From: Haliotis rubra
Taxonomy: Eukaryota
Reading direction: 5' to 3'
Length of the DNA stretch: 64,000 nucleotides
Assembly (NCBI RefSeq): GCF_003918875.1
Contig: NW_025767044.1
Coordinates: forward strand, 558,001 to 622,000
In this document: piece by piece, positions 1-64,000 of the stretch
How the letters are laid out: the number at the start of each line of letters is the position of its first letter
Position numbering within the stretch: the first letter of the stretch is position 1
The notes under the pieces: model-generated
What the model was told of the DNA's origin: nothing
The model's database searches: none
What the model saw: only the letters and a program-made list of their open reading frames with translations
Program-made: the position numbers and the translations under genes

Positions 1-479
1 AGACAAAACAACGAATGGCTACAAAAGTGCACACACTCCAACATTTAGGGTGATCGATATCTAACAGTTTAGATACGTTCCCATGACATTCTGCACAGGA
101 ACGATGAGTACAATTTGATAGTTTGATATATTCATTTTCGCTGCATCCACGTAATCAACAAATCAATTTCATAAACGTATCGTTCAGCTATATCGGCGGA
201 GGTCTCATTTATCAATTGTGTGTTTGGACATATCAACATAAAAAACAGGTTCCTGGTCATGAAAACAATGTTTGAGAGGGAAACATTTTCAGAGGATGTA
301 TTACAACTCATAAACGATACCCGAGATTGTTGTTCTGGAACTTTTGGGGATGAGTTCAGATAGCACCTATATCAACTCTTCCACTACTGATTAATACTCG
401 CCATAGATAAAATCGCAGCTGGAGCTGAAACTAGCAACAAAAGATATATAAATCTTTGCAAATTGTGTCGCCTTTACAC

Positions 480-1100
480 CTTCAAAACGTAATGACCATA
501 TGGGTATGAAGCCAATTATCCCAACTCCAGTTCCGTGATATCAATCAGTCCAGTTAGTGAAATCATTATGAAACATATATACGTTTCAGCTACTCTAGAT
601 AAGTGATCATGAATCCACCAACAATGTCAAATTCACTGAATTACTCTGCCGAAATCACCTTCGTCAACGATATTTTGAAAGAAACTGATTTCGAGAAGAA
701 TCTCCCAAATTCACAATAATAGCAATGGCATGTTTTCAGAAAGACATCTATTGTATCTCTCCATCAAATATTGCACACATTGGCATTGGTTCAACTATCA
801 TGTTCCACCAAATGTCGTACGTAAATGGCCGTTGTAACTGAAAACACCCGAGGAATTGTAATGTATATTATTGTGATGCGAAAGATTGTTTTCATAATTT
901 CTTAAACTAGATTTCAGACGATGTTTTGAATCAACAACTGTTTGAGTGTGGTGGATTATATTCATTTATGTTAAAATAAAACACATAAATGAACGGCTTG
1001 TAACGTTTTTGAAATGGCAAAGCGTTTTCCATTAAATATGCAGAAGCTTTTACAATACGTCAATCAAAATATCATTTTTAAGTCACTGATTTGACACGTT
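480..1100 (+). repeat. Inverted paralogous copy of segment C of the decayed family
   Basis: ccatcaaata...aaaacacccgaggaattgtaatgtatattattgtgatgcgaaag (761-885) aligns in the same orientation with 35151-35280 and inverted with 7650-7950 and 39990-40300. Confidence 0.7.
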
Positions 1101-1649
1101 TAAAATGTCTCTCCAAGGCAGTGTTTAATTATACAGTTTATGCTTTCTTTAACCCCTGTCCAAATATTTCATTTAAGATACAGTGATTTGGGATGCATAT
1201 GTAAGTATATATAGAGGATCACCGTTATATATGACATACACGTAATACGGCTCCTGTAAAGTACTGGAGACAAAGTGGGCTTCAGGCTCAGGTGATTCCG
1301 CGTCATCGTACCCCAAGGGTGTGGATATTTGCTCATCACTTAGTCGTCTGGACCAGAATCCATTATTTTCAGGCCGTAAACTTCTAGCTTGCAACACCGA
1401 CCAAAACAGACAAAAGGGGAGTGAACACTTCATTTCATTTTCACCTTCAGGAGGGTGGTGCGTGTCGCTCCCCTGCACACCCTCTGGATCCGCCTGTGTT
1501 GTTACGTATAATCACCTTTATTTTATTGTGAAAGATATCTATATATAGCAGATCCATGTACACATTAACCCGAGCGCTAAGCGCTAAAAACCGCAAAAGA
1601 GTGGAAGTCTCGTACGTCTAAATTAGGATGTGGTTGATAGTAGCCACTC

Positions 1650-3150
1650 CTCTCATTACTAGAACTGTTATTACAGCCAGGTACGCCATCTCAAGACAAC
1701 GTTGTGGATACACCTCTGGACCAAGTCCATTGTCCAATGCATACAGCGACCTCGGTAATTACTGGCCAGTAAATCATCCTGAAACCAGAATCCAGGCGTG
1801 AATCGTAATGGACATTTTTATGAGGTTCGCAGAAAAAAGTACTTTTATCTTCAGATCCAACTCGTCTCAGACATACCGAGCAATCAATTTGACAAAAAGC
1901 GATAAAAGACAGAATTTCAACGTAAATCAAACTGCACGTAATACTTCACAGTATTTTGCCCAGTTTAAAGTCTGTTGATGGCTATATATTTGAGACACGT
2001 CTCCCTCTGATGATTGAGTTTCCGCTTCGTCAAAGCAGTCCTTCATGAACGGAGAATTTAGCTTTAATTCACCACAGAAGTTAGATATATACCAATATTC
2101 AAAATTAAAATTGAGCTATATCAATTTAGCTTTCCAATGGAAATAATATGAGATACTCTAAACCTTAAAAGCTTGTTCCCTAAGATTGTCCCATTATAGC
2201 AATTCAAAAGCAATGTCATTGCATCATGTTTTACGATTCCACATACTTTTCACTTTGTCGTACTTTCAATAGTTAATGTTTTATTGTCTCTTCGGGGTAG
2301 CATCGAAGCACAAATATACAATTGCTGTAGTGTACCAATATTCAGTTCAAAGTGCCACCTGGACATGGACATGAAAACTGATAGACGTGTGTTCGCCTTG
2401 CAAAACGTGATCATTATGGATTTTCTAAGATTGAAAGAAGACAGTTCCAATTGTCTTTATGTGTTATTTTATGAAGAAAACATAACTGTACATGTTGCTG
2501 AGAAGCAGATCATTGTATTAGAAGATCACAAAGGAAACAACTTTTGTCTATTACATATGATTTAGTGAAGCCTACGCATCGGTGCCCAAATAACTGTCAG
2601 TCAGTATATCATCTGTACAGGTCCTTTGTATTGTCCGATATCTCGTTTTCCTTAAATACCGGTGTATTATTATTGAAATAAAGTATATATTAACTCACAC
2701 AATTTTATCGAGTATCTGGTTTATCTGAATTCACTATTCTGGGTCTAGATCATATGCTGTTGTTAGTTATGGGTTTCATTTTATTATCAATTATATTTGA
2801 TGTGAAATATATGCTTCCGTTTATTTGTCTCTGGATTCTACCATTCTTGTTCTTCTGGGAAACACACCGAAGTGATTCATTGTCTAATTACGTTACAGTG
2901 TAACTATTTTAAGTGACACAATATTCGGACAAGATAGAGGTATAACGTTAAGGTATAACTAGTTCAACTCATCATTAATAGTGTGAATGCTGCTGAAACA
3001 AATAAAACAACATATATAATTTCTCAAATCCTTGAGTGTCAAACTCACAGAATATACTGCAGGACGATTCTGTGAAAAATACAAATAAAACGATCAGTTA
3101 AAACAGGCCCGGATAATTATATACTCAAAATAAATGGTAAACTTGACACC
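1650..3150 (+). repeat. Tandem segmental copy 1 (segments D-E) of the decayed family
   Basis: 1650-2095 aligns with 10675-11110 and 41230-41610; 2180-2900 aligns with 13105-13500 and 14230-14620. Confidence 0.8.
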
Positions 3151-3189
3151 AACATGATTGGTAATAATTTTGAGGTGGTAACTTCCTTT

Positions 3190-3690
3190 ACCCCACACGT
3201 ACGACAATGACATGTAGTGCCTAAACTGATGCAATTTCAACCTGCTTGTTAAAGATGGTTCAGTGGGACAGGATAAACTTCAGTCACGCTCCACATTGTT
3301 CCTAGCAGGGCACATTATAGTGTTCATTTGGTTGACCGATTTGGAGGGGGAAGTGCATTTTGTGCCAATCCCAAATGAATGTCGTCCGGGGAATCATACT
3401 GCCATAAGGTATCGGGACCAAGATTTGACCCTATTCCTTTTATCATGCATGCAGCTACATGATCCAACTTCATTGTCCCCATACTACTAATGATACCATT
3501 GTTGATGGCATGGACTAGTTTTTCAGGTCTCCAGATTTAAACACATTTTGGATGAGCTCGGAAGACGACTGTGACGGCCGATGAATCAACCCTAGACCCT
3601 GCATGAACTTGGGCAATCGGTCGTTGACCAACAGCAACAACTGAGAAGACGTTGTGTTTCCGATCTGGGAGGTCACACTTGTTATTGACT
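3190..3690 (+). mobile_element. Highly decayed Tc1 transposase relic (C-terminal part)
   Basis: Broken translation FGGGS...RYRD...SPDLN...DELGRRL*RPMNQP*TLHELGQ...LRRRC...GGHTCY*. Confidence 0.7.
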
Positions 3691-6335
3691 TCTTCTGTTC
3701 CAACAGTTTAATCAAGTTCTCGTTGGGGAGTCATGGAATGTCATGCATAAGTTGATGTCCCAATCCACATGATAGCAGAATTATGCACATACATTTTCAT
3801 AATCATACACAGAATACTTCGGTTGGGGATTCAATGGAACAAGTGTCATCGTTTCAGTTTGGCTGAATATACGTATAATAAACATAGCAGCAGTACTAAC
3901 GTATTGAAATACCAACTACCCACTGAAGAAAATGTGTTCAGGCTGCACTTGTTATGATTTTTCCCGGACATGAACTCTGAGTTTCCTTCGTTCACTGAAT
4001 GGCAATGTGCATTTTCCAGCTGCAGTTCACGAATTTTATATAACTGTTCCTGACGGCCCCATACAAACGAAAGTACACAGTCGTGAAAATAAAGTATACA
4101 TAAAGTAAAACCATATAGATGTCATCTATTCCTCCTCTTTATCTCAATAGTTTCACTGCAGTGGCGAGTCTCGCGATTCTGAAACGGAGAATGGATAACC
4201 AACAGCAGCTTGTCGATAACGATAGCTTTCTGCTGTTGAATTGAACATCTGAAAGGTATTCACATTTACGTCTAAATGTTGGTCAAAAGTTTACGAACAT
4301 ATAGAATCACGAAATATATCGATTATCGAAGATGGCTGCATATATGTCAAAATGTATCAAGTGGCAAAAAGCCACTCTGGCCAGATAGAATATTACTGAC
4401 ACTAATGACAACAATTGCAAAGTGGAAAGCGATAATCATCATCACTAACCTCTCCGGGATAAGGTCAGGGAGAAGCTACTTTCGTCAGTGGAATGTTGTA
4501 GTTGTCGGGAGTGAGTGATGTAAGTCATGACAGACCTGGCTCAATCACTCTTCCGGAAGAAGTAGGTGACAAGTGGGAAAGTCATCAGACTAAGGTGATC
4601 AGCACCATTCAGATCAACCAGCGTGGCACAAAACAAACGACAAGAGGGACAGGATATCATGCAAAATTTACTGCAGGGGGCGTCAATGACATATACAAAT
4701 GGACTATATCATTCCATGGGCTTGGGACCATGGCAAAAGACCGTTAAGATGATATCGCATCCAGAGACATTTTGCTCGACCTGGGCTGAGGGAAGACATC
4801 GGATAGCGACGGTCATTACACTTGCCAACATTTAAGGTTACCCGATACATTACCAAATAACTGTCGTTAAGAATAGAGTTACGAATACAGACTAAGTATC
4901 TTGATATCAAAACCATACCTCAAAATTTAACTTTATTTGAAGTAAAGCTATTGCAAAATCCCAACTCTGGTTAATGCTTTTCATTCAATGAAAATTCATG
5001 CCGGTTTGTAGCCAGTGGAACTTAACCTCTTAATTTTATTTCAGATGAAAGGAAGTATAGTTTCATTCAATAAAATCGGAGGTAATTTATCAGTCTCGAC
5101 ACTTTTGATAATTGGGAGGAAAAAGGATGGTGACGCTGATGGAGATTGTGAGGGCATAGACATTGTTCATTGACATGGGATGTGATTGTTCAAGTGAAAG
5201 GCAAGCGAACAAAGAACAAAGAAGCATCGATCCCCAGTTTCATTACACTTGTATCTGTATATTAAAATCCGTTGCCAATCACAGTAGCGCTTTATCCTTG
5301 TTGCTGGTAATATGGTGAAAGGTAAGACGTATATAGCATACATTTTTACTCAGAGTCATGTCAATGATTTTAAAATTTAGCTTGAAACCTTTCGGGGTTT
5401 TTAATCTTCGAAGAACAAACGCTCCAATTTAAATATACTAGCTTGGTGCGTAGCCTCACTTAGACCATGTTATATTCATATCTAAGAAAATCCCATAAAA
5501 ACGTTTCTCTCAATTTAAACATTTGTCCGTGTGTGAAATATTAGACAATAAAATGGTGTTTTTGACATTTTCCTTTAGGATATATTCTGATGTGAAACAA
5601 GTCCTGCTTAATTATAGATCAAAAGTATATATGCATATCATAAGAAGTGCGTTTGCCCTATCTGTAAAACGACTTCTGGACAATAGTCAGTAACCTTTTC
5701 TGCATAACTCTTCACAACTGAATCGGCATTTAAGTGAGCGTAACAAATGTAAACGTTTGTCTTGATCTGGATCGGTCTCCATAAACGAGTCTCCAGGGCC
5801 CATATAGCCGGTCTGGTCCACTAAGCGACTAAGTAAGCAGAGATGATAATACCAACTTGCAGACGCATTTGCATGAAAATGTTTGGATGATGTGTTACAA
5901 TCACAGCCAGTAACACCTAATTACAGTGACCCATTAACTCTCACATAAACCCTCAGAACCACTGTCATTATGTGGCCAGTCATTTCAGAAAAACGATTAG
6001 TACAGTGTAAGTCTTTGGATGACTAAAAAGAGAATTCATGGATATCAACTTCTTTCGTTTGAGGTAGATAACGTTTCTGCGTATATGCTTATCCTTCGTC
6101 GGGTGAATGAAAGCTGGATGTAAAAGTCACAGTTTCCGAACATATCATCAAAAACAAAGTCTGCTCTATCATGTGGAAAGCGTTCTGCGTCAAATGATTC
6201 TACAAAAGATCACCGTTGTCAAGAGATACCAACCATCAATGAAACGTGACAAGGGAACATATCTACCTGTGCTGCCATTCATATGTCGAAATCGAAGCCC
6301 CGGCTCCTCCACCCCTGTCCCCTCTCACCCTCATA

Positions 6336-6492
6336 GGGGCGGTGGGGTAGTCTAGTGGTTAAAGCGTTGGCTCGTCACGCCGAAGACCCGGGTTCGAATC
6401 CCATGAGTGAAGCCCATTTCTGGTGTCCCCCGCCGTGATATTGCTGGAATATTGCTAAAAGCGGCGTAAAACCAAACTCAGTCAGTCAGTCC
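6336..6492 (+). mobile_element. tRNA-derived SINE family 1
   Basis: A box (tagtctagtgg), B box (ggttcgaatcc), (cagt)n tail, 10-bp TSD caccctcata (6326-6335/6493-6502). Confidence 0.9.
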
Positions 6493-7194
6493 CACCCTCA
6501 TATGATATAATTATTTTACAGAAGTTCACATTTGCAATTGTCGTGTCTCTCGTCATGTTTAGTGATTCCTTGATAATGTATTGTATTAAAATACTACCCC
6601 AAACCTCATGCGTTTTCATTGTTTTGTGACTTAGATGAGGAGTGAAGATTGGTGATTATATGCGGGTGAATTCTGAGATTAACTCATAAATGAATCACAT
6701 GTCTAAATGTAATATACGTCTGATACAGCACCTGTTGCGCCGAATTTCCCTGACATAAACAACACATGCACGTGCGGAAACAATATGGTTTTGGACTTAA
6801 TCTGAGATAACTCAGGAAGGCCTATTTCCCGTAATGTATCAGGCTCTCATAGTCCCAAGTACCTAACACTGACTATTGACTAAAAATGAAATATTAATGG
6901 ACGTATAATTGTAAAAGCTCCTTTACATATACCAGAAAAGGCCTTCCCAATGCCCTTCAAAAATCAGAAAAAAGCCGTGTTAAAAATACGTTACGGACAA
7001 AGCCATCATCAATTTCACTCTCTGCATATGTAATGTTTCATACAACATTCATATCTTGGACTTGTTAAATGTAGAGTGAACTTTTATTCACGAAATCAGG
7101 GACGCAAACGTGTACATTACGATGATTAATAGTACAAACACTCGGATGTTTTGAATTACAACCTCTCAAAGTTCATTTTTTTCATGTGATGGGT

Positions 7195-7636
7195 TCCTGA
7201 GAAGGTACGTCAGTCCCAAAACATTCAAAATCAGTTTAAATCTATCCAACCTTTTTAGTCGTAGAATATGTGTCTTTTTAATGTATGGCTAGATGTGTCT
7301 AAATTGCTAACAGCTGAAGGGATGACGTAAATCCAGCTAGGGTCCATGCAGGAAGCAAATGTACTGTAAGTCCCCATGGTCCCTGATATGGTGATCTACC
7401 TTCAGTTGTTGGCAATCTATAGCCTGTTTGTACATATTATTGTCATTTCCACTTAAATTTTTTAGATTTAATTACTAGTTTTAAATGGATATCTGTGATA
7501 CATTAGTAGTTTTACTGTTCTTCGTCCACGGGCTTTTACTTTCTAATTTTATTGATCTATGATATAATCATTTATTGTTCTCGTCACGGTGTGACTGAAA
7601 TATTGCCGATGTGACGATAAATATTAACTCACTCAC
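7195..7636 (+). mobile_element. 3' tail of Nimb/I-type LINE (non-coding 3' UTR fragment)
   Basis: Same sequence recurs at 18293-18563, 31921, 34327, 52958, 54742 and 61558, ends in (actc)n, and is linked to LINE ORF2 C-terminus at 18690-19190. Confidence 0.7.
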
Positions 7637-8492
7637 ACATGTGATAGGAAAAATTGAATGCTTTCGAAAGGCATTTCATATTTGATGGTTCGATGCTGTA
7701 TCGATCCGTTACAAAAAATCTCCAATGGCTCTCGCAATCCTTCGTGACATCACTCCCTGCCAATGCTATGTCGACGAAGTCTACTAGCGTGGAGTAATTA
7801 AGGAAAAGTAATACAATAACTGAATTCATGCTCTGTTGTCCCGTGTAGATGAAACGTCTGGTTTACGACTGGGCTGACAGATATCTCTGCACTGAATGAC
7901 TGCGGGGATATATAACCGCTACTTTTGACCCTGTTCTTGTCATTGGCTTGGAGACTTGTAGATCGTTAACGTTAGAATGATGGATATTGAGCTGATTGGT
8001 GAGATTGGGTAATGAGGATTTGTACCGTGACAAGAGACATCGTTCCGACCATATAATGCCATGATAATTAGAATGGGTTCACACAGTGTAATCACGTGGG
8101 GTATCAGCATCATAACAAGCGAATGTTTGGACAACTAAAACAAGATACCGCCCTAGTTGATTTACCATCCAGCAGCCATTTAAAAGGGATTCCGAATCGG
8201 ACGCACCCTTAAAATAGAGGATCCTTGGAGCTAACGAAACAGTCCAAAATGATCTATGTCCCCGACGTTTTGCACTAGGGAACCCAACACACAAGAGTAT
8301 GGTGCTGACAAACCTAGAAACAAGAGCAATGCAGCACTATTGGCTGTATATGGACTTGCAATGTGTTACTGCACGTGCAGCCTGTGCAGCTGCACACAAC
8401 ATGCGAAACTCAGAAATTGCTGTCACTGTCGAAAGCTTGATCTTTGGTCATTCAAACGTTCACAAATTCACATGGGAATTCACATGCACATC

Positions 8493-8844
8493 ATGCCAAA
8501 ATTAACATCTGCTCAACGTCACGAAACCATTGGAATGGTTCGAGCAGGCATGAGCCATCAACAGGTGGCAGCACATTTCCAATGCCACCGTAACACGATA
8601 TCTGCATTGGTCAGTTGTTATGGAAACAGTAATGACGTCGCCGACCACCCACGTGTTGGGCGTCCCCGAGTAACGACACCAAGACAGGACAGATGGATTC
8701 GGGTGAATTATCTCAGACACAGGTTCCAGACGGTAGTGACCACATCCCAAACCATTCCCCAGGCCTTCAATGCTCATTTGGTAGCCTATATGCGTCGTCG
8801 ATGCACTGCTTTGCTTCACGCGTGATGGTCATACCCGTTATTGA
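8493..8844 (+). mobile_element. Internally deleted Tc1 element (HTH domain fused to extreme C-terminus; element spans roughly 8300-9046)
   Basis: MPKLTSAQRHETIGMVRAG...GRPRVTTPRQDRWIR...TIPQAF..LVAYMRRRC...GHTRY*; whole DDE domain absent. Confidence 0.8.
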
Positions 8845-9928
8845 CTTTGTGACTTCGTCGTGTGACCCCCTACTCAATTTTGAACTTCTGACGTCATCGT
8901 TACGGATATTGTTCATGTTCTTTTGACATGTTGTTGTGGCCCGATACTTCAGCTTATAAAGTGTCTACATCATTTCGTCTTTTCTGTGTTGTATTCCAAT
9001 TCTGAAGGACTTTTCTGTGTGCACAGTTTCTTTATGTGGCTAGTATATATTCCTCCGTTAAAGGAAAGACACAAATTGCTTGCACTGAAAAACACTCCCT
9101 GAAGACTGTGACTTATATTCATTATAATGTTGAGTGTTCGACAGGCGCTCCCGTCAGAAAAGCTATGCTGTGTATAGAGCCTTATTGTATAACGGGCCGG
9201 TGGCCCCTTTACCGAATGAAGTCATTTTATCAACCTAGAAATAGGAGCTAGGATTCGAACCAATGACTACGTATACGAGTCTCTTGCTCGCAATGATGAT
9301 GGTAATTTCGTGAAGAAAATCTCAGCAATTCGTCGACATCCGAATGGCCAGGATAAAAACATTTGACATACAAGATGATCCAATGTAAAAACACAAAATA
9401 TCTCGTCACTCTGGTCAAGTTGGTCAAGGGTTGACAAAGTTCTACGTATCTCTTTTAGTTAATTACAGTTTCAACTGGGATGATTATTATGACGATTATT
9501 TATTAGTAGATAACTGGAAGGGTTCATACCGGTGTTATCTCAATGATAAAAATATTTCTGGGAAAGTTATTTTAACTGGTCAATTTTTCTTTCCGCTTTC
9601 ATCTTCTGTTTCCACTTCATCATTGCTTCCGTTTAGTGAAATATTATCTTTTACGGCCGATACATGTCACTTGCTGAAGGATTCGGAAAAGACCACAGTA
9701 GGTTATGCTCCATTTTTATTAGTTTGCTTTTCAACAGAGAACACAGTGGAGCGAATGGCGGAGGAGGTTTGCCTTCTAAAACAGGAAGAAGTAACCTTAG
9801 CTATTGTCTCGTGTTCTGATTGCTACTACTTGCCCTACTGATGCCATAATAGTGCTATTGAAGACAATGTATTCCATAATGTATGGAAAACAACTATAAG
9901 TTTGTTTTCCTTCTTTTGTTGAATATTG

Positions 9929-10108
9929 AACCAGACAACCCAGTGATGAACAGCATGAGCATCAATCTACGCAATTGGGATACGATAACATGTGTCTACC
10001 AAGTCAGCGAGTCTGACCACCCGATCGACTCTTACGACGCCACTAGTTAGTCGCCTCTTACAATAAGCATGGGTTACTGAACATCAATTCTAACCCGGAT
10101 CTTCACGG
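9929..10108 (-). mobile_element. SINE family 2 fragment
   Basis: Reverse complement of gaagatccgggttagaattga...gaggcgactaac...gatcgggtggtcag...cccaattgcgtagat, shared with 23578-23802 and 32753-32977. Confidence 0.8.
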
Positions 10109-13100
10109 TTTCACAATCACCTATAACGAGCAGTATTTGGTTGCTGTAAAATACGGGATCTGGGGGTTAGGCTTGATGATCATGTTGATGTCCGAACCAT
10201 CGCATCCCTATCTGTGGATCTTCGTTCATGATGTCAACAACACCGAGTTGTCTGGGCCAGACAGAGTTATCTTCGGGCCGCAAACATAAACATCACGCGC
10301 ACGCGCACATCACATTACACAAACACATAGCTACATGTTACAAACATTTTATGAGGTTTCCAGAAGAAAATCATACTTAGACCTTAAGGAAGTCTCAGAC
10401 ATACCGAGCAATCAAATTGAAAAAAGAAGATAAAAGACAGAATTTCCACGTAAATCAAACTGCGAGTATTTACACATATATACTTATATGATACATGATA
10501 TTTGTTTTCATGTTGTATGACTGACGGTTTATGTGTCATATCATAACCTTGAGCTTTTTGTGAAAGGTGTCTGCGCATGAAGCATTTAAACACTAAATCA
10601 ACTTAAATAAAGTCAATAGATGTGCTAAACAGTGCAAAAGAGAGTAAGTCTGATAAAGGATATAGGTTATATACCATGAACTGTTATTACAGCTAGGTAA
10701 ACCATCTAGATGCAACGATGTGGATGAAGTCCATTTTCTAAAGAAAACACCGACTCCGGCAATTATCGGTCAGTAAATCACCTTGAAACCAGGAACGAGC
10801 CGTATACAGCGTAATGGGCGTTTTTTATGAGGTTCCCAGAAGAAAAACGTACTTTCCTCTCAAGATTCAGCACGTCTCAGACATACCGAGCAATCATATT
10901 GAAAAACAAGATAAAAGACAGAATGTCCACGTAAATCAAACTGCAAATAATACTTCGCGGGATTTTGGCCAGTTTAATGTCTGTTGATGGCTATGTATAT
11001 GAGACAAGCCTCTCTGGGATGATTGAGTCTCTGATTCGTCAAATCGGTTTTTGTTGAACTTATATTTTAGCTTCCACCTTTTACAGAAGGAACGTTAGAT
11101 ATATACCAGTTTGGAAGTGTTTTGACCTTACAAAATCATTTGCCATATTAACATCATTGCATTATAGCCGTTGTAAACATTTATAGTCTTTTTTATATTT
11201 TAAATATTTCCAAAAGCATCAGCCTTTTCCAAATTAATATTGTACATCTCTTACAGTCGTTTTGATTTGTTTGATTTTTTTGATTTTTTTTTTGGGGGGT
11301 GTGTGTTATTATTATTTTCTTTTTACATTATAAATATTTCATATTTCCGTAGTATAATAGAAAATTTAAACTACACGCTATTATCATTTATCTTGATACG
11401 AAAACACTGCTTGAATATACATAGTCTATTGTCTTTTTCTATCTCTATCAAGGCAAATGAACGCCTGTGTTGGGCATATGTTATCAGGTGGAAAAACCAT
11501 GAACTACGCCATTAGATCACATGTGGCATTTGGGACGAAAATATCTAATCAATCATGTTTCAAATGTTTTGGTAATTGTGCCTGTTGAACAGTAACTTAA
11601 ACATGCTGCGCATGTTGGTACATCAACAGACCGAGGACAAAGCGCGATGATATAGCTGTGTATACGAATATTTCGTGGATGCATTTGCATAGAAGAGTAC
11701 ATGTGCATGTCTGACTAACGGTTATTCATACAATATTCAAACATATAGTCTAATCAATAATTACAAAACAGTATTAGATTACATGAAAACTTTCCAACCG
11801 CTACATGAAATAATTGCAAAAGCAAACTCCTTCCTGTCTGTGACAAATGCTCTTCAACTAGAAGGTCTTGTCAGATCACTACATTGTAAATATCATCGCT
11901 TGTCAAGCAAAATGACTGTTTACACTTTTCTAAAGCACAGATTATAAGCGGAGTTTTATGGCAGCAAAGCCGTCCCGGCAAAGATCCACACTGAGTGCTT
12001 TATTTGGAAGAATTGTTGTTTGCACGCTCAGGTCATTAATTGACAAAGAGGCCCAAAGGGAATGAAAATGAAAAAGAAATTTATTTCGATGAAACATTTC
12101 AGATACTCTATTTGTTTTGAAAAAATGTTGAAAGCGATTTATTGATAAAAATATCAGTTTGGGGTCAGTGATTTTAGGGCCACAATATAAAGAAATGACT
12201 TATAAGCATGTCCATGGATGCTGTTCAGCCAGCTGAATTCAAGTTATATCGTGGCGGATTTTAAAACATCTAGTCTGGAACAGAAAATAATTAGTGGATG
12301 AAACCCGAGCACATCAGCTGTTCTGTTACACACAGTAACCGAACATCTGATTCCCTATCCTACACCTCAAGTCTACCTTCTCGACTGAAGACCTTTTAAT
12401 CATACAATCTCTCATCTTGCTCATACAGCTTACTTTACAACCTCAAATGCAACTTCTTATTTATACCTCATTTTACATTCGCAACCTTCAGTCCAACTCC
12501 AAATTGCAAACTTTTCCGTCAATTCTAAATCTGCTTAGCCTTCTCATCTAACTTCCCATTTAGTCCTTCTACCTTCCATCTCAACCTAACAATCAAAAAC
12601 CTGATTGTATTCCCACATTACAACATCTGTTCACACCCAAACACACATGTATGTACAACCTCTAATCTAAATCTAAAAGCTACAACCTCTCTCTCATATG
12701 CTTTTAAGCCCTATCTTTTAAACTCGCAATACTTTTTGATGGAGATGTATTTATTCAATCATACGATTGCATAGTATTTACCTGTGTCCATATTGTCAGT
12801 GGGTTAAATGTAATCAACGGTCAGCTGCGTCTTTTCTTGTTCTTTCCATGATTCTGATTCTCTGCCTGCGAGCGCAATTCTTCCATTCACCAATCCCGGT
12901 GCTGATCCCAGTTTGAAAGCGATCACCCAAAAATTATGCTTCCCGCAAGAAGTGTCTAAACGGATTGGGTGGTCAGACTCGGTTGACTGCGTAACATTTG
13001 CACGCCAACAACGTGAATCGCTGTTCGCGATCGTCACAGCCAGCCCAGCATGTAGCTGGAATATAGAGGCATATAAAACTCCAAATTGTAACAGTTTCGT

Positions 13101-13524
13101 CGCTAGGATTGTCCAATTATAGCAATTCAAAGCAATGTCACTTAATCATTTCTCGTGAAAATTTTCACGTTTTCAAATATGTTTTCAACCTTGTCACAAT
13201 TCTTATAAATTATGTTTTATGTATGTCCCTTTAGGGTGGTGGTATCGAAGCACAAACCAATAATTGATGTAGTTGCATGTAGTTTCTAAGATCATTAAAA
13301 ATATTGACGCCTGAAATTAGAAGTTTTTCGTCCTATTTTAAGACTTTTCTTTATTACTGAGTGAATGAGGAGTACCATTGGGAAATCAAAGCAATCGTTA
13401 TAAAATGCATGTCAAAAGCACAGATTTTGTATTTTTCATTCACACAATCTTAGAATGAGAGTTTCAATAAGTGTGAAAAGAATCAATATCAGAGAGTTAC
13501 TGTCAGATCCATCAATTCTCTGCT

Positions 13525-14177
13525 CAGCAGTACCATTATATTTCTTGTGAAGATGATTCTGTAACTATTTATCATGTACAGAAGTACCATTATACTCCTT
13601 GTAAAGACGATTCTGTAACTCTGCTTATCATGTTCAGCAGTACCATTATACTCATTGCGAAGAAGATTCTGTAACTTTATTTATCATGTTCAGCAGTACC
13701 ATTATACTGCTTGCGAAGAAGATTCTGTAACTTTATTTATCATGTTCAGCAGTACCATTATACTGCTTGCGAAGAAGATTCTGTAACTTTATTTATCATG
13801 TTTAGCAGTACCATTATACTCTTTGCGAAGAAGATTCTGTGACTTTATTTCTCATGTTCAGCATTTCCATTATACTGCTTGCGAAGAAGATTCTGTAACT
13901 TTATTTATCATGTTCAGCAGTACCATTATACTCTTTGCGAAGAAGATTCTGTAACTTTATTTATCATGTTCAGCAGTACCATTATACTGCTTGCGAAGAA
14001 GATTCTGTAACTTTATTTATCATGTTCAGCAGTACCATTATATTGCTTGCGAAGACGATTCTGTAACTTTATTTATCATGTTCAGCAGTACCATTATACT
14101 GCTTGCGAAGCAGATTCTGTAACTTTATATATCATGTTTAGCAGTACCACAATATTCCTTGCGGAACAGATTCTGTT
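13525..14177. repeat. Minisatellite, 56-bp unit, ~11-12 copies
   Basis: Unit cagcagtaccattatactgcttgcgaagaagattctgtaactttatttatcatgtt, e.g. starts at 13691 and 13747; no spacers. Confidence 0.95.
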
Positions 14178-14999
14178 TTTGCTCCTTGATTTCATTTAAT
14201 GCATATACATATATTATATAGATAATATATGTTGATAAAACCAAGACAATTATGTGATACATATCTTCAATATGCTGAATGCGAATGTGATTAAGTGTAG
14301 CCTACACACCGGAGTCCAAATAACACTCAGTTTATCGCAATAGCACATGTAAATAGTCTTTATATTGTTTGCGTCATACTACATGCTAAAATACCAGCAT
14401 ATGTTTATTGAAATAAAATTTGTTATAACATATACTGTCTTATTGAGTATTTTGTCTATCTCAACAGACCATTCTGGATCTAGACGATAAAAAACATACT
14501 GTTGTGACAATTAATGGTTAACTTTCTTTTTCTTTCATTTGTTTCGATTTGCTTTATATTTCTCTGAACTCTGCCGTTCTGGTGCATTTTCTTCCAGGAA
14601 AAACATTAAAGCGCTTATGAATTTTTCAAAGTGGTATTGTTATTTTTATGAGAAGCGACGAGACAGGTGTATAATGTCAAGTAGGTGACAAACAAATTCA
14701 ACTGACCAGTTACGTTGTTAACACTGCAGACACAGTATATATCCCAAAGGTTAAAGTGTCAACCTGAGGGAATTTACCACCTAATAAATTAAATGACTAG
14801 TCAGACAGGGCCAGAACTTATATGAATGATAAATATAGCGGCATTGTCTTATGCAAAGGAACAAGCAGATCTTCTAATCACTAACGAATATGTGTTCACG
14901 TTAAAACTAGTTCCGATTTATCCCAGAAATTCACCCTAACTAGCTCTCTCTCTCTCTCACTCGCTCTCTCTCTCTCACTCGCTCTTTTTACCTCTTTGT

Positions 15000-15995
15000 G
15001 CATGAAAGCTTTTGGTAGATATACTCTTTTAAAACAATATGTACAATAAGACATCCGCATAGTGAGGATATTCACTGCAGACAATGATATATTCACATCT
15101 GAGAAATTTCCAGAATATACATGTTTCTTTCCAACAATGACGCTCGTTCCAGTCTGCGCATCGACGAATCTTGATCAGTGTTTAGTATTATGCACATGTT
15201 TTAAAATTATATCAACATTTCAGTAACAAATTACAATCTTTGTGTTCACCTAAGCATATCTCCGTGTGTGAGCCACTAGCTCCATTATCGAAGGAGTTTT
15301 TCTGGGGATGTCTTTACTGAAAAATAACCCAACGTATACATGTGTGTATCCAACAGTGCGCCCGACCCGACGACAAATGTAAACGTTTATCTGGACAGAT
15401 CTCCTTGTATGAGACTCTAGAACTCATATAGGGGGTCTGCTCCATTAATTGACCAATTCAGTAAAGCTGATAATACCAACATGCACACACATTTGCATGA
15501 AGATGTGTAGAGGATTATGTTACAATCACAGCCAGTAATTATATTGGCCCATCACATAAATCCTCCGAACAATTGTTGTTTTGTGGCTAGTCATTTCACA
15601 AAATCTATGAGTACATTGTAAGTCTTCGAATGGCATTTAGGAGTTATGAACACAAAGAAGATAGTTCACAGATGTCAACGTCTTCATGATGAGGGACACA
15701 ACGTTTCTGCGTACTTGCTTATTCCTTAACCGGGTGAATGAATACTCGGAGGCAGACATCCACAGCTACCGAACACATCATCAACAACCACGACTATCCC
15801 AAAAGGTAGGAAGCTGTCGAAGTTCTGTCCAACACCAACATTTTGGGGCAAAGGTATCTACGAGAGATCATTGACATCAAGAGATAAAACCCAGCTATGA
15901 ACCGTAACCAGAGAACATATCTACCTTGTGCTTGGATCTTATTAAAATGATAACGGAAAAGGTCAAGTCGTTGAAAATACGTTACGAGCAAAACG
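15000..15995 (+). repeat. Further copy of segment B of the decayed family
   Basis: 15370-15935 aligns with 5740-6275 (e.g. acaaatgtaaacgttt; gataataccaac; ttacaatcacagccagtaa; gaacatatctacct). Confidence 0.8.
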
Positions 15996-16004
15996 TGTAT
16001 TAGT

Positions 16005-16350
16005 TTATTTAATGCTCGTACGGGAAGTGATCTAGATTATGTTGATATTATTGAGCATTTAGAGGATTATGGTCCTGAACTTCTGAATTATCTCTTAGAT
16101 CACTTTATTTGTGATTGGTAATTACTTTGCAAAGGGTTTATTGCTCATTTGTTCAAACTTAATATCCATATCGTGAATGGTAGATATGGTTCTGATTTGG
16201 ATGTGGGTAATTTTACGTTTGCTTGTCACAACGGCGTAAACGTAGTAAATCAAGTCATTTGTTCTCCTGTTCTATCTCACCACTGTACAGTAATGTACTA
16301 TGTTACCTGTTTTGTTTCTTTACGCCTGCCGGTTAGTTCACGTTCCGCAG
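16005..16350 (+). mobile_element. Old LINE relic (AP endonuclease region), probably continuing past the Tc1 insertion to ~18200
   Basis: FNARTGSDLDYV and IVNGRYGSDLDVGNFTF.CHNG..VVNQVICSP resemble APE motifs GDFNARTG and NGR...G.FT...G.SV.DY. Confidence 0.6.
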
Positions 16351-16549
16351 ATATATGGTAACCAGATATTGAATCTGACAGTTAATGTTATAAATGTGTG
16401 TGGGATTACAATTAGAGGGAACATTTTCCAGAGGCTTTACTATCTGAAAATGTCCAGAACATATTAACACAATCTGTGGAAACGGCATGTATTGATATAG
16501 ATGGGAGTCTTAACTGTCTTGGTTAAGCATGATTCAATCCTGGGGTGTA

Positions 16550-17422
16550 TACTATCCCAGAAAAGAAACGCATAGGCAATCTGTATTTTTAAAAATCTAT
16601 TAATTACCTATTGTGTTCAAACAATCGTCAAAATATGTAACAAAACTGTTGATAACATGATTTTACACAATTGCACAAGTAAAAAATCGATTTTAACTGA
16701 AAATGTTGATTTTGATGAGATTTCTTACACGGATTGAAAAGGCATCGCCAGAACGCAACAGAATCACCTTCCAGTTGAAATTGTGCAACACAGAGCATGC
16801 AGTGTCTGCCAATAAAATTCCTGATTACTTTCGGAAATTTGCATTCGTTTTGAAGGAGTTTCAAGGTGAAATCACTACGCCACGTCTTGACTCTGCGACA
16901 CGGAACATCGCCATTGAAAGAATACACGCTGGAGATTACCAATCTTTTGTTGCCAGGCGTCTGAATGTTAGTCTGAGCACGATATCACGGCTTGCAGCTC
17001 GTTACAACCAAGCAGGTATAACAAATGACCGTCCCCATACAGACAGACCTCGAGTCACCACTGCAGCCCAAGATCGGTACATCCGGGTACTACATTTGCG
17101 TGATCGTACTGCTACGGGTGAGAGCACAGCAGCCAGGGTGCCTGGACATCGGAGGATATCCGGTCAAACTGTACGGAACAGGTTGAAAGAGATTGGTCTG
17201 AGAGCCAGGAGACCCGACGTCGGGACCGAGCTACGTCGTCAGCATCGCGCTCAACGTCTCGGTTATCTAAAAGTATCCACTTGGTTGTATAGACATCACC
17301 TTCTTCTAAACTGTTGTAAAAATCATGCACTAAAGCCTATTTGTAGACGAGTTATACATGTTTGAAAATACAACATTTTCGTTACAGATTTCTGGCCTAT
17401 GCGTTTCTTTTTTGGGATAGTA
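16550..17422 (+). mobile_element. Non-autonomous Tc1 derivative with intact TIRs, encoding only the DNA-binding region
   Basis: 28-bp TIR tactatcccagaaaagaaacgcataggc / gcctatgcgtttcttttttgggatagta flanked by TA; paired-like HTH ...DRPRVTTAAQDRYIR...RISGQTVRNRLKEIGLRARRP; start ATG mutated to ACG; no DDE. Confidence 0.9.
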
Positions 17423-18292
17423 TATATGAAGAGAAGACGAATGGCGCTATTATAGGTAACAAGTGATTTGAGCCTGACCGTGAATTTCCCAAAAGGAAAG
17501 ATGTAGTTGTCTGATTGTATTTCTGAAATTTGAAGAACCAATATCTTTGAGTTTGTTTTTGAAACTGCAAGAAATACCTATTATGGTATCATATGTATAA
17601 TTAAGAAAACAAGACCAATTAAAACGGACAAGGTGATTAAATTATTACAGATGTAAAATGCTTTAGGTCTACTCCGGTTTAATCTTCGCTACAAAATAGA
17701 TCCATTTAACATACATGAGTGAAACTCTGTGACGGAGTCGACCAATTTTGTTCAGATACATGTGTCATAGTCGGAAAAGCAAATTCCATTCTTTGGCAAA
17801 TGCCTTTCAACGAGCTCGTTTCGGGAGGCTACATCTTTGTATGTCATAGCACAATTTTGTTTCAGGTTAGTGAAGCATGTTACTACGATTGCGGCCCCAA
17901 ATTAAATGAGGACATTTTTTTGCCAGAAGATTGCGCCGGTGGCTTGTTTAGAGGAGCTGTTGCTGACCACGCTCTGTGTATTGATTGATAAATCTGTAGC
18001 AATAAGAAAGCACAGGAAATGAAATTGGAAAAGAGGAACTGACGTCCACAAAACATTTAATGTCTGTAAAAAGAATGTTTGAAACGGCGATGGTGTCAAT
18101 GAGAACAATATATTGAGAAAATATAAAGGGAGCATTAAGCAATATCGGATGAGTCATTCTTCACCTCTAACGTAAGAAATGGACATAAGAAATTCCATCT
18201 ATTTCGTGTTAAACTGTACCTGTGAAGAATCTGTGTTTTATATCCTGTCGTTCCGGGCAAAACAATGTGAACAATACATCTCCAGGCGACAA

Positions 18293-18563
18293 TCCTGGTC
18301 CTTAGTATGGTGATCTACCTTCAGTTGTTGGCAATATATAGCCTGTTTTTATATTGTATTGTCTTCTATAGTTAAAAGTTTTAGTTTTTTCATACTAGTT
18401 TTATATCTATACATGTGATCCTCTAGTATTTTTACTGTCCATCGTCGACAGGTTTTACTCTCCAAAATGCTTTCATTCTGTTATTGTATACATGTATATT
18501 GTTTTCGTCACGATATGGCTGAGATATTGCCGATGACGTTAAATATTAACTCACTCACTCACT
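18293..18563 (+). mobile_element. Nimb/I-type LINE 3' tail
   Basis: ggtgatctaccttcagttgttggc...ttgccgatgacgttaaatattaactcactcactc. Confidence 0.75.
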
Positions 18564-18689
18564 CCGGGAGACTACTCCCAAACTATAACGTTTACCCTAT
18601 TATCAACTGACATTTAAATGTACACATATTAAACAATCACCCAGCATAACACACTATAAATGAGTCCAACTCTTCCATTGCATCTAATT

Positions 18690-19190
18690 CCCCATAATGC
18701 AACCTTCCGATCCGAGCAACGCAAAAGAAGTGGGACACTCAGGTAAGTATAAATACGTTACATCAAATAAAACCAACAATTGGTTACACCTACTTTGGTT
18801 GTCAGTCATTAGATTGAGGAGGTCATTATGCGACGATGCTGTACTCACGAATACTTATTGAAAGGTGAGGATCCTCCGTTTGTGTATCCCTTGTGATGAA
18901 AGAATCACGTTCAGTCATGTCCTTCTTGACTGTGTTGAATTTTTCATTACAATGGATAAGTATTTCAGTGTCAAAACGTTAATTACGATTGAATCATTGC
19001 ATTGGTAAAAGAGAATTGATAGATACAGTAAATGTTCTATAATTGGTAATTTAAATCAACAACTGAGATTGTTTGTGGCTGTATTCTCAAAGGAGGTCCA
19101 AAAACATTCAAAGTAAATTTAATCTTACCACTATCTTTAAGCGCAGAATATATGTTATTTTAATTTATGGCTAGATTGTCTAAACTTGCT
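18690..19190 (+). mobile_element. Nimb/I-clade LINE ORF2 C-terminal relic plus start of 3' UTR
   Basis: Broken translation IKPTIG...EEVIMRRC..THEYLLKGEDPPF(fs)IPCDERITFSHVLLDCVEF: CCHC knuckle typical of I-group ORF2 ends. Confidence 0.75.
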
Positions 19191-19702
19191 TACAAGTCTA
19201 CAACCTCCCCATCTTCCAATGTGACAACCGACCATAATTGCTTTGAGGGAGTCAGTCATCCATTAATGATGATGTGGTCTCGCACTGTTTTTACATCACT
19301 GTGACAGACGTCATCAATCTTCAGTTGTGACCCGTCTTATTCCTCATCAATGACGTCAACGTCAGTATACCTTTTCTTAAGACGTGAAAAGTCTGGCCGT
19401 TCCAGAAGCCTGGTGATTCCGGATCCTCAGCATCATGTCCTATACATGCGACTAAGTGGACGGGTGGACAGACACGGTGACCCCGTCGACAGCGGGGATT
19501 CTTGCTCACAGCATCAGCATACCTGGAATGTCTGGTCCAAGTTCGTGCATGTTACAGGCTGCATAAATATGTAGCTGGAACATTGCATTGTTAACCAAAT
19601 TTGGGAACGAATTTAAGATATATAATTGACATTGTTCATTGTTGTTCACTGTTTTTAACGTCAACATCTGTTTATCACATATTTTGTCATTATGAAAATA
19701 AG

Positions 19703-19872
19703 ACTGACTGACTGACTGAGTTTGGCTTTTCGCCGCTTTTAGCACTATTCCAGCAACATCACGGCGGGGGACACCAGAAATGGGCTTCACACATTGTATC
19801 CATGTGGGGATTCGAACCCGGGTCTTCGGCGTGACGAGCCAACGCTTTAACCACTAGGCTACCCAACGGCCC
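19703..19872 (-). mobile_element. tRNA-derived SINE family 1
   Basis: Full-length copy, TSD atgaaaataag (19692-19702/19873-19883). Confidence 0.92.
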
Positions 19873-20615
19873 ATGAAAATAAGAACTTTACCATAAGTAC
19901 TATAAGCTTTTGTTAATTGTTGCAATTCAAATGCAACAGCATAACTTTATCATTTCTCAAGATGTTTCTCAACCATACGATTTATGTCTTTGTTATTTAT
20001 TTCTATGGACAGTAGAACTTGATTCGTGGCCCTTGGAGGAACTATTGAGGCACAAAATTATAGTTGCTGTAGTTCACAAAAATAAATCAAAGCACAAGAA
20101 GAATGAAAGTGAATGTATTCTCAAACGGATAGAAACAAATAGGTGTTTGTTCTCTTGACAGAGATATGTCAGCATTACGGGACTTTTACAAGAATAAAAA
20201 AGCACCAATTCAATTATCTCTATTAGTTGTGGGATACAAACGCAACGCTGCTAAAAAGTCGATGACAGGCACTTGATTGCGTTACTAGATCACATTCAGG
20301 AGACTCGAAGAGCTTGTACTGACACCTGGAATTGAAACCCTGCATGTTGTAAAACTTACTTGGATCAGTGAGTAAATGAGTAGCACTATTTGGAAATCAA
20401 CGTAATAGTTTTTGGAATACATGTCCTGATCGCTAGCAGCATGCAGACTGCTCCTTTCCACATCAAATGAAGTCTGTTAAGGGGCAGATGGAGTGATTCC
20501 ATGTGTATATACAATAGACATATTGCTTAGGAGCAGATAGTTCTCTGGAGGAGATGTGCATGGGGTGTATGTGAAAGTGACCTTTCTATACAGTCTAAGT
20601 AAACTTAGACTCAGT

Positions 20616-21146
20616 ATTATTCGTTACACTGCTATACTGAGTCTAACAAAACCTTGTGGAAGGTCGCGTCAGGTAACCTTTGAGCGACCTATGACCGTCC
20701 AATCAAAGGCGAGACGGCCGAACGGATTTAACCAATCAGACAACGGCTACTATTTAGGGTTCGGCGGGACTTTCAAAATGGATTTTCCTGTCCCCGGTCG
20801 CCAACACTGATCTCCCAACAAACGAAAATCCGCATAAAACACAGATATTTGACCTGCAGCATATACGCTTTGGGGTTCCTGTTGACATGGTTATCATTAG
20901 CTAATATTTTCGCAAGTTGACATGCTTGAATACAGACAAAACGCTGTTTTCAGCAAATGTTTACTCACTGCTGTGGCGTGCATCACTAGGAACCGATCGT
21001 ACGGAAAATAGCATTCGGAATCGTTCGAGTACAAACATTTTCGAGGTAAAAGTTCAAAAGGTATGTGCGATTGTCCACTTTTGCGATTTGGTAACTTGTG
21101 TTCTGATTGGTCAATTGCGAATCAGTATAGCAGTTTAACGAATAAT
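20616..21146. mobile_element. MITE-like element with 25-bp terminal inverted repeats
   Basis: attattcgttacactgctatactga (20616-20640) vs tcagtatagcagtttaacgaataat (21122-21146), 1 mismatch; inner inverted aaccaatcaga/tctgattggt; no ORF. Confidence 0.75.
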
Positions 21147-21294
21147 TCGTTACTGCCTTTTATATGGATTCTGATATTTTCCATCTCAGCCTTTGATAAT
21201 TAGAAAACGTAGTGAGTCCGGTAAGCTGATCATTAGCCAGACAAAACGGGAAAATGTCTTCTAACGGACTGGGTTGCAATGAAATCTGGCCGTG

Positions 21295-21950
21295 CGATGC
21301 CTAAACAAACACCACCGATAGCGGTTCGTCTCATTATCTTTATTGCAATACTCACCTATTATAAATAGAAAAATTCGTCCAATAACAAGAAGTCCCAAAC
21401 TTACTGTTCGAAATCGGTTCTAGCAGCGCGACTGGAAGCAGGGCTTCATGTGAATGTAGTGATCACAACAGCTTACCATATGCGGCAAAGATGAGGGTAG
21501 GCAAGACAAGGACTTGCCTTCGATTCACAGATGGCAGAAAACGTTGTTGCGACATAGTTCAAAGCGGTATGCCAGGCCTCCTATTCTTGACCATGAACGG
21601 TATTCGGGGGTCGGGTTTGACTGTGTGAGGCGGTGAATGGACATCTGTCTGGGGAGCAGTATGTTGACGACGATTTGCTTTGTGTCTTTGATCCAGTCGC
21701 TAGAATTATTCGTCGATTAGTTGAACTGCAAGTCGATAATTACAGACCCCTTGTTCCCCCACGAGAAGAGGTACAGTAATTGGACTGGCCCACAAAGTTC
21801 CCTGACATGTCCCCAGTAGGGCATCTTTGGGATGTTCACGGGCGAGTGACCTCAAGTGACACAGCACACGGCAACCTTCAGTGGTAGGTAACAGCAAGGG
21901 CACCCCCAGCTAAGTATCGCAATCAAGGTGTCGCGTGGGTCGAGCCCAAC
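21295..21950 (+). mobile_element. Decayed Tc1 transposase relic
   Basis: DWPTKFPDMSPVGHLWDV at ~21783-21837 (cf. DWPA.SPDL.PIEHLWD); FGGSGLTV*GG upstream. Confidence 0.65.
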
Positions 21951-22599
21951 AAGAAGCACAATTGATTTGCGCACTCGGAATTCATTTTACAGACATTTTT
22001 TGTCATTATCATGTTAATTTTCTACCTTTGGTCCGTAGCATATATAACTTACAAAACGCAATATTGCTCCTCTACAACCGTACCATTATATCAAAAGTGA
22101 TAAATCAAGCGAGCATTTGTATCAGTTAATTTCGAATCAGATACATTCGCTGTGTATTTTTACAAATAATTTTCTAATGTATGATATGGAATGGTATTTG
22201 GAATTTCGATTCTAGTTACGAATGCATAGCTATCCTTTATCCTAAAAGTAATGTCCATTGCACCGAGATCAATACCGTCTGAGCCCAAACAATCACATTT
22301 ATCAGGAATACATATTCCCTGTTCTACAAATCCGGTTTTCTCCGAAAGAAATATTGTGAATACATAGAATACCTAACGTCACATGAGAAAATTTGTTTGT
22401 TTTAATCATGGGTGCAACATTAATATAATTCATTTTAATAACGTGAATGCATTACACGATGCCGTGAATAGTCATATAAATTACAACTTTTACTGTTTTG
22501 CTCATTTTTCAGTATTTTGTGTGCACACTGCCATATCCAACATAATGTCTATCATAATCCTGGAACTTTGCTTCGTGTAATTTCGAGAAAATTTTACGT

Positions 22600-22880
22600 C
22601 ATCGAAAAACTCAGTTCCGGGAGTCAGGCCAGTTTGTGTTGATGCAGAACCTGCAGATGACTGGCAACGTTCTTTCAGATGCCAGCCAAATCTGGGTGCA
22701 ACTGAGCCAGAGTTACTGCCTGATTCTGATCCTGTCGTAGACGTCATCCAACTTGTCCCTGACGTATTCTATGAGGGTAAGATGTGGCACAACAGCATGT
22801 CATAGAGGTAATGCATTTTTCACTGCTTCAAAAAGTCTGTTACAACTCGGGTAACATGTGGACATCAACCGGCTATACTT
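22600..22880 (-). mobile_element. Decayed Tc1 transposase relic
   Basis: Minus strand PHVTRVVTDFLKQ...PHLTLIEYVRDKL(fs)RLRQDQNQAVTLAQL (cf. PHVARVVTDFL...PDLNPIEHVWDELGRRLR). Confidence 0.55.
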
Positions 22881-23577
22881 GACCTGATGTCACTCTCAAA
22901 ATCAGGACGTTGAGTAACGCAAATCGCTAAAACTTCTCCCCAAGCCACGCACATCTATTGCAGCTGTGCTCAAGGAACTTTGATTAATTCGTCAATAGCA
23001 AACCATCCTATTATTGATAGGGTGCCCTATGGTGACTTGGAAACACTGTACTGGTGGTTGGAGCCGGCTCCCGATGCATAAGAATAAAAACAAGTAATGT
23101 TGTCAGAGATAATGCAGTGACATTGAAACCATATTACCTACATAGTAACTTCTTCTTACAGGATCTTGAGATAATAAGTACTCACTTTTGTGTGTTGTTG
23201 GGTTTGGGGTTTTTTAAAAAAATTATTTGGTTTATGTATAACATATTTACAATTATTGACATACAAGCATAATAAACCTTGTACACACTAATGAAAAAGA
23301 GTTATCGTTACAACTAGTTCATACAATTCACTGACGGTAAGATTACCTACTTGGAATCAATAATCAGTTCAAGGCGATTTCATTATTTTCATTTATTCAT
23401 GTTCAGTTTAATTCGTTGTTGCCTTTCGCCCTGTTGAAAAGCCCTTAAGTGAGAGGATAACTAAAACCCATATGGACATTATGCTAGATAACGACCAGAT
23501 GCCATCCTCCACGCCTCGGAACGTCTGGAACATATAGAGTCTTTCGTTTCCGAAATACTTTTAGAAATCGTTTTCTA

Positions 23578-23802
23578 CCCGGGTTAGAATTGGTCTCCAG
23601 CAACACATGTTTGTGGTAAGAGGCGACTAACAGGATCGGGGGGCCAGGCTTGCTGACTTGGTTGACACATTTCATCAGTTCCCAATTGCGTAGATAGATG
23701 CTCATGCTGTTGATTACTGGAGTATCTGGTCCAGACGCGATTATTTACAGACCGCCGCCATATTGCTGGACTATTGCTCAGTGCGGCATTAAACATAAAC
23801 CA
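23578..23802 (+). mobile_element. SINE family 2, left-arm-specific insertion
   Basis: Family-2 body ending gctggactattgctcagtgcggcattaaac; absent from the mirrored site near 51255. Confidence 0.85.
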
Positions 23803-24067
23803 AGACGCTATATATTTCCTCACAACAACATAAAAAGTTAAACCAATCAAAATTGCAATATGAAACCTGTGTAAAAGTAACTACTGTGAAACTTATATTT
23901 AACTTATGCTACACATAGTAGGGAATTACGCATTAAACAAACATTGCCATTTGACTTTGGTGATTATACTAGACTTTTATTCATAGATGCCAGACAGACT
24001 GCAAAATTCTACCGTTACGTGGGCGACAGTGTTCCTTTGATAATGCCATGATAAGTATCTACATGTA

Positions 24068-25269
24068 CAGTACAACCAGAAATTATTGAGAATTTAAAGA
24101 TTGTAATTTATTTTTTTTTTCACTCATTACTCACGTATTAAATGTGAATATTAGCAGAACATAACTCCAGATTCAAAGACAGGTGAACAGTTAGTATTTT
24201 GTCAAGTCACCATGGGCAGCAATGCAGGAGGCTTCAATTCGGCGGGGCATACTACTGATCAAAGAAGTCCCCAAACATTTTCTATTGGATTTAGGCCAGG
24301 CCTATAGCTTGGCCAATCTAATAATGTCATATTTTGGGTTCGAAACCAGGCCTGTGAATGCTTTGAACGATGTTTTGGGTCGTTGTCCTGCTAGAAAATC
24401 CAAAAATTTCCATAGAACACGTGAGCAGATTGAAGTAAATGTGCCTCAAGAATATCTGTGTACCGCTCACTGTTCATATTCCCTTCAAATACTCAGAGGG
24501 GCGTTGGCCCTAACACAGATATGCCACCCCACACGTTAAATTTCGGACTGTACTTTGGGCGCTGATACAAAGGTTTTTCAGTTTGTTTGGTCCAGAATTT
24601 CAGTGTATTAGGAAACAGCCACACAGAATTTTCATCTGAGAAAATCACATTGTCCCAGTTAAAATCTCTATGCTGTAAGCACCAGTTCAACCTTCGCTCC
24701 TTTTGTACAGGTTTCATGATCGGTGATGGAATTCCTCGACTTTTCTGCCAACCCATTGCATGCAGCTCAGTTCTAATTTTCTCCTTACAGACAGCCACAG
24801 TTCCTCTATCAAGCATATCCAACCTTAAGTTTTCTAAACTCCTTCGTTTGTTTTTAGAAACAAGAATAACAAGCCGCCTCCTGTCACCGGACAGTCAATT
24901 TTCTGGGCCTACCTGCGCCTCCCTGGTGCTCAATGCCATATCCATTTGCAATATTTTTCAAAACACGATAAACAGTGGACAAAGGGATGACTGTTCTACT
25001 TGAAATCACTTTAGGTGATCTAATGTCCTTGTTATAATACTCTAAAATCAACTTCCTCTTCTCTAAATCATCCATACTGAGGATCACTGAAAATGTCGTC
25101 TGCTAGTAAGTACACAAAGGGGGATAACTCTTCGCAAACTAATGAAAAAGGATTAACGGAGTTGCCTCTCTTGAATGAAACCAAGCACTTGATAGCTGAT
25201 CAAGGTTGTTTATACTAAAAATCCAATTAAACATATTCCTAAAATTCTCAATAATTGCTGGTCATACTA
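24068..25269 (-). mobile_element. Tc1 (DD34E) element, copy with ~100-bp internal deletion and frameshifts
   Basis: TIRs cagtacaaccagaaattattgagaattt / aaattctcaataattgctggtcatacta, TA TSD; close sister of 55182-56478; empty site in right arm at 51022. Confidence 0.95.
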
Positions 25270-27074
25270 TATCTACATATACAGCCTAACTGCGCAATAC
25301 AATTCTCCAAAAGGATGTTTTATGTACAAAACTATTATCCAAATAAAAAACAAATTGGTTTGACATTGTAACCTGAGCCTAAAATCGATGTAGGAATCCA
25401 ATCTGTTCCACCTACACATTCACGACACATGCGTGTGTCAAGTCCAGAGCTTGCCCAGAGGAAGAGTTTTGTCAAAGAGATGTATAGGGGAGACACGGCG
25501 CCGTGACCTACATGCTGAACATATGCAGTCGGTTACATGACACCGCAGCCATGTAATGAATTAGTTTCTGGGATCACCCCCAGTGGTATTGTAATGTTAT
25601 TAATGGGACAGTTGGCCGTGCGTGGGAGGGACAGTTCGGTGGGGTAGTTTACCTAAAATCAGAGTCCTTGGACCAGGTCTCAGCGGCGTGGAACATGTTC
25701 ATTATCTATACTGAGTGCGGTGCTAAAACAAGACACACAAAAACCCTTATTATGAGTGTATCGATCATATGAGATTGCATCCTGAAGAACAACTTAGTGT
25801 TCCCGAATTACTCGGGCCGAATTTATATATATTACAAAGCAGATTGTTCTAGTTATAGAACTTTATGAAGTTATGTAAGTCATCTTGTTTATCAGTTCCA
25901 CTCTACCTCTCGACAAACACATTCATCGTTTACATCTTCCAACATACATGGGGGAGTTTGAAGAATAGCTAACAAAACGAATGTTTGTTTATGCATTGAG
26001 AAAACCATAACTCGTGAAATATCTTTTCAAATATGCCAGTGTCAGGTTATTTAAAGATACAGTATCGATTCGCATGTACATATCACTCACATGCCATAAA
26101 GACTCTTGATCAACGTATATTCAACCTTTTAAACCAATTAATCACATTTGACGTCGGCGAACATGACAAATATAAATATTTCTCCTGATATTGTAACTTA
26201 AACTTTCATCGTTTGTGGGACATAAATACTATATCAGGAATTGGTTTCATCTTATTGCCAGTTAATGAAAACGATAATGCCAAATTGTCGGCGCGTTGCC
26301 AATGAAGTCTTTTGATGTTTACATTACGACCACAGACCGTCTCGCCTTATCCAGTGAACCGATTTGCTGCATGATAAACTCTCACTGTATTTCTCGCTTG
26401 TGGCACCTTAACACCTTGGTGGTCCTAAAAAGGTTTGTGTTTGTCTTGTGCGATATTTAGTCGTAAGGATTTGGCAAATGGTAACTTATTGAAAAGGAAA
26501 AAAGTAACGGTGTGTGTGCCTGTGCGTGTGTGTGTGCGTGTGCACGCAAGACAGTTAACAGAGATCTTGAGGAGAGGACAGTCCTTATGTTTTCCATACC
26601 TATATACATGTGTATAGACAAACATGCATGTCCTAGTCACACTTAACATCACAAAACATGAACATCGCGAATTATTAAATGGTGTGGACTTTTATTCCAA
26701 GTAAGCCTACGTCGCAGGTTTATCCTTAGGTTCACGGTTTATATTGACAGTTAGTTTAAACCTTACGTTCGCTCATGAAATATCACATGTGTTGTTTGTG
26801 TAGTAAAGAACCAGTTGTATTCCTTTCAGGACGCACTGTACTTTGCTGATGTGTGTGGAGGGGCGGCAACAGGGGTGGGGAAGGAAGGGACGAGATCGTG
26901 ATCAAGGTACCAGATCTTAACCCGTGCTAATGCGGCATTATGATGTGGTTTCATAAATAAATACCTAACACAAACAGATACACATTATAAACTTGAACAT
27001 AAACAGAACAGAAACAGAACAGAACTACAACGTATATAAAGAACAGGTAGTGTTTGCCCAGTTTAAGGTTTGAT

Positions 27075-27289
27075 NNNNNNNNNNNNNNNNNNNNNNNNNN
27101 NNNNNNNNNNNNNNNNNNNNNNNNNNNNNNNNNNNNNNNNNNNNNNNNNNNNNNNNNNNNNNNNNNNNNNNNNNNNNNNNNNNNNNNNNNNNNNNNNNNN
27201 NNNNNNNNNNNNNNNNNNNNNNNNNNNNNNNNNNNNNNNNNNNNNNNNNNNNNNNNNNNNNNNNNNNNNNNNNNNNNNNNNNNNNNNNN
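27075..27289. other. Assembly gap (215 N)
   Basis: Run of N. Confidence 1.
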
Positions 27290-28054
27290 CTTTAGTTATA
27301 ATCTAACACGAAAGCATCAGCTAAACAGTGAAGGACACATTAATACTGAGCTCAGTTGCATAGAGCGTTCCAGTTAGCCATTCAGGGTTTCTTCCTCAGC
27401 CGGGTTGGTATGTACTGATCATCGGTTGGAATCCCATATTCGCTCACAATTTGGTGCTTGTTCCTGACACAAAAGGAGAACGTAACACAGGCCTATTTAG
27501 ATTTCTCCCACAAAGTTGACGCGCCTTAGTGTTCCTGTCGCTGAAGTATTGTTCAGAACTGACTCAAACCACTCTCACTAACACATCATTGCTAGAAATG
27601 GCTAATATCTCAAGCACGAACATTCCTCAAATACAGGGTACATGCCATTGACACTTATTTAGTGCAATATTTGTCATTTTTGATTGAGTTTAGGCAATCA
27701 CAAATTTACAAAAATATTAGTACCACAAGATGAACCAAATGTTTGCGAAAGTCTGGACTTGGAATTTGCAAGTGTATTTGCTCATAATATGGTTCGGGTA
27801 TCAACATTAATACTGTGTGGTTTACATGGTAAAATTAAGTAGATTTCTGTCAACTCAATTTTAATAAACAAATTGGGAAAGGTAGTCAAATCACCGTATC
27901 AGGCATATTTGCTGTGTAGAATCCAGATCGCAATTGTATAGCTTGTGCGGCAACCATTACCTTTTACAAAACCTTGCAATTGCTGCACAATAACATTTAA
28001 ATCGATGTTTTCTAGCGTATATGTTATCCAGCGTATTTGCTCATTACAGTTTTG

Positions 28055-28202
28055 CTCAGTTACGTTGGTTTTTGCAATATTCAGCAATATCATGGCGGGA
28101 ACACCAGAAATGGGCTCACCTACTGTACCTATGTGGGGAATCGAACCCGGGCCTTCGGCGTGACGAGCGAACGCTTTGGACTACTAGGCTACCCCACCGC
28201 CT
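28055..28202 (-). mobile_element. tRNA-derived SINE family 1 (diverged)
   Basis: acaccagaaatgggct...ggggaatcgaacccggg...ctaggctaccccaccgc. Confidence 0.85.
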
Positions 28203-31200
28203 CTGCTCATTATAACTTTCGAATATCAACATTAATACTGTGTGGTTTACATGCATGACGAAGGTAAACTTAAACAGATTCTGTGAAGGTTTTAATAACC
28301 AAATTGGGAAAGGTAGTAAAATCACCGTATCAGGCATACTTACTGTGTAGCACCCAGATCAAATTTTCGTAGCGTGAAATGCAACATTACCTTAGTTTTA
28401 TATAACCTTGCTTCACAATAACACTTAATCGATGGTTTCCTTAAGGATATATGTAACGTAGAAAAGGCTCGTTTAAAATGACAAATGACAAATGACGTAA
28501 AGCTATTTCCAACTCTGACACTTTGAGTTCGGCAACTAAAAACAACGAACATCGTCCCACAAGTAGTAAAACACATAACATGTGACAAACTGTACACTGT
28601 ATATGCTACTGGCAGTATTCCTCGATGCCAGTACCGATGCACTGTTGACAACACTGTTGAAGAACACACACTTGACGTTCAATTAATGCATTTTATTTCA
28701 AGACCCCCAGAGGGTATTGATGGGACAGTTAGTGTGTTGTTTCCGATTTTCTCGAGTTCTTGTGGGATGGCATTTTCCCACATAGATATATTATATTTGC
28801 ATATTACTAAAAGAAGAGTGAAGTTTAAATCAAACATTTTTTTGGAGCTGGGTTTGTGTAGAAACTGTCGATTTGACGCGTGTTATCTAGCATTTAAATC
28901 GATAAAAGTTCAATCTAAAAGTCTTTCCTGATGGCAGTACATCAGTTCTTCAGGACAGGTAACCTTATGCTACATAAAATGTAACCAAAGCTCGCTGTTC
29001 ATGTGAATAGGAAACAACTTTATAAACGAACAACTTCATACTACCCTGTCGTTATCGTTGGTCATAAGCATCCTTGTCCTTTATCAAAACACCTCCTTTG
29101 TCATCGTCAATTGCAACCGCTGTGTTATGTCTATTACGTAAATGACATATGATACTTTTTAACAACAATATGTTTTCCCTTTTGTAGTCGTCACTTTATT
29201 ATCCATTTGGAACAAGAGCATTTTCAAGACACACAGATGTGTTGGCTGATTTTCTACACTTAACCATACTGTACAACGTATTACACAGAACAGTTTTATA
29301 GTGCAGTTGTATGCAACATATTGAGGATATATACTTAGTTATCACATAATAATGCTTGTTTAGTTCATAGATTTACATTGCGAAATGAGGTTTCCATTGG
29401 TTTACATAAAGTTACAATGACAACAAAACCTCCTGTAAACGGTAGAATGATGATATGGGGTACACGTGCATTACAGGTGGTATAATTCATTAACAATCTG
29501 TCTGGCTTTACAGAATATATTGTTTCATTCAATGGCAAGTCTGGTATGATAAAAAAGCATAGCGTAATAAAATAGCTTAAATCAAGGAATCTCGAAACGA
29601 TATCGGGAGGGAGGAAAAATATAGCACAATCATGACCCTGCTTACAATCTCAAACATGCAATCTCTGGAGAATTGTCATATGTTATAGGGAGGTTTTGAT
29701 TTTGATCTTCAAAAATAATGTTTGTTCGTTTGAAACCAAGCTGTTGCAAAGAATATTGTTATTCATGAAAACGATGAAACTAGAGAATGTATTTGTTGCC
29801 TAGTGGAAAGAGCATTCGGTTTCACAACGAGTTTGAATTCCCATAAAATAGAACTCATTCACTCACTCATCAGGATATGTCCATCCACAGCAAGCAAAAC
29901 CCTTTTTATTTGTTATATTCTAATATAACATACAAACATAACTTTCTGTCATTTTCAATTAGTGCTACTCGATCTGTGAGAAAAAAATGTTTCATAGCAG
30001 GACGCAGAACATTTAATTTCAGGTGCCAATACCATCTCTTGAGTCTCCTCTATGTGATGTACTCATACATGCAATGATCTGCTGTCAGCGACCTGTCACT
30101 CGGGTTGTTTCTCCAACGGAGAACTAATAGAGGAAGAGTGTTTTTCAATCGTTGGGAAATCCATAACGATGACAGTCAAGAGAAGAGGTGTCTATTTGTT
30201 TTGTATCCTTTGTTATACATCCACTGGTGGCGCTATAATTTGTTTTGTTTCCGTAAAATACCAAACAATGTTGGCCTTCTGTACTATTCCAGAGGGACAT
30301 GAATAAAGTATAATCAATCGGAAATGCGACAAGGTGAAAATGGGTTTCAGTGGGAAAAAGATAGATTGGTGTTGCTTTTGAAATCAATACTATAACTGGA
30401 CAATCAACGTGGACATTTATGAGGATATTTTTGTTGAGTATACCGACACATCTCTCCTCTTTCAGCACTGCGATCGATGAAGCTGACCAAATCGGACCTT
30501 AAAATATAATACTTTGAACAGTATGCCATTTTTATCAAATAATATGATGTGTGAGGAAAGTGAGTACGTTCCCAGCAATATTCCAGTTTTATGACGGCGG
30601 ACTGTAAATTATTGTATTTGGACCAGTGATTCATCTTAGCAAAGATCCGATCCGTCGGAATACAATCAAACGAAATAGACGCGGTCAACGAGTTTTCAGC
30701 CGGATCCATTTTGTCCACTCATACGACCAGCCGATGTGTATTGTCTGATCTAACCTGATCTGGTCAGAATGCAGTTACCGCAGTTGTAAAAGCAGTGTGA
30801 ATATATCTGCTATTTCGTAGACTGTCTCGGAGCACACGCTTTACAAGTTATCTTAGTGTGCCTGTAGCTAGCTGGATTGGACGTCAACAGCATTCGCTGA
30901 CGCCTTTGCATGTGGAAACTCTACTTGAATAGATGTTTCAACGTGGGATGGAAATTTATTGATTATTTTCAAATGCAACAATCATAACACAAGATGTCCA
31001 TCTTTACAACACACCATACAACTTAATAATTCATACATGTACACAAGTGGTAAAAGTGGACCGTGAGATGGTCCGTTGTATTTACGGTTGCCTGACCCAT
31101 TTTCAAAATGGTGTTTAGCTGTTCAAACTCGTAATAGATGAAACTCCCGAGGTCATTTCGTAATAGGTCACTAATTTAATACGAACAGCTGTACAAGTAA

Positions 31201-31920
31201 TATACTCTTCATTAAAATGAACGTGTTTTAAGAACACATCTTCACATCGTTTTATGCAATCTTTTCAAAGACAAGATATCTGAATACATTTTTATGGAAA
31301 TACCTTTCTTTTTTCCAATTTCGTTTTCCTTGCGGCCTCGTTGCCTTGCGTTGTTGAATCAATACCCTCAGCGTGGCAAACAAAGATTACTCCGAACAAG
31401 GCGCCAGGCGCCGAAAAAATAATCAACAAATTTGTGGCCGGGGAAAGTGTTAATGGAGTAATCTGCTGGACTTGCCTGTGACAAAATGGTGAGATGATAT
31501 ACAGTGATGGCCTCTGCCTGCACTAGATCATCGATGGGCGCTTTCTACATACAGGAGGGAGTTTACTTTTGCAGTTATGAAATGAAGCTGAAGAGACTTG
31601 GTCCAACCGGTCAAACAGAGATTTATATTAAATGGAATTCTTTTGCCAGTGATAATTAAAATGTAAGTTTGAATAGGCTATGTGTGAATGACCCTTTGTC
31701 ATAAATCACACATATATTATGTCTAAGCACAAAATATAATCGGGAATTATGTTGTTATTGTTTAGCTTTTCCTTTAGTATTTAAATACACTACCAGATGT
31801 AGTTTGTTGTTATACGGCAACATTACCATAGTTCAAATTTGCAACATCCATGATATGACGTTTTCCTGCCGAATATCGCAAATGATTTATAGGCGTGGTT
31901 ATGAATATAGATATGACCAT

Positions 31921-32160
31921 GAGTGAGTGAGTGAGTTAAAATTTAACGTCACACCGGCAATATTTCAGCCATATAGTGACGAGAACAAAGTTAGTATATA
32001 TGATAAATATCTGTCACGAAGGAAAGTAAAACTTTAGCAACGTATCACAGAATGCAAGTATAAAAAATTATCATTTCCAATTCTAAAAATGCAACTCGAT
32101 GTGACATATATTAACATTAAAACACGGGCTATGGACCACCAAAGATATGACCATGATTAC
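31921..32160 (-). mobile_element. Nimb/I-type LINE 3' tail
   Basis: gagtgagtgagttaaaatttaacgtcacaccggcaatatttcagccatatagtgacgag... Confidence 0.75.
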
Positions 32161-32752
32161 CCCTGCCACATAATGTCGTGTATCAGTCTTGATGCAAGCC
32201 ATGCACTTGTAGATGGAGGCAGTTAACTTCGACTTATGATCTACAAATGCAATGAGAGACAACATCCAATTACACACCCGTGAGTGCAATAAAGAGTTGC
32301 AAGGCGAAGCGTTGGACCGTGTAAATATTCCATAGCACTGCATCCATACTATAACCCGATACCATCCGCCTGCCAGGATGTATCGGATGGGAGTTACGTG
32401 TGATTTATACAGGGTTCACATCTGCTGGAGCTGTTCTCTCTTCAGTTCCTGAAGGTGTCAGCATGACACCAACCGTTTTGCCATGTCAGTTAATTAGCCA
32501 ACGTTTCCTACTCCTACCATTATGCTGTGGAGGTTGTATGCGGTAAGAACTAATTGGACATAATATACGACAACGGCAGCTGCTTCGGTAATGGCAATGA
32601 CGACGGCCATATGTAAAGTGGCTTTACAAAATAAAGGTCAGGATGGATTGATCCAAACGGGACATGACTGCCGGTAACTACAGCAGCAATGCAGTGGTGT
32701 CGTTTACTACCCTAGTCGTTCACCCACAGGTACCAGAAGTTGGTATTGCTGA

Positions 32753-32977
32753 TGAGTGTGTGAGTGAGTGTAGCTTTTCGCCACAATCAGCAATAGTCCA
32801 GCTATATGGCTTCGGTCTTTAAATGGACCAGAGAATCCAGTGATAAACATCATGGGCATCGATCTACGCAGTTGGGATACGATGACACGTTTCAACCAAG
32901 TCAGCGAGCCTGACCATCCGATCCCGTTAGTCGCCTCTTACGACAAGCTTAGGATGCTGATTATCAAGTCTAACCCG
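32753..32977 (-). mobile_element. SINE family 2, left-arm-specific
   Basis: Reverse complement of family-2 body with (actc)n tail; absent from mirrored site ~42810-42850. Confidence 0.8.
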
Positions 32978-34149
32978 TTTTTTCGGGTTATTGCTGATGA
33001 ACATACAGTAGATAAGTACGAACAACACTCGAACAGAAAAGACAATATATTGTGTATGTTAAATTGAGTTTACACATTCAACACCGACTACAGTCGAACC
33101 CAAGAGTAAGCTTACCCTAAGGTTTTGAAAATATCTGAGAAAAGTCGTGGCGGAAAAAACTATATATTTGTACATAGACATGTTATACCAACGTATACCT
33201 AAATACCAGCTATCCCTGTCCATCAAGCACAAAAATGTGTTGTTTGTCCTAGCCTACAACGAGTCATTCTTCGATGTTGCATTATAGCTCAATATATACA
33301 ATATATTGCAATGTAAAATGGATGCATACAGAATATCAAAACACGTTTCTGCAGTAATGATATATTTCCATATGAAGGACTTTGGACATTGTCATATATT
33401 TCACGTTTCTTTGATAGAAAGAAAGCTAAATTATTACTTATGTTGAAAAAGTCGGATTTGGAGAATCAGAAACTAATATCCACAGATAGGCTTGTCTCAT
33501 ATATATAGCTATCAGCAAATATAAACTGGCCAGAAGACTGTGATGTATTGCTTGCAGTTTGATTTACGTGGTAATTCTCAATTTTATCGCTATTTTTCAA
33601 GTAGTGTGCTCGATATGTGTAAGATTTATTGGATCTGAAGATGAAATAACTTTTTGCATCTGGATTTCTCATAGAAAAGCCCATTACGATGAAGGCCTGG
33701 TTGTTTGTTTTTAAGATGATTTACTTATTAGTAATAGACAGACACAATACATGCTTTTGGAAAGAGGCTGGATTCCAAGTTACGTCAACAACTTTGTGGT
33801 GATATGGTTTGACTGGCTGTAATAACATTTCTTGCTATTATAGGATCAGTTGAAGCATATCCAATGACAAATGTACTAGTCTTCCGCTCTGTTGCGCTGT
33901 ACAGCACTTGACACCTATTGACTTAAGCCGTGTGAATATGTATATACCGGACGCGTCAGCAGTTTTCATAATAAACCAAAGGTGAGGATATACCACATAA
34001 ACGTCAAGAAATCACTCAATATGAAAATATTGACGGAAAGCCGTGTGATGAAAGCGGAATGTGTTTAATAATAAGTCGTCTTCTATAGCGCACAGTCTCC
34101 AAACACCAAGTGTTTGCTCTCGGCGCTTAATCAGAATATGATTCTTATT

Positions 34150-34300
34150 ACCCCGGATAACCCAAGCTGCCTGTTAGGCGCTAGAAGGTTATAGTCACAT
34201 GACTTTATCCAACCGGGTACCCATTTTCTGCTGGGTGAACAGAGGCAACTTTGAACAAACTCACTTGCTTAAGGTGAGACCACATGTATCACATGTGCTT
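34150..34300 (-). mobile_element. SINE fragment of a third family (conserved central domain)
   Basis: gggtacccattttctgctgggtgaacagaggc...cacttgcttaagg; reverse complement resembles the cacccagc..aaatgggtacc core of invertebrate central-domain SINEs. Confidence 0.5.
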
Positions 34301-34326
34301 CGGAAACATGAAATTTATTCTGTTTA

Positions 34327-34572
34327 AGTGAGTGAGTTAAGATTTTACGTCACCTCGGCAATGTTTCAGCCATATAGTGACGAGAAATGTTTTACATAAA
34401 CAATAAATTTAAGTTGCTAAATAATCAGTCAACGAAGGACTGTAAAATAACTAGAGTATCACAGATGGAGTCTAAAACTAGCATGAACATGTAAAACTAT
34501 TTTATTTACGAAGACAATACAATATAAAAACGGGCTATAGGTCGCCAACAACTGAAGGTAGATCACCACACT
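34327..34572 (-). mobile_element. Nimb/I-type LINE 3' tail
   Basis: Close match to 54742-55005. Confidence 0.75.
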
Positions 34573-37277
34573 AACACCGAATGCAGCAATAATATGGTGG
34601 CAGCATGTAGATAAACGAGTGTGGACTCAAATAGTTTTCAAATTTTGAAAAAAAGTTCCGCCCAAATTAATTTGCCACTAGTAGTATAAAACCCGTGAGA
34701 GTAACAGGATTTCATTTCTTTTCATTTCAAAAGGAAAATCGCCTCCATCATAATAAAACATAACAGAGTTAAAATCGTACACACTCATTTCCCGAAGATG
34801 TGAGACGTCCGAACACCATCCACGCTACCCAAGGCTACCTTACCTTTCAAACTTGCCACAATGATTAGGCGGCAACGGTGTTAAATGGGAAGTTTAAACA
34901 CACATCACACAGTCCGTTTTTTGCCATTGTATCCGTCGATCCGGTGAGTAAAATCAGTGTTAACTAGACGTTTCTCTTTGTTCTCAGAAGTCATTTTGAG
35001 CGCATAAACTCTATCACTTTAACGAAATTACACCACACTAATAGGCCTCGTAGACAGCATATTGTCAGAAGAAGTGTGTCAGAGAGAGTTGCCCAACTTC
35101 AGTGTACTGCCAATTGACTAAATGTTTCGGGCAGACCGATAAACATCGCTCCATCAAATATGAAATGACCTTTGCAAGCGTTAAATGTTCCTATCACAGG
35201 ACAAAGTCGTACTTAAGCAATCGTCGGAGTTAAAGACACCCGTGGGATTGTACTGTATATTATCGTGATGTGAAAGGTTGGTTTCGTCATTTCGTAAAAT
35301 GAATTTTAGATATAATGGATGACATACGACGCTTAGAGTCTAAAACCTTAAACTGTATATTTGATTACATATGTAAGACGTCATTAAAGATAACCACATG
35401 TAATACATTGTTTGGAACTTATGTGAAAGGACAAAGCCTTTCCCAGTAGAATTTGTTTTGGCAGACACTGATCATCGTGAAATTATTCTGAGCATCATTT
35501 TTTAAGAAGATACGTTATATTTATTGTTCCGAAACATTATAGGGTTGAGTCACATCGCTAATCACCTCTGCCCATCTATGTCATTAACCATTTAACATGC
35601 ATACAGATCTTATGAGTAGTTTACCCAATTTTCTTGAAAACCAGCTATATAAATATGATAAAGATATCTCTTGATGTCCAAATAGACAGAAAGAGTAATG
35701 GAAATATTAAGCTCTCTAGGTAATGGTTGCTACCCGATTATGTGGATCAGTATCTTATAAAAAACATATATTTTTCTCTAGAAACGTTTCGTTTAATGCA
35801 AGACTTTCTTTTAACGGAAAGAAAACGTTATTAATAGTGCTACAGATGATCGATGCAATTATGATATAAGTTTCAAAGGATACAGCGGAAAGAATCAATC
35901 AAACAATCACACTCGTATATCTTATAGCACACTGTGACAAGATAGTCACCTGGAAAGAACACTACCATGTCTATTATCCTTCTGGCCACTAAGTGCTTTG
36001 CATGAAAGATTTATTTGTCCATTTCAAGTGACTTTCTTTGTAACGGTGTCCTAAATAACCATTGTTCTCATGGTGTATGAGTCCTCGAATGGGTCCAGGT
36101 AATCAGGCGAGACTGGCTGCGATAGTAACACAACATTTACAGATTTTCATGTAAATATGTCAGATTTTTAGATTTACTATCTCTGGTTAATTAGTCAGTT
36201 AATGGAGCACATCCACGATACAGGCCTCACACATGGAGGCATGTTTAGATATTTACAGTTGTCATACAAACCAACGTTAAGCTTAATCACATCATGTTGA
36301 AAGGTTATACAGTATAATTTATTGAATGGTGATAAGGACTCTTCGATTTGCATCTGAGGACGGAGGCATTTTTTGCAACATGCGTTTTATGTGGGGCTCG
36401 ATAATATAGCCGGGATTTTCGAATGGGTCCAGGTAATCAGGCGAGACTGACTGCGATAGTAACATAACATTTACAGATTTCCATGTAAATATGTCAGTAA
36501 GTTGAGTGGTATTACGATCTATGGTTAATTAGTCAGTTAATGGAGCAAATCAACGATATAGGCTCTGGAGTCTCCAACACGAAAGCCTGTTCACATATTT
36601 ACAGTTGTCATACAAACCAAAGTTAAACTTCATGTTTAATGGTTATACAATGTTATTTACTAAAAGTAACTGGGTGTCGTCGATTTGAATCTGACACAGA
36701 GCTACATGTGTTGTTGTTAACATGCATTTTATGTGAGGATCGATAATATAGCTGGGTTTTTCTGGGAAGGAAGTCTAAAGTAAATATGTGTGAAATACAT
36801 CTTCTTACTGAAATACTAATTGAAAGACTACAGCACCGTGGATATTGTCCCGCCTTGAAAATATTTGAAATATGTTCGGATTTTGTCATTTCATACAAAT
36901 CTGCTACATATACATTACACAATGAAGTGCGATTTAAACATAAGTAAACCTGAGACTATACTCAATTTCACAACTATCAAAAGCCATATCATCCCATCTG
37001 TCTGACATCGATCATCCAACATGTAAATGTTGCAGAGTGTGCTGGATGTAGTTAACTGATGTCTTCCCTAGTCCCCCATTACCGAGGCAGTCCACAACAA
37101 CGGCGTCCCTGATTACAAACTCCAAGAATCGTTCATTTGCGATAATATCAGTCATATATTTGTGTTTTCACCGGCTCTTGCACCACAGCCTGCATAATAT
37201 CTTGTCCCTCTCGTCGCTCTGGTTACGCTGGGCTTGCAGATCTGAATGACGCAGATCACCTTACTCTGATAACATTC

Positions 37278-37335
37278 AGCCGCCATATAGCTGGAATATT
37301 GCTGAGTGCGGCGTAAAACTAAACTCACTCACTCA
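37278..37335 (+). mobile_element. 5'-truncated SINE tail with TSD
   Basis: gccgccatatagctggaatattgctgagtgcggcgtaaaactaaactcactcactc, TSD ctgataacattc (37266-37277/37336-37347). Confidence 0.85.
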
Positions 37336-37348
37336 CTGATAACATTCC

Positions 37349-37460
37349 TGTAACTAGATTTACGAAGCTCTCTTAGAGCTAATATAGTCGTAAATGTCAT
37401 ACATTAACATTAACGTACGACTATCTTAGCTCTAAGAGAGCTTAAAAAATCTAGGCCCTG
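37349..37460. mobile_element. Short hairpin MITE
   Basis: ctagatttacgaagctctcttagagctaatatagtcgta ... tacgactatcttagctctaagagagctt....aatctag: near-perfect ~40-bp inverted arms; absent from mirrored arm. Confidence 0.75.
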
Positions 37461-40400
37461 GTATTTACCTAGTACTCCCGGAAGAGGTATTAAACCTTGA
37501 GCCTCTCATTCCCGAGTACTATAGCATGTCCTTGGCAAAACATGTTCCCAACTGACCTAATCCTTGGGTCAATGTGTTCGCCTTGCGTATCATGAGCTAC
37601 TTAAATCCGCTCTATATTTATGCTCTACTTACAAATTATTATGCAGTGTCATCAATTACTGACTGTCTTTAGGCAAAGACGAAGCCCCATCGTTGAAAGG
37701 CTGTGTTGGTATTTATTTTATGGGACATACATCATGTGACGAATTTTTCTCAGTGGACTCCAACTTTGGTCATTTTGGTCAGCAGTGATACTTGGTTCAG
37801 CTGAATGGCATCTGGGGCAGTGATTCCTGTGTAATTAGAGCAGCGCCGGCAACATTACTGAGAGTTGGAGTGATGTAGCACTTAAATGACCATGTTCAGA
37901 AATAATTTGCTTTGTCTTTGAAAGGTAACAGCAGTTAGGTATATGTTTACTTAAGGTAACTGGAATGCAACAGTGAATAAAAACGGAACATGACAAAATG
38001 AAAACCTGTCAGTGGTCTTGCCGGTGCCGCTCTTATTACACAGCATCATCACCAGATGCCAAACTACCTTCCATTGCTGTCCATAAACAGAAAAATTAAA
38101 AAAGGTACGTTCGTCACATGATGAATGTTCCATACAACCACAGCAACATAGACTTCCAAAGATCTGGCAAAGTCTTTGCCTGTAGACAGTAAGTAATTGA
38201 TGACACCGCATGACGATTTGTAAGTAGGGAATGCATATAGACGTCTTGAAGTAGCTCGTGGCAAGCAAGACGAACACGCTGACGCATAGATAATGTCAGC
38301 CGGGAACTGGTTTTGCAGGTGGCATGCTACAGTTCTCGGAATGCGTGGCACATGTTATACCGATATGCTTGAATACCTCTTCCGGAAATACTAGGTGATG
38401 ACTGGTAATGTTATCGGAGTAAGGTGATCAGCGCCATGTGCAAGCCTAGCATAAAACGAAACACGAGAGGGACAGGATATCATGCAGGCTTTGGTGCAAG
38501 GGCGGGTCAGATCACAAATATATAACCGATATTATCGAAAACTAACGTCCTTTGGAGTCTGATTCAATCAGGACCGCTGTTGTTGTAGACTAATGCTGCC
38601 TCGGTAATGAGGCATGACGGAAGACATCAAATGACTAGAACCAGCAAACTCTCCAACATTCACATGCAGGGTGGTCGACATCTAACTGATTGGATGATAT
38701 AGCTTTAACAGTTATGAAATTAACAATAGTGATCGAAGTTTCATTATGCCCACACCACACTTCTTTGTGTGATGTACATTTATCAGATTTCTATCACATG
38801 ACACCATTTTCAATATCAGAACACTAGTTCAGATATTTTCCAGGCGTGTCTACCCATATCCATATTCTTTCAATTCCTATTTTGATAACTCGATCTATTT
38901 TACACAGTTTTACTTTTAGGCTCAATTGAATACTGTCCCATTTGAGAAAATCCCAGCTATATTATCGATCCTCACATAAAACGCATGTTGCAAAAAATGC
39001 CTCCGTCCTCAGATGCAAATCGAAGAGTCCTATCACCATTCAATAAATAACACTGTATAACCTTTCAACATGATGTGATTAAGCTTAACGTTGGTTTGTA
39101 TGACAACTGTAAATATCTAAACATGCCTCCATGTGTGAGGCCTGTATCGTGGATGTGCTCCATTAACTGACTAATTAACCAGAGATAGTAAATCTAAAAA
39201 TCTGACATATTTACATGAAAATCTGTAAATGTATGTTGTGTTACTATCGCAGCCAGTCTCGCCCCAATTTCATTGACCAATTTGCTGCTTCATAAATTCC
39301 CAGAACAATGGTTGTTTTTCGGACGCTGTTACAACAAAAGTCAATTGAAATGGCCACATATTTTTTATGCAAAGCACTGAGTGGACACAAGGATTGTAGA
39401 AATGGTAAACTAATTTGTCATATTGTGTATATAAGATACCTTCATCATATGTATATACTTGGTTTTCAAGAAAACATGCATATAAAGAGATTAATGGCAT
39501 AGATGGGCAGAGATGATTAGTGATGTGTATTGGAATCATAAATATACCAATATATCTTCTTAACACTTCATGAAAAAATACTTTCAAGATCATCAGTGTC
39601 TGCCAAAATATATTCTACAGGGAAGGCTTTGTCCTTTCATATAAGTTACAAACAATATATTAGTTGTCTTATGATATTTTATATACCATAACTAACAAGG
39701 GCAGAGATGACACTGAACCCCAAAGAGTTATTAGAATCCCAAATATAACACATGTTTGTGAAACCTCATGCTCATAACACCGTCAATATGGTCGCTGTTT
39801 GTTATTGATGGATTGATGGATTTGAAAAACCCAGCAATTTTTACAGGAAAAGGCTGTGTCCTTTCATGTAAAGTTACAAAAATGCATTAACTATCTTTAA
39901 TCACGTTTTCCATATGTAATCAATCATATAGTTTAAACTTTTCGACTCTAAACGTCGTATGTCATCCATTTTGTCTAAAATTCGTTTACAAAATGATGAA
40001 AACAACCTTTTACATCACCATAGTATATAATACAATCCCTTTGGTGTCTTTACCTGCGACGATTGCTGTGACAGGAAAACTGAACGCTTGCGGAAGGAAT
40101 TTCATAGTTGATGGAGCGATGTTGTATCGGTCTGTTCCGAAACATTTAGTCAATTGGCAGAACACTGAAGTCAACTCTCACTGACATCTTCTGACAATAT
40201 GTTGTCGACGAGGCCTATTAGTGTGGTGTAATCTAGTGAAAGAGATAGAGTTAATGCACTTCAACTCAATTTTGAGGAGCAGTGTAAACGCCCAGTTAAC
40301 AATGATTTTGCAAACCGGATCGATGGATACAATGGCAAAGACTGTGTGGAATTGGTTACAACTCCACATTTAACACATTTGTCGCCAAATCATTGTCGCA

Positions 40401-43375
40401 AGTTTGAATTATATGTTCTATAGCGTTTGGTGACGTAGATGGTTCAATTAGTTGGACGCCTCACGTCTTCGGGTATTGAGTGTGTGTGATTTTCGCACTA
40501 TATTTTTTTTTTTTACTATGACGAAGAAGAGTTGCCTTTTGAAATTAGAAGAAACAGAATGCAGTTACTGCTCATTGTTTTGATCGCTACTAGTAGCAAA
40601 TTGATGGGGCGGATCGGTGAAAATCACTTTTCACCGTGATATTTGTCATAATGCATTCCACAAAGGAATACATACTGAAAGCAAAAGTAGATTATCCTCC
40701 TTTTAGAAAGTGTGTTCTACTGATTTGGAACAATCCAATTACATCAAGCGAATATTAGCCTCTTGATATTGTACAAAACTTCATACTTTACGAATTTTAC
40801 ATTTTATTCAATACTGTCATTCCACTGTAAATGTCGCAGCTAATAGCTGCAAAATTGCTTACGTGGCGTTGGACAATACTCACTCACTTTGATATGTTAC
40901 ACTGATAGCATTCTTTCTGGTGGATGTCAAACACGGGATAATCTGGTCTAAATTAGTTTGTCTATAGGTAGCCCCATAATATTGCTGCCGTTAAACAAAA
41001 TAAAGCCATGCAAGATATTCGGTTTTCACCACATAACTCTCCGTCAATATTTTCATACTGAGTGATGGCTTGAGTTTATGTGATGTATCCTTACCTTTGC
41101 TTTATTATGAAAACTCCTGGCGTGTCCAGTATATACATATTTACACAACTAATGCCAATATGTATCAAGTGCTATACTGTGCACATGAGCGAAATACAAG
41201 ACCATTTGAGATAGGATATGCTTCAGCTGATCCTATCACTGCAAGACATGTTATTACCGCCAGTCGAGCCATATCATCACAAAGTTGTGGACGTAGCTTT
41301 GAATCCAGCCTATTTACAAATGCATGTATTGAACCGGGCACTTACCAATAAGTACTGTAACATTATCCTAAAGACAACAAACCAGGCCTTCATGGAAAAC
41401 TCTTTCATCTTCAGATTCAACCAATCGTGCACATAGCGAGCACACTACTTGAAAAATGGCGATAAAATTGAGAATTACCACGTAAATCAAACTGCAAGCA
41501 ATACATCACAGTCTTCTGAACAGTTTATATTTGCTGATAGCTATATATATGAGACAAGCCTATCTGTGGATATTAGTTTCTGATTCGCCAAATACGAATT
41601 TTTTCAACATAAGTAATAATTTTGCTTTCTTTCTATCAAAGTCCTTCAAATGGAAATATATCATTACTGCAGAAATGTTTTATTGATATTCTGTATACAT
41701 CCATTTTACATTGCAGTACATATTGGATACATTGAGCTATCATCGAAATATGACTTATGTATGCTTGGGTTCAGCAACACAGTGTTAGCCTAGATGGACG
41801 AGGATCTGCTGATACTTGGTTCGATTCCCCCCAGTCTGACAGGGATAATGGTCCTTTGGTTACCATTGCGAGACCGGTGCTCGTTGATTTCAATTGTAAA
41901 CGTATACGGCCTGACATTGGCATTCCTCTTTCAACACGCAGAGGAATGACTGAAATATAATAATAATTATTATTCAAGCCCCTCCAGATTCGTGTATCTT
42001 ACATCTTAATACGATTTTATTTGACATACGACATTCACAGAACCCCAACACTCACTGGTGTATTGAAGAAGCTATTGAGGGGACAGGATGTGTGTCTGAT
42101 TGGGATTAACGAGTAAGGTTAGAACGTACAAGATATGAGAGTTCATCATCAGAAAAAAGCCTAAAGTCGTATCTGCATTGCTTCAGCACTATAGCTTCTG
42201 GCAGTAACAGAAGCACGCAAAACATGACATGCAGCCAGTTGTAGCCCTTAAAACCTTTCGAAATCTAGCGGAAGAAAAACAAATACAAATAACCTCCAAG
42301 GGCGTTAATGGACCTCCCAGTGTTGTGTTTCGATTTTTTGTAAAATTCTGAGGACAAAATTCTAAACAATGTTTAAAGAATTCTCTCACCACGCGACAAC
42401 TATCAACATTGGTACAAATATCTACGTACAAGTGTATTCATAGTTTTACTCTCGACACGGTATTGCTGGAATGTTTCCAAAAACACACTCAGGAAGCTTA
42501 CTCCTTTTGGTTCGCCTGTAGTTGGTGTTGAAACTCTGAACGAATGAATGTTTACAAGTTGCAATACTCAAACCTAAACATTGAATCCCGATGAAGGAGC
42601 ATGCATATGCTCCTAAACGTCGTGTTATTCACACCAAAAAAAGAGAAGTTTAGTTAACATCCATAAATCTTGCTTTTCTGACACAAGTCCAAAACCTTAG
42701 GATAAGCCTACTCTTTGGGGTTCGCCTGTACTCGGTGTTGAAACTCAATTTAAGTACACTATAAATTGTCTTTTCTGTTCGGCTGTTCGTACCTTTCTAC
42801 CGTATGTTCATCAGCAATACCAACATATAGTGGGTGAAAAACTTTGGAACTAAACAACGCGACTGCATTGCTGATGTAGTTACCGGCGTCGTACCGTCAT
42901 GTCCAGTGTGGATCAATCCATCGCGACCTTTAAATTCTAAAGCCACTTTACATATCGCCTTCATTGCCGTCATCGTACATTGTGTAGAGTTAGTATTGAT
43001 CACATGCAACCTCTACAGCCTAATGGTAGGAGTAAGAAACGTTGGCTAATTAACTGACATGGCATGACGGCTGGTGTCATGCTGACACCTTGAAGAACTG
43101 AAGGGACAACAGCTCAAGTAGATGGGAAGCCGGTATGAATCACTCGCAACTCGCTTCCGATACATCCTGATAGGCGGATGGAATCAGGTTACAGTATGGA
43201 TGCAGTACTTTGAAATAATTGCATACAGTCCAATGCTTGACCTTGCAAGTCTTTATTGCATTCATGAGAGTGTACGTTGACGTTGTTGAAATTAACTGCC
43301 TCTATCTACAAGTTCAAGTTTGCATTGAGAATAACTATGCTGATGACTATATTGATATGTTTTATGGCATGGGTA

Positions 43376-43547
43376 ACTGACCTGACTGACTGAGTTTGGT
43401 TTAACGCCGCTTTTAGCAATATTCCAGCAACATCACGGCGGGGGACACCAGAAATGGGTTTCACACATTGTACCCATGTGGGGAATCGAACCCGGGTCTT
43501 CGGCGTGACGAGCGAACGCTTTAACCACTAGGCCACCCCACCGCCCC
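43376..43547 (-). mobile_element. tRNA-derived SINE family 1, right-arm-specific
   Basis: Full-length copy, TSD ggcatgggta (43366-43375/43548-43557). Confidence 0.92.
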
Positions 43548-46114
43548 GGCATGGGTAGCCAAGGTCAAAAATATCTTCATTACTACGACAATCATCTAAA
43601 ATGTGGGCTATGCTTATGACAAACAAATTACAACTGTTAGTGAATCAAAATGCTGAAGGAAACGCAAAACTAGAGAATAATATAAGCCCCGAATATATTT
43701 GTGGCTAGACATTATACATGTGCGTTTTATGACTAAGGGTAATAAATTCATAAACCTTTCAACTTTAATTATCACTGACAAGACAATTCCATTTATTATA
43801 AATCTCTGTTTGACCAGTTGTTCCATAACTACAAAGGTAAACTGTCCTGCGGGTGGCAAGTGCCTTTCAATGATCTAGTGCAGGCAGAGGGCATCATACT
43901 ATCATCTCACCATTATGTCCCAGGCAAGTCCAGCAGATTACTACATTAACAGTTACTCTTTCCCTGGCCAAATTTGATGATTATTTGTTCTGCGTCGAAA
44001 CGGTGCCGGCGCTTTGTTTAGAGTAATCGTTGTTGGCCACGCTGTGAGTATTGAGTCAACAACATGTGGCAACGAGGCAACAAGGAAAATGAAATTGGAC
44101 AGAGAAAGGTTTTTCCACAAGAAAGAGTTCAGATATCCTGTCTTTAAAATAGAAGCGACAAAACCCTTTCCAGATTCATAATAAATCTCGATTGTACAAT
44201 TGTGAATATATCATGAGCAGATATTTGTTTCAGCAGTATTACAGTTGTTTTAAACAAATCCAGTCTGATCCAGACAATCCAGTGATTGTCACCATGCCAT
44301 ACGATGACAGAGCATGTGTTTATGAATCACTATGAAATAGTGATGATACCAGGTGTTCGCGAAAAGGTGAGCGTATCCTGCCTCGTCTGGTCATTTGATC
44401 ACCTAAAATAATTCGGGAACGCATAGTATAAGTCAAAATAGGGACTTGCATCGGACATCATTTTTGTCACTGATGCATCAAATTCTGAAATTTCCTCCAC
44501 ATGTCTACAATAAAACTTCTTGAAAACTTTACTGAAGCCTTTTATGTACCTTGTTCAAACAACTTCTCAGCAAGAAGAGTATATGACTTATACATCTATT
44601 CGTATTACATCAGTGAATATTACAACAGTTAACTCCATTTTGAATATAGGTTAAGCAACAATAAGTATAACGAATCATTTACTCAAATTTGATGTCAGGA
44701 ATGCTTGCTGAAAAGGGATTCTGCTGGTAACATGTGTACACCTGTATGCAATTTTGTTGTTAAAACTATAGTGAGTGTGTCGTAACATGGACAGATTCAT
44801 TTGAAAATAATTATCAATTTCCGCTCCATGTTGAAATACCTTTCCAGTAGAATTTCCACAGGCAGACAGTCAGGGTCTCAGCAATGATGTTGACGCCCGA
44901 ATGAGGAAAGTGCACACTAAGATACCTTCTAAAGAATTCACTCTGTGGGAGGCTACGGAACATGAAACTCGCCGCAACAGCATATATTTACATTTCTTTA
45001 AAAAATGTGGTAACTTCGCTGTCATACGATCAGGGTATATCAGACAATACACGTCGACTGGCGACACAATTGATCGGATTGATTGGTGACCCGATGATTG
45101 TGTATCACTGTACTTTGACGGATTGAATCTTTGCTCATAAGATGAACTACTGATCCAGATTCGATTCTTAACAGACCGCCGTCATAAATCCGGATTATAG
45201 CTGGGAATGTACTCGCCTTCATCACACATCACGCTTTGATAAAACTCACATACTGTTCAAAGTATTATATTTTAAGGTCCACTTTTGTCAGCTTCGTCGA
45301 TTGCAGTGCCCCATGGAGAGAGTTGAAAGTCCAATTATAGCTTTCATTTCAAAAGCAACACCAGTCCATCTTTTCCCATTGAAACACTTTTTCACCTTGT
45401 CTCAATTCCAATAGATTATGTTTTATTCATGCCCCTCTAGAATAGTATAGAAGGCCAACACTGTTTGGTAGTTTACGGGAAAAAATGAAAGTGCCACCAG
45501 TGTGCGTAAACGTGAATGTAATCCTTTTCGGATGCAAACAAATAGACACGTGTTCTTTTGACTGTCAGCATTATGGATTTCTCAACGAATGAAAAACACA
45601 CTTCAATTATCTTTATTAGTTCTCTGTTGGAGAAACATCCCAAGTAAAAAGTCGCTGACAGATCGACGCATGGGTGCATCTCATAGAGGCGACTTCAAGA
45701 GATGGCATTGGCACCTGATATTAAATGTTCTGCGTCCTGCTGTAAAACATGTTTTTCTCACAGATGCACTGGCAATAATTGGAAATAACAGAAAATTATT
45801 TTTGGAATATTTGTTAGAATATAAAGACTAAATAGGTTTTGCTTGCTGTGGATGGACACACCTGATGAATAAGCGAGTTATATTTTGAGGAATTCAAAGT
45901 ATGAAGAACGCTCTTTCCATGTATAAGACAATCAAATATATTTTCTAGTTTTCTCGTTTCATGACATAACGATATTCTTTGAAACAGTTTGGTTTCAAAC
46001 GAACAAACAATAGAGATTGTATAAATTTGTGTCATTACTGAGCTGTATTTACCATCTTTCTCGACATCGCTTCGAGACTAGTTCTCTGTTTGCCCTCGAT
46101 CTTCCATATTGCGT

Positions 46115-46252
46115 TTGGCTCGTCGTCACGCCGAAGACCCGGGTACGAGTCCCCACATGGGCACAATGTGTGAAGCCCATTTCTGGTGTCCCCCGCCGTG
46201 ATGTTGCTGGAATATTGCTAAAATCGGCGTAAAACCAAACTCAGTCAGTCAG
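46115..46252 (+). mobile_element. 5'-truncated SINE family 1
   Basis: TSD tccatattgcgt (46103-46114/46253-46264). Confidence 0.9.
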
Positions 46253-48386
46253 TCCATATTGCGTATATGGTAGTACACTTTGCTTTTGGATCATGTCAGA
46301 CTCGCCATCGAATAAGGCCGGTGGACTTATGTGCCAATCACCTCCCGAACCTGTATATTATTTAAAGCAATAAAGATTGCCAAAAACGTATACCACCTAT
46401 ACTGTACTTGTACCACACATCATCATGTTTACAAGACGTTTTGTTGTCATTATAACTAAATGTTTACCAAATATGTATTTCGCAATGTAAATCTATTAAC
46501 TAAATAGGCATTATTATGTGATAGGAAAGTGTATATCCGCAATATGTTGCATATAATTTCACTGTAAAATTGTTCTGTGTAATGCGTTGTGCAGTATGGT
46601 TAAGTGTCGAAAATGCTCTTGTTCCAAACGTTTCCAAAGAGTTTTCATTTTATCCTGAACACCATCATTCCAAATAAGGTTGGATATTACATTATCCTTG
46701 AATATATTGCTCAACAACCACAAAGACTTTGAAATTAGGAACAGATTTCATTTTGGTGAGGACACAGCATGAACCCGCACTATGATCTAGAGATTTTGTA
46801 GTGCTTTATTGTTAAATGAGCTATTTAGTATTTTCAAAAGTTTCCCTTATCCCGAGTGCATCAGAATATAATATTTGCTGGATTACAGAGTATCCCACTG
46901 GGTTACCTCTATACGATCTTCGTTTAAAAGTCATTACATCACATTTCATGAAAAGGTAATTATCAAACCTTTCAGTTAACAACCAAACAATTACAAGGGT
47001 CACAATATTCTTCAACCTGTTCTCAGTGAGGGCAAGCTCCTCTAGAACCGTCTGAAAGTGTAAATAGCCTACTGAGGTGGATTGGAAAGATAACTCCTGA
47101 TTGAGCATGTCACTAATGACATAAACGGTTGCATGCACATTGGTTTAGGAGATTCGGTTTTATCAAAGCCCAACGCTGCTAGCCAGATTATATGAGCGAG
47201 CAAACTAGTAAATGTTCCTACGTTAAAAAGAATCATTTCTCCTCTACGTTGTTGACATAACGCAGTGGTTGCAACTGGCAATGATAAGAATTGTGTTTTG
47301 ACAAAGGACAACCATGATTGTGACCAACGTTAACAACAAGGTGGTACGAAGTTTATCTTGTTGGCAATTTTCACATGAAGTGTCATCCTTTGGTAAATGT
47401 ATGTAACATATAGTTTCTTGTCGTGGAGACATTATCTACTCCCATCTAGAACGAACTATAAATAGCAGTAGTCATATGGACAGGGTTTCTTTTGCAAACA
47501 AACTTAGCTCTAAAATGTTTCATTTCAACTTCGCACTGCGTTTAGTAATGCGCAAGTGATATCAAAGTTATTAACTCAAATATGTTGCTTCACCCAATGT
47601 ATCCATGTGGGAGAATGCAATCCCGCAAGAACTCGAGAAACTCGGAAGTAACACGCTAGCTGTCCCATCAATACCCTCGGAGGGTCTTGAAATAATTATT
47701 ATTTCTATCGTTTAAATTGAACGTCGAGACCAGGAGTATGTGTATGTGCTTCCGGTATTGTCAACACTACATCGGAATTGGCGTCGAGGAATACTGCCAT
47801 CAGCAGATATAGTATACAGTGTGTCACATGTTATGTGTTTTTACTACTTGTGAGACGACTGTTATTGTTTTTAGTTGCTGAATTCTTATTGAAACTGTCA
47901 GAGTTGGAAAAAGCTTTAAGTCATTTGTCATTTTGAAAATGAGCCCGTTCAATGTTACACATATCCTTAAGGGAACCAATCGATTTCAATGTTATTGTGC
48001 AGCGAGGTTTTGTAAAAGGTAATATTTGCAATACAATTTCGATCTGCGTTCTGCGCAATCAATGTTTGTTTTGTTTTAAATTGAGTTGACACAGAATCTG
48101 TTAAATTTTACCATCCACATACATGTAAACCACACAGTATTAATGATGATACTCGAACCTTATAAAGAGCAAATTCACTTCCAAATACTAAGTCGCGACT
48201 TTCGGAGCCATTTCATGTATCTTGTGTTACTAATATTTTTCCAAATGTGTAACTGCCTAAAATCAATTTAATATGACAAATATCGCACTACATATATGTC
48301 ATGTACCCTGTATTTGAGAAAATTACATGCTTGAGATATTAGCCATTGGAGGCAATAATGCATTGGTTTGAGTCAGTTCTGAACAA

Positions 48387-48744
48387 TAGGGCCCGTAACA
48401 CGCGAGGCGCTACTTCCGGTAATAGATTTCCGGTGACATACATTCAAGAACCAGTTCTGGTTCCAAATTGCGCAACTGCAAAATATGACTTTACTAGACT
48501 GGACCAAGTGCACTACCACGTTTGGCTGCGCAGCTGTTAACAGATATACACGTGCTATTCATGCAACATAGTTTAAGTGTTTGTTGTAACCTGTTGCATG
48601 TCATAGTTTTATGAGTCAGACAACATGTATGATTAGCTAGGACATGCCCCTTGTAACAGTGCTATCGCCATTGCCATAAAACGCCATTTGTCACCGGAAA
48701 TACTTAAGTCTTTGCAAAGTGTCGTGACCTACTTACGGGCCCTA
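48387..48744. mobile_element. MITE with TAGGGCCCGTAA terminal inverted repeats, right-arm-specific
   Basis: tagggcccgtaa...ttacgggcccta; inner inverted atttccggtgaca/tgtcaccggaaat; empty site in left arm ~27545. Confidence 0.8.
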
Positions 48745-49075
48745 TATTCCAGCTACATGAACACTGTGGCGCGTCTGGGAGGAATCTCCAAAACCAGTCT
48801 TACATCTTCCCTTTGTGACAACAACGAGCACCACATTGTGACAAATAACGTCAAGGGGAATATAGGATTACAACCGATGCTCAGCGAATATGTTTTTCAA
48901 AGTTTAGATGGCATATTTTAACTACATGTTATGATGCTGGGTCGACATGGGTTACATTAAAACTGGATGTTAACATATGGCAACGTATCAGTTCAGTCAG
49001 TCACATATAATTTGGCATCAAATATTAAACTGGGCATGCAGTGTACATTACCCGTACTTTTATTACTTTTTGTTC

Positions 49076-49076
<1 letters not shown>

Positions 49077-49126
<50 letters not shown>
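49077..49126. repeat. (GTT)n microsatellite
   Basis: ~16 perfect GTT units. Confidence 0.98.
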
Positions 49127-49127
<1 letters not shown>

Positions 49128-49825
49128 AGGGGTTTGTTAAGTATATGCTCAAGATTATGGTGTACATGCTTTTATTAGATATTTTCTCATTTTGAAACCT
49201 CATAATAAAACCGAATTTGCGCAGGTTAACATCACATCCCAGCCTTACCAACCACCATCCTCACCCAGTATCCTCGTGAACTCTATGAACTGTCTTGCAC
49301 AAGCGCACACACGCACATACACACACCGTTACTAGTTTCTTTCTCAATAGTTTACCGATGGACAAATCCTTACGACTAAATACCACACAGGACAAACACA
49401 AGCCACATAATGATCTCCGAGTTGTAAAGGTGCCCCAAGCGAGAAATATACTGAGTGTTTATTATGCAGCAAATCGGTTCCTTTGATTGGGCTAGACGGT
49501 CTGTGGTCGTAATGTAACATCAAAATACTTCATTGAAAAATTGCCGACAATTTATCATGATCGTTTTCGTTTAACTAGCCATAAGATCAAGCCAATTCCT
49601 GATATGGTATTTACGTCTCACAAACGTTGATAGTTTTCGTTACAATATCAGGAGAAAAATTATATTTCTCATGTTCGTGCATAGTTGCAAAGACCATTCA
49701 CGAATTATGGTGTTCCGATGCATAAAAAAGGATTCGTGATACTGGCTATTCTTCAAACTCCTCCATTGTGATGACTGATAAAAACAATGAATGTGTGTGT
49801 AAAAGGATGGAGTAGAACTGATATG

Positions 49826-50389
49826 CAACAACATCCTCATATTGCCACAACTACATAAAGGTCTACGTTGTAACAACCCGTACATGTACGATATGCCAAT
49901 TCTGCCCAACACCATCCTCATATCCCACAACTACATAAAGGTCTACGTTGTAACAACCCGCACATGTACGATATGCCAATTCTGTCCAACAACATCCTCA
50001 TATGCCACAACTACATAAAGGTCTACGTTGTAACAACCCGCACATGTACGATATGCCAATTCTGTCCAACAACATCCTCATATGCCACATTTACATAAAG
50101 GTCTACGTTGTAACAACCCGCACATGTACGATATGCCAATTCTGTCCAACAACATCCTCATATGCCACAACTACATAAAGGTCTACGTTTTAACAACCCG
50201 CACATGTACGATATGCCAATTCTGTCCAACAACATCCTCATATGCCACAACTACATAAAGTCTACGTTGTAACAACCCGTACATGTACGATATGCCAATT
50301 CTGTCCAACAACATCCTCATATGCCACAACTACATAAAGGTCTACGTTGTAACAACCCGCACATGTACGATATGCCAATTCTGTCCAAA
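49826..50389. repeat. Minisatellite, 80-bp unit, 7 copies
   Basis: tctgtccaac recurs at 49981, 50061, 50141, 50221; no spacers. Confidence 0.95.
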
Positions 50390-51959
50390 CTTATCCTGAA
50401 CTTTGTGCTTTACTTTATGAAACAAACTCCCACTATCAATACATTCATCATATAGATGTTCTCGTCTTGCTTAGCACACCGCTCAGTGTAGATCATGACA
50501 ATGTTCCAAACCGTTAAGACCTGGTCCAAGGAACTTAAATTCTAGGTCAGTGGATCATAATGACAAAGGGACGAATCACAGCGAATTGTTTCCCGTAGGA
50601 GACGTATCATATGATCTGATTAAGGATAACTGCCCCCGGACCCCACCTAACTGCCCCTCCCACGCACGGTTGCCTGGGGAAACAGTCCCATTAAAAAAAT
50701 CACAATGCCACTGGGGTAATCATAGAAACTAATCATTACATGGCTGTGGTGTCATGTAACCGACTGCATATGTTCAGCATGTAGGTCACGGTGCCATGTC
50801 TCCCCGATACATCTCTTTGACAGAACTCTTCCTCTGGGCAAGCTCTGGACTTGACACACGCATGTGTCGTGAATGTGTAGGTGGAAAAGATTGGATTCCT
50901 ACATCGATTTCAGGCTCAAGTTACAATGTCAAACCAAGTTTTTCTTATTTAGATAATAATCTTGTAGATATAAACGTCCATGTGGGAGAAGCGTTGTGCG
51001 CAGTTAGGCTGTATATGTAGATACATGTAGATACTTATCATGGCATTATCAAGGGAACACTGTCGCCTACGTAACGGTATAATGTTGCAGTCTGTCTGGC
51101 ATCTATGAATAAAAGTTTAGTATATTCATCAAATGCCCGCAATGCCAAATGGAAATGTCTATTTAATCCGTAATTCCCTACTATACGTAGCAAATGTTAA
51201 AGTTTCCAAGTAGTTATTTTTATTTAATTTAATTTCCATGTTGTAGTGGGAAAGTAGAAAACGATTTCTTAAAGTGTTTCTGTAACAAAAGACTCTATAT
51301 GGTACAGACATTTCGAGGCGTGGAGGATGGTATCTGGTCGTTATCTAGTATAATCTCATCAATATATTTTAGGGAATTTCACGCGATTTTCAATGCATGT
51401 TTGATACAATATTAGTCGTATTATTATAACATAATTATAATATTATGTAAATACATGTGCTATGGGATATGTATCTATATTGTGCTTTACCTCTAAAGTC
51501 TTTACATAGTCTATATTCTTACGCTTTTACTAAAATCCCTTTCGATAGAAATAGACGTTTCATTCATACTCATCGTAGCTAATGCTCATTCATTCCCCTA
51601 AAGAGATTGTGATAGTTAATTAAGTGTAGACATTGTGCTGAACAGTAGTGTCTGCAAGATATATTACATCTCATTATGTTTCATTTCATAGCTATCCTTT
51701 GAGGCAATATGACGAAACAAATTACGATCTGAGGAACTTGTCCAGACATATTAAATGAACATTCTTGAGTTATGAGACATTGGACAGCATCTGTTACGAG
51801 GTATCATTTGATACTCTTTATTTTGGATTCAAATTACTCCCTTCAAGACAGAAGCTTCGTGCACTGATCCTATGCTCTTGAACTAGGAATGTAGTTGACC
51901 TTAAGTACCACTAACAATCACGATGACATACAAAATGCAAATTTTCAAAAACCTTTAGG

Positions 51960-52129
51960 CTGACTGACTGAATGAGTTTAGTTTTACGCCTCTTTTAGCA
52001 ATATTCCAGCAATATCACGGCGGGGGACACCAGAAATGGGCTTAACAGATTGTGCCGTTGTGGGGAATCGAACCCGGGTCTTTGGCGTGACGAGCCAACG
52101 CTTTAACCACTAGGCTACCCCACCGCCCC
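51960..52129 (-). mobile_element. tRNA-derived SINE family 1
   Basis: Full-length copy, 15-bp TSD tcaaaaacctttagg (51945-51959/52130-52144). Confidence 0.93.
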
Positions 52130-52957
52130 TCAAAAACCTTTAGGACCACAGGGGAATACAAATAAACTAACCAACGACTTGGTCAATTTAAACAAATGAA
52201 TGGAACCGATCTCTGAATGAATGGTCATGTGTAATGGCCTGTTTCAAGTTACTCTGAAACTTAATTATCGGCAAGTTTTTGCTGAAGCATCTGCAACATT
52301 TTGATTATATTTTTTAGCACATCAGTAGTTAATCACTATGTTGCACGTACAACATTGTATGGTACATCGACGATTCAAGGTTCCCACTGTAATTTTATTT
52401 CTTTTAAGCTTTAAAATTACAAAACGTTTCCATGCGACACATCAATCAGAGAAATGCTCTGTTAATGTAACCAATAATATGTTACACAATTATATCATAA
52501 CATATAATCCTTAAAATACATTAAATAGCAGTTGATCCATGTATAACGGCAATGTGCAAAGAATATTTCAAGTGAATCATCGCAATTTCACTTCGTCCAA
52601 GGACATCAGATTGTGCGAGTTTTATTTGTCTGAATACATCATCTGTTTATCAATAATAATGCTCCATAAGGTTCGGGTATGTCATTTCAAAGTTATAATA
52701 TGCATATACGAGTTTCACTTGAATCCATGAAGAATCCTACAAGACGGGACAGATTACATGCAGTGGCCGACAATCCTCGGCGAATCAACAGCATCATAGT
52801 CTAAACATACTCCCTAACATATACCAAGATGGATACTGTACTAAACAACCCCTATGCGATTAAATCCTTTAGGGTAATTGTTGAATACGAGTCGAGAAAC
52901 GGGACTGACACATGTGTCCCGTCTTCTGGTATTGTATAAGGCCTCAGTGACGGACTC

Positions 52958-53362
52958 AGTGAGTGAGTTAAAATTTAACGTCACATTGGCAATATCTCAT
53001 CCATATCGTGACGAAAACAATTTATACATTAAAAGTGAAAACATTTGGAAGATTAAAACCTGTCGACGATGAACAGTAAAATACTAGAGAATCACAGATA
53101 TGAATATAAAACTAGCGAGCAAAGCTAAAACATTCCAATTAAAGAAGACAATTCAGTATAAAACACGGGCTATAGATCGAAGGTAGATCACCGTACAAGG
53201 AACCATGGGGACTTACATTACTTTTGCTACCTGCATGGACCCTAGCTGGATTTACACCATTCCTTCAGCCGCTGTCGATTGTAAGAAATGTTAGCCAAAA
53301 CTAAAATAACCAGAATACTACGTTTAAAATCCTGGTAAGTTTGTATTGACTTTGAAAGTTTT
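52958..53362 (-). mobile_element. Nimb/I-type LINE 3' tail
   Basis: Reverse complement of 7195-7636 family. Confidence 0.75.
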
Positions 53363-54576
53363 CATTCCGCATCTATTTCAGCCGGATACGAAGTGTAATC
53401 ATTCTGAATCTAGGATCAGAGCTCACGATTACTGGATCCTGCTTCTACTAAGGTACCTAACATTGTTCTGAGAACTACTGTGATACTATTGTACCATCCT
53501 AGATAGGACAATCCCCTCCAAGAGAATGCAAACAAATGGTAACTGTTCTCACACACTACTTTCAGTACAGTGTCTCAGCAAAATCACGTCAATGCAAATT
53601 AAGGCATATTTCTGGTTCATACGCTTTCTATTCACGTTATCTTTCAAGAAAAGAAACTCATTTCCGTTTCCGCAGTCTGTTTTTCAAGGAGCATGTCACT
53701 CAATAAATACTTTTTACAGAAACGTGATGTCATTCACGTATGTCAGCAGAGCGCCTTGAATCTCCCCACGGGTTTGATTTGCATCATGAAATGGTTTTTC
53801 AGTTTGTTTGAAATGAGTATATAGTATTCTGAACATGACCATTATAATTAGAAAAGTTTATCAAATGCCGATCAGTTGTCTCGAAGAACACACGATGTGT
53901 GCTTAGGTCGAACAGCACAGAATCAATTATTTCCCAATTTACAGATTCAAGCAGATAACGTGCATTTATATGGCGCTTCATTTGCAGAAGGTAATGTTGT
54001 GCCGGATGTGTGATGCATATGCTCATGTATGCAATATGTTTCATGACACAAATGGGGCCTATATATAGCCAATAGTTACATACATTTCAACATTACAAAC
54101 ATTCTGCTTACATCCCATACACTCCCATGTATTCTTCGGGCATTGCGTCATACAATTCGAGTTCTAAACACAAGTAGATGTATGTCTTATTTAAAGAAAA
54201 TTATACAAGCCTTGGATCGAATTCTGAGATTTATTTTGATAGATCTCAGATAAATGGATAATAGATGCTGTATAAACAGTTGAAAGTGTCCTCTTTCAGT
54301 TAGGAACATGGCAACCAATTCTTACACGTGTATATTTCTATGCATTGTATAAACAGAATGATAAAGAACAAAACTATACATGTTTAATACTGAAGAAGAT
54401 GTAAAACATGAGTGAGTGAGTTGATATTTAACGTCACATCGGCAATTTTTCAGCCATATAGTTACGAGAACACATTAGACGTATATATCTAAAACGTCAA
54501 GATGTAAGACACGTCAGAATGTTATACAGAACATATCACCGAGGCATAAACACATGCACCAAAAGGGTGTCATTCG

Positions 54577-54708
54577 GAATGAGTTTTAGGTCGCTTTTAG
54601 CAATACTCCAGCAATATCACGGCGGGGAACACCAGAAATGGGCTTCACATATTGTACCCATGTGGGGAATCGAACCAGGGTCGAACCACTAGGCTGCCCC
54701 ATCGCCCC
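54577..54708 (-). mobile_element. tRNA-derived SINE family 1 (internally deleted)
   Basis: ttttagcaatactccagcaatatcacggcgggg...ggggaatcgaacc...catcgcccc. Confidence 0.8.
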
Positions 54709-54741
54709 GTTTCAATATGTATTGAGCCACTAAAAACAATT

Positions 54742-55005
54742 AGTGAGTGAGTGAGCGAGTTAAAGTTTGACGTCACCTCGGCAATATTTCAGCCATTTAG
54801 TGACAAGAAAGGTTTTGCATACACAGTTAATATAACTTGTTAAATAATCAGTCATCGAAGAAATGTAAAATAACTAGAGTATCACAGATGGTGTCTAAAA
54901 CTAGCATGTAAATCTAAAACAATTTTATTTACGAAGACAATACAATATAAAAACAGTCACAGGTCGCCAACAACTGAAGGCAGATCACCACACCAGGGAC
55001 CAGGA
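54742..55005 (-). mobile_element. Nimb/I-type LINE 3' tail
   Basis: (gagt)n start, gtcgccaacaactgaaggcagatcacca. Confidence 0.75.
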
Positions 55006-55181
55006 TTCAGGTGATTGGTAAACGTGGGCTTTATTCAATTGTCTTTGTGGTACAATAATCAAGATTGATGGGCATAATATGCTGGCATAATAATTTTATC
55101 TTGTTTTTAATTTACATCGCTTTATTGAAAAATACGACTTTTCGGGAGATGCATTCTTTTGCAATATATATCACATACATA

Positions 55182-56478
55182 CAGTACAACCAGAAATTAT
55201 TGAGAATTTAAAGATTGTAATTTTTTATTTATTTCACTCATTACTCACGTATTAAATGTGAATATTAGCACAACATAACTCCAGCTTCAAAGACAGGTGA
55301 ACAGTTAGTACTTTGTCAAGTCACCATGGGCAGCAATGCAGGCTTCAATGCGGCGGGGCATACTACTGATCAAAGAAGTTAGAAAGTCGTGGTCCATGCT
55401 GTCCCAATATCGGACCACCTCTTCTTTCATTTCAGTAATATTTGTCAGATTTTTCTTATTGACACTTTCCTTCATAAGTCCCCAAACATTTTCTATTGGA
55501 TTTAGGTCAGGGCTATAGCTTGGCCAATCTAATAATGTCATATTTTGGGTCCGAAACCAGGCCTGTGAATGCTTTGAACGATGTTTTGGGTCGTTGTCCT
55601 GCTGGAAAATCAAAACATTTCCATAGAACACGTGAGCAGATGGAAGTAAATGTCCCTCAAGAATATCTGTGTACCGCTCACTGTTCATATTCCCTTCAAA
55701 TACACTGAGGGGCGTTGCCCCTAACACAGATATGCCACCCCACACGTTAAATTTCGGACTGAACTTTGGGCGCTCATACAAAGGTTTTTCAGTTTGTTTG
55801 GTCCAGAATTTCAGCGTATTAGGAAACAGCCACACAGAACTTTCATCTGGGATAATCACATTGTCCCAGTTAAAATTTCTATGCTGTAAGCACCAGTGCA
55901 ACCTTCGCTAATTTTGTTCAGGTTTCATGATCGGTGATGGAATTCCTCGACTTTTCTGCCAACCCACTGCATGCAGCTCAGTTCTAATTGTCTCCTTACA
56001 GACAGCCACAGTTCCTCTATCAATCATATCCAACCTTAAGTTTTCTAAACTCCTTCGTTTGTTTTTAGAAACAACAATACCAAGCCGCCTGCTGTCACCG
56101 ACTGTCAATTTTCTTGGCCTACCTGCGCCTCCCTGGTGCTCAATGCCATATCCATTTGCAATATGTTTCAAAACACGATAAACAGTGGACAAAGGGATGC
56201 CTGTTCTACTTGAAATCACTTTAGCTGATCTGATGTCCTTGTTATAATACTCTAAAATCAACTTCCACTTCTCTAAATCATCCATACTAAGGATCACTGA
56301 AAATGTCGTCTGCTAGCAAGTAAACAAAGGGGGATAACTCTTCACAAACTAATGAAAAGGATTAACGGAGTTGTCTCTCTTGAATGAAACCAAGCACTTG
56401 ATAGCTGGTCAAGGTTGTTTATACTAGAAATCCAATTAAACATATTCCTAAAATTCTCAATAATTTCTGGTCATACTA
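55182..56478 (-). mobile_element. Full-length Tc1-family DNA transposon (1297 bp)
   Basis: 28-bp imperfect TIRs (55182-55209, 56451-56478), TA target duplication, transposase inside. Confidence 0.97.
55305..56285 (-). pseudogene. Tc1 DD34E transposase with one premature stop
   Basis: HTH...GAGRPRKLT; catalytic PDESS / QQDNDPKH / SPDLNPIE with 34 residues between D and E; in-frame TAG at 55908-55910 where the sister copy has GAG. Confidence 0.93.
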
Positions 56479-57419
56479 TATATGTATTGTGAACAACGAG
56501 GTCATATATAAAGAAATGCATGTTTTTAAATGTGTCAGACCCGACGTCGATGGGAATAACAAGGAATTCATACATTGGTGAATACACCGAGGTACAGTTT
56601 ATCATTAGTTTTAATTGAGAAACCGGTATTGAAAACTAGGACAGTGAAACATAGCAAAGGTATTTGCACTGACTCCACGCAAAAACATTTTAGCACGTTA
56701 GGTGAATGTTAGTCGTGTCCGTGGTGTAGACCAGTGGCTAGAGCGTCTCATCATTACGCCACAGATCTGGGATGGATCACCATATGGGTACCATCTGTGA
56801 AACGCAATGGCTCTATTATATTACGGTAACCTCAACGGAGTTTGTGTTGACTTCAACTGGATTTCCTTGAATGAAGATAAAAGATATGTCATAAGACATT
56901 CATTTTGCAAACATCATAGTTCATGTAATGCAAAGGTTAAATTCATATTTACATTTACCGACGAATGTCCACTACTTCCAGCCAAACACTGAACGGTCGG
57001 AGAGATTTTCCCTCAGAATTTAGCGATTTATATGCCGCTTCAATTGCACAAACGTTTCGCAGTGAATCCAATGTACTGTGTGCGCCTACATGCCATAAGT
57101 TTACACAGATATGTTAAATAATTTGCATGTTTCTGACAACCTAACGATAATGCTTTAGAAATGACATGTAACATATATAAATTTTCCCATTCCTTCCATG
57201 TGAACCGAGTATTGGTCAGTGAGTGAGTTAAAATGTACCGTCAAAGTCAAAGTCAAAGATATGTATTGTACTTAAGGCCTCCGGCCCATATACAAGTGAT
57301 ACAAGTATATATACAACACATGTTCCACAGTTCACAAAAGAAATTACAGTTCAGAGAAGATATTGCTTCTAAGGATAACAGCATGTTTTACGTAAAGCGC
57401 AAGATTACGTATTACATTT

Positions 57420-60400
57420 TCATTTTAGGAGGATAGAATGGAAACAAAGGCAATTGAAGGATATTTTGAACAGGTAATTATTTGGGATATATTTTTTTCT
57501 TAAATCAGCATAATGTGGGCATACCAAAGCGAAGTGAATTTCATCTTCTCTGGCCGAGTTACATAATGGACATATCCTTAAACGTTTCTCTATTGAAAAT
57601 CGTCTGCCCTTATTTACTAATAAGTCTAACAAGCCCAATCGAAAATTTACAAATGTGCATCTGATATTTCTAGATGTCAATACAGATAGATATAGTTCTG
57701 GTTGAATTAAGCTCTTATGTGATCTATACAACTGATATCTTGAACTATTGTCTAGACGGGAATGCCATTCTTGATAATACATGCTAACAGATTGTTCTCG
57801 AAATTGCTTAAGAAATAGATTAATATTACCAACTGTTTGATTTAGCCACACAAATCCAAAGCCATGAGAAAATAAAAGATTTCTAATATGAGACGCCCAT
57901 GTTGTCTTACCCCTATCATCTAAATGTACAAGCATGTTATAAGCTAGTTTTGGGATTCTTTGTTCGTGCATTCCAAGGATCTTTAACCAATATTTTAAAC
58001 ATCTGATTAGTGAATTTATATATATTGGATATCTACCGCATTCTCCATAAACCTTACAAGTTGGTGTTGCTTGCGCTACATTTAAAAATCTTTTACATGC
58101 TAAAAGGTGTAGTTTCTCTAGACATTAATGGCTTTGAAATTCCCAAATTTCAGACCCATAAAGCATAATCGGTTGGATTTGTGCATAAAACAATTTAATA
58201 TATATTTTCGGGGTTAAAATTCCAAAATTCTGGGAAACTGACATAACATTAATAAGAGCCTTCTTAGCGCGTGATTTCAGATCTATAAAACTCTTTTTAA
58301 AGTTCATGGTATCGGAAAACACTAGTCCGAGATAGGTAAAGTGATTACCAATAGATAATTTTTTCCCATTCAAAAAACATTTTTTAGAGGCGACAGGCCC
58401 ACCTCATCTAAAGATAACTATGTTGTTTTTTTAAAAATTAACAAATAAGTTCCATTAATTTGTATAACGTTCCAAAGAAATTCAGTTGGTTTTGGAGACC
58501 GACGATAGTACAATTACCTGAATTAGAAATATCATAATACAGTTCGCTAATAAAGAAGGAAAGCAATATAGGGCTTAAAATACACCCTTGCCGAACTCCC
58601 ATGGGACAAACGAAAACATCGGTGACATCATCACCACAACGAACACATGATTTAATATTCAAGTACATAAATTTTAAAATAGAATACATTTTCCCTTGTA
58701 AACCAGACTTTCGTAAGCAGTGCCATAATTCACAACGATCCACAGAGTCAAAAGCTTTCTTAAAGTCAACAAATGCTACATAAAGTTTGTGTTTATTACG
58801 CGATAGACACTTTTGTATTATGCATATAGTGTAAAGATATAGTCAGTAGTTGAATAATCCTTTCTAAACGCCGCCTGGCACTCAGGGATTAAGTTGCTTA
58901 GATTTGACCAGTTTGAGATTCTGATGTTTAAAACAGTTGTAAATAATTTCCCAATAACACTCATTAAAGATATGCCTCTATAATTATCTGGATTGTCTTG
59001 AGCCCCTTTTTATGTATAGGGACGATAATTGAACAAGGCCAGCTTTCTGGAAACGAACCACTTTCAAATACAGTATTAAAACACTTATGGAGGAAGGGCA
59101 TTAACTCGACTTGAGAACATTTAATCATTTCGATTATAATATTATCGGGACCAGCTGCTTTTCCGCTCTTTAAGTTACGCATAGCATTCTTTATCTCAAC
59201 TACTGAAATTTGTGTTTCAAAAATCATTTGATCAACAGTGTCATAGTCATTCGAAGAGATAATATCATCATCGAAGGAATAGCCACTTTGAAAAACAGCA
59301 TCATTAGAAAAAACTGTCTTAAAATGTTTCATCCATTCACATTTTTAAATATTACTTTTAGGATTTGATCGCTTTCTAAATGGACGAATTTGTTTCCAGA
59401 ACACAGCAGGATTGTGGATAGAATCATTCAATCTGTTCAATCTTTGATTCAATCTTTGATTTTCTACATGAAGCTTTGTATTTGTTTCTCATTTTACAAA
59501 AATAATTTCTGTTGCTCTCCGAGCGTCTACACCGAAAACTTCTAAGTGCTTTGCACGCGTCACGTCGTGCAGTTTTACACTCGTCACTTAAGGGTGCTTT
59601 ATAGTTTTGCTTACACGGCTTAGTCTTTTTCTTCATACAATCTGCTGAATCTAATATAACATGGACAAACTCATCTAAAGCTCCGTTTAGATCGAACTCA
59701 AGTTTTGATAAGAGACGGTCATTATAAAATGAAATCTTACTTTTTTAAATTTTCTAAAAATATTTCGCAAAAGGCGTCGTTCCAAACAATCTTTTCTTTA
59801 ATCATCAATATGGTTTTTATCACTTGAGTTGTTTATATTTGAAAATTAACAAGTCAGTTCTAATGGTAAATGATCAGAGTCTACTGCGGTCTCCAATATT
59901 CATCAAGTTAATAATTGGAAGAAGTCTGGTGAACCAATAAAATAGTTATTGACACTTGATCCCTGTTGCCCATGAAATGTATATTCGCCTTGCGAGTCTC
60001 CATACACTTTACCGTTCGCTATGAACAGGTTGAAGGTATAGCATAAATCTAATAACAGATTGCCAAAATTATTAACAACACTGTCGTGAGAATTACGATC
60101 ATAAATAGGATAGTTGTCATCATCAGCGCTCTCTTGGAATATATGACGATATTATCATCATCCAGACTAGGAGACACATTGTTTTGTTTTCCTGTACGGG
60201 CATTCAGATCACCACAAATAACAGTGTGACATTCAGCAAAGTCATGGAGATTCGCTAGCAGATATTGCTCCAGTTGTTCAATATTACATTTGTGATTCAT
60301 ATGCTTATAGTACGTTGAACCAAAAAAAGGAGGAATATATGTACACATCAAATTCATATCTTTGTCAAGTGAAAACAATTCCTTTAAGATTTTGATACAA

Positions 60401-60663
60401 ATGAAATTATCAATATCAGATGTTAATTGTCTATACATGTTCCTAAGCGAATGGTGGATACAAACGCAAACACCACCCGAGTGTCTACCGTGATCTGACA
60501 ATTTGATAGCAGGGCTATAAAACACGTCATAGCCATCCAACCAACTGTAAGAGGTGTCGGTAACAAATGTCTCAATCAAACATATAATATGAAATTTACG
60601 AAGATAATCAATAAAACTGATATAATCAATCTTTTCAGTCAACCCATTTATGTTCCAGCACAA
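57420..60663 (-). pseudogene. LINE ORF2 (endonuclease-reverse transcriptase), frameshifted
   Basis: CWNINGL, ICLIETF, GDLNARTG (APE); KAAGPDNI, VAFVDFRKAFDSV, GVRQGCILSP (RT); (Y/F)ADD segment missing near 58520. Confidence 0.92.
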
Positions 60664-60773
60664 AAAGGCGGTTTTCTCACTGTCAGTTTCAATCCGAGTA
60701 AGCGAATGACAATCATCACCGGTGTCATTGCTAAGAGGACCCTGTGATATAAATCCGGGCCTTGGCCGATGTT

Positions 60774-61557
60774 CTATTCAGATACAGTACTTGCAAGTGG
60801 CTGAAGGTCGTCACGACCAGTACGTGGCTGACGTCTACTTTGTGTAATCCTCATATGGGGACGAGACTGAGTGTGCGCACGTCCACTCGGTACCACTACA
60901 AGTTCACCGTTCTTGAAGTAACCGAATTGGCAAGTTTCTTTCAGATCGTGAAGTTGTTGACGTTGGCGTGTGGTCAGATCACTGGAGATACCATATCCAT
61001 TTTCTTTCAGCACAGACCTAGCTTTCAGTGCTCTAACTTTGTCATCTGACATTTGCATCTTGACAATTATCGGGCGTGGCTTAGTTGAATCGGCAAGCTT
61101 ACGCCCAAGGCGATGGGCTCTAATAACGTCAATCGGTTGCCACGTTTTGAACGTTAGGTACTTTGTGAAAAGGTTGAGAATAGTTTCCTTGCATGCCATT
61201 GATTTCTCCCCTTCGGCTTCCAGTACACCATGAATGATGACGTTGTCTCGACGGCTAAGTCGATCATGGTCAAATGTTCATCAAATCCATTAACCCTTTC
61301 ATCCATGGCGTCAAGATCAGAACACATGATGCCATACTCATGTTTGGAGGCGGCGATATCTGATTTGATATCTGACACCGACTTCTCTAGTTGATCACAT
61401 CTCGATCCCATTGATATTTCAGTTTTCAAGGCGGTGATCTGTGATGATAGATCTGATTTGACGTCACGTATTTCAGCTATTAAACAATCTCTCACTTCTT
61501 CCAAAGTGAGAGGGCCGGGGTTGGTTTCGATGTCATTTGCACACATCAGAAGATGTT
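60774..61557 (-). pseudogene. LINE ORF1 with N-terminal 2A-like motif, frameshifted
   Basis: KHLLMCANDIETNPGP followed by coiled coil, then in a shifted frame IDVIRAHRLGRKLADSTKPRPIIVKM...GYGISSDLT. Confidence 0.85.
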
Positions 61558-61985
61558 TCACAACTGGCAATATTTCAGCCATATCGTGACGAGAGAACCT
61601 TATACAGCAATAAAAAAAGTATGATATACATATAAAGGTAATGAAATCCTGTCGCCAAAGGACAATACAACAACTAGTACAACACATTTTATTTAACACT
61701 AGTTAGAGAGCATATACAATAGTAAACTGTTAAGTGACAACACAATATAAAAATGGGCAATAGATCGCCAACCACTGAAGGTAGGTCACCATACTAGGTA
61801 CCATGGGGACTTACAGTGACTTTGCACTACATGGACCCCTGCGTGATTTACACCATCCCTTCAGCAGCTGGCGATTGTTGGAAAATTTAGCCAAAATTAA
61901 CATCACAAAAAATACTACGTTTTAAAAGAAATTGGTAAGTGTAAATGTACTTTGAAAGTTTTGGGACTTACGTACCCTCTCAGGA
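61558..61985 (-). mobile_element. Nimb/I-type LINE 3' tail, split by the 4.3 kb LINE (its terminal 26 bp lie at 57218-57243)
   Basis: Family consensus gagtgagttaaaatttaacgtca|catcggcaatatttcagccatatcgtgacg is divided between 57218-57243 and 61558 onward. Confidence 0.8.
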
Positions 61986-62554
61986 TCGAGTATTGGTATC
62001 AGTTGGTATCAAAGTAACAAAGTAACGTCACCAGTCTTGTATTGCAGTATGATTCTTTAAACATCTGCTTGCATTGAGTTCTTAAATATTAAATCAGAAA
62101 AGGAAAGGAGGAAACAAGTTCTGGTTTATAGTAGACTCACTACTTTGCCATTTATTCAGACAGACAAGCTTGAACATGATAATAATTCAAGGTTTAAAAC
62201 TGAATGAGCCTTATCATAGTTATTTATTTCGGAATTTGTATGTGGATAGTAGTGCAGCTTGAGTTAAGTTACACTCTCTGGTCACATGTTAATGTTAATC
62301 ACATCGCCCAAAGTATCAGCTGAAATCGGTGTGAATCATTCTGAGTCATTTAAACCTTAGATGTCTCATATCTTTAAAGTACACAGTATGATTACATGTC
62401 TTGTCCATGACATACATAATTACACAAAAAAATCAAGGTCAAAATCCCTGCATTAGTGTCAGAAGATATCAGACAAAATGACTGGTTGCGTAAAGTTTGA
62501 GATATAGGTCGTCTACTTGCACAATCCTTTAGTCAGTCACTGCTAACAAACACC

Positions 62555-62865
62555 ATGGCGGCATGTGCGTGGACCTTCCTTCCTTGTGTCCTATGTGTTG
62601 CCCTAACACTGGGGCTGGCTGACTTACCCTTCAGGAACACCTCACTGCCCTGGAGCGACCGGGTGGATGATCTGGTCAGTCGGCTCTCCATAGAGGAGAT
62701 CCAGTACCAGATGGCGAGGGGTGGAGCAGTTAATGATGGTACTCCTCCTATCCCACGACTGGGTATCAAACCATACTCTTGGAACACGGAATGTCTGAGA
62801 GGTGATGCGTATGCAGGCAACGCGACAGGATTTCCCCAGGCTCTTGGTCTTGCTGCTTCATTTAG
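62555..62865 (+). CDS. GH3 beta-xylosidase/alpha-L-arabinofuranosidase-like glycoside hydrolase, coding exon 1
   Basis: Good start context accATGg; signal-peptide-like MAACAWTFLPCVLCVALTLGLA; PFRNTSLPWSDRVDDLVSRL, IPRLGIKPYSWNTECLRG, ATGFPQALGLAASF; donor AG/GTACGG, phase 2. Confidence 0.93.
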
Positions 62866-63719
62866 GTACGGCTTTTTAACACAAAAGTTCTCACCGGAAA
62901 AATGGGTATTTCCATTATCTAGAGATGCTTATTGCAGAGTAGTAAATGCTAATAACTTTCTCATGAATTTGTATTACATATCTATCCTTTACTATATCTT
63001 GGTTAGTAAGACACCATTAAACAACAGCCTAACACACAAGACTACCTATGCATGATAGTGAACAAACATGCATAATATCACCAATACCTTTGGTGTCTTC
63101 TTTCACCAATCCTTCAAAAGTGGCAATATGTAGCCAGCAAGAAAGAATCCAAGACAGGCAACCAGCTTATTGGACACTGAAGTAAGGGGTCAGTTAAGAC
63201 AATATCCATGAGTAATAAGAGACTTACTGGCGGTCGTTCCTCGGGAAAGAACAAAGATTAGATCAATAGATGATCTTCTCTTTTCTTCCAAATTTAAGAT
63301 ACATATGATGTAAATCGTCATTTATGTACAAGTAATATTTTATTATCACTGAGCAAGAACATAACCGTATTAATAGTTAACTAAACTTCTGGATCAACAC
63401 GGACATAGTCAAGATATCCGACTATTAACTGTTTGCAATATATCTCTGAGCCAGAAGATTTACCTCTAAGTAGCATTATCAATGGTGCTACAATAAGAGT
63501 TAATTTCGAATGCAAATTTCATCAGTATATGATAATGGGCTCTCAAGGAAAGCTTCCTCACAACTGTGTGTCTGACCAATTTAAGGTTGGCACACACGCA
63601 CATGATCACGCACACGGACACACAAGTACACACACATCGATCTCAAAACCCTCTTATAACAAGCTTGTGGTACACAAATGACAATTCAACCTTAACGAAA
63701 CGTTTCTTCGCTATTTCAG

Positions 63720-63879
63720 CCCTTTGTTGCTGTTCCAAATAGCGGAGGCAACTGGGATAGAAGTTAGAGCTAAATTCAACAACTACAGTGGACATGGCGT
63801 CTATGGTAAACACATGGGAGTAAGCTGCTTCAGTCCTGTCATCAACATTGTCAGGGATCCTAGATGGGGCAGAATTCAG
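63720..63879 (+). CDS. GH3 beta-xylosidase-like glycoside hydrolase, coding exon 2 (gene continues beyond window)
   Basis: Acceptor tttcag/C completes AGC (Ser) in frame; IAEATGIEVRAK...CFSPVINIVRDPRWGRIQ; donor CAG/GTGAGT. Confidence 0.93.
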
Positions 63880-64000
63880 GTGAGTATTAAACATGGAAAA
63901 CTATCAACCGTTCTTTTTTAAAACAGTCGTCATTTAAACCTGAATCACGTATGGCTTAGGTTTCTTAAAAAAAAGTTTGCTTTATCAGTTTATTTAACTA

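What the first reader, a model, noticed from the sequence alone, without database searches (positions are those of the whole stretch)
480..16000. Unidentified decayed sequence family amplified in tandem and inverted copies, identical in kind to the palindrome core
Seen: segments A-B-C-D at 4140-11110 have the same order and orientation as 38000-41610. Extra copies occur at 1650-3150 (D-E), 10345-10470 (part of D), 15000-15995 (B) and, inverted, at 480-1100 (C). By eye the copies are ~60-75% identical and none has an intact ORF. Parallel translations give protein-like consensus pieces: LPE..GD.W....KVIS...K..TRGTGYHA.F (A), YRGSAPL.D...DNTN..THLHE.V...QSQPV...HINPQN.C..VASHF (B), KLNA..R.FI.DG.MLYRSV.K.L (C, several synonymous differences between 7650 and 40080), FIFRSN.S.TYRA......DK..N.HVNQTA.NTSQ..GQF...DGYIYET (D). 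I do not recognise a transposon or host gene family in them. Inference: relic of a multi-kb intron-poor coding sequence (lineage-specific gene family or endogenous viral element) that was repeatedly duplicated locally.
Basis: partly seen in the sequence, partly recalled or inferred. Interest (0 to 1): 0.7.

Follow-up and report, generated by a model that had tools for sequence, protein, structure and literature searches.

The report
Gene-free abalone local duplication cluster
This stretch of an abalone genome was copied again and again next to itself, forwards and backwards, over about 200 kb; the copies show no trace of protein-coding constraint and match no known protein, so it is most likely ordinary decaying duplicated DNA rather than a lost gene family or virus.

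Summary
Segment A has 20 copies over contig positions 421-597 kb, and genome searches found the family only on this contig. Differences are equal at the three codon positions (0.334/0.345/0.346). Period-3 signal appears in 6 of 2578 cluster windows, as chance predicts, against 132 of 1462 in the neighbouring glycoside-hydrolase array. A profile search of 1.84 billion proteins gave only a singleton, frameshifted look-alike and two repeat artefacts. Half of 'segment B' is a dead Penelope retroelement shared by two copies, and a dead Tc1 is shared upstream of A, so at least these duplications copied DNA that already held dead transposons. Verdict: an old, repeatedly re-duplicated, most likely neutral segmental-duplication cluster with a 28-kb palindrome. 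A coding ancestor that died before amplification is not excluded (low-power test, p=0.13). The scan noted a different gene-less triplication elsewhere in this genome (e1-9524443).

The parts
499..1066 (-). Segment C copy, inverted
   Evidence: nhmmer to 39810-40368, E=1.6e-23
1493..2110 (+). Segment D copy
   Evidence: colinear with a copy 33 kb upstream, 81% of aligned columns
2155..2922 (+). Segment E copy and its continuation
3260..3700 (+). Decayed Tc1-type transposase 3' end, shared with the copy 32 kb upstream and probably with four inverted upstream units
   Evidence: hits to Tc1 ORF copies at E 5e-12 and 2e-9; Pfam itself gave no hit on this relic
4454..4921 (+). Segment A copy (core 4472-4690, about 46% GC); 20 copies in the cluster
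5569..6005 (+). Segment B core
6010..6290 (+). Penelope-like relic (inverted terminal repeat plus endonuclease tail), copy 1
   Evidence: 74% to copy 2
6324..6491 (.). tRNA-like dispersed SINE, later insertion
   Evidence: 50 local hits; tRNA family hit on a sister copy at 52056-52124
7197..7639 (.). Dispersed repeat, later insertion
7639..7939 (+). Segment C copy (5'-truncated at the repeat)
   Evidence: E=7e-20 to 40066-40384
8253..8825 (+). Tc1-like transposase N-terminal fragment, later insertion
   Evidence: HTH_23 over cut-off
10344..10468 (+). Short local re-duplication of part of D
   Evidence: 89.7% over 117 columns
10492..11110 (+). Segment D copy
13078..14484 (+). Segment E copy split by a 56-bp minisatellite (13524-14176, 11.7 units)
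15367..15615 (+). Segment B core
15620..15940 (+). Penelope-like relic, copy 2: inverted, decayed hammerhead-bearing terminal repeat (15620-15760) and GIY-YIG endonuclease C-terminus (15762-15938)
   Evidence: (150 matches from 1428 candidates)
17675..20426 (+).
23475..37743 (-). Left arm of the palindrome; holds inverted D-C-B-A at 33212-37743
38110..51357 (+). Right arm of the palindrome; holds A-B-C-D at 38110-41805; the arms are 82.6% identical on average, with patches of 93-96%
62555..62870 (+). First exon of a GH3 glycoside-hydrolase gene array (8 exon-1 copies); used as the positive control, not part of the family

Best explanation
The segments are pieces of one multi-kilobase block that was copied many times in tandem and in inverted orientation within about 200 kb of one abalone contig, and the copies have most likely decayed neutrally as non-coding DNA. 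Shown: local restriction, nested copies of very different ages, absence of a codon signal, and transposon relics shared between copies. Inferred: the mechanism is recurrent unequal crossing-over and inverted (fold-back or template-switch) duplication, each new copy giving substrate for the next; the high-identity patches between the palindrome arms are most likely arm-to-arm gene conversion. What the founding block was before the first duplication is not shown; intergenic DNA with old transposon debris is the simplest reading.
For: Local only: D DNA 6 of 6 matches, D protein 5 of 5, A DNA 7 of 7, A protein 14 of 14 and E protein 3 of 3 on C2154; C protein 4 of 5 (the fifth at E=0.52). The same search finds dispersed relatives when they exist (150 matches from 1428 candidates). 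Read depth over A-D is at single-copy level in three organisms. Locally duplicated DNA makes up 19-87% of each 20-kb bin of the cluster, against 12% in a control region. The tree of 20 A copies runs from 0.0035 to about 0.4 changes per site, with gamma shape 7.7 (near-uniform rates) against 0.96 for GH3 exon 1. Codon-position differences in A are 0.334/0.345/0.346, with dN/dS 0.76-1.02 in all six frames; D is flat and B, C, E, G show no consistent third-position excess. Period-3 windows: 6 of 2578 in the cluster (0.25% expected) against 132 of 1462 downstream. A Penelope relic is shared by the two B copies and a Tc1 relic is shared upstream of A. The A core beats its flanks in only 5 of 8 sister pairs (sign test p=0.73). 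No GH3 or GPCR exon relic was found in the cluster.
Against: 4 of 24 blocks reached nominal p of 0.005-0.035 in the block-wise period-3 test (z 2.4-3.0 against 22.4 and 5.7 for the controls; the pairs are not independent, and one block holds a Tc1 relic). Each segment has one stop-poor frame, with p 0.007-0.076 under a simple null; this fell to a combined p=0.13 with real DNA as ancestor and the copy tree, and that test separates the two models poorly. A was nominally more conserved than its flanks in 2 of 8 pairs (p 0.02-0.05) and less conserved in 1. Family cores are a few points more alike than the embedded transposon relics (80 vs 74% and 81 vs 77%; p 0.06-0.18). Small single-copy exons of a gene spanning the cluster were not tested.
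Confidence: 0.8

Rival explanations
1. The founding block was a long intron-poor coding element (unknown transposon, endogenous virus or orphan gene) that died on or soon after arrival and was then amplified as junk, so no codon bias exists between copies but one frame stays stop-poor.
For: Stop-poor frames on the + strand in A (2.2%), D (3.4%) and E (2.8%) against about 5% in the other frames; observed minima fall near the dead-ORF simulation; one A copy reads about 170 codons in a single frame with scattered stops.
Against: Combined p=0.13 under the realistic null. No homologue for A in 1.84 billion representatives except a singleton 68-aa frameshifted look-alike. None for A or D among longer proteins, for A in the PDB or for A-D in Pfam. 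None for C in viral contigs or for D in phages (best E=0.7). No relatives elsewhere in the genome.
Confidence: 0.12
2. The cores (above all A) are multiplied regulatory elements or small-RNA source loci under weak non-coding constraint, serving the flanking GPCR gene or the GH3 array.
For: A is the only segment found in nearly every unit and is GC-richer (46-54% vs 37-41%); it holds two CCGGAA words that resemble ETS sites (motif recalled, untested); D and E cores reach 94% and 88% in single pairs; a similar gene-less triplication with conserved islands was noted elsewhere in this genome (e1-9524443, unchecked).
Against: The elevation is pair-specific: the D core stands out between the arms (93.8%) but not in three other pairs, which fits conversion (a fifth pair was used to define the core and is not independent). 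A's excess is not significant, its rates are near-uniform, and there is no Rfam match at gathering score.
Confidence: 0.06
3. A fast-evolving gene family under positive selection (like abalone sperm lysin and sp18), where dN/dS near 1 hides the codon signal.
For: Abalone carries such tandem families (PMC9022041, passages read); positive selection can flatten codon bias (established knowledge).
Against: The lysin family maps to contig C2434, not C2154. The copies carry stops and frameshifts at different places. Indel lengths are not enriched for multiples of three (for example 31 of 109 in A and 41 of 273 in the arms).
Confidence: 0.02

Closest known systems
Intrachromosomal segmental duplication clusters (low-copy repeats), including those reported for abalone chromosomes (PMC12627906, passages read)
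   Same: Nested local copies over 1 kb, in both orientations, of many ages, shared by related species.
   Different: Most copies here are 60-85% identical, below the usual 90% definition, and no duplicated gene was found in them; whether this contig lies on one of the three duplication-rich chromosomes could not be tested.
Large palindromes with arm-to-arm gene conversion (primate sex-chromosome type; PMC8327919 seen as search listing and start of abstract only)
   Same: Two arms of 13-14 kb around a 366-bp spacer, with over-dispersed identity and patches of 93-96%.
   Different: The arms are only 82.6% identical overall and no gene was found in them, so conversion has been rare and no protected gene family is seen.
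Penelope-like retroelements, endonuclease-bearing type (PMC8557442, passages read)
   Same: The 3' halves of two B copies match dispersed elements with a GIY-YIG-type C-terminus and a hammerhead-core terminal repeat, inverted at the 5' side as described for truncated insertions.
   Different: This explains only about 300 bp in two copies; A, C, D, E and the B core are unrelated to it.

Membership tests
Segmental duplication cluster | Duplicated blocks over 1 kb at low copy number | tested here: met
   Blocks of 1.4-5.8 kb; single-copy read depth
Segmental duplication cluster | At least 90% identity (operational definition for recent duplications) | tested here: inconclusive
   Met by upstream blocks (90.8-98.1%); not met by the copies in the finding (59-86%), which are old duplications
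Segmental duplication cluster | Mosaic content, with transposon relics copied along with their flanks | tested here: met
   Shared Penelope and Tc1 relics
Protein-coding gene family or its pseudogenes | Excess of third-position or synonymous change between paralogues | tested here: not met
   4 of 24 blocks nominal only
Protein-coding gene family or its pseudogenes | An intact or homologous parent gene | tested here: not met
   own genome; protein collections; word-limited searches are weak evidence
Protein-coding gene family or its pseudogenes | Ancestral open frame | tested here: inconclusive
   Combined p=0.13, low power
Endogenous viral element | Similarity to viral proteins | tested here: not met
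   C against viral contigs, D against phages, A against 1.84 billion proteins; B, E and G were not searched against viral sets
Endogenous viral element | Termini or target-site duplications of an integrated element | not tested
   Unit boundaries are eroded; no terminus was defined
Dispersed transposon family | Copies scattered over many contigs | tested here: not met
   A, C, D and E are confined to C2154; only the Penelope part of B is dispersed
Penelope-like element (15620-15940 and 6010-6290 only) | GIY-YIG endonuclease at the C-terminus after reverse transcriptase | tested here: met
   50-55% identity to dispersed ORFs whose translations show the GIY-YIG-type and RT-thumb motifs (motifs recognised from recall, Pfam gave no confirming hit)
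Penelope-like element (15620-15940 and 6010-6290 only) | Terminal repeat with hammerhead core | tested here: met
   Hammerhead core pattern in relatives L091 and L094; decayed and inverted in the window; Rfam did not call it
Egg-lysin / sp18 family | PF01303 match | tested here: not met
   0 of 11 matches on C2154
piRNA cluster or lncRNA locus | Small-RNA or transcript coverage | not testable with these tools
   No RNA holder listed

The most novel reading that the evidence does not exclude
The cluster is the only surviving trace of an unknown long coding element, such as an extinct virus-like or transposable element of abalones with no living relative in the databases, preserved in about 20 copies because the locus kept duplicating after the element died.
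Probability: 0.12. Interest if true: 0.5.

Novelty: new member of a known kind. Interest (0 to 1): 0.13.

Why it matters
As it stands it matters little: it is a clear example of a duplication-prone locus that kept re-copying apparently gene-free DNA from before the split of three related organisms until recently, beside a GH3 gene array that expanded the same way. It could serve as a neutral yardstick for duplication and arm-to-arm conversion rates in a mollusc. If the founding block were a coding element with no relatives, the many independent copies would be a rare fossil record of it.

Tried and rejected
Pfam on A-D pieces: nothing over a cut-off. Word-based protein searches with A and D: none. 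PDB with the A profile: best E=1.7. Profile search of 1.84 billion proteins: 3 hits; P0001 (bacterial inverse autotransporter, 17 weak stretches) and P0003 (Hydra VWA-repeat protein, 7 stretches) were rejected as summed repeat noise, and P0002 is a singleton ORF on a 3.6-kb contig that switches frame inside A, so it reads as another decayed copy. Viral contigs with C and phages with D: none. Rfam: only a tRNA-like SINE at gathering score, and sub-threshold hairpin matches. GH3 or GPCR relics in the cluster: none. Lysin/sp18: elsewhere. A first stop-codon test looked significant but was dropped when a realistic null removed the signal. A as a constrained element: not significant. Assembly artefact: rejected, since the arms are 17% diverged and contigs of three organisms cover both arms. 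Expression: no RNA holder listed; two guessed-RNA runs gave almost no cover, which is no evidence either way. A whole-region six-frame Pfam scan and a protein-atlas search were not obtained, so unexpected domains outside the tested pieces remain possible. Four paper searches turned up no description of this locus; supplements were not read.
Full report
Setting. The window is G000:C2154:558001-622000 of a 1.38-Gb genome. An egg-lysin family search gave 6 matches over the cut-off on contig C2434, so the host is an abalone; earlier scan notes say the same (unchecked). I read 464 kb around the window. A rhodopsin-family GPCR exon lies at contig 321 kb, and an array of GH3 glycoside-hydrolase genes starts at window 62.5 kb (8 exon-1 copies).

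Observation. Mean identities in multiple alignments are 57-70%. The palindrome has arms at 23.5-37.7 and 38.1-51.4 kb that are 82.6% identical over 67 windows of 100 aligned columns. Contigs from runs of three organisms cover both arms at single-copy depth outside the known repeats, so it is not an assembly artefact. At the orthologous A site two of them differ from the assembly by about 4-9%, less than the copies differ from each other, so the copies in the finding predate those splits (inference).

Extent. The family is larger than the finding. A DNA profile finds 20 copies of A between contig 421.6 and 596.5 kb and none in the rest of the 464 kb: eight on the minus strand up to 484 kb, eleven on the plus strand from 498 kb, and one inverted in the palindrome. 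Locally duplicated sequence fills 19-87% of each 20-kb bin from 405 to 622 kb, against 12% in a 140-kb control. Genome-wide searches found A, D and E only on this contig, and C likewise apart from one E=0.52 match. These searches score only the best candidates, but the same tool returned 150 matches from 1428 candidates for the transposon piece in B. The tree of A copies runs from near-identical pairs (0.0035) to about 0.4 changes per site, so duplication recurred over a long time.

Is it coding? Three tests say the copies did not diverge as genes. (1) In the A core of 17 copies (3 near-duplicates dropped), differences at the three positions are 0.334, 0.345 and 0.346, and dN/dS is 0.76-1.02 in all six frames. 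D is equally flat, and B, C, E and G show no consistent third-position excess. (2) Across the cluster 6 of 2578 windows pass a period-3 threshold (0.25% expected), against 132 of 1462 downstream, where the GH3 exons lie. Block-wise, 4 of 24 blocks were nominally significant (z 2.4-3.0) against z 22.4 and 5.7 for the two GH3 controls; I read these four as noise from non-independent pairs and, in one case, a Tc1 relic, but they count against my reading. (3) Rate variation among sites is slight for A (gamma shape 7.7) and strong for GH3 exon 1 (0.96). Whether the founder was an open frame before duplication is unsettled: each segment has one stop-poor frame, significant under a naive null (p 0.007-0.076) but not when real genomic DNA and the copy tree form the null (combined p=0.13), and the test has little power.

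Homology. A profile of 13 A copies against 1.84 billion proteins gave 3 hits: two long repetitive proteins whose scores are sums of 17 and 7 weak stretches, and a singleton 68-aa ORF that changes frame inside A and so reads as another broken copy. Searches of A and D among longer proteins, of A in the PDB, of A-D in Pfam, of C in viral contigs and of D in phages were negative. B, E and G were not put to the large protein collections.

What is recognisable. The 3' half of the B copies at 5.7 and 15.4 kb is a Penelope-like relic: a 140-bp dispersed repeat (316 candidates; alignment) whose relatives carry a hammerhead core, lying inverted before the C-terminus of a GIY-YIG-type endonuclease. PMC8557442 (passages read) describes this inverted, 5'-truncated layout. 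The arm copies of B lack it, so it inserted in one lineage that was then duplicated. A Tc1 relic at 3260-3700 is shared with the unit 32 kb upstream. It also matches, past the end of the transposase frame and in the same orientation to A, four inverted upstream units; shared descent of these four is likely but not proven.

Constraint on non-coding cores. A is the most widely detected segment, but it beats its flanks in only 5 of 8 sister pairs (p=0.73); its higher GC content and its place in the most often copied sub-block may explain the detectability (inference). Identity between the palindrome arms is over-dispersed (chi-square 162 on 66 degrees of freedom). The D core is 93.8% identical between the arms but not significantly above its flanks in three other pairs. 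An extra B piece at 35963-36420 is 91% identical to the opposite arm but 78% to its neighbour. Pair-specific patches fit arm-to-arm conversion better than selection (inference).

Mechanism. Shown: local restriction, nested copies of many ages in both orientations, no codon signal, shared dead transposons. Inferred: recurrent unequal recombination and inverted duplication, seeded by earlier copies, with occasional conversion. This is the known behaviour of segmental-duplication clusters, which are reported as extensive on some abalone chromosomes (PMC12627906, passages read). A positively selected family like lysin (PMC9022041, passages read) was considered and rejected.

Verdict. Observation confirmed; coding or viral relic not supported; an ordinary old duplication cluster. 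Interest 0.13. The remaining novel reading, a dead coding element with no known relatives, has a probability of about 0.12.

Noticed in passing
window 62501-64000 and contig 622-722 kb: Tandem array of GH3 glycoside-hydrolase genes: 8 exon-1 copies, 80-90% identical to the first at the DNA level, with a strong codon signal.
   Followed up: partly
window 41413-41714, 40108-40220, 50667-50980 against the left arm: Patches of 89-96% identity in palindrome arms that average 82.6%; likely gene conversion.
   Followed up: partly
window 35963-36420: Extra B piece in the left arm, 91% identical to the right arm but 78% to its tandem neighbour.
   Followed up: partly
contig about 484-498 kb (L009-L011): A copies switch from the minus to the plus strand here, suggesting an older, larger inverted arrangement of the whole cluster.
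   Followed up: no
window 24066-25272 and 55154-56481: Young Tc1-type transposon copies, about 95% identical to each other and to copies upstream.
   Followed up: no
window 57420-61700, minus strand: Broken LINE-type element (endonuclease and reverse-transcriptase-like frames, recognised from recall).
   Followed up: no
L016, contig about 548.7-552.8 kb, minus strand: Near-intact DIRS-like element: gag-like, RT, RNase H and tyrosine-recombinase-like frames (recognised from recall).
   Followed up: no
window 13524-14176 and 49826-50388: Young minisatellites of 56 bp (11.7 units) and 80 bp (7 units) inside family segments.
   Followed up: no
window 37337-37460: Short palindromic dispersed repeat inserted in the left-arm A copy.
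   Followed up: no
L071-L089, L091-L095: Very abundant Penelope-like family with a hammerhead-core terminal repeat, often in inverted pairs; Rfam does not call the ribozyme.
   Followed up: partly
contig about 700-707 kb (L024-L025): Polinton-like frames (DNA polymerase and capsid-like, recognised from recall) inside the GH3 array.
   Followed up: no

What the first reader, a model, noticed from the sequence alone, without database searches (positions are those of the whole stretch)
23478..51354. Hidden ~28 kb fold-back palindrome with a tiny spacer
Seen: two ~14 kb arms are reverse complements from the outer boundary (23478/51354) to the centre. tggcatctgg at 37806 pairs with ccagatgcca ending 38061, and weak pairing continues to ~37905/37975, leaving a spacer of only ~70-135 bp. 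The arms are old (roughly 70-85% identity by eye) and each has private insertions (left: Tc1, SINE2 x2, Nimb tails, hairpin MITE; right: SINE1 x2, MITE, 80-bp array), so this is not an assembly mirror artefact. Established: long near-spacerless palindromes arise by fold-back repair, are normally unstable, and transcribed inverted repeats give hairpin RNA. Inference: read-through transcription would yield a multi-kb imperfect hairpin of the unidentified family found at 1-16 kb, making this a candidate hairpin-RNA/endo-siRNA or piRNA source locus that silences or archives that family.
Basis: partly seen in the sequence, partly recalled or inferred. Interest (0 to 1): 0.85.

Follow-up and report, generated by a model that had tools for sequence, protein, structure and literature searches.

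The report
Old non-coding inverted duplication in abalone
A 13-kb stretch of apparently non-coding abalone DNA was long ago copied and pasted back-to-front right beside itself, and the two copies have since swapped pieces during DNA repair; it is a real, readable fossil of genome rearrangement, but nothing found here suggests it works as an RNA-silencing locus.

Summary
The palindrome is real. Arms 23475-37864 and 38006-51357 are collinear, 81% identical over 8.7 kb, with many private insertions. Single contigs from four samples (three organism labels) cross the centre.

New here: 70 bp of the centre (37935-38004) reappears inverted just outside the left arm (23386-23464). The left copy is therefore a circular permutation of 37935-51357, the signature of one local copy-paste event (fold-back synthesis with a template switch, or re-insertion of a DNA circle). 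The arms later exchanged DNA: a ~310-bp right-to-left templated insertion (absent in a related organism) and two 96%-identical tracts. Both arms are the youngest members of an older local tandem cluster (1.6-20 kb).

No gene, structured RNA or G:U bias was shown. Arm 21-mers barely match the older copies, and published work finds no endo-siRNA pathway in molluscs. No RNA run was available, so transcription is untested. The scan noted the insertion separately and similar large inverted duplications elsewhere in this genome (unchecked). Verdict: an ordinary, probably neutral inverted segmental duplication with an unusually legible origin.

The parts
23475..37864 (-). Left arm: inverted, inferred derived copy of 38006-51357
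38006..51357 (+). Right arm: inferred resident copy, same orientation as the older tandem units
23386..23464 (-). Inverted copy of centre piece 37935-38004, joined to the outer end of the left arm (end-to-start junction; circular permutation)
   Evidence: best of 1146 windows; 0/2000 dinucleotide shuffles
37865..37934 (.). Unmirrored spacer piece; resembles 14813-14868 of an older unit
37935..38005 (+). Centre piece not mirrored at the centre but mirrored at 23386-23464
36085..36420 (-). Templated insertion: first ~22 bp left-type, rest right-type (83 informative columns), short homology at the return point; absent in organism C, apparently present in B
36421..36762 (-). Resident left-arm copy of the same segment, 84% identical to the right arm
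38946..39265 (+). Donor of the templated insertion (96% to 36085-36420)
25310..25630 (.). High-identity tract (up to 96%) with 50655-50983; likely older conversion tract
   Evidence: above permutation threshold
33259..33708 (.). High-identity tract (up to 96.5%) with 41374-41758; conversion or constraint (also among the best-kept blocks in the older copies)
24066..25271 (-). Left-only Tc1 transposon with TA duplication; 95.7% to the copy at 55180-56481
37277..37456 (.). Left-only SINE tail plus hairpin MITE-like piece, high copy in the genome, absent in organism C
49826..50388 (+). Right-only 80-bp tandem array, 7 copies
27075..27289 (.). Assembly gap inside the left arm; left untouched
1579..20425 (+). 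Three older, decayed direct copies of the same unit (about 1.6-3.1, 4.5-14.8, 14.8-20.4 kb), 67-79% to the arms in surviving blocks
498..1085 (-). Older inverted piece of the same unit (matches 34930-35455 on + and 39800-40369 on -)
41165..41272 (-). Unproven 35-codon signal-peptide-like ORF; left-arm counterpart 33804-33911(+) has a stop at codon 3
   Evidence: not significant as best hit; no homologue

Best explanation
A decaying, probably neutral inverted segmental duplication inside an older local tandem cluster of non-coding units. Shown: the structure is X, rc(t), rc(R), s, t, R, Y, where t = 37935-38005, R = 38006-51357 and s = 37865-37934. Inferred origin: one copy-and-paste event at a break or stalled fork near 37900. 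Either the broken 3' end folded back, primed at ~38005, copied ~13.3 kb, switched to the single-stranded loop (t) and rejoined X; or a circle of t+R opened at ~38005 and re-inserted inverted beside its source. Both give the same sequence. Afterwards the arms diverged to ~81% and took up transposons independently, which should make hairpin or cruciform formation progressively harder (inferred). They occasionally served as repair templates for each other: one right-to-left templated insertion (shown, polarised with organism C) and two homogenised tracts (inferred conversion).
For: Collinear arms with indels throughout and private insertions. Permuted junction piece significant, its end within 2 bp of the left arm's inner end. 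Left flank and spacer both match one + strand stretch of an older unit, so the left arm looks like the insert. Arms are closer to each other than to the older units. Insertion absent in organism C while its donor region is present. Tracts exceed the permutation maximum. No ORF excess, coding-type substitution pattern, conserved exon, Rfam family or conserved RNA fold. Organism C differs by about 8% across the centre and lacks coverage over much of 39.4-41.4 kb. Literature: fold-back with spacer and local templated inserts (PMC3907307); local n-jumps (PMC7025897); permuted order from circles (PMC7450558); arm-to-arm conversion (PMC6790999).
Against: The permuted piece is only ~75 bp, AT-rich and ~75% identical, so its ends are fuzzy by several bases. 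No species lacking the duplication was seen. Neutrality is argued from absence of signal and no RNA data were available. A weak signal-peptide-like ORF and a 77-nt AG...GT-bounded segment recur in the paralogues. The two 96% tracts could reflect selection.
Confidence: 0.7

Rival explanations
1. The units are (mostly dead) copies of a small multi-exon orphan gene or lncRNA. The arms would be a convergent paralogue pair transcribed towards the centre, and the conserved blocks would be promoter and exons kept by selection.
For: An ATG at the same aligned place in four copies opens a hydrophobic, signal-peptide-like frame. Arm-to-arm changes in it are 9 synonymous to 10 non-synonymous codons by my hand count, against a background fraction of 0.18. 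The strongest conserved donor of the arms lies 75 nt past its stop, and a TATA-like run lies upstream in the best-kept block. Another agent's unchecked note describes small orphan gene arrays in this genome (s1-320400).
Against: It is not significant as a best hit (top null score reached in 18.5% of shuffles). The frame is broken in three of four copies. No homologue was found (the two phmmer hits are repeat artefacts). No second exon was found.
Confidence: 0.13
2. Two-step origin: direct tandem duplication of t+R, then inversion of the first copy with a staggered break that duplicated t. Otherwise neutral, as in the best explanation.
For: The region has a history of direct tandem duplication and at least one older inversion. 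An end-to-start junction is also what a tandem duplication makes.
Against: It needs a break at the same position (~38005) in both copies. The duplicated t is no younger than the arms (~75% vs 81%), so the steps would be near-simultaneous. No significant third copy of t lies at the left arm's inner end.
Confidence: 0.08
3. One reading: read-through transcription gives a long hairpin that yields endo-siRNAs, or the locus is a piRNA cluster, silencing the related copies at 1-20 kb.
For: The geometry allows a fold-back RNA: 27 perfect duplex runs of 21 bp or more (807 bp), about 50 runs when G:U is allowed. The central 480 nt fold at -174 kcal/mol. Molluscs make abundant piRNAs (PMC12479628).
Against: No G:U strand bias; 0-1 perfect 21-mer matches to the supposed targets; the innermost arm parts are among the least similar. 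No target gene or transposon was identified. No endo-siRNA pathway is reported in Mollusca (PMC11114477, PMC12479628). No RNA holder was found (uninformative).
Confidence: 0.06
4. A giant foldback transposon whose arms are terminal inverted repeats.
For: Sharp outer boundaries and inverted arms.
Against: No target-site duplication at the outer ends. The arms have low-copy depth in all four runs, there is no transposase between them, and they are paralogues of local tandem units.
Confidence: 0.02
5. Assembly artefact (mirrored read or inverted haplotig).
For: One assembly gap lies in the left arm.
Against: 19% arm divergence, far above the 2-5% between samples; private insertions; centre crossed by independent contigs in four runs.
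Confidence: 0.01

Closest known systems
Fold-back inverted duplications (Hermetz et al. 2014, PMC3907307) and local n-jumps (PCAWG, PMC7025897)
   Same: Inverted copy next to its source, single-copy spacer, short piece templated from beside a breakpoint at a junction.
   Different: Interstitial, with no terminal deletion visible; spacer ~140 bp against 766-70,466 bp in the human series; fixed in a germline long enough to reach ~20% divergence; priming microhomology can no longer be read.
Segmental duplications via circular DNA intermediates (Chicote et al. 2020, PMC7450558)
   Same: Derivative copy has the donor's two ends joined inside it (A-B becomes B-A), with no long homology at the junction.
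   Different: Inserted within ~70 bp of its own start and inverted, making a palindrome (nearest published pair 90 kb apart); one block is only 70 bp, so a template switch explains it equally well.
Mammalian sex-chromosome palindromes with arm-to-arm gene conversion (PMC6790999)
   Same: Long arms, short spacer, arm-to-arm sequence transfer including copy-number change.
   Different: Arms 81% identical rather than kept near-identical; conversion rare and patchy; no genes shown; chromosome type unknown.
Drosophila hairpin-RNA (hpRNA) loci (PMC10317233)
   Same: Local inverted repeat of sequence related to nearby paralogues.
   Different: hpRNAs are defined by a primary transcript and Dcr-2-dependent 21-22 nt siRNAs, with examples fully complementary to targets; none shown here, target matches are poor, and molluscs lack DICER2.

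Membership tests
Inverted segmental duplication / palindrome | Two long collinear reverse-complement arms of low-copy DNA around a short spacer | tested here: met
Inverted segmental duplication / palindrome | Centre junction present in independent DNA | tested here: met
   contigs of X1, X5, X4, X8 cross it
Palindrome with arm-to-arm conversion | Tracts transferred between arms after their divergence | tested here: met
   polarised insertion; two tracts, cause inferred
Palindrome with arm-to-arm conversion | Arms kept near-identical overall | tested here: not met
   81% identity
Circle-mediated duplication | Donor ends joined inside the derivative (permuted block order) | tested here: met
   one block is only 70 bp
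Circle-mediated duplication | Ancestral empty acceptor site in an outgroup | not testable with these tools
   all three organisms laid carry the centre junction
Fold-back inverted duplication | Inverted microhomology at the spacer edge | tested here: inconclusive
   no significant pairing inside 37866-38005; sequence too decayed
hpRNA / endo-siRNA locus | Inverted repeat able to form long duplex RNA | tested here: met
   (27 perfect runs of 21 bp or more)
hpRNA / endo-siRNA locus | Primary transcript across the centre | not testable with these tools
   no RNA run holds the stretch
hpRNA / endo-siRNA locus | Dicer-2-dependent 21-22 nt siRNAs | not testable with these tools
   no small-RNA data; DICER2/siAGO reported lost in Mollusca (PMC11114477)
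hpRNA / endo-siRNA locus | High complementarity to a target family | tested here: not met
   0-1 exact, 10-15 with up to 1, about 50 with up to 2 mismatches per arm
hpRNA / endo-siRNA locus | Strand-biased G:U-compatible mismatches (expected under selection on an RNA duplex; own knowledge) | tested here: not met
   334 vs 351, p=0.54
piRNA cluster | Dense 1U-biased 24-32 nt reads, ping-pong or phasing | not testable with these tools
   no small-RNA run available
Foldback (FB/Galileo-type) transposon | Target-site duplication and dispersed copies of the termini | tested here: not met
Protein-coding paralogue pair | Conserved spliced reading frame or homologue | tested here: inconclusive

The most novel reading that the evidence does not exclude
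Abalone genomes may repeatedly build large, nearly spacerless palindromes by re-inserting an excised or loop-templated copy right beside its source, and keep them for long periods as mutual repair templates. The several 8-41 kb inverted duplications noted elsewhere in this genome would then share the permuted-junction signature, and some, perhaps this one, might double as piRNA sources or as convergent pairs of tiny secreted-peptide genes.
Probability: 0.12. Interest if true: 0.6.

Novelty: new member of a known kind. Interest (0 to 1): 0.3.

Why it matters
As it stands it is a clean natural record of how an interstitial palindrome was born (permuted junction), survived with a ~140-bp loop in an animal germline, and exchanged DNA between 80%-identical arms. 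That is useful as an invertebrate example and as a template for a genome-wide test of origin mechanisms, but each element is known from human, cancer or yeast work. It would matter much more if small RNAs or a spliced peptide gene were shown, because molluscs are thought to lack the hairpin-RNA pathway.

Tried and rejected
Coding search found nothing: tblastx between arms, synonymous-fraction scans, ORF counts against Markov nulls (44 vs 39.7 and 32 vs 29.7), conserved splice-pair search, Pfam, homologue searches, phmmer (both hits are long repeat proteins with summed weak scores) and the Atlas. Structured RNA: Rfam finds only a tRNA-like SINE head outside the arms, and the best block has a consensus fold of -8 kcal/mol with no covariation. 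Inverted triplication (ODIRA) was rejected because no same-age direct third copy lies left of 23475. Foldback transposon was rejected (no TSD, low copy). The sigma-70 scan does not apply to this organism and was uninformative. The gap was not filled or looked up. The single read-laying run used 5,951 letters.
Full report
Observation. A self-comparison of the window shows a chain of reverse-complement matches from 23475/51357 inward to 37864/38006. The arms are about 14.4 and 13.4 kb; 8,731 columns align at 81.3% identity, K2P distance 0.22. Each arm has insertions with a clean empty site in the other, for example a 1,204-bp Tc1 with a TA duplication in the left arm and an 80-bp array in the right. 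There is no target-site duplication at the outer ends.

Is it real DNA? Laying public contigs on 35850-41800 shows the centre crossed by one contig in the best holder X1 (37422-39002), in a second sample X5 (37869-38102), in organism B (one contig carrying the listed differences from 37785 to 38694) and in organism C (37716-39352, 137 differences in about 1.6 kb). X1 may be the assembly's own sample; the others are independent. The junction is therefore older than the split from organism C, in keeping with arm divergence about 2.5 times the window-to-C distance (inference, assuming similar rates). Depth over the inner arms is low-copy apart from known repeats. The N gap at 27075-27289 was left alone. 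Its flanks are collinear with the ungapped right arm, but no read across it was examined, so linkage of the outer 3.6 kb of the left arm rests on the assembly and on this collinearity. The host is a mollusc by the neighbouring beta-xylosidase exon at 62555 and blacklip abalone according to other agents' notes (species not checked by me).

Context. Blocks of the arms recur at 1.6-20.4 kb as three older, decayed direct copies in the orientation of the right arm, plus an older inverted piece at 0.5-1.1 kb. The arms are 82-87% identical to each other in these blocks and 67-79% to the older copies. The palindrome is thus the latest duplication in a local cluster.

How it arose. A sensitive search found that 23386-23464, immediately outside the left arm, is the reverse complement of 37935-38004, the part of the centre just before the right arm. 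It is the best of 1,146 windows scanned and beats 2,000 of 2,000 dinucleotide shuffles. It ends at 38004, and the left arm's inner end pairs to 38006. Read on the minus strand, the left copy is therefore 38006-51357 followed by 37935-38004: a circular permutation of the donor opened at about 38005. The layout is X, rc(t), rc(R), s, t, R, Y. The left flank (23233-23320) and the spacer (37877-37934) both match one + strand stretch of an older unit, 14813-14913 (0 of 500 shuffles each, among 14 comparisons tried). This fits the left arm being the insert, though the exact ancestral order of these short pieces is unresolved.

Two known routes give this product, and the sequence cannot separate them. 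One is fold-back priming at a break, long synthesis and a final switch onto the single-stranded loop; fold-back duplications keep a spacer and carry local templated inserts (PMC3907307), and such clusters are the local n-jumps of cancer genomes (PMC7025897). The other is a circle that re-inserts with permuted block order (PMC7450558). A tandem duplication followed by a staggered-break inversion is possible but needs a coincidence of break positions. The caveat is that the permuted piece is short, AT-rich and about 75% identical.

What the arms did afterwards. The left arm holds two tandem copies of a 336-bp segment. The first (36085-36420) is 96% identical to the right arm (38946-39265); its first 190 right-type bases differ only by a 4-bp indel. 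The second is 84% identical and the flanks 75-77%. The first copy starts with about 22 left-type bases, then follows the right arm at 83 informative columns, and returns at a short shared motif. Organism C's left arm runs straight from 36068 to 36422 without it, while C has the right-arm donor region; organism B appears to have both junctions, one of them bridged by only 30 letters. This is a right-to-left templated insertion after the split from C. I found it; the scan had also noted it (s1-352147). Two further tracts, 25310-25630 with 50655-50983 and 33259-33708 with 41374-41758, reach 96% over 200 columns, above the permutation maximum of about 0.93. Conversion is the simplest reading, but the second tract is also among the best-kept blocks in the older copies, so constraint is not excluded. 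Arm-to-arm conversion is established for Y palindromes (PMC6790999); here it is too rare to hold the arms together.

Function. I found no gene. ORF counts match Markov nulls; substitution patterns, splice-pair searches and database searches are negative; Rfam and consensus folding give nothing. The one hint is a 35-codon, signal-peptide-like frame at 41165-41272(-), whose ATG aligns in four copies, with a strong donor 75 nt past its stop. It is broken in three copies, ranks second in a scan whose top score is reached by 18.5% of shuffles, and has no homologue (such short queries are weak tests).

The hairpin-RNA idea. A read-through transcript could form duplexes: 27 perfect runs of 21 bp or more, 807 bp in all. 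But mismatches show no G:U bias for either strand (334 vs 351, p=0.54). Identity does not rise towards the centre. Only 0-1 arm 21-mers match the older copies exactly, and about 50 of some 14,000 match with up to two mismatches. Drosophila hpRNAs are defined by a transcript and Dcr-2-dependent siRNAs (PMC10317233), whereas molluscs are reported to have lost DICER2 and siAGO and to show no dedicated endo-siRNA pathway (PMC11114477; PMC12479628). No RNA run holds the stretch, which says nothing about silence; a piRNA role is untested.

Verdict. A real, old, most likely neutral inverted segmental duplication, made in one local copy-paste event and lightly edited by arm-to-arm repair. Other readers in the scan noted several 8-41 kb inverted duplications and non-coding tandem duplications in this genome (unchecked), which suggests that it is not exceptional here. 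New member of a known kind; interest 0.3.

Noticed in passing
window 35850-41800, run X5: Sample S3 is labelled as the same organism as the best holder, yet it differs from the window by 1.5-3.7% and shares most listed differences with organism B; possibly a hybrid, a mislabel or a deeply diverged haplotype.
   Followed up: no
36108-36298 vs 39075-39265: The first ~190 bp of the templated insertion have no substitution against the donor, although organisms A and B differ by 3-5% nearby; possibly a second, later homogenisation.
   Followed up: no
27779-28012 and 28204-28439: A second left-arm tandem duplication with a SINE between the copies; both copies are 82-83% to the right arm, so it is old and not recently templated. 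Similar short old duplications lie in the right arm (42406-42541 / 42673-42819; 39540-39667 / 39740-39870).
   Followed up: partly
33905-33981(+), 41095-41171(-), and paralogues near 1.55 kb and 10.6 kb: An AG...GT-bounded segment of 77, 77, 77 and 68 nt (hand count) in four copies; could be a relic exon.
   Followed up: partly
55180-56481: Tc1/mariner copy with long transposase ORFs (DDE_3), 95.7% identical to the copy inside the left arm; other decayed Tc1-like ORFs at 8253-8822 and 16697-17362.
   Followed up: partly
57420-61699(-): Decayed LINE with endonuclease, RT-like and ORF1-like frames.
   Followed up: partly
62555-62863(+): First coding exon of a secreted GH3 beta-xylosidase-like gene; the whole duplication cluster lies upstream of it.
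   Followed up: partly
13524-14176: 56-bp minisatellite, 11.7 copies, inside the second old unit.
   Followed up: no
20616-20643 and 21119-21146: Short inverted repeat pair (26 of 28 bp) about 500 bp apart, probably the ends of a small DNA transposon.
   Followed up: no

What the first reader, a model, noticed from the sequence alone, without database searches (positions are those of the whole stretch)
36087..36770. Arm-to-arm templated insertion: ~310 bp copied from the right arm into the left arm
Seen: the left arm has two tandem versions of segment B, both starting gaatgggtccaggtaatcaggcgagact (36087 and 36421). The first (36108-36420) is almost identical to the reverse complement of 38946-39263 (one 4-bp indel, a few other differences). 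The second (36421-36770) is the old diverged left-arm version. Entry homology is ggcgagactg.ctgcgatagtaac; exit microhomology is aatggg. Inference: template switching to the opposite arm and back (FoSTeS/MMBIR- or SDSA-like), direct evidence that the diverged arms still pair physically.
Basis: partly seen in the sequence, partly recalled or inferred. Interest (0 to 1): 0.7.

Follow-up and report, generated by a model that had tools for sequence, protein, structure and literature searches.

The report
Opposite-arm copy inserted into old palindrome
In a non-coding, much-decayed 28-kb palindrome of an abalone genome, about 305 bases of the right arm were copied in reverse beside their old left-arm counterpart; this is a real, clean example of a known kind of DNA-copying error and has no evident function.

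Summary
The left arm carries two tandem units with 334-bp spacing: L1 at 36085-36420 and L2 at 36419-36762. From 36106 to 36420, L1 matches the reverse complement of right-arm 38946-39263. The differences are 5 substitutions, a 4-bp indel and a 1-bp indel. L2 is only about 80% like either, close to the 76% mean identity of the two ~14-kb arms. At 52 sites L1 agrees with R against L2, and at none does L1 agree with L2 against R. The genome holds no other close copy. Both units open with the same 31 bp, of which the first 21 are left-arm type. The right arm and four old paralogues each carry a single unit, so the extra unit is derived.

Short-read contigs show about 2x depth over L1/R and contain the junction sequences. 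They point to the insertion in all three samples laid, including one labelled as another organism, so it looks old and probably fixed.

My best reading (0.6) is a single template-switch event that returned 31 nt behind its departure point. The main rival (0.28) is a tandem duplication followed by ordinary arm-to-arm conversion. This is a known mechanism in non-coding DNA, so interest is modest. This scan holds no earlier finding of this kind.

The parts
23475..37864 (.). Left arm of a large decayed palindrome. It is non-coding, with a single ORF of 110 aa or more across the whole structure.
   Evidence: The chain of inverted BLAST matches has a constant axis near 37,925. Mean arm identity is 76%. 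ORF list.
38006..51357 (.). Right arm of the palindrome.
37865..38005 (.). Central spacer between the innermost matching arm segments.
   Evidence: The innermost chained match is 37806-37864 with 38061-38006.
36085..36115 (+). First copy of the 31-bp left-arm-type segment. Its last 10 nt (36106-36115, ggcgagactg) are shared perfectly with the right arm and mark the switch point at the mirror-image site.
   Evidence: At 36085-36105 L1 and L2 agree with each other and differ from R at 10 positions (9 substitutions and a 1-nt indel).
36116..36420 (+). Inserted tract templated by the right arm. The first R-type marker is 36116 and the last is 36414. The final 'tc' at 36419-36420 is ambiguous between donor and acceptor.
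   Evidence: 52 sites L1=R≠L2, 0 sites L1=L2≠R, 5 L1-private substitutions.
36419..36449 (+). Second copy of the 31-bp left-type segment, re-copied after the return switch.
   Evidence: 31/31 identical to 36085-36115.
36419..36762 (+). L2, the original and diverged left-arm version of the unit. It continues colinearly into the inner left arm.
   Evidence: 36440-37276 matches 39263-38407 at 73%; 82% to R.
38946..39263 (-). Donor template R, the single right-arm version of the unit. Both of its flanks are colinear with the left arm.

Best explanation
This is one mutational event of the template-switch kind (FoSTeS/MMBIR, or SDSA with template switching). A DNA strand was being synthesised through the left arm. 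It left its template within ggcgagactg (36106-36115) and re-primed at the exact mirror-image site of the right arm (39254-39263), where 10 nt match perfectly and 24 of 25 match overall. It copied about 305 nt of the right arm's top strand, down to 38946. It then returned to the left arm at a 2-nt 'tc' microhomology, 31 nt behind the point it had left. The outcome is a 334-bp gain: an inverted copy of the right-arm unit followed by a 31-bp re-copied left-type segment, with the old left-arm unit L2 untouched. In the four-point template-switch notation the order along the chromosome is 4-1-3-2, so point 4 precedes point 1. The same product arises if synthesis ran right to left, in which case the nascent strand could have folded back and used its own newly made right arm as template. 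What is shown: the anatomy, the uninterrupted donor-type tract, the derived state of the extra unit, and its presence in the reads. What is inferred: that it was a single event, the direction of synthesis, and the enzymology. The structure has no evident function and is a mutational footprint in non-coding DNA.
For: The tract 36116-36414 is uninterrupted R-type, with 52 sites L1=R≠L2 and none L1=L2≠R. L1 and R are 97-98% identical against a 76% arm background, and this is the top outlier. The 31 bp at the start of both units are identical. Their first 21 bp are left-arm type and differ from R at 10 positions (9 substitutions and a 1-nt indel). Zero differences in 21-31 bp has p about 0.003 to 0.0005 if the tandem were as old as the L1-L2 divergence. 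R is single and colinear with the outer flank of L1 and the inner flank of L2. Four older paralogues of the unit in the window are all single. No other close copy exists in the 1.38-Gb assembly, so the donor is the opposite arm and not a mobile element. In the reads, a collapsed L1/R contig sits at about 1.7-1.9x flank depth in X1 and X2, while R's interior is left uncovered. A contig starting at 36086 joins left-type prefix to R-type sequence. In X4, a 1,658-nt contig crosses the entry junction, an 867-nt contig runs from L2 back to 36391, and two separate 1x contigs cover the same interval of L1 and of R. The departure point and the return point lie only 21-31 nt apart, which is natural for a switch-and-return. 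[quoted passage not shown] Inverted nearby-templated insertions with junction microhomology are the published MMBIR signature (PMC8421209). All five substitutions are private to L1 and form two tight pairs (p about 0.01), which would fit error-prone repair synthesis.
Against: No allele lacking the unit and no intermediate allele was seen, so a single event is argued from economy and is not shown. The return junction has only 2 nt of in-register microhomology. The better 9/10 match (ctc[g/a]aatggg) lies 2 nt out of register, so either the junction is nearly blunt or it was changed later. The template is 2.5-3.1 kb away and the copied tract is about 305 nt, both much larger than the short-range events catalogued in the cited papers. 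The read evidence comes only from short-read contigs. The exit junction is bridged by 29 nt on one side, just under the tool's own 31-nt rule. The 5:0 asymmetry in private substitutions is weak on its own (one-sided p = 0.03).
Confidence: 0.6

Rival explanations
1. This reading proposes two separate events. First, a recent tandem duplication of the 334-bp left-arm unit arose by slippage or unequal exchange at 'tc'/'aatggg'-like short repeats flanking the unit. Second, ordinary non-crossover gene conversion overwrote the first copy with the right arm's sequence.
For: The unit is flanked by similar short motifs: tcgaatggg at its start and tcaaatggg after its end in R. Such motifs could promote a simple tandem duplication. 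Two further tracts of 93-96% identity without any length gain lie in the same palindrome (33300-33650 with 41400-41720, and 25338-25577 with 50716-50953). They suggest that plain arm-to-arm conversion of a few hundred bp may occur here. A conversion tract would be forced to stop at the L1/L2 junction because homology ends there.
Against: It needs two rare events at the same place within a short time, because the 31-bp prefixes are still identical. The left end of the supposed conversion tract falls only 21-31 nt from the duplication breakpoint with nothing to enforce that. Conversion between sequences about 20% diverged is strongly disfavoured by established knowledge of mismatch-repair anti-recombination. 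No intermediate allele was seen in three samples.
Confidence: 0.28
2. This reading treats the extra unit as an assembly artefact, created by mis-joining or mis-polishing long reads across two similar arms.
For: L1 and R share perfect runs of about 180 bp, and no long read could be inspected. Short-read contigs break at the repeats, so none spans L1 plus L2.
Against: Depth over the L1/R sequence is about twice the flanks in both runs of the probable source sample. K-mer contigs join left-type prefix to R-type sequence. L1-private letters are present in the reads, since the contig covering 36106-36406 has 0 other letters. An independent sample under another organism label has separate 1x contigs for L1 and R as well as L2, and contigs crossing both junctions. 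Fold-back read artefacts would give near-identical arms, not arms at 76%.
Confidence: 0.04
3. This reading proposes an old tandem pair, in the left arm or in both arms, with the right arm later converted by L1 (direction L1 to R) or losing one unit.
For: The L1-L2 divergence (about 18-22%) equals the arm divergence, as an old tandem would predict.
Against: The 31 bp opening both units are identical, and 21 of them are left-type. That is not expected at 22% divergence (p about 0.0005 to 0.003). All four older paralogues and the right arm carry a single unit. A recent conversion would still be needed to explain 98% identity.
Confidence: 0.05
4. This reading proposes that L1 and R are two recent insertions of one mobile element.
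For: The unit is bracketed by short similar motifs that resemble a target-site duplication. Distant relatives of the unit occur elsewhere in the window.
Against: The whole genome has only three matches, all at this locus. R sits at the position orthologous to L2 and has colinear flanks. The window paralogues are only 55-65% identical.
Confidence: 0.02

Closest known systems
Template-switch mutations under the four-point model (Löytynoja and Goldman; Walker et al. 2021, PMC7954356) and MMBIR templated insertions (Osia et al. 2021, PMC8421209)
   Same: The insert is an inverted copy of a nearby template on the same chromosome. Both junctions carry homology or microhomology. The return point lies behind the departure point, which gives a short direct duplication. 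A pre-existing imperfect inverted repeat becomes locally near-perfect.
   Different: The scale differs. The first switch lands on the exact mirror-image homeologous site of a 28-kb palindrome. The example is germline, probably fixed, and in a mollusc.
Arm-to-arm gene conversion in large palindromes, such as the primate Y-chromosome ampliconic palindromes (from general knowledge)
   Same: Sequence information moves from one arm to the other over a few hundred bp, and the donor is unchanged.
   Different: Classical conversion replaces the recipient tract without changing its length and keeps arms above 99.9% identical. Here the recipient copy survives beside the new copy, 334 bp are gained, and the arms are only 76% identical.
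Quasipalindrome correction by intra-strand hairpin template switching (Ripley 1982, cited in PMC7954356)
   Same: A nascent strand could use the opposite arm of an imperfect palindrome as template. The right-to-left version of the event fits self-templating.
   Different: Classical cases involve hairpins of tens of nt. This one would need a displaced single strand of 2.5 kb or more, which is more like BIR or SDSA synthesis.
Foldback or snap-back templated insertions at double-strand breaks (yeast, PMC11724301; Pol theta end joining, from general knowledge)
   Same: These are inverted templated insertions primed at microhomology.
   Different: Reported inserts are mostly about 5-34 bp (abstract of PMC11724301). 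This tract is roughly ten times longer, and a clean two-ended break does not explain the 31-bp duplication.

Membership tests
Template-switch / MMBIR-type templated insertion | The inserted sequence is a copy of a nearby template in inverted orientation. | tested here: met
   L1 36106-36420 matches the reverse complement of 38946-39263 at 97-98%, with the template 2.5-3.1 kb away.
Template-switch / MMBIR-type templated insertion | Homology or microhomology is present at both switch junctions. | tested here: met
   The entry has 10 nt perfect (ggcgagactg), 24/25 overall. The exit has 2 nt 'tc' in register, with a 9/10 match lying 2 nt out of register.
Template-switch / MMBIR-type templated insertion | The ancestral state lacks the insertion, so the change is derived. 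| tested here: inconclusive
   The right arm and four paralogues carry a single unit, which supports a derived state. No empty allele was seen in three samples, and no outgroup genome was available.
Template-switch / MMBIR-type templated insertion | It arose in a single replicative or repair synthesis event. | not testable with these tools
   This is argued only from economy and from the 21-31-nt closeness of the departure and return points.
Arm-to-arm gene conversion (palindrome homogenisation) | The recipient tract is replaced without length change. | tested here: not met
   The old recipient copy L2 is intact beside L1, and the net gain is 334 bp.
Arm-to-arm gene conversion (palindrome homogenisation) | The arms are kept near-identical by frequent exchange. 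| tested here: not met
   Mean arm identity is 76%. Only three tracts of 200 bp or more, 209 to 315 bp long, reach 93% or above.
Quasipalindrome hairpin template switch | The event is short-range, within a hairpin of tens of nucleotides. | tested here: not met
   The distance is 2.5-3.1 kb. Local DNA folds at both junctions are no better than shuffled sequence (z from +0.3 to -1.0).
Transposable-element insertion | Multiple dispersed near-identical copies exist in the genome. | tested here: not met
   The 1.38-Gb assembly holds only three matches, all at this locus.

The most novel reading that the evidence does not exclude
On this reading, the two arms of this 28-kb palindrome still exchange sequence repeatedly despite about 24% divergence. 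The evidence would be three tracts of different ages at 93-98% identity. The 334-bp insertion would be an aberrant product of that exchange, made by error-prone BIR-like synthesis, and it would still carry the synthesis error signature: five clustered substitutions, all private to the new copy and all in the last third of the tract near the second switch. That would be a preserved germline footprint of mutagenic repair synthesis in a mollusc, and a sign that palindrome geometry alone can sustain arm contact well below the usual identity threshold for recombination.
Probability: 0.2. Interest if true: 0.5.

Novelty: new member of a known kind. Interest (0 to 1): 0.3.

Why it matters
This is a clean natural example of a long-range switch-and-return templated insertion, with about 305 nt copied from 2.5-3.1 kb away. 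The donor, the surviving old recipient and both junctions can all be read in one sequence, because the arms had already diverged enough to tell them apart. It shows that old, decayed palindromes can still be partly renewed by copying between arms. A near-perfect 313-bp inverted repeat was re-created here. It is useful as a worked case for template-switch detection at distances beyond current tools, which search within about 100 bp. It touches no gene, suggests no new mechanism, and rests on one locus.

Tried and rejected
Mobile-element origin was rejected because the genome holds only three copies, all local.

Hairpin-induced stalling at the junctions was not supported. DNA folds of both unit starts, the L1/L2 junction and the donor end are no better than shuffles.

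Coding or RNA function was not supported. There is one ORF of 110 aa or more in the 29 kb of the palindrome, and the only Rfam hit in the window is a tRNA-like element far away at 52056-52124.

An old tandem pair was rejected by the identical 31-bp prefixes and by the single-unit paralogues.

A search for an alternative haplotig lacking the unit found none in the assembly.

A paper search to identify the assembly by its size found nothing. The organism is called abalone only on the word of an earlier scan note.

I tried to date the event against between-sample divergence. L1 and R differ at 1.6% against about 4% between samples over the 5 kb, but only 2-3% inside the unit. With five substitutions the comparison is too noisy to support a claim of later homogenisation.

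The other scan notes added nothing on templated insertions.

Full report
**Setting**

The window is G000:C2154:558001-622000 of a 1.38-Gb assembly in 2,855 contigs. An earlier scan note calls it an abalone genome, which I did not verify independently. GC content is 38%.

The finding lies inside a large decayed palindrome. Inverted BLAST matches with a constant axis near 37,925 chain from 23475-37864 on the left to 38006-51357 on the right. The arms are about 14 kb each, the spacer is about 140 bp, and mean identity is 76% over 8,069 aligned columns.

The structure is non-coding. Only one ORF of 110 aa or more occurs in 29 kb, and there is no Rfam family there. Distant paralogues of parts of the arms occur elsewhere in the window, in line with scan note s1-352146.

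**Observation**

- The left arm has two tandem units with 334-bp start-to-start spacing: L1 at 36085-36420 and L2 at 36419-36762.
- L1 from 36106 to 36420 is nearly identical to the reverse complement of right-arm 38946-39263, here called R.
- Site by site, among 304 ungapped columns 247 are the same in all three copies. At 52 columns L1=R≠L2, at 5 columns L1 is private, and at none is L1=L2≠R. There are two indels: ACAT present only in R, and one extra A only in L1.
- The R-type tract is therefore uninterrupted from its first marker (36116) to its last (36414).
- L2 is 82% identical to R over ungapped columns, or 73-78% with gaps. That is ordinary arm-to-arm divergence.
- In 300-column windows along the whole palindrome, the L1/R tract is the top outlier.
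- A whole-genome search finds only these three copies. The donor is therefore the opposite arm and not a dispersed element.

**Anatomy of the junctions**

Both units open with the same 31 bp (36085-36115 = 36419-36449). The first 21 of these are left-arm type, with L1 and L2 agreeing and R differing at 10 positions (9 substitutions and a 1-nt indel). The last 10 (ggcgagactg) are shared by all three copies.

The left boundary of the copied tract therefore lies within 36106-36115. This is the exact mirror-image position of R's outer end (39254-39263), inside a block where 24 of 25 bases match.

At the other end, L1 reads gggattttc|gaatgggtcc while R continues gggattttcTCAaatgggac. In register, only 'tc' is shared. 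Either the return junction used 2 nt of microhomology, or a 2-nt slip in 'tctc' followed.

R's outer flank is colinear with the flank left of L1, and R's inner flank is colinear with the sequence right of L2. The right arm therefore has one unit where the left arm has two.

**Polarity**

Four older paralogues of the unit are all single and 55-65% identical: 5595-5938, 15103-15556, and the mirror pair 26103-26367 / 49469-49645. Together with the single R, this makes the left-arm doublet the derived state.

An old tandem pair is rejected. If L1 and L2 had been diverging for as long as their about 20% difference implies, the 21-31 bp at their starts should not be identical (p about 0.003 to 0.0005).

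**Reads (short-read contigs only, no raw or long reads were on offer)**

*Runs X1 and X2* come from one sample, probably the source of the assembly.

- A contig over 36086/36106-36373/36406 has 1.7-1.9 times the depth of the flanks, and R's interior (39008-39174) is left uncovered. This is what two near-identical copies collapsed into one contig look like.
- The X1 contig begins at 36086, so it joins left-type prefix to R-type sequence.
- It shows no other letters relative to L1, so L1's private letters are real.
- Forms with and without ACAT are both present in X2.

*Run X4* is another study, carries another organism label, and is about 4% diverged over the 5 kb.

- A 1,658-nt contig runs from the left flank to 36205.
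- An 867-nt contig runs from 37301 back through L2 to 36391. That is 29 nt beyond the L1/L2 junction, just short of the tool's 31-nt rule.
- Two separate 1x contigs cover the same interval, one on L1 (36243-36384, with a 6-bp deletion) and one on R (38982-39122).
- That sample therefore also carries L1, L2 and R.

*Run X3* is a second sample of organism A at low depth. It has a contig that starts exactly at 36420, as in X1 and X2, which is the break expected from the duplicated 31-mer.

I conclude that the extra unit is not an assembly artefact. It is old enough to sit on haplotypes about 4% apart and is probably fixed. No allele without it was seen.

**Mechanism**

The simplest account is one template-switch event. 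Reading left to right:

1. Synthesis proceeds on the left arm up to 36106-36115 (point 1).
2. It re-primes on the right arm's top strand at 39254-39263 (point 2).
3. It copies about 305 nt down to 38946 (point 3).
4. It returns to the left arm 31 nt behind the departure point (point 4), re-copies those 31 nt and carries on through L2.

[quoted passage not shown] Inverted, nearby-templated insertions with junction microhomology are the published MMBIR signature (PMC8421209).

Read right to left, the same product can be made by a displaced nascent strand that folds back on its own newly made right arm. I cannot tell the two directions apart, nor can I separate FoSTeS/MMBIR from SDSA with template switching.

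A clean two-ended break with simple snap-back does not explain the 31-bp duplication. Local hairpins at the junctions are no better than chance.

One detail may point to error-prone synthesis. All five substitutions separating L1 from R are private to L1, because L2 agrees with R at each of them. They form two pairs 2-3 nt apart and lie within the last 97 nt of the tract (clustering p about 0.01, asymmetry one-sided p = 0.03). This is suggestive only.

**Main rival**

The main rival is a recent tandem duplication of the left unit followed by ordinary conversion of the first copy by R.

In its favour, the unit is flanked by similar short motifs. The palindrome also holds two other high-identity tracts without length change:

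- 33300-33650 with 41400-41720, at 93-96% with a 29-bp indel
- 25338-25577 with 50716-50953, at 93-95%

They may be older conversion tracts, although slower evolution is not excluded.

Against it, two rare events are needed in quick succession at one spot. The left end of the supposed tract lies 21-31 nt from the duplication breakpoint with nothing to enforce that. The partners were already about 20% diverged.

I put the one-step event at 0.6, the two-step history at 0.28, and all other readings together at about 0.1.

Physical pairing of the arms is not demonstrated, because proximity plus 10-24 nt of homology at the mirror site is enough. The event is not recent. The exit microhomology is 2 nt in register and not 'aatggg'.

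**Verdict**

This is a real and well-preserved templated insertion between the arms of a decayed palindrome. It is a new example of a known kind of mutation, unusual mainly in its length and distance. It lies in non-coding DNA and has no sign of function, so interest is modest.

Noticed in passing
window 33300-33650 with 41400-41720; 25338-25577 with 50716-50953: Two further arm-to-arm tracts of 93-96% identity sit in the 76% background with no length gain. Neither has other close copies in the genome. They may be older gene-conversion tracts or slowly evolving segments.
   Followed up: partly
window 37278-37336, with flanking repeats at 37267-37277 and 37337-37347: A 59-bp piece of an extremely abundant element (read word-depth above 10^6 in every run) is inserted in the left arm only. 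It is flanked by an 11-bp direct repeat, TGATAACATTC. Copies of the same piece lie at 6432-6488, 19709-19765, 32752-32810, 43383-43439, 46195-46251 and 51965-52021.
   Followed up: partly
window 37354-37454: A small fold-back lies directly beside the abundant element and is absent from the right arm. Its arms are 39 nt and 90% complementary, with a 23-nt loop. It resembles the tiny fold-back retro-insertions reported elsewhere in this genome by the scan.
   Followed up: no
window 5595-5938, 15103-15556, 26103-26367, 49469-49645: Old single-copy paralogues of the 334-bp unit (55-65% identical) occur both outside the palindrome and as a mirror pair within its outer arms. The locus was therefore built by several rounds of local duplication.
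   Followed up: partly
window 35264-35395 and 35878-35898: The low-depth second sample of organism A (X3) shares a run of variants with the run labelled organism B (X4) against the assembly. This points either to a divergent haplotype shared across the two labels or to a mislabelled or hybrid animal.
   Followed up: no
window 52056-52124 (-): This is the only Rfam hit in the window: a tRNA-like sequence just above threshold (31.6 bits). It lies 35 bp from a copy of the abundant element (51965-52021) and within a repeat-family copy (51960-52129), so it is probably part of a tRNA-derived SINE.
   Followed up: no
window 27075-27289: A run of 215 N (assembly gap or masked) lies inside the left arm. 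It was left untouched.
   Followed up: no
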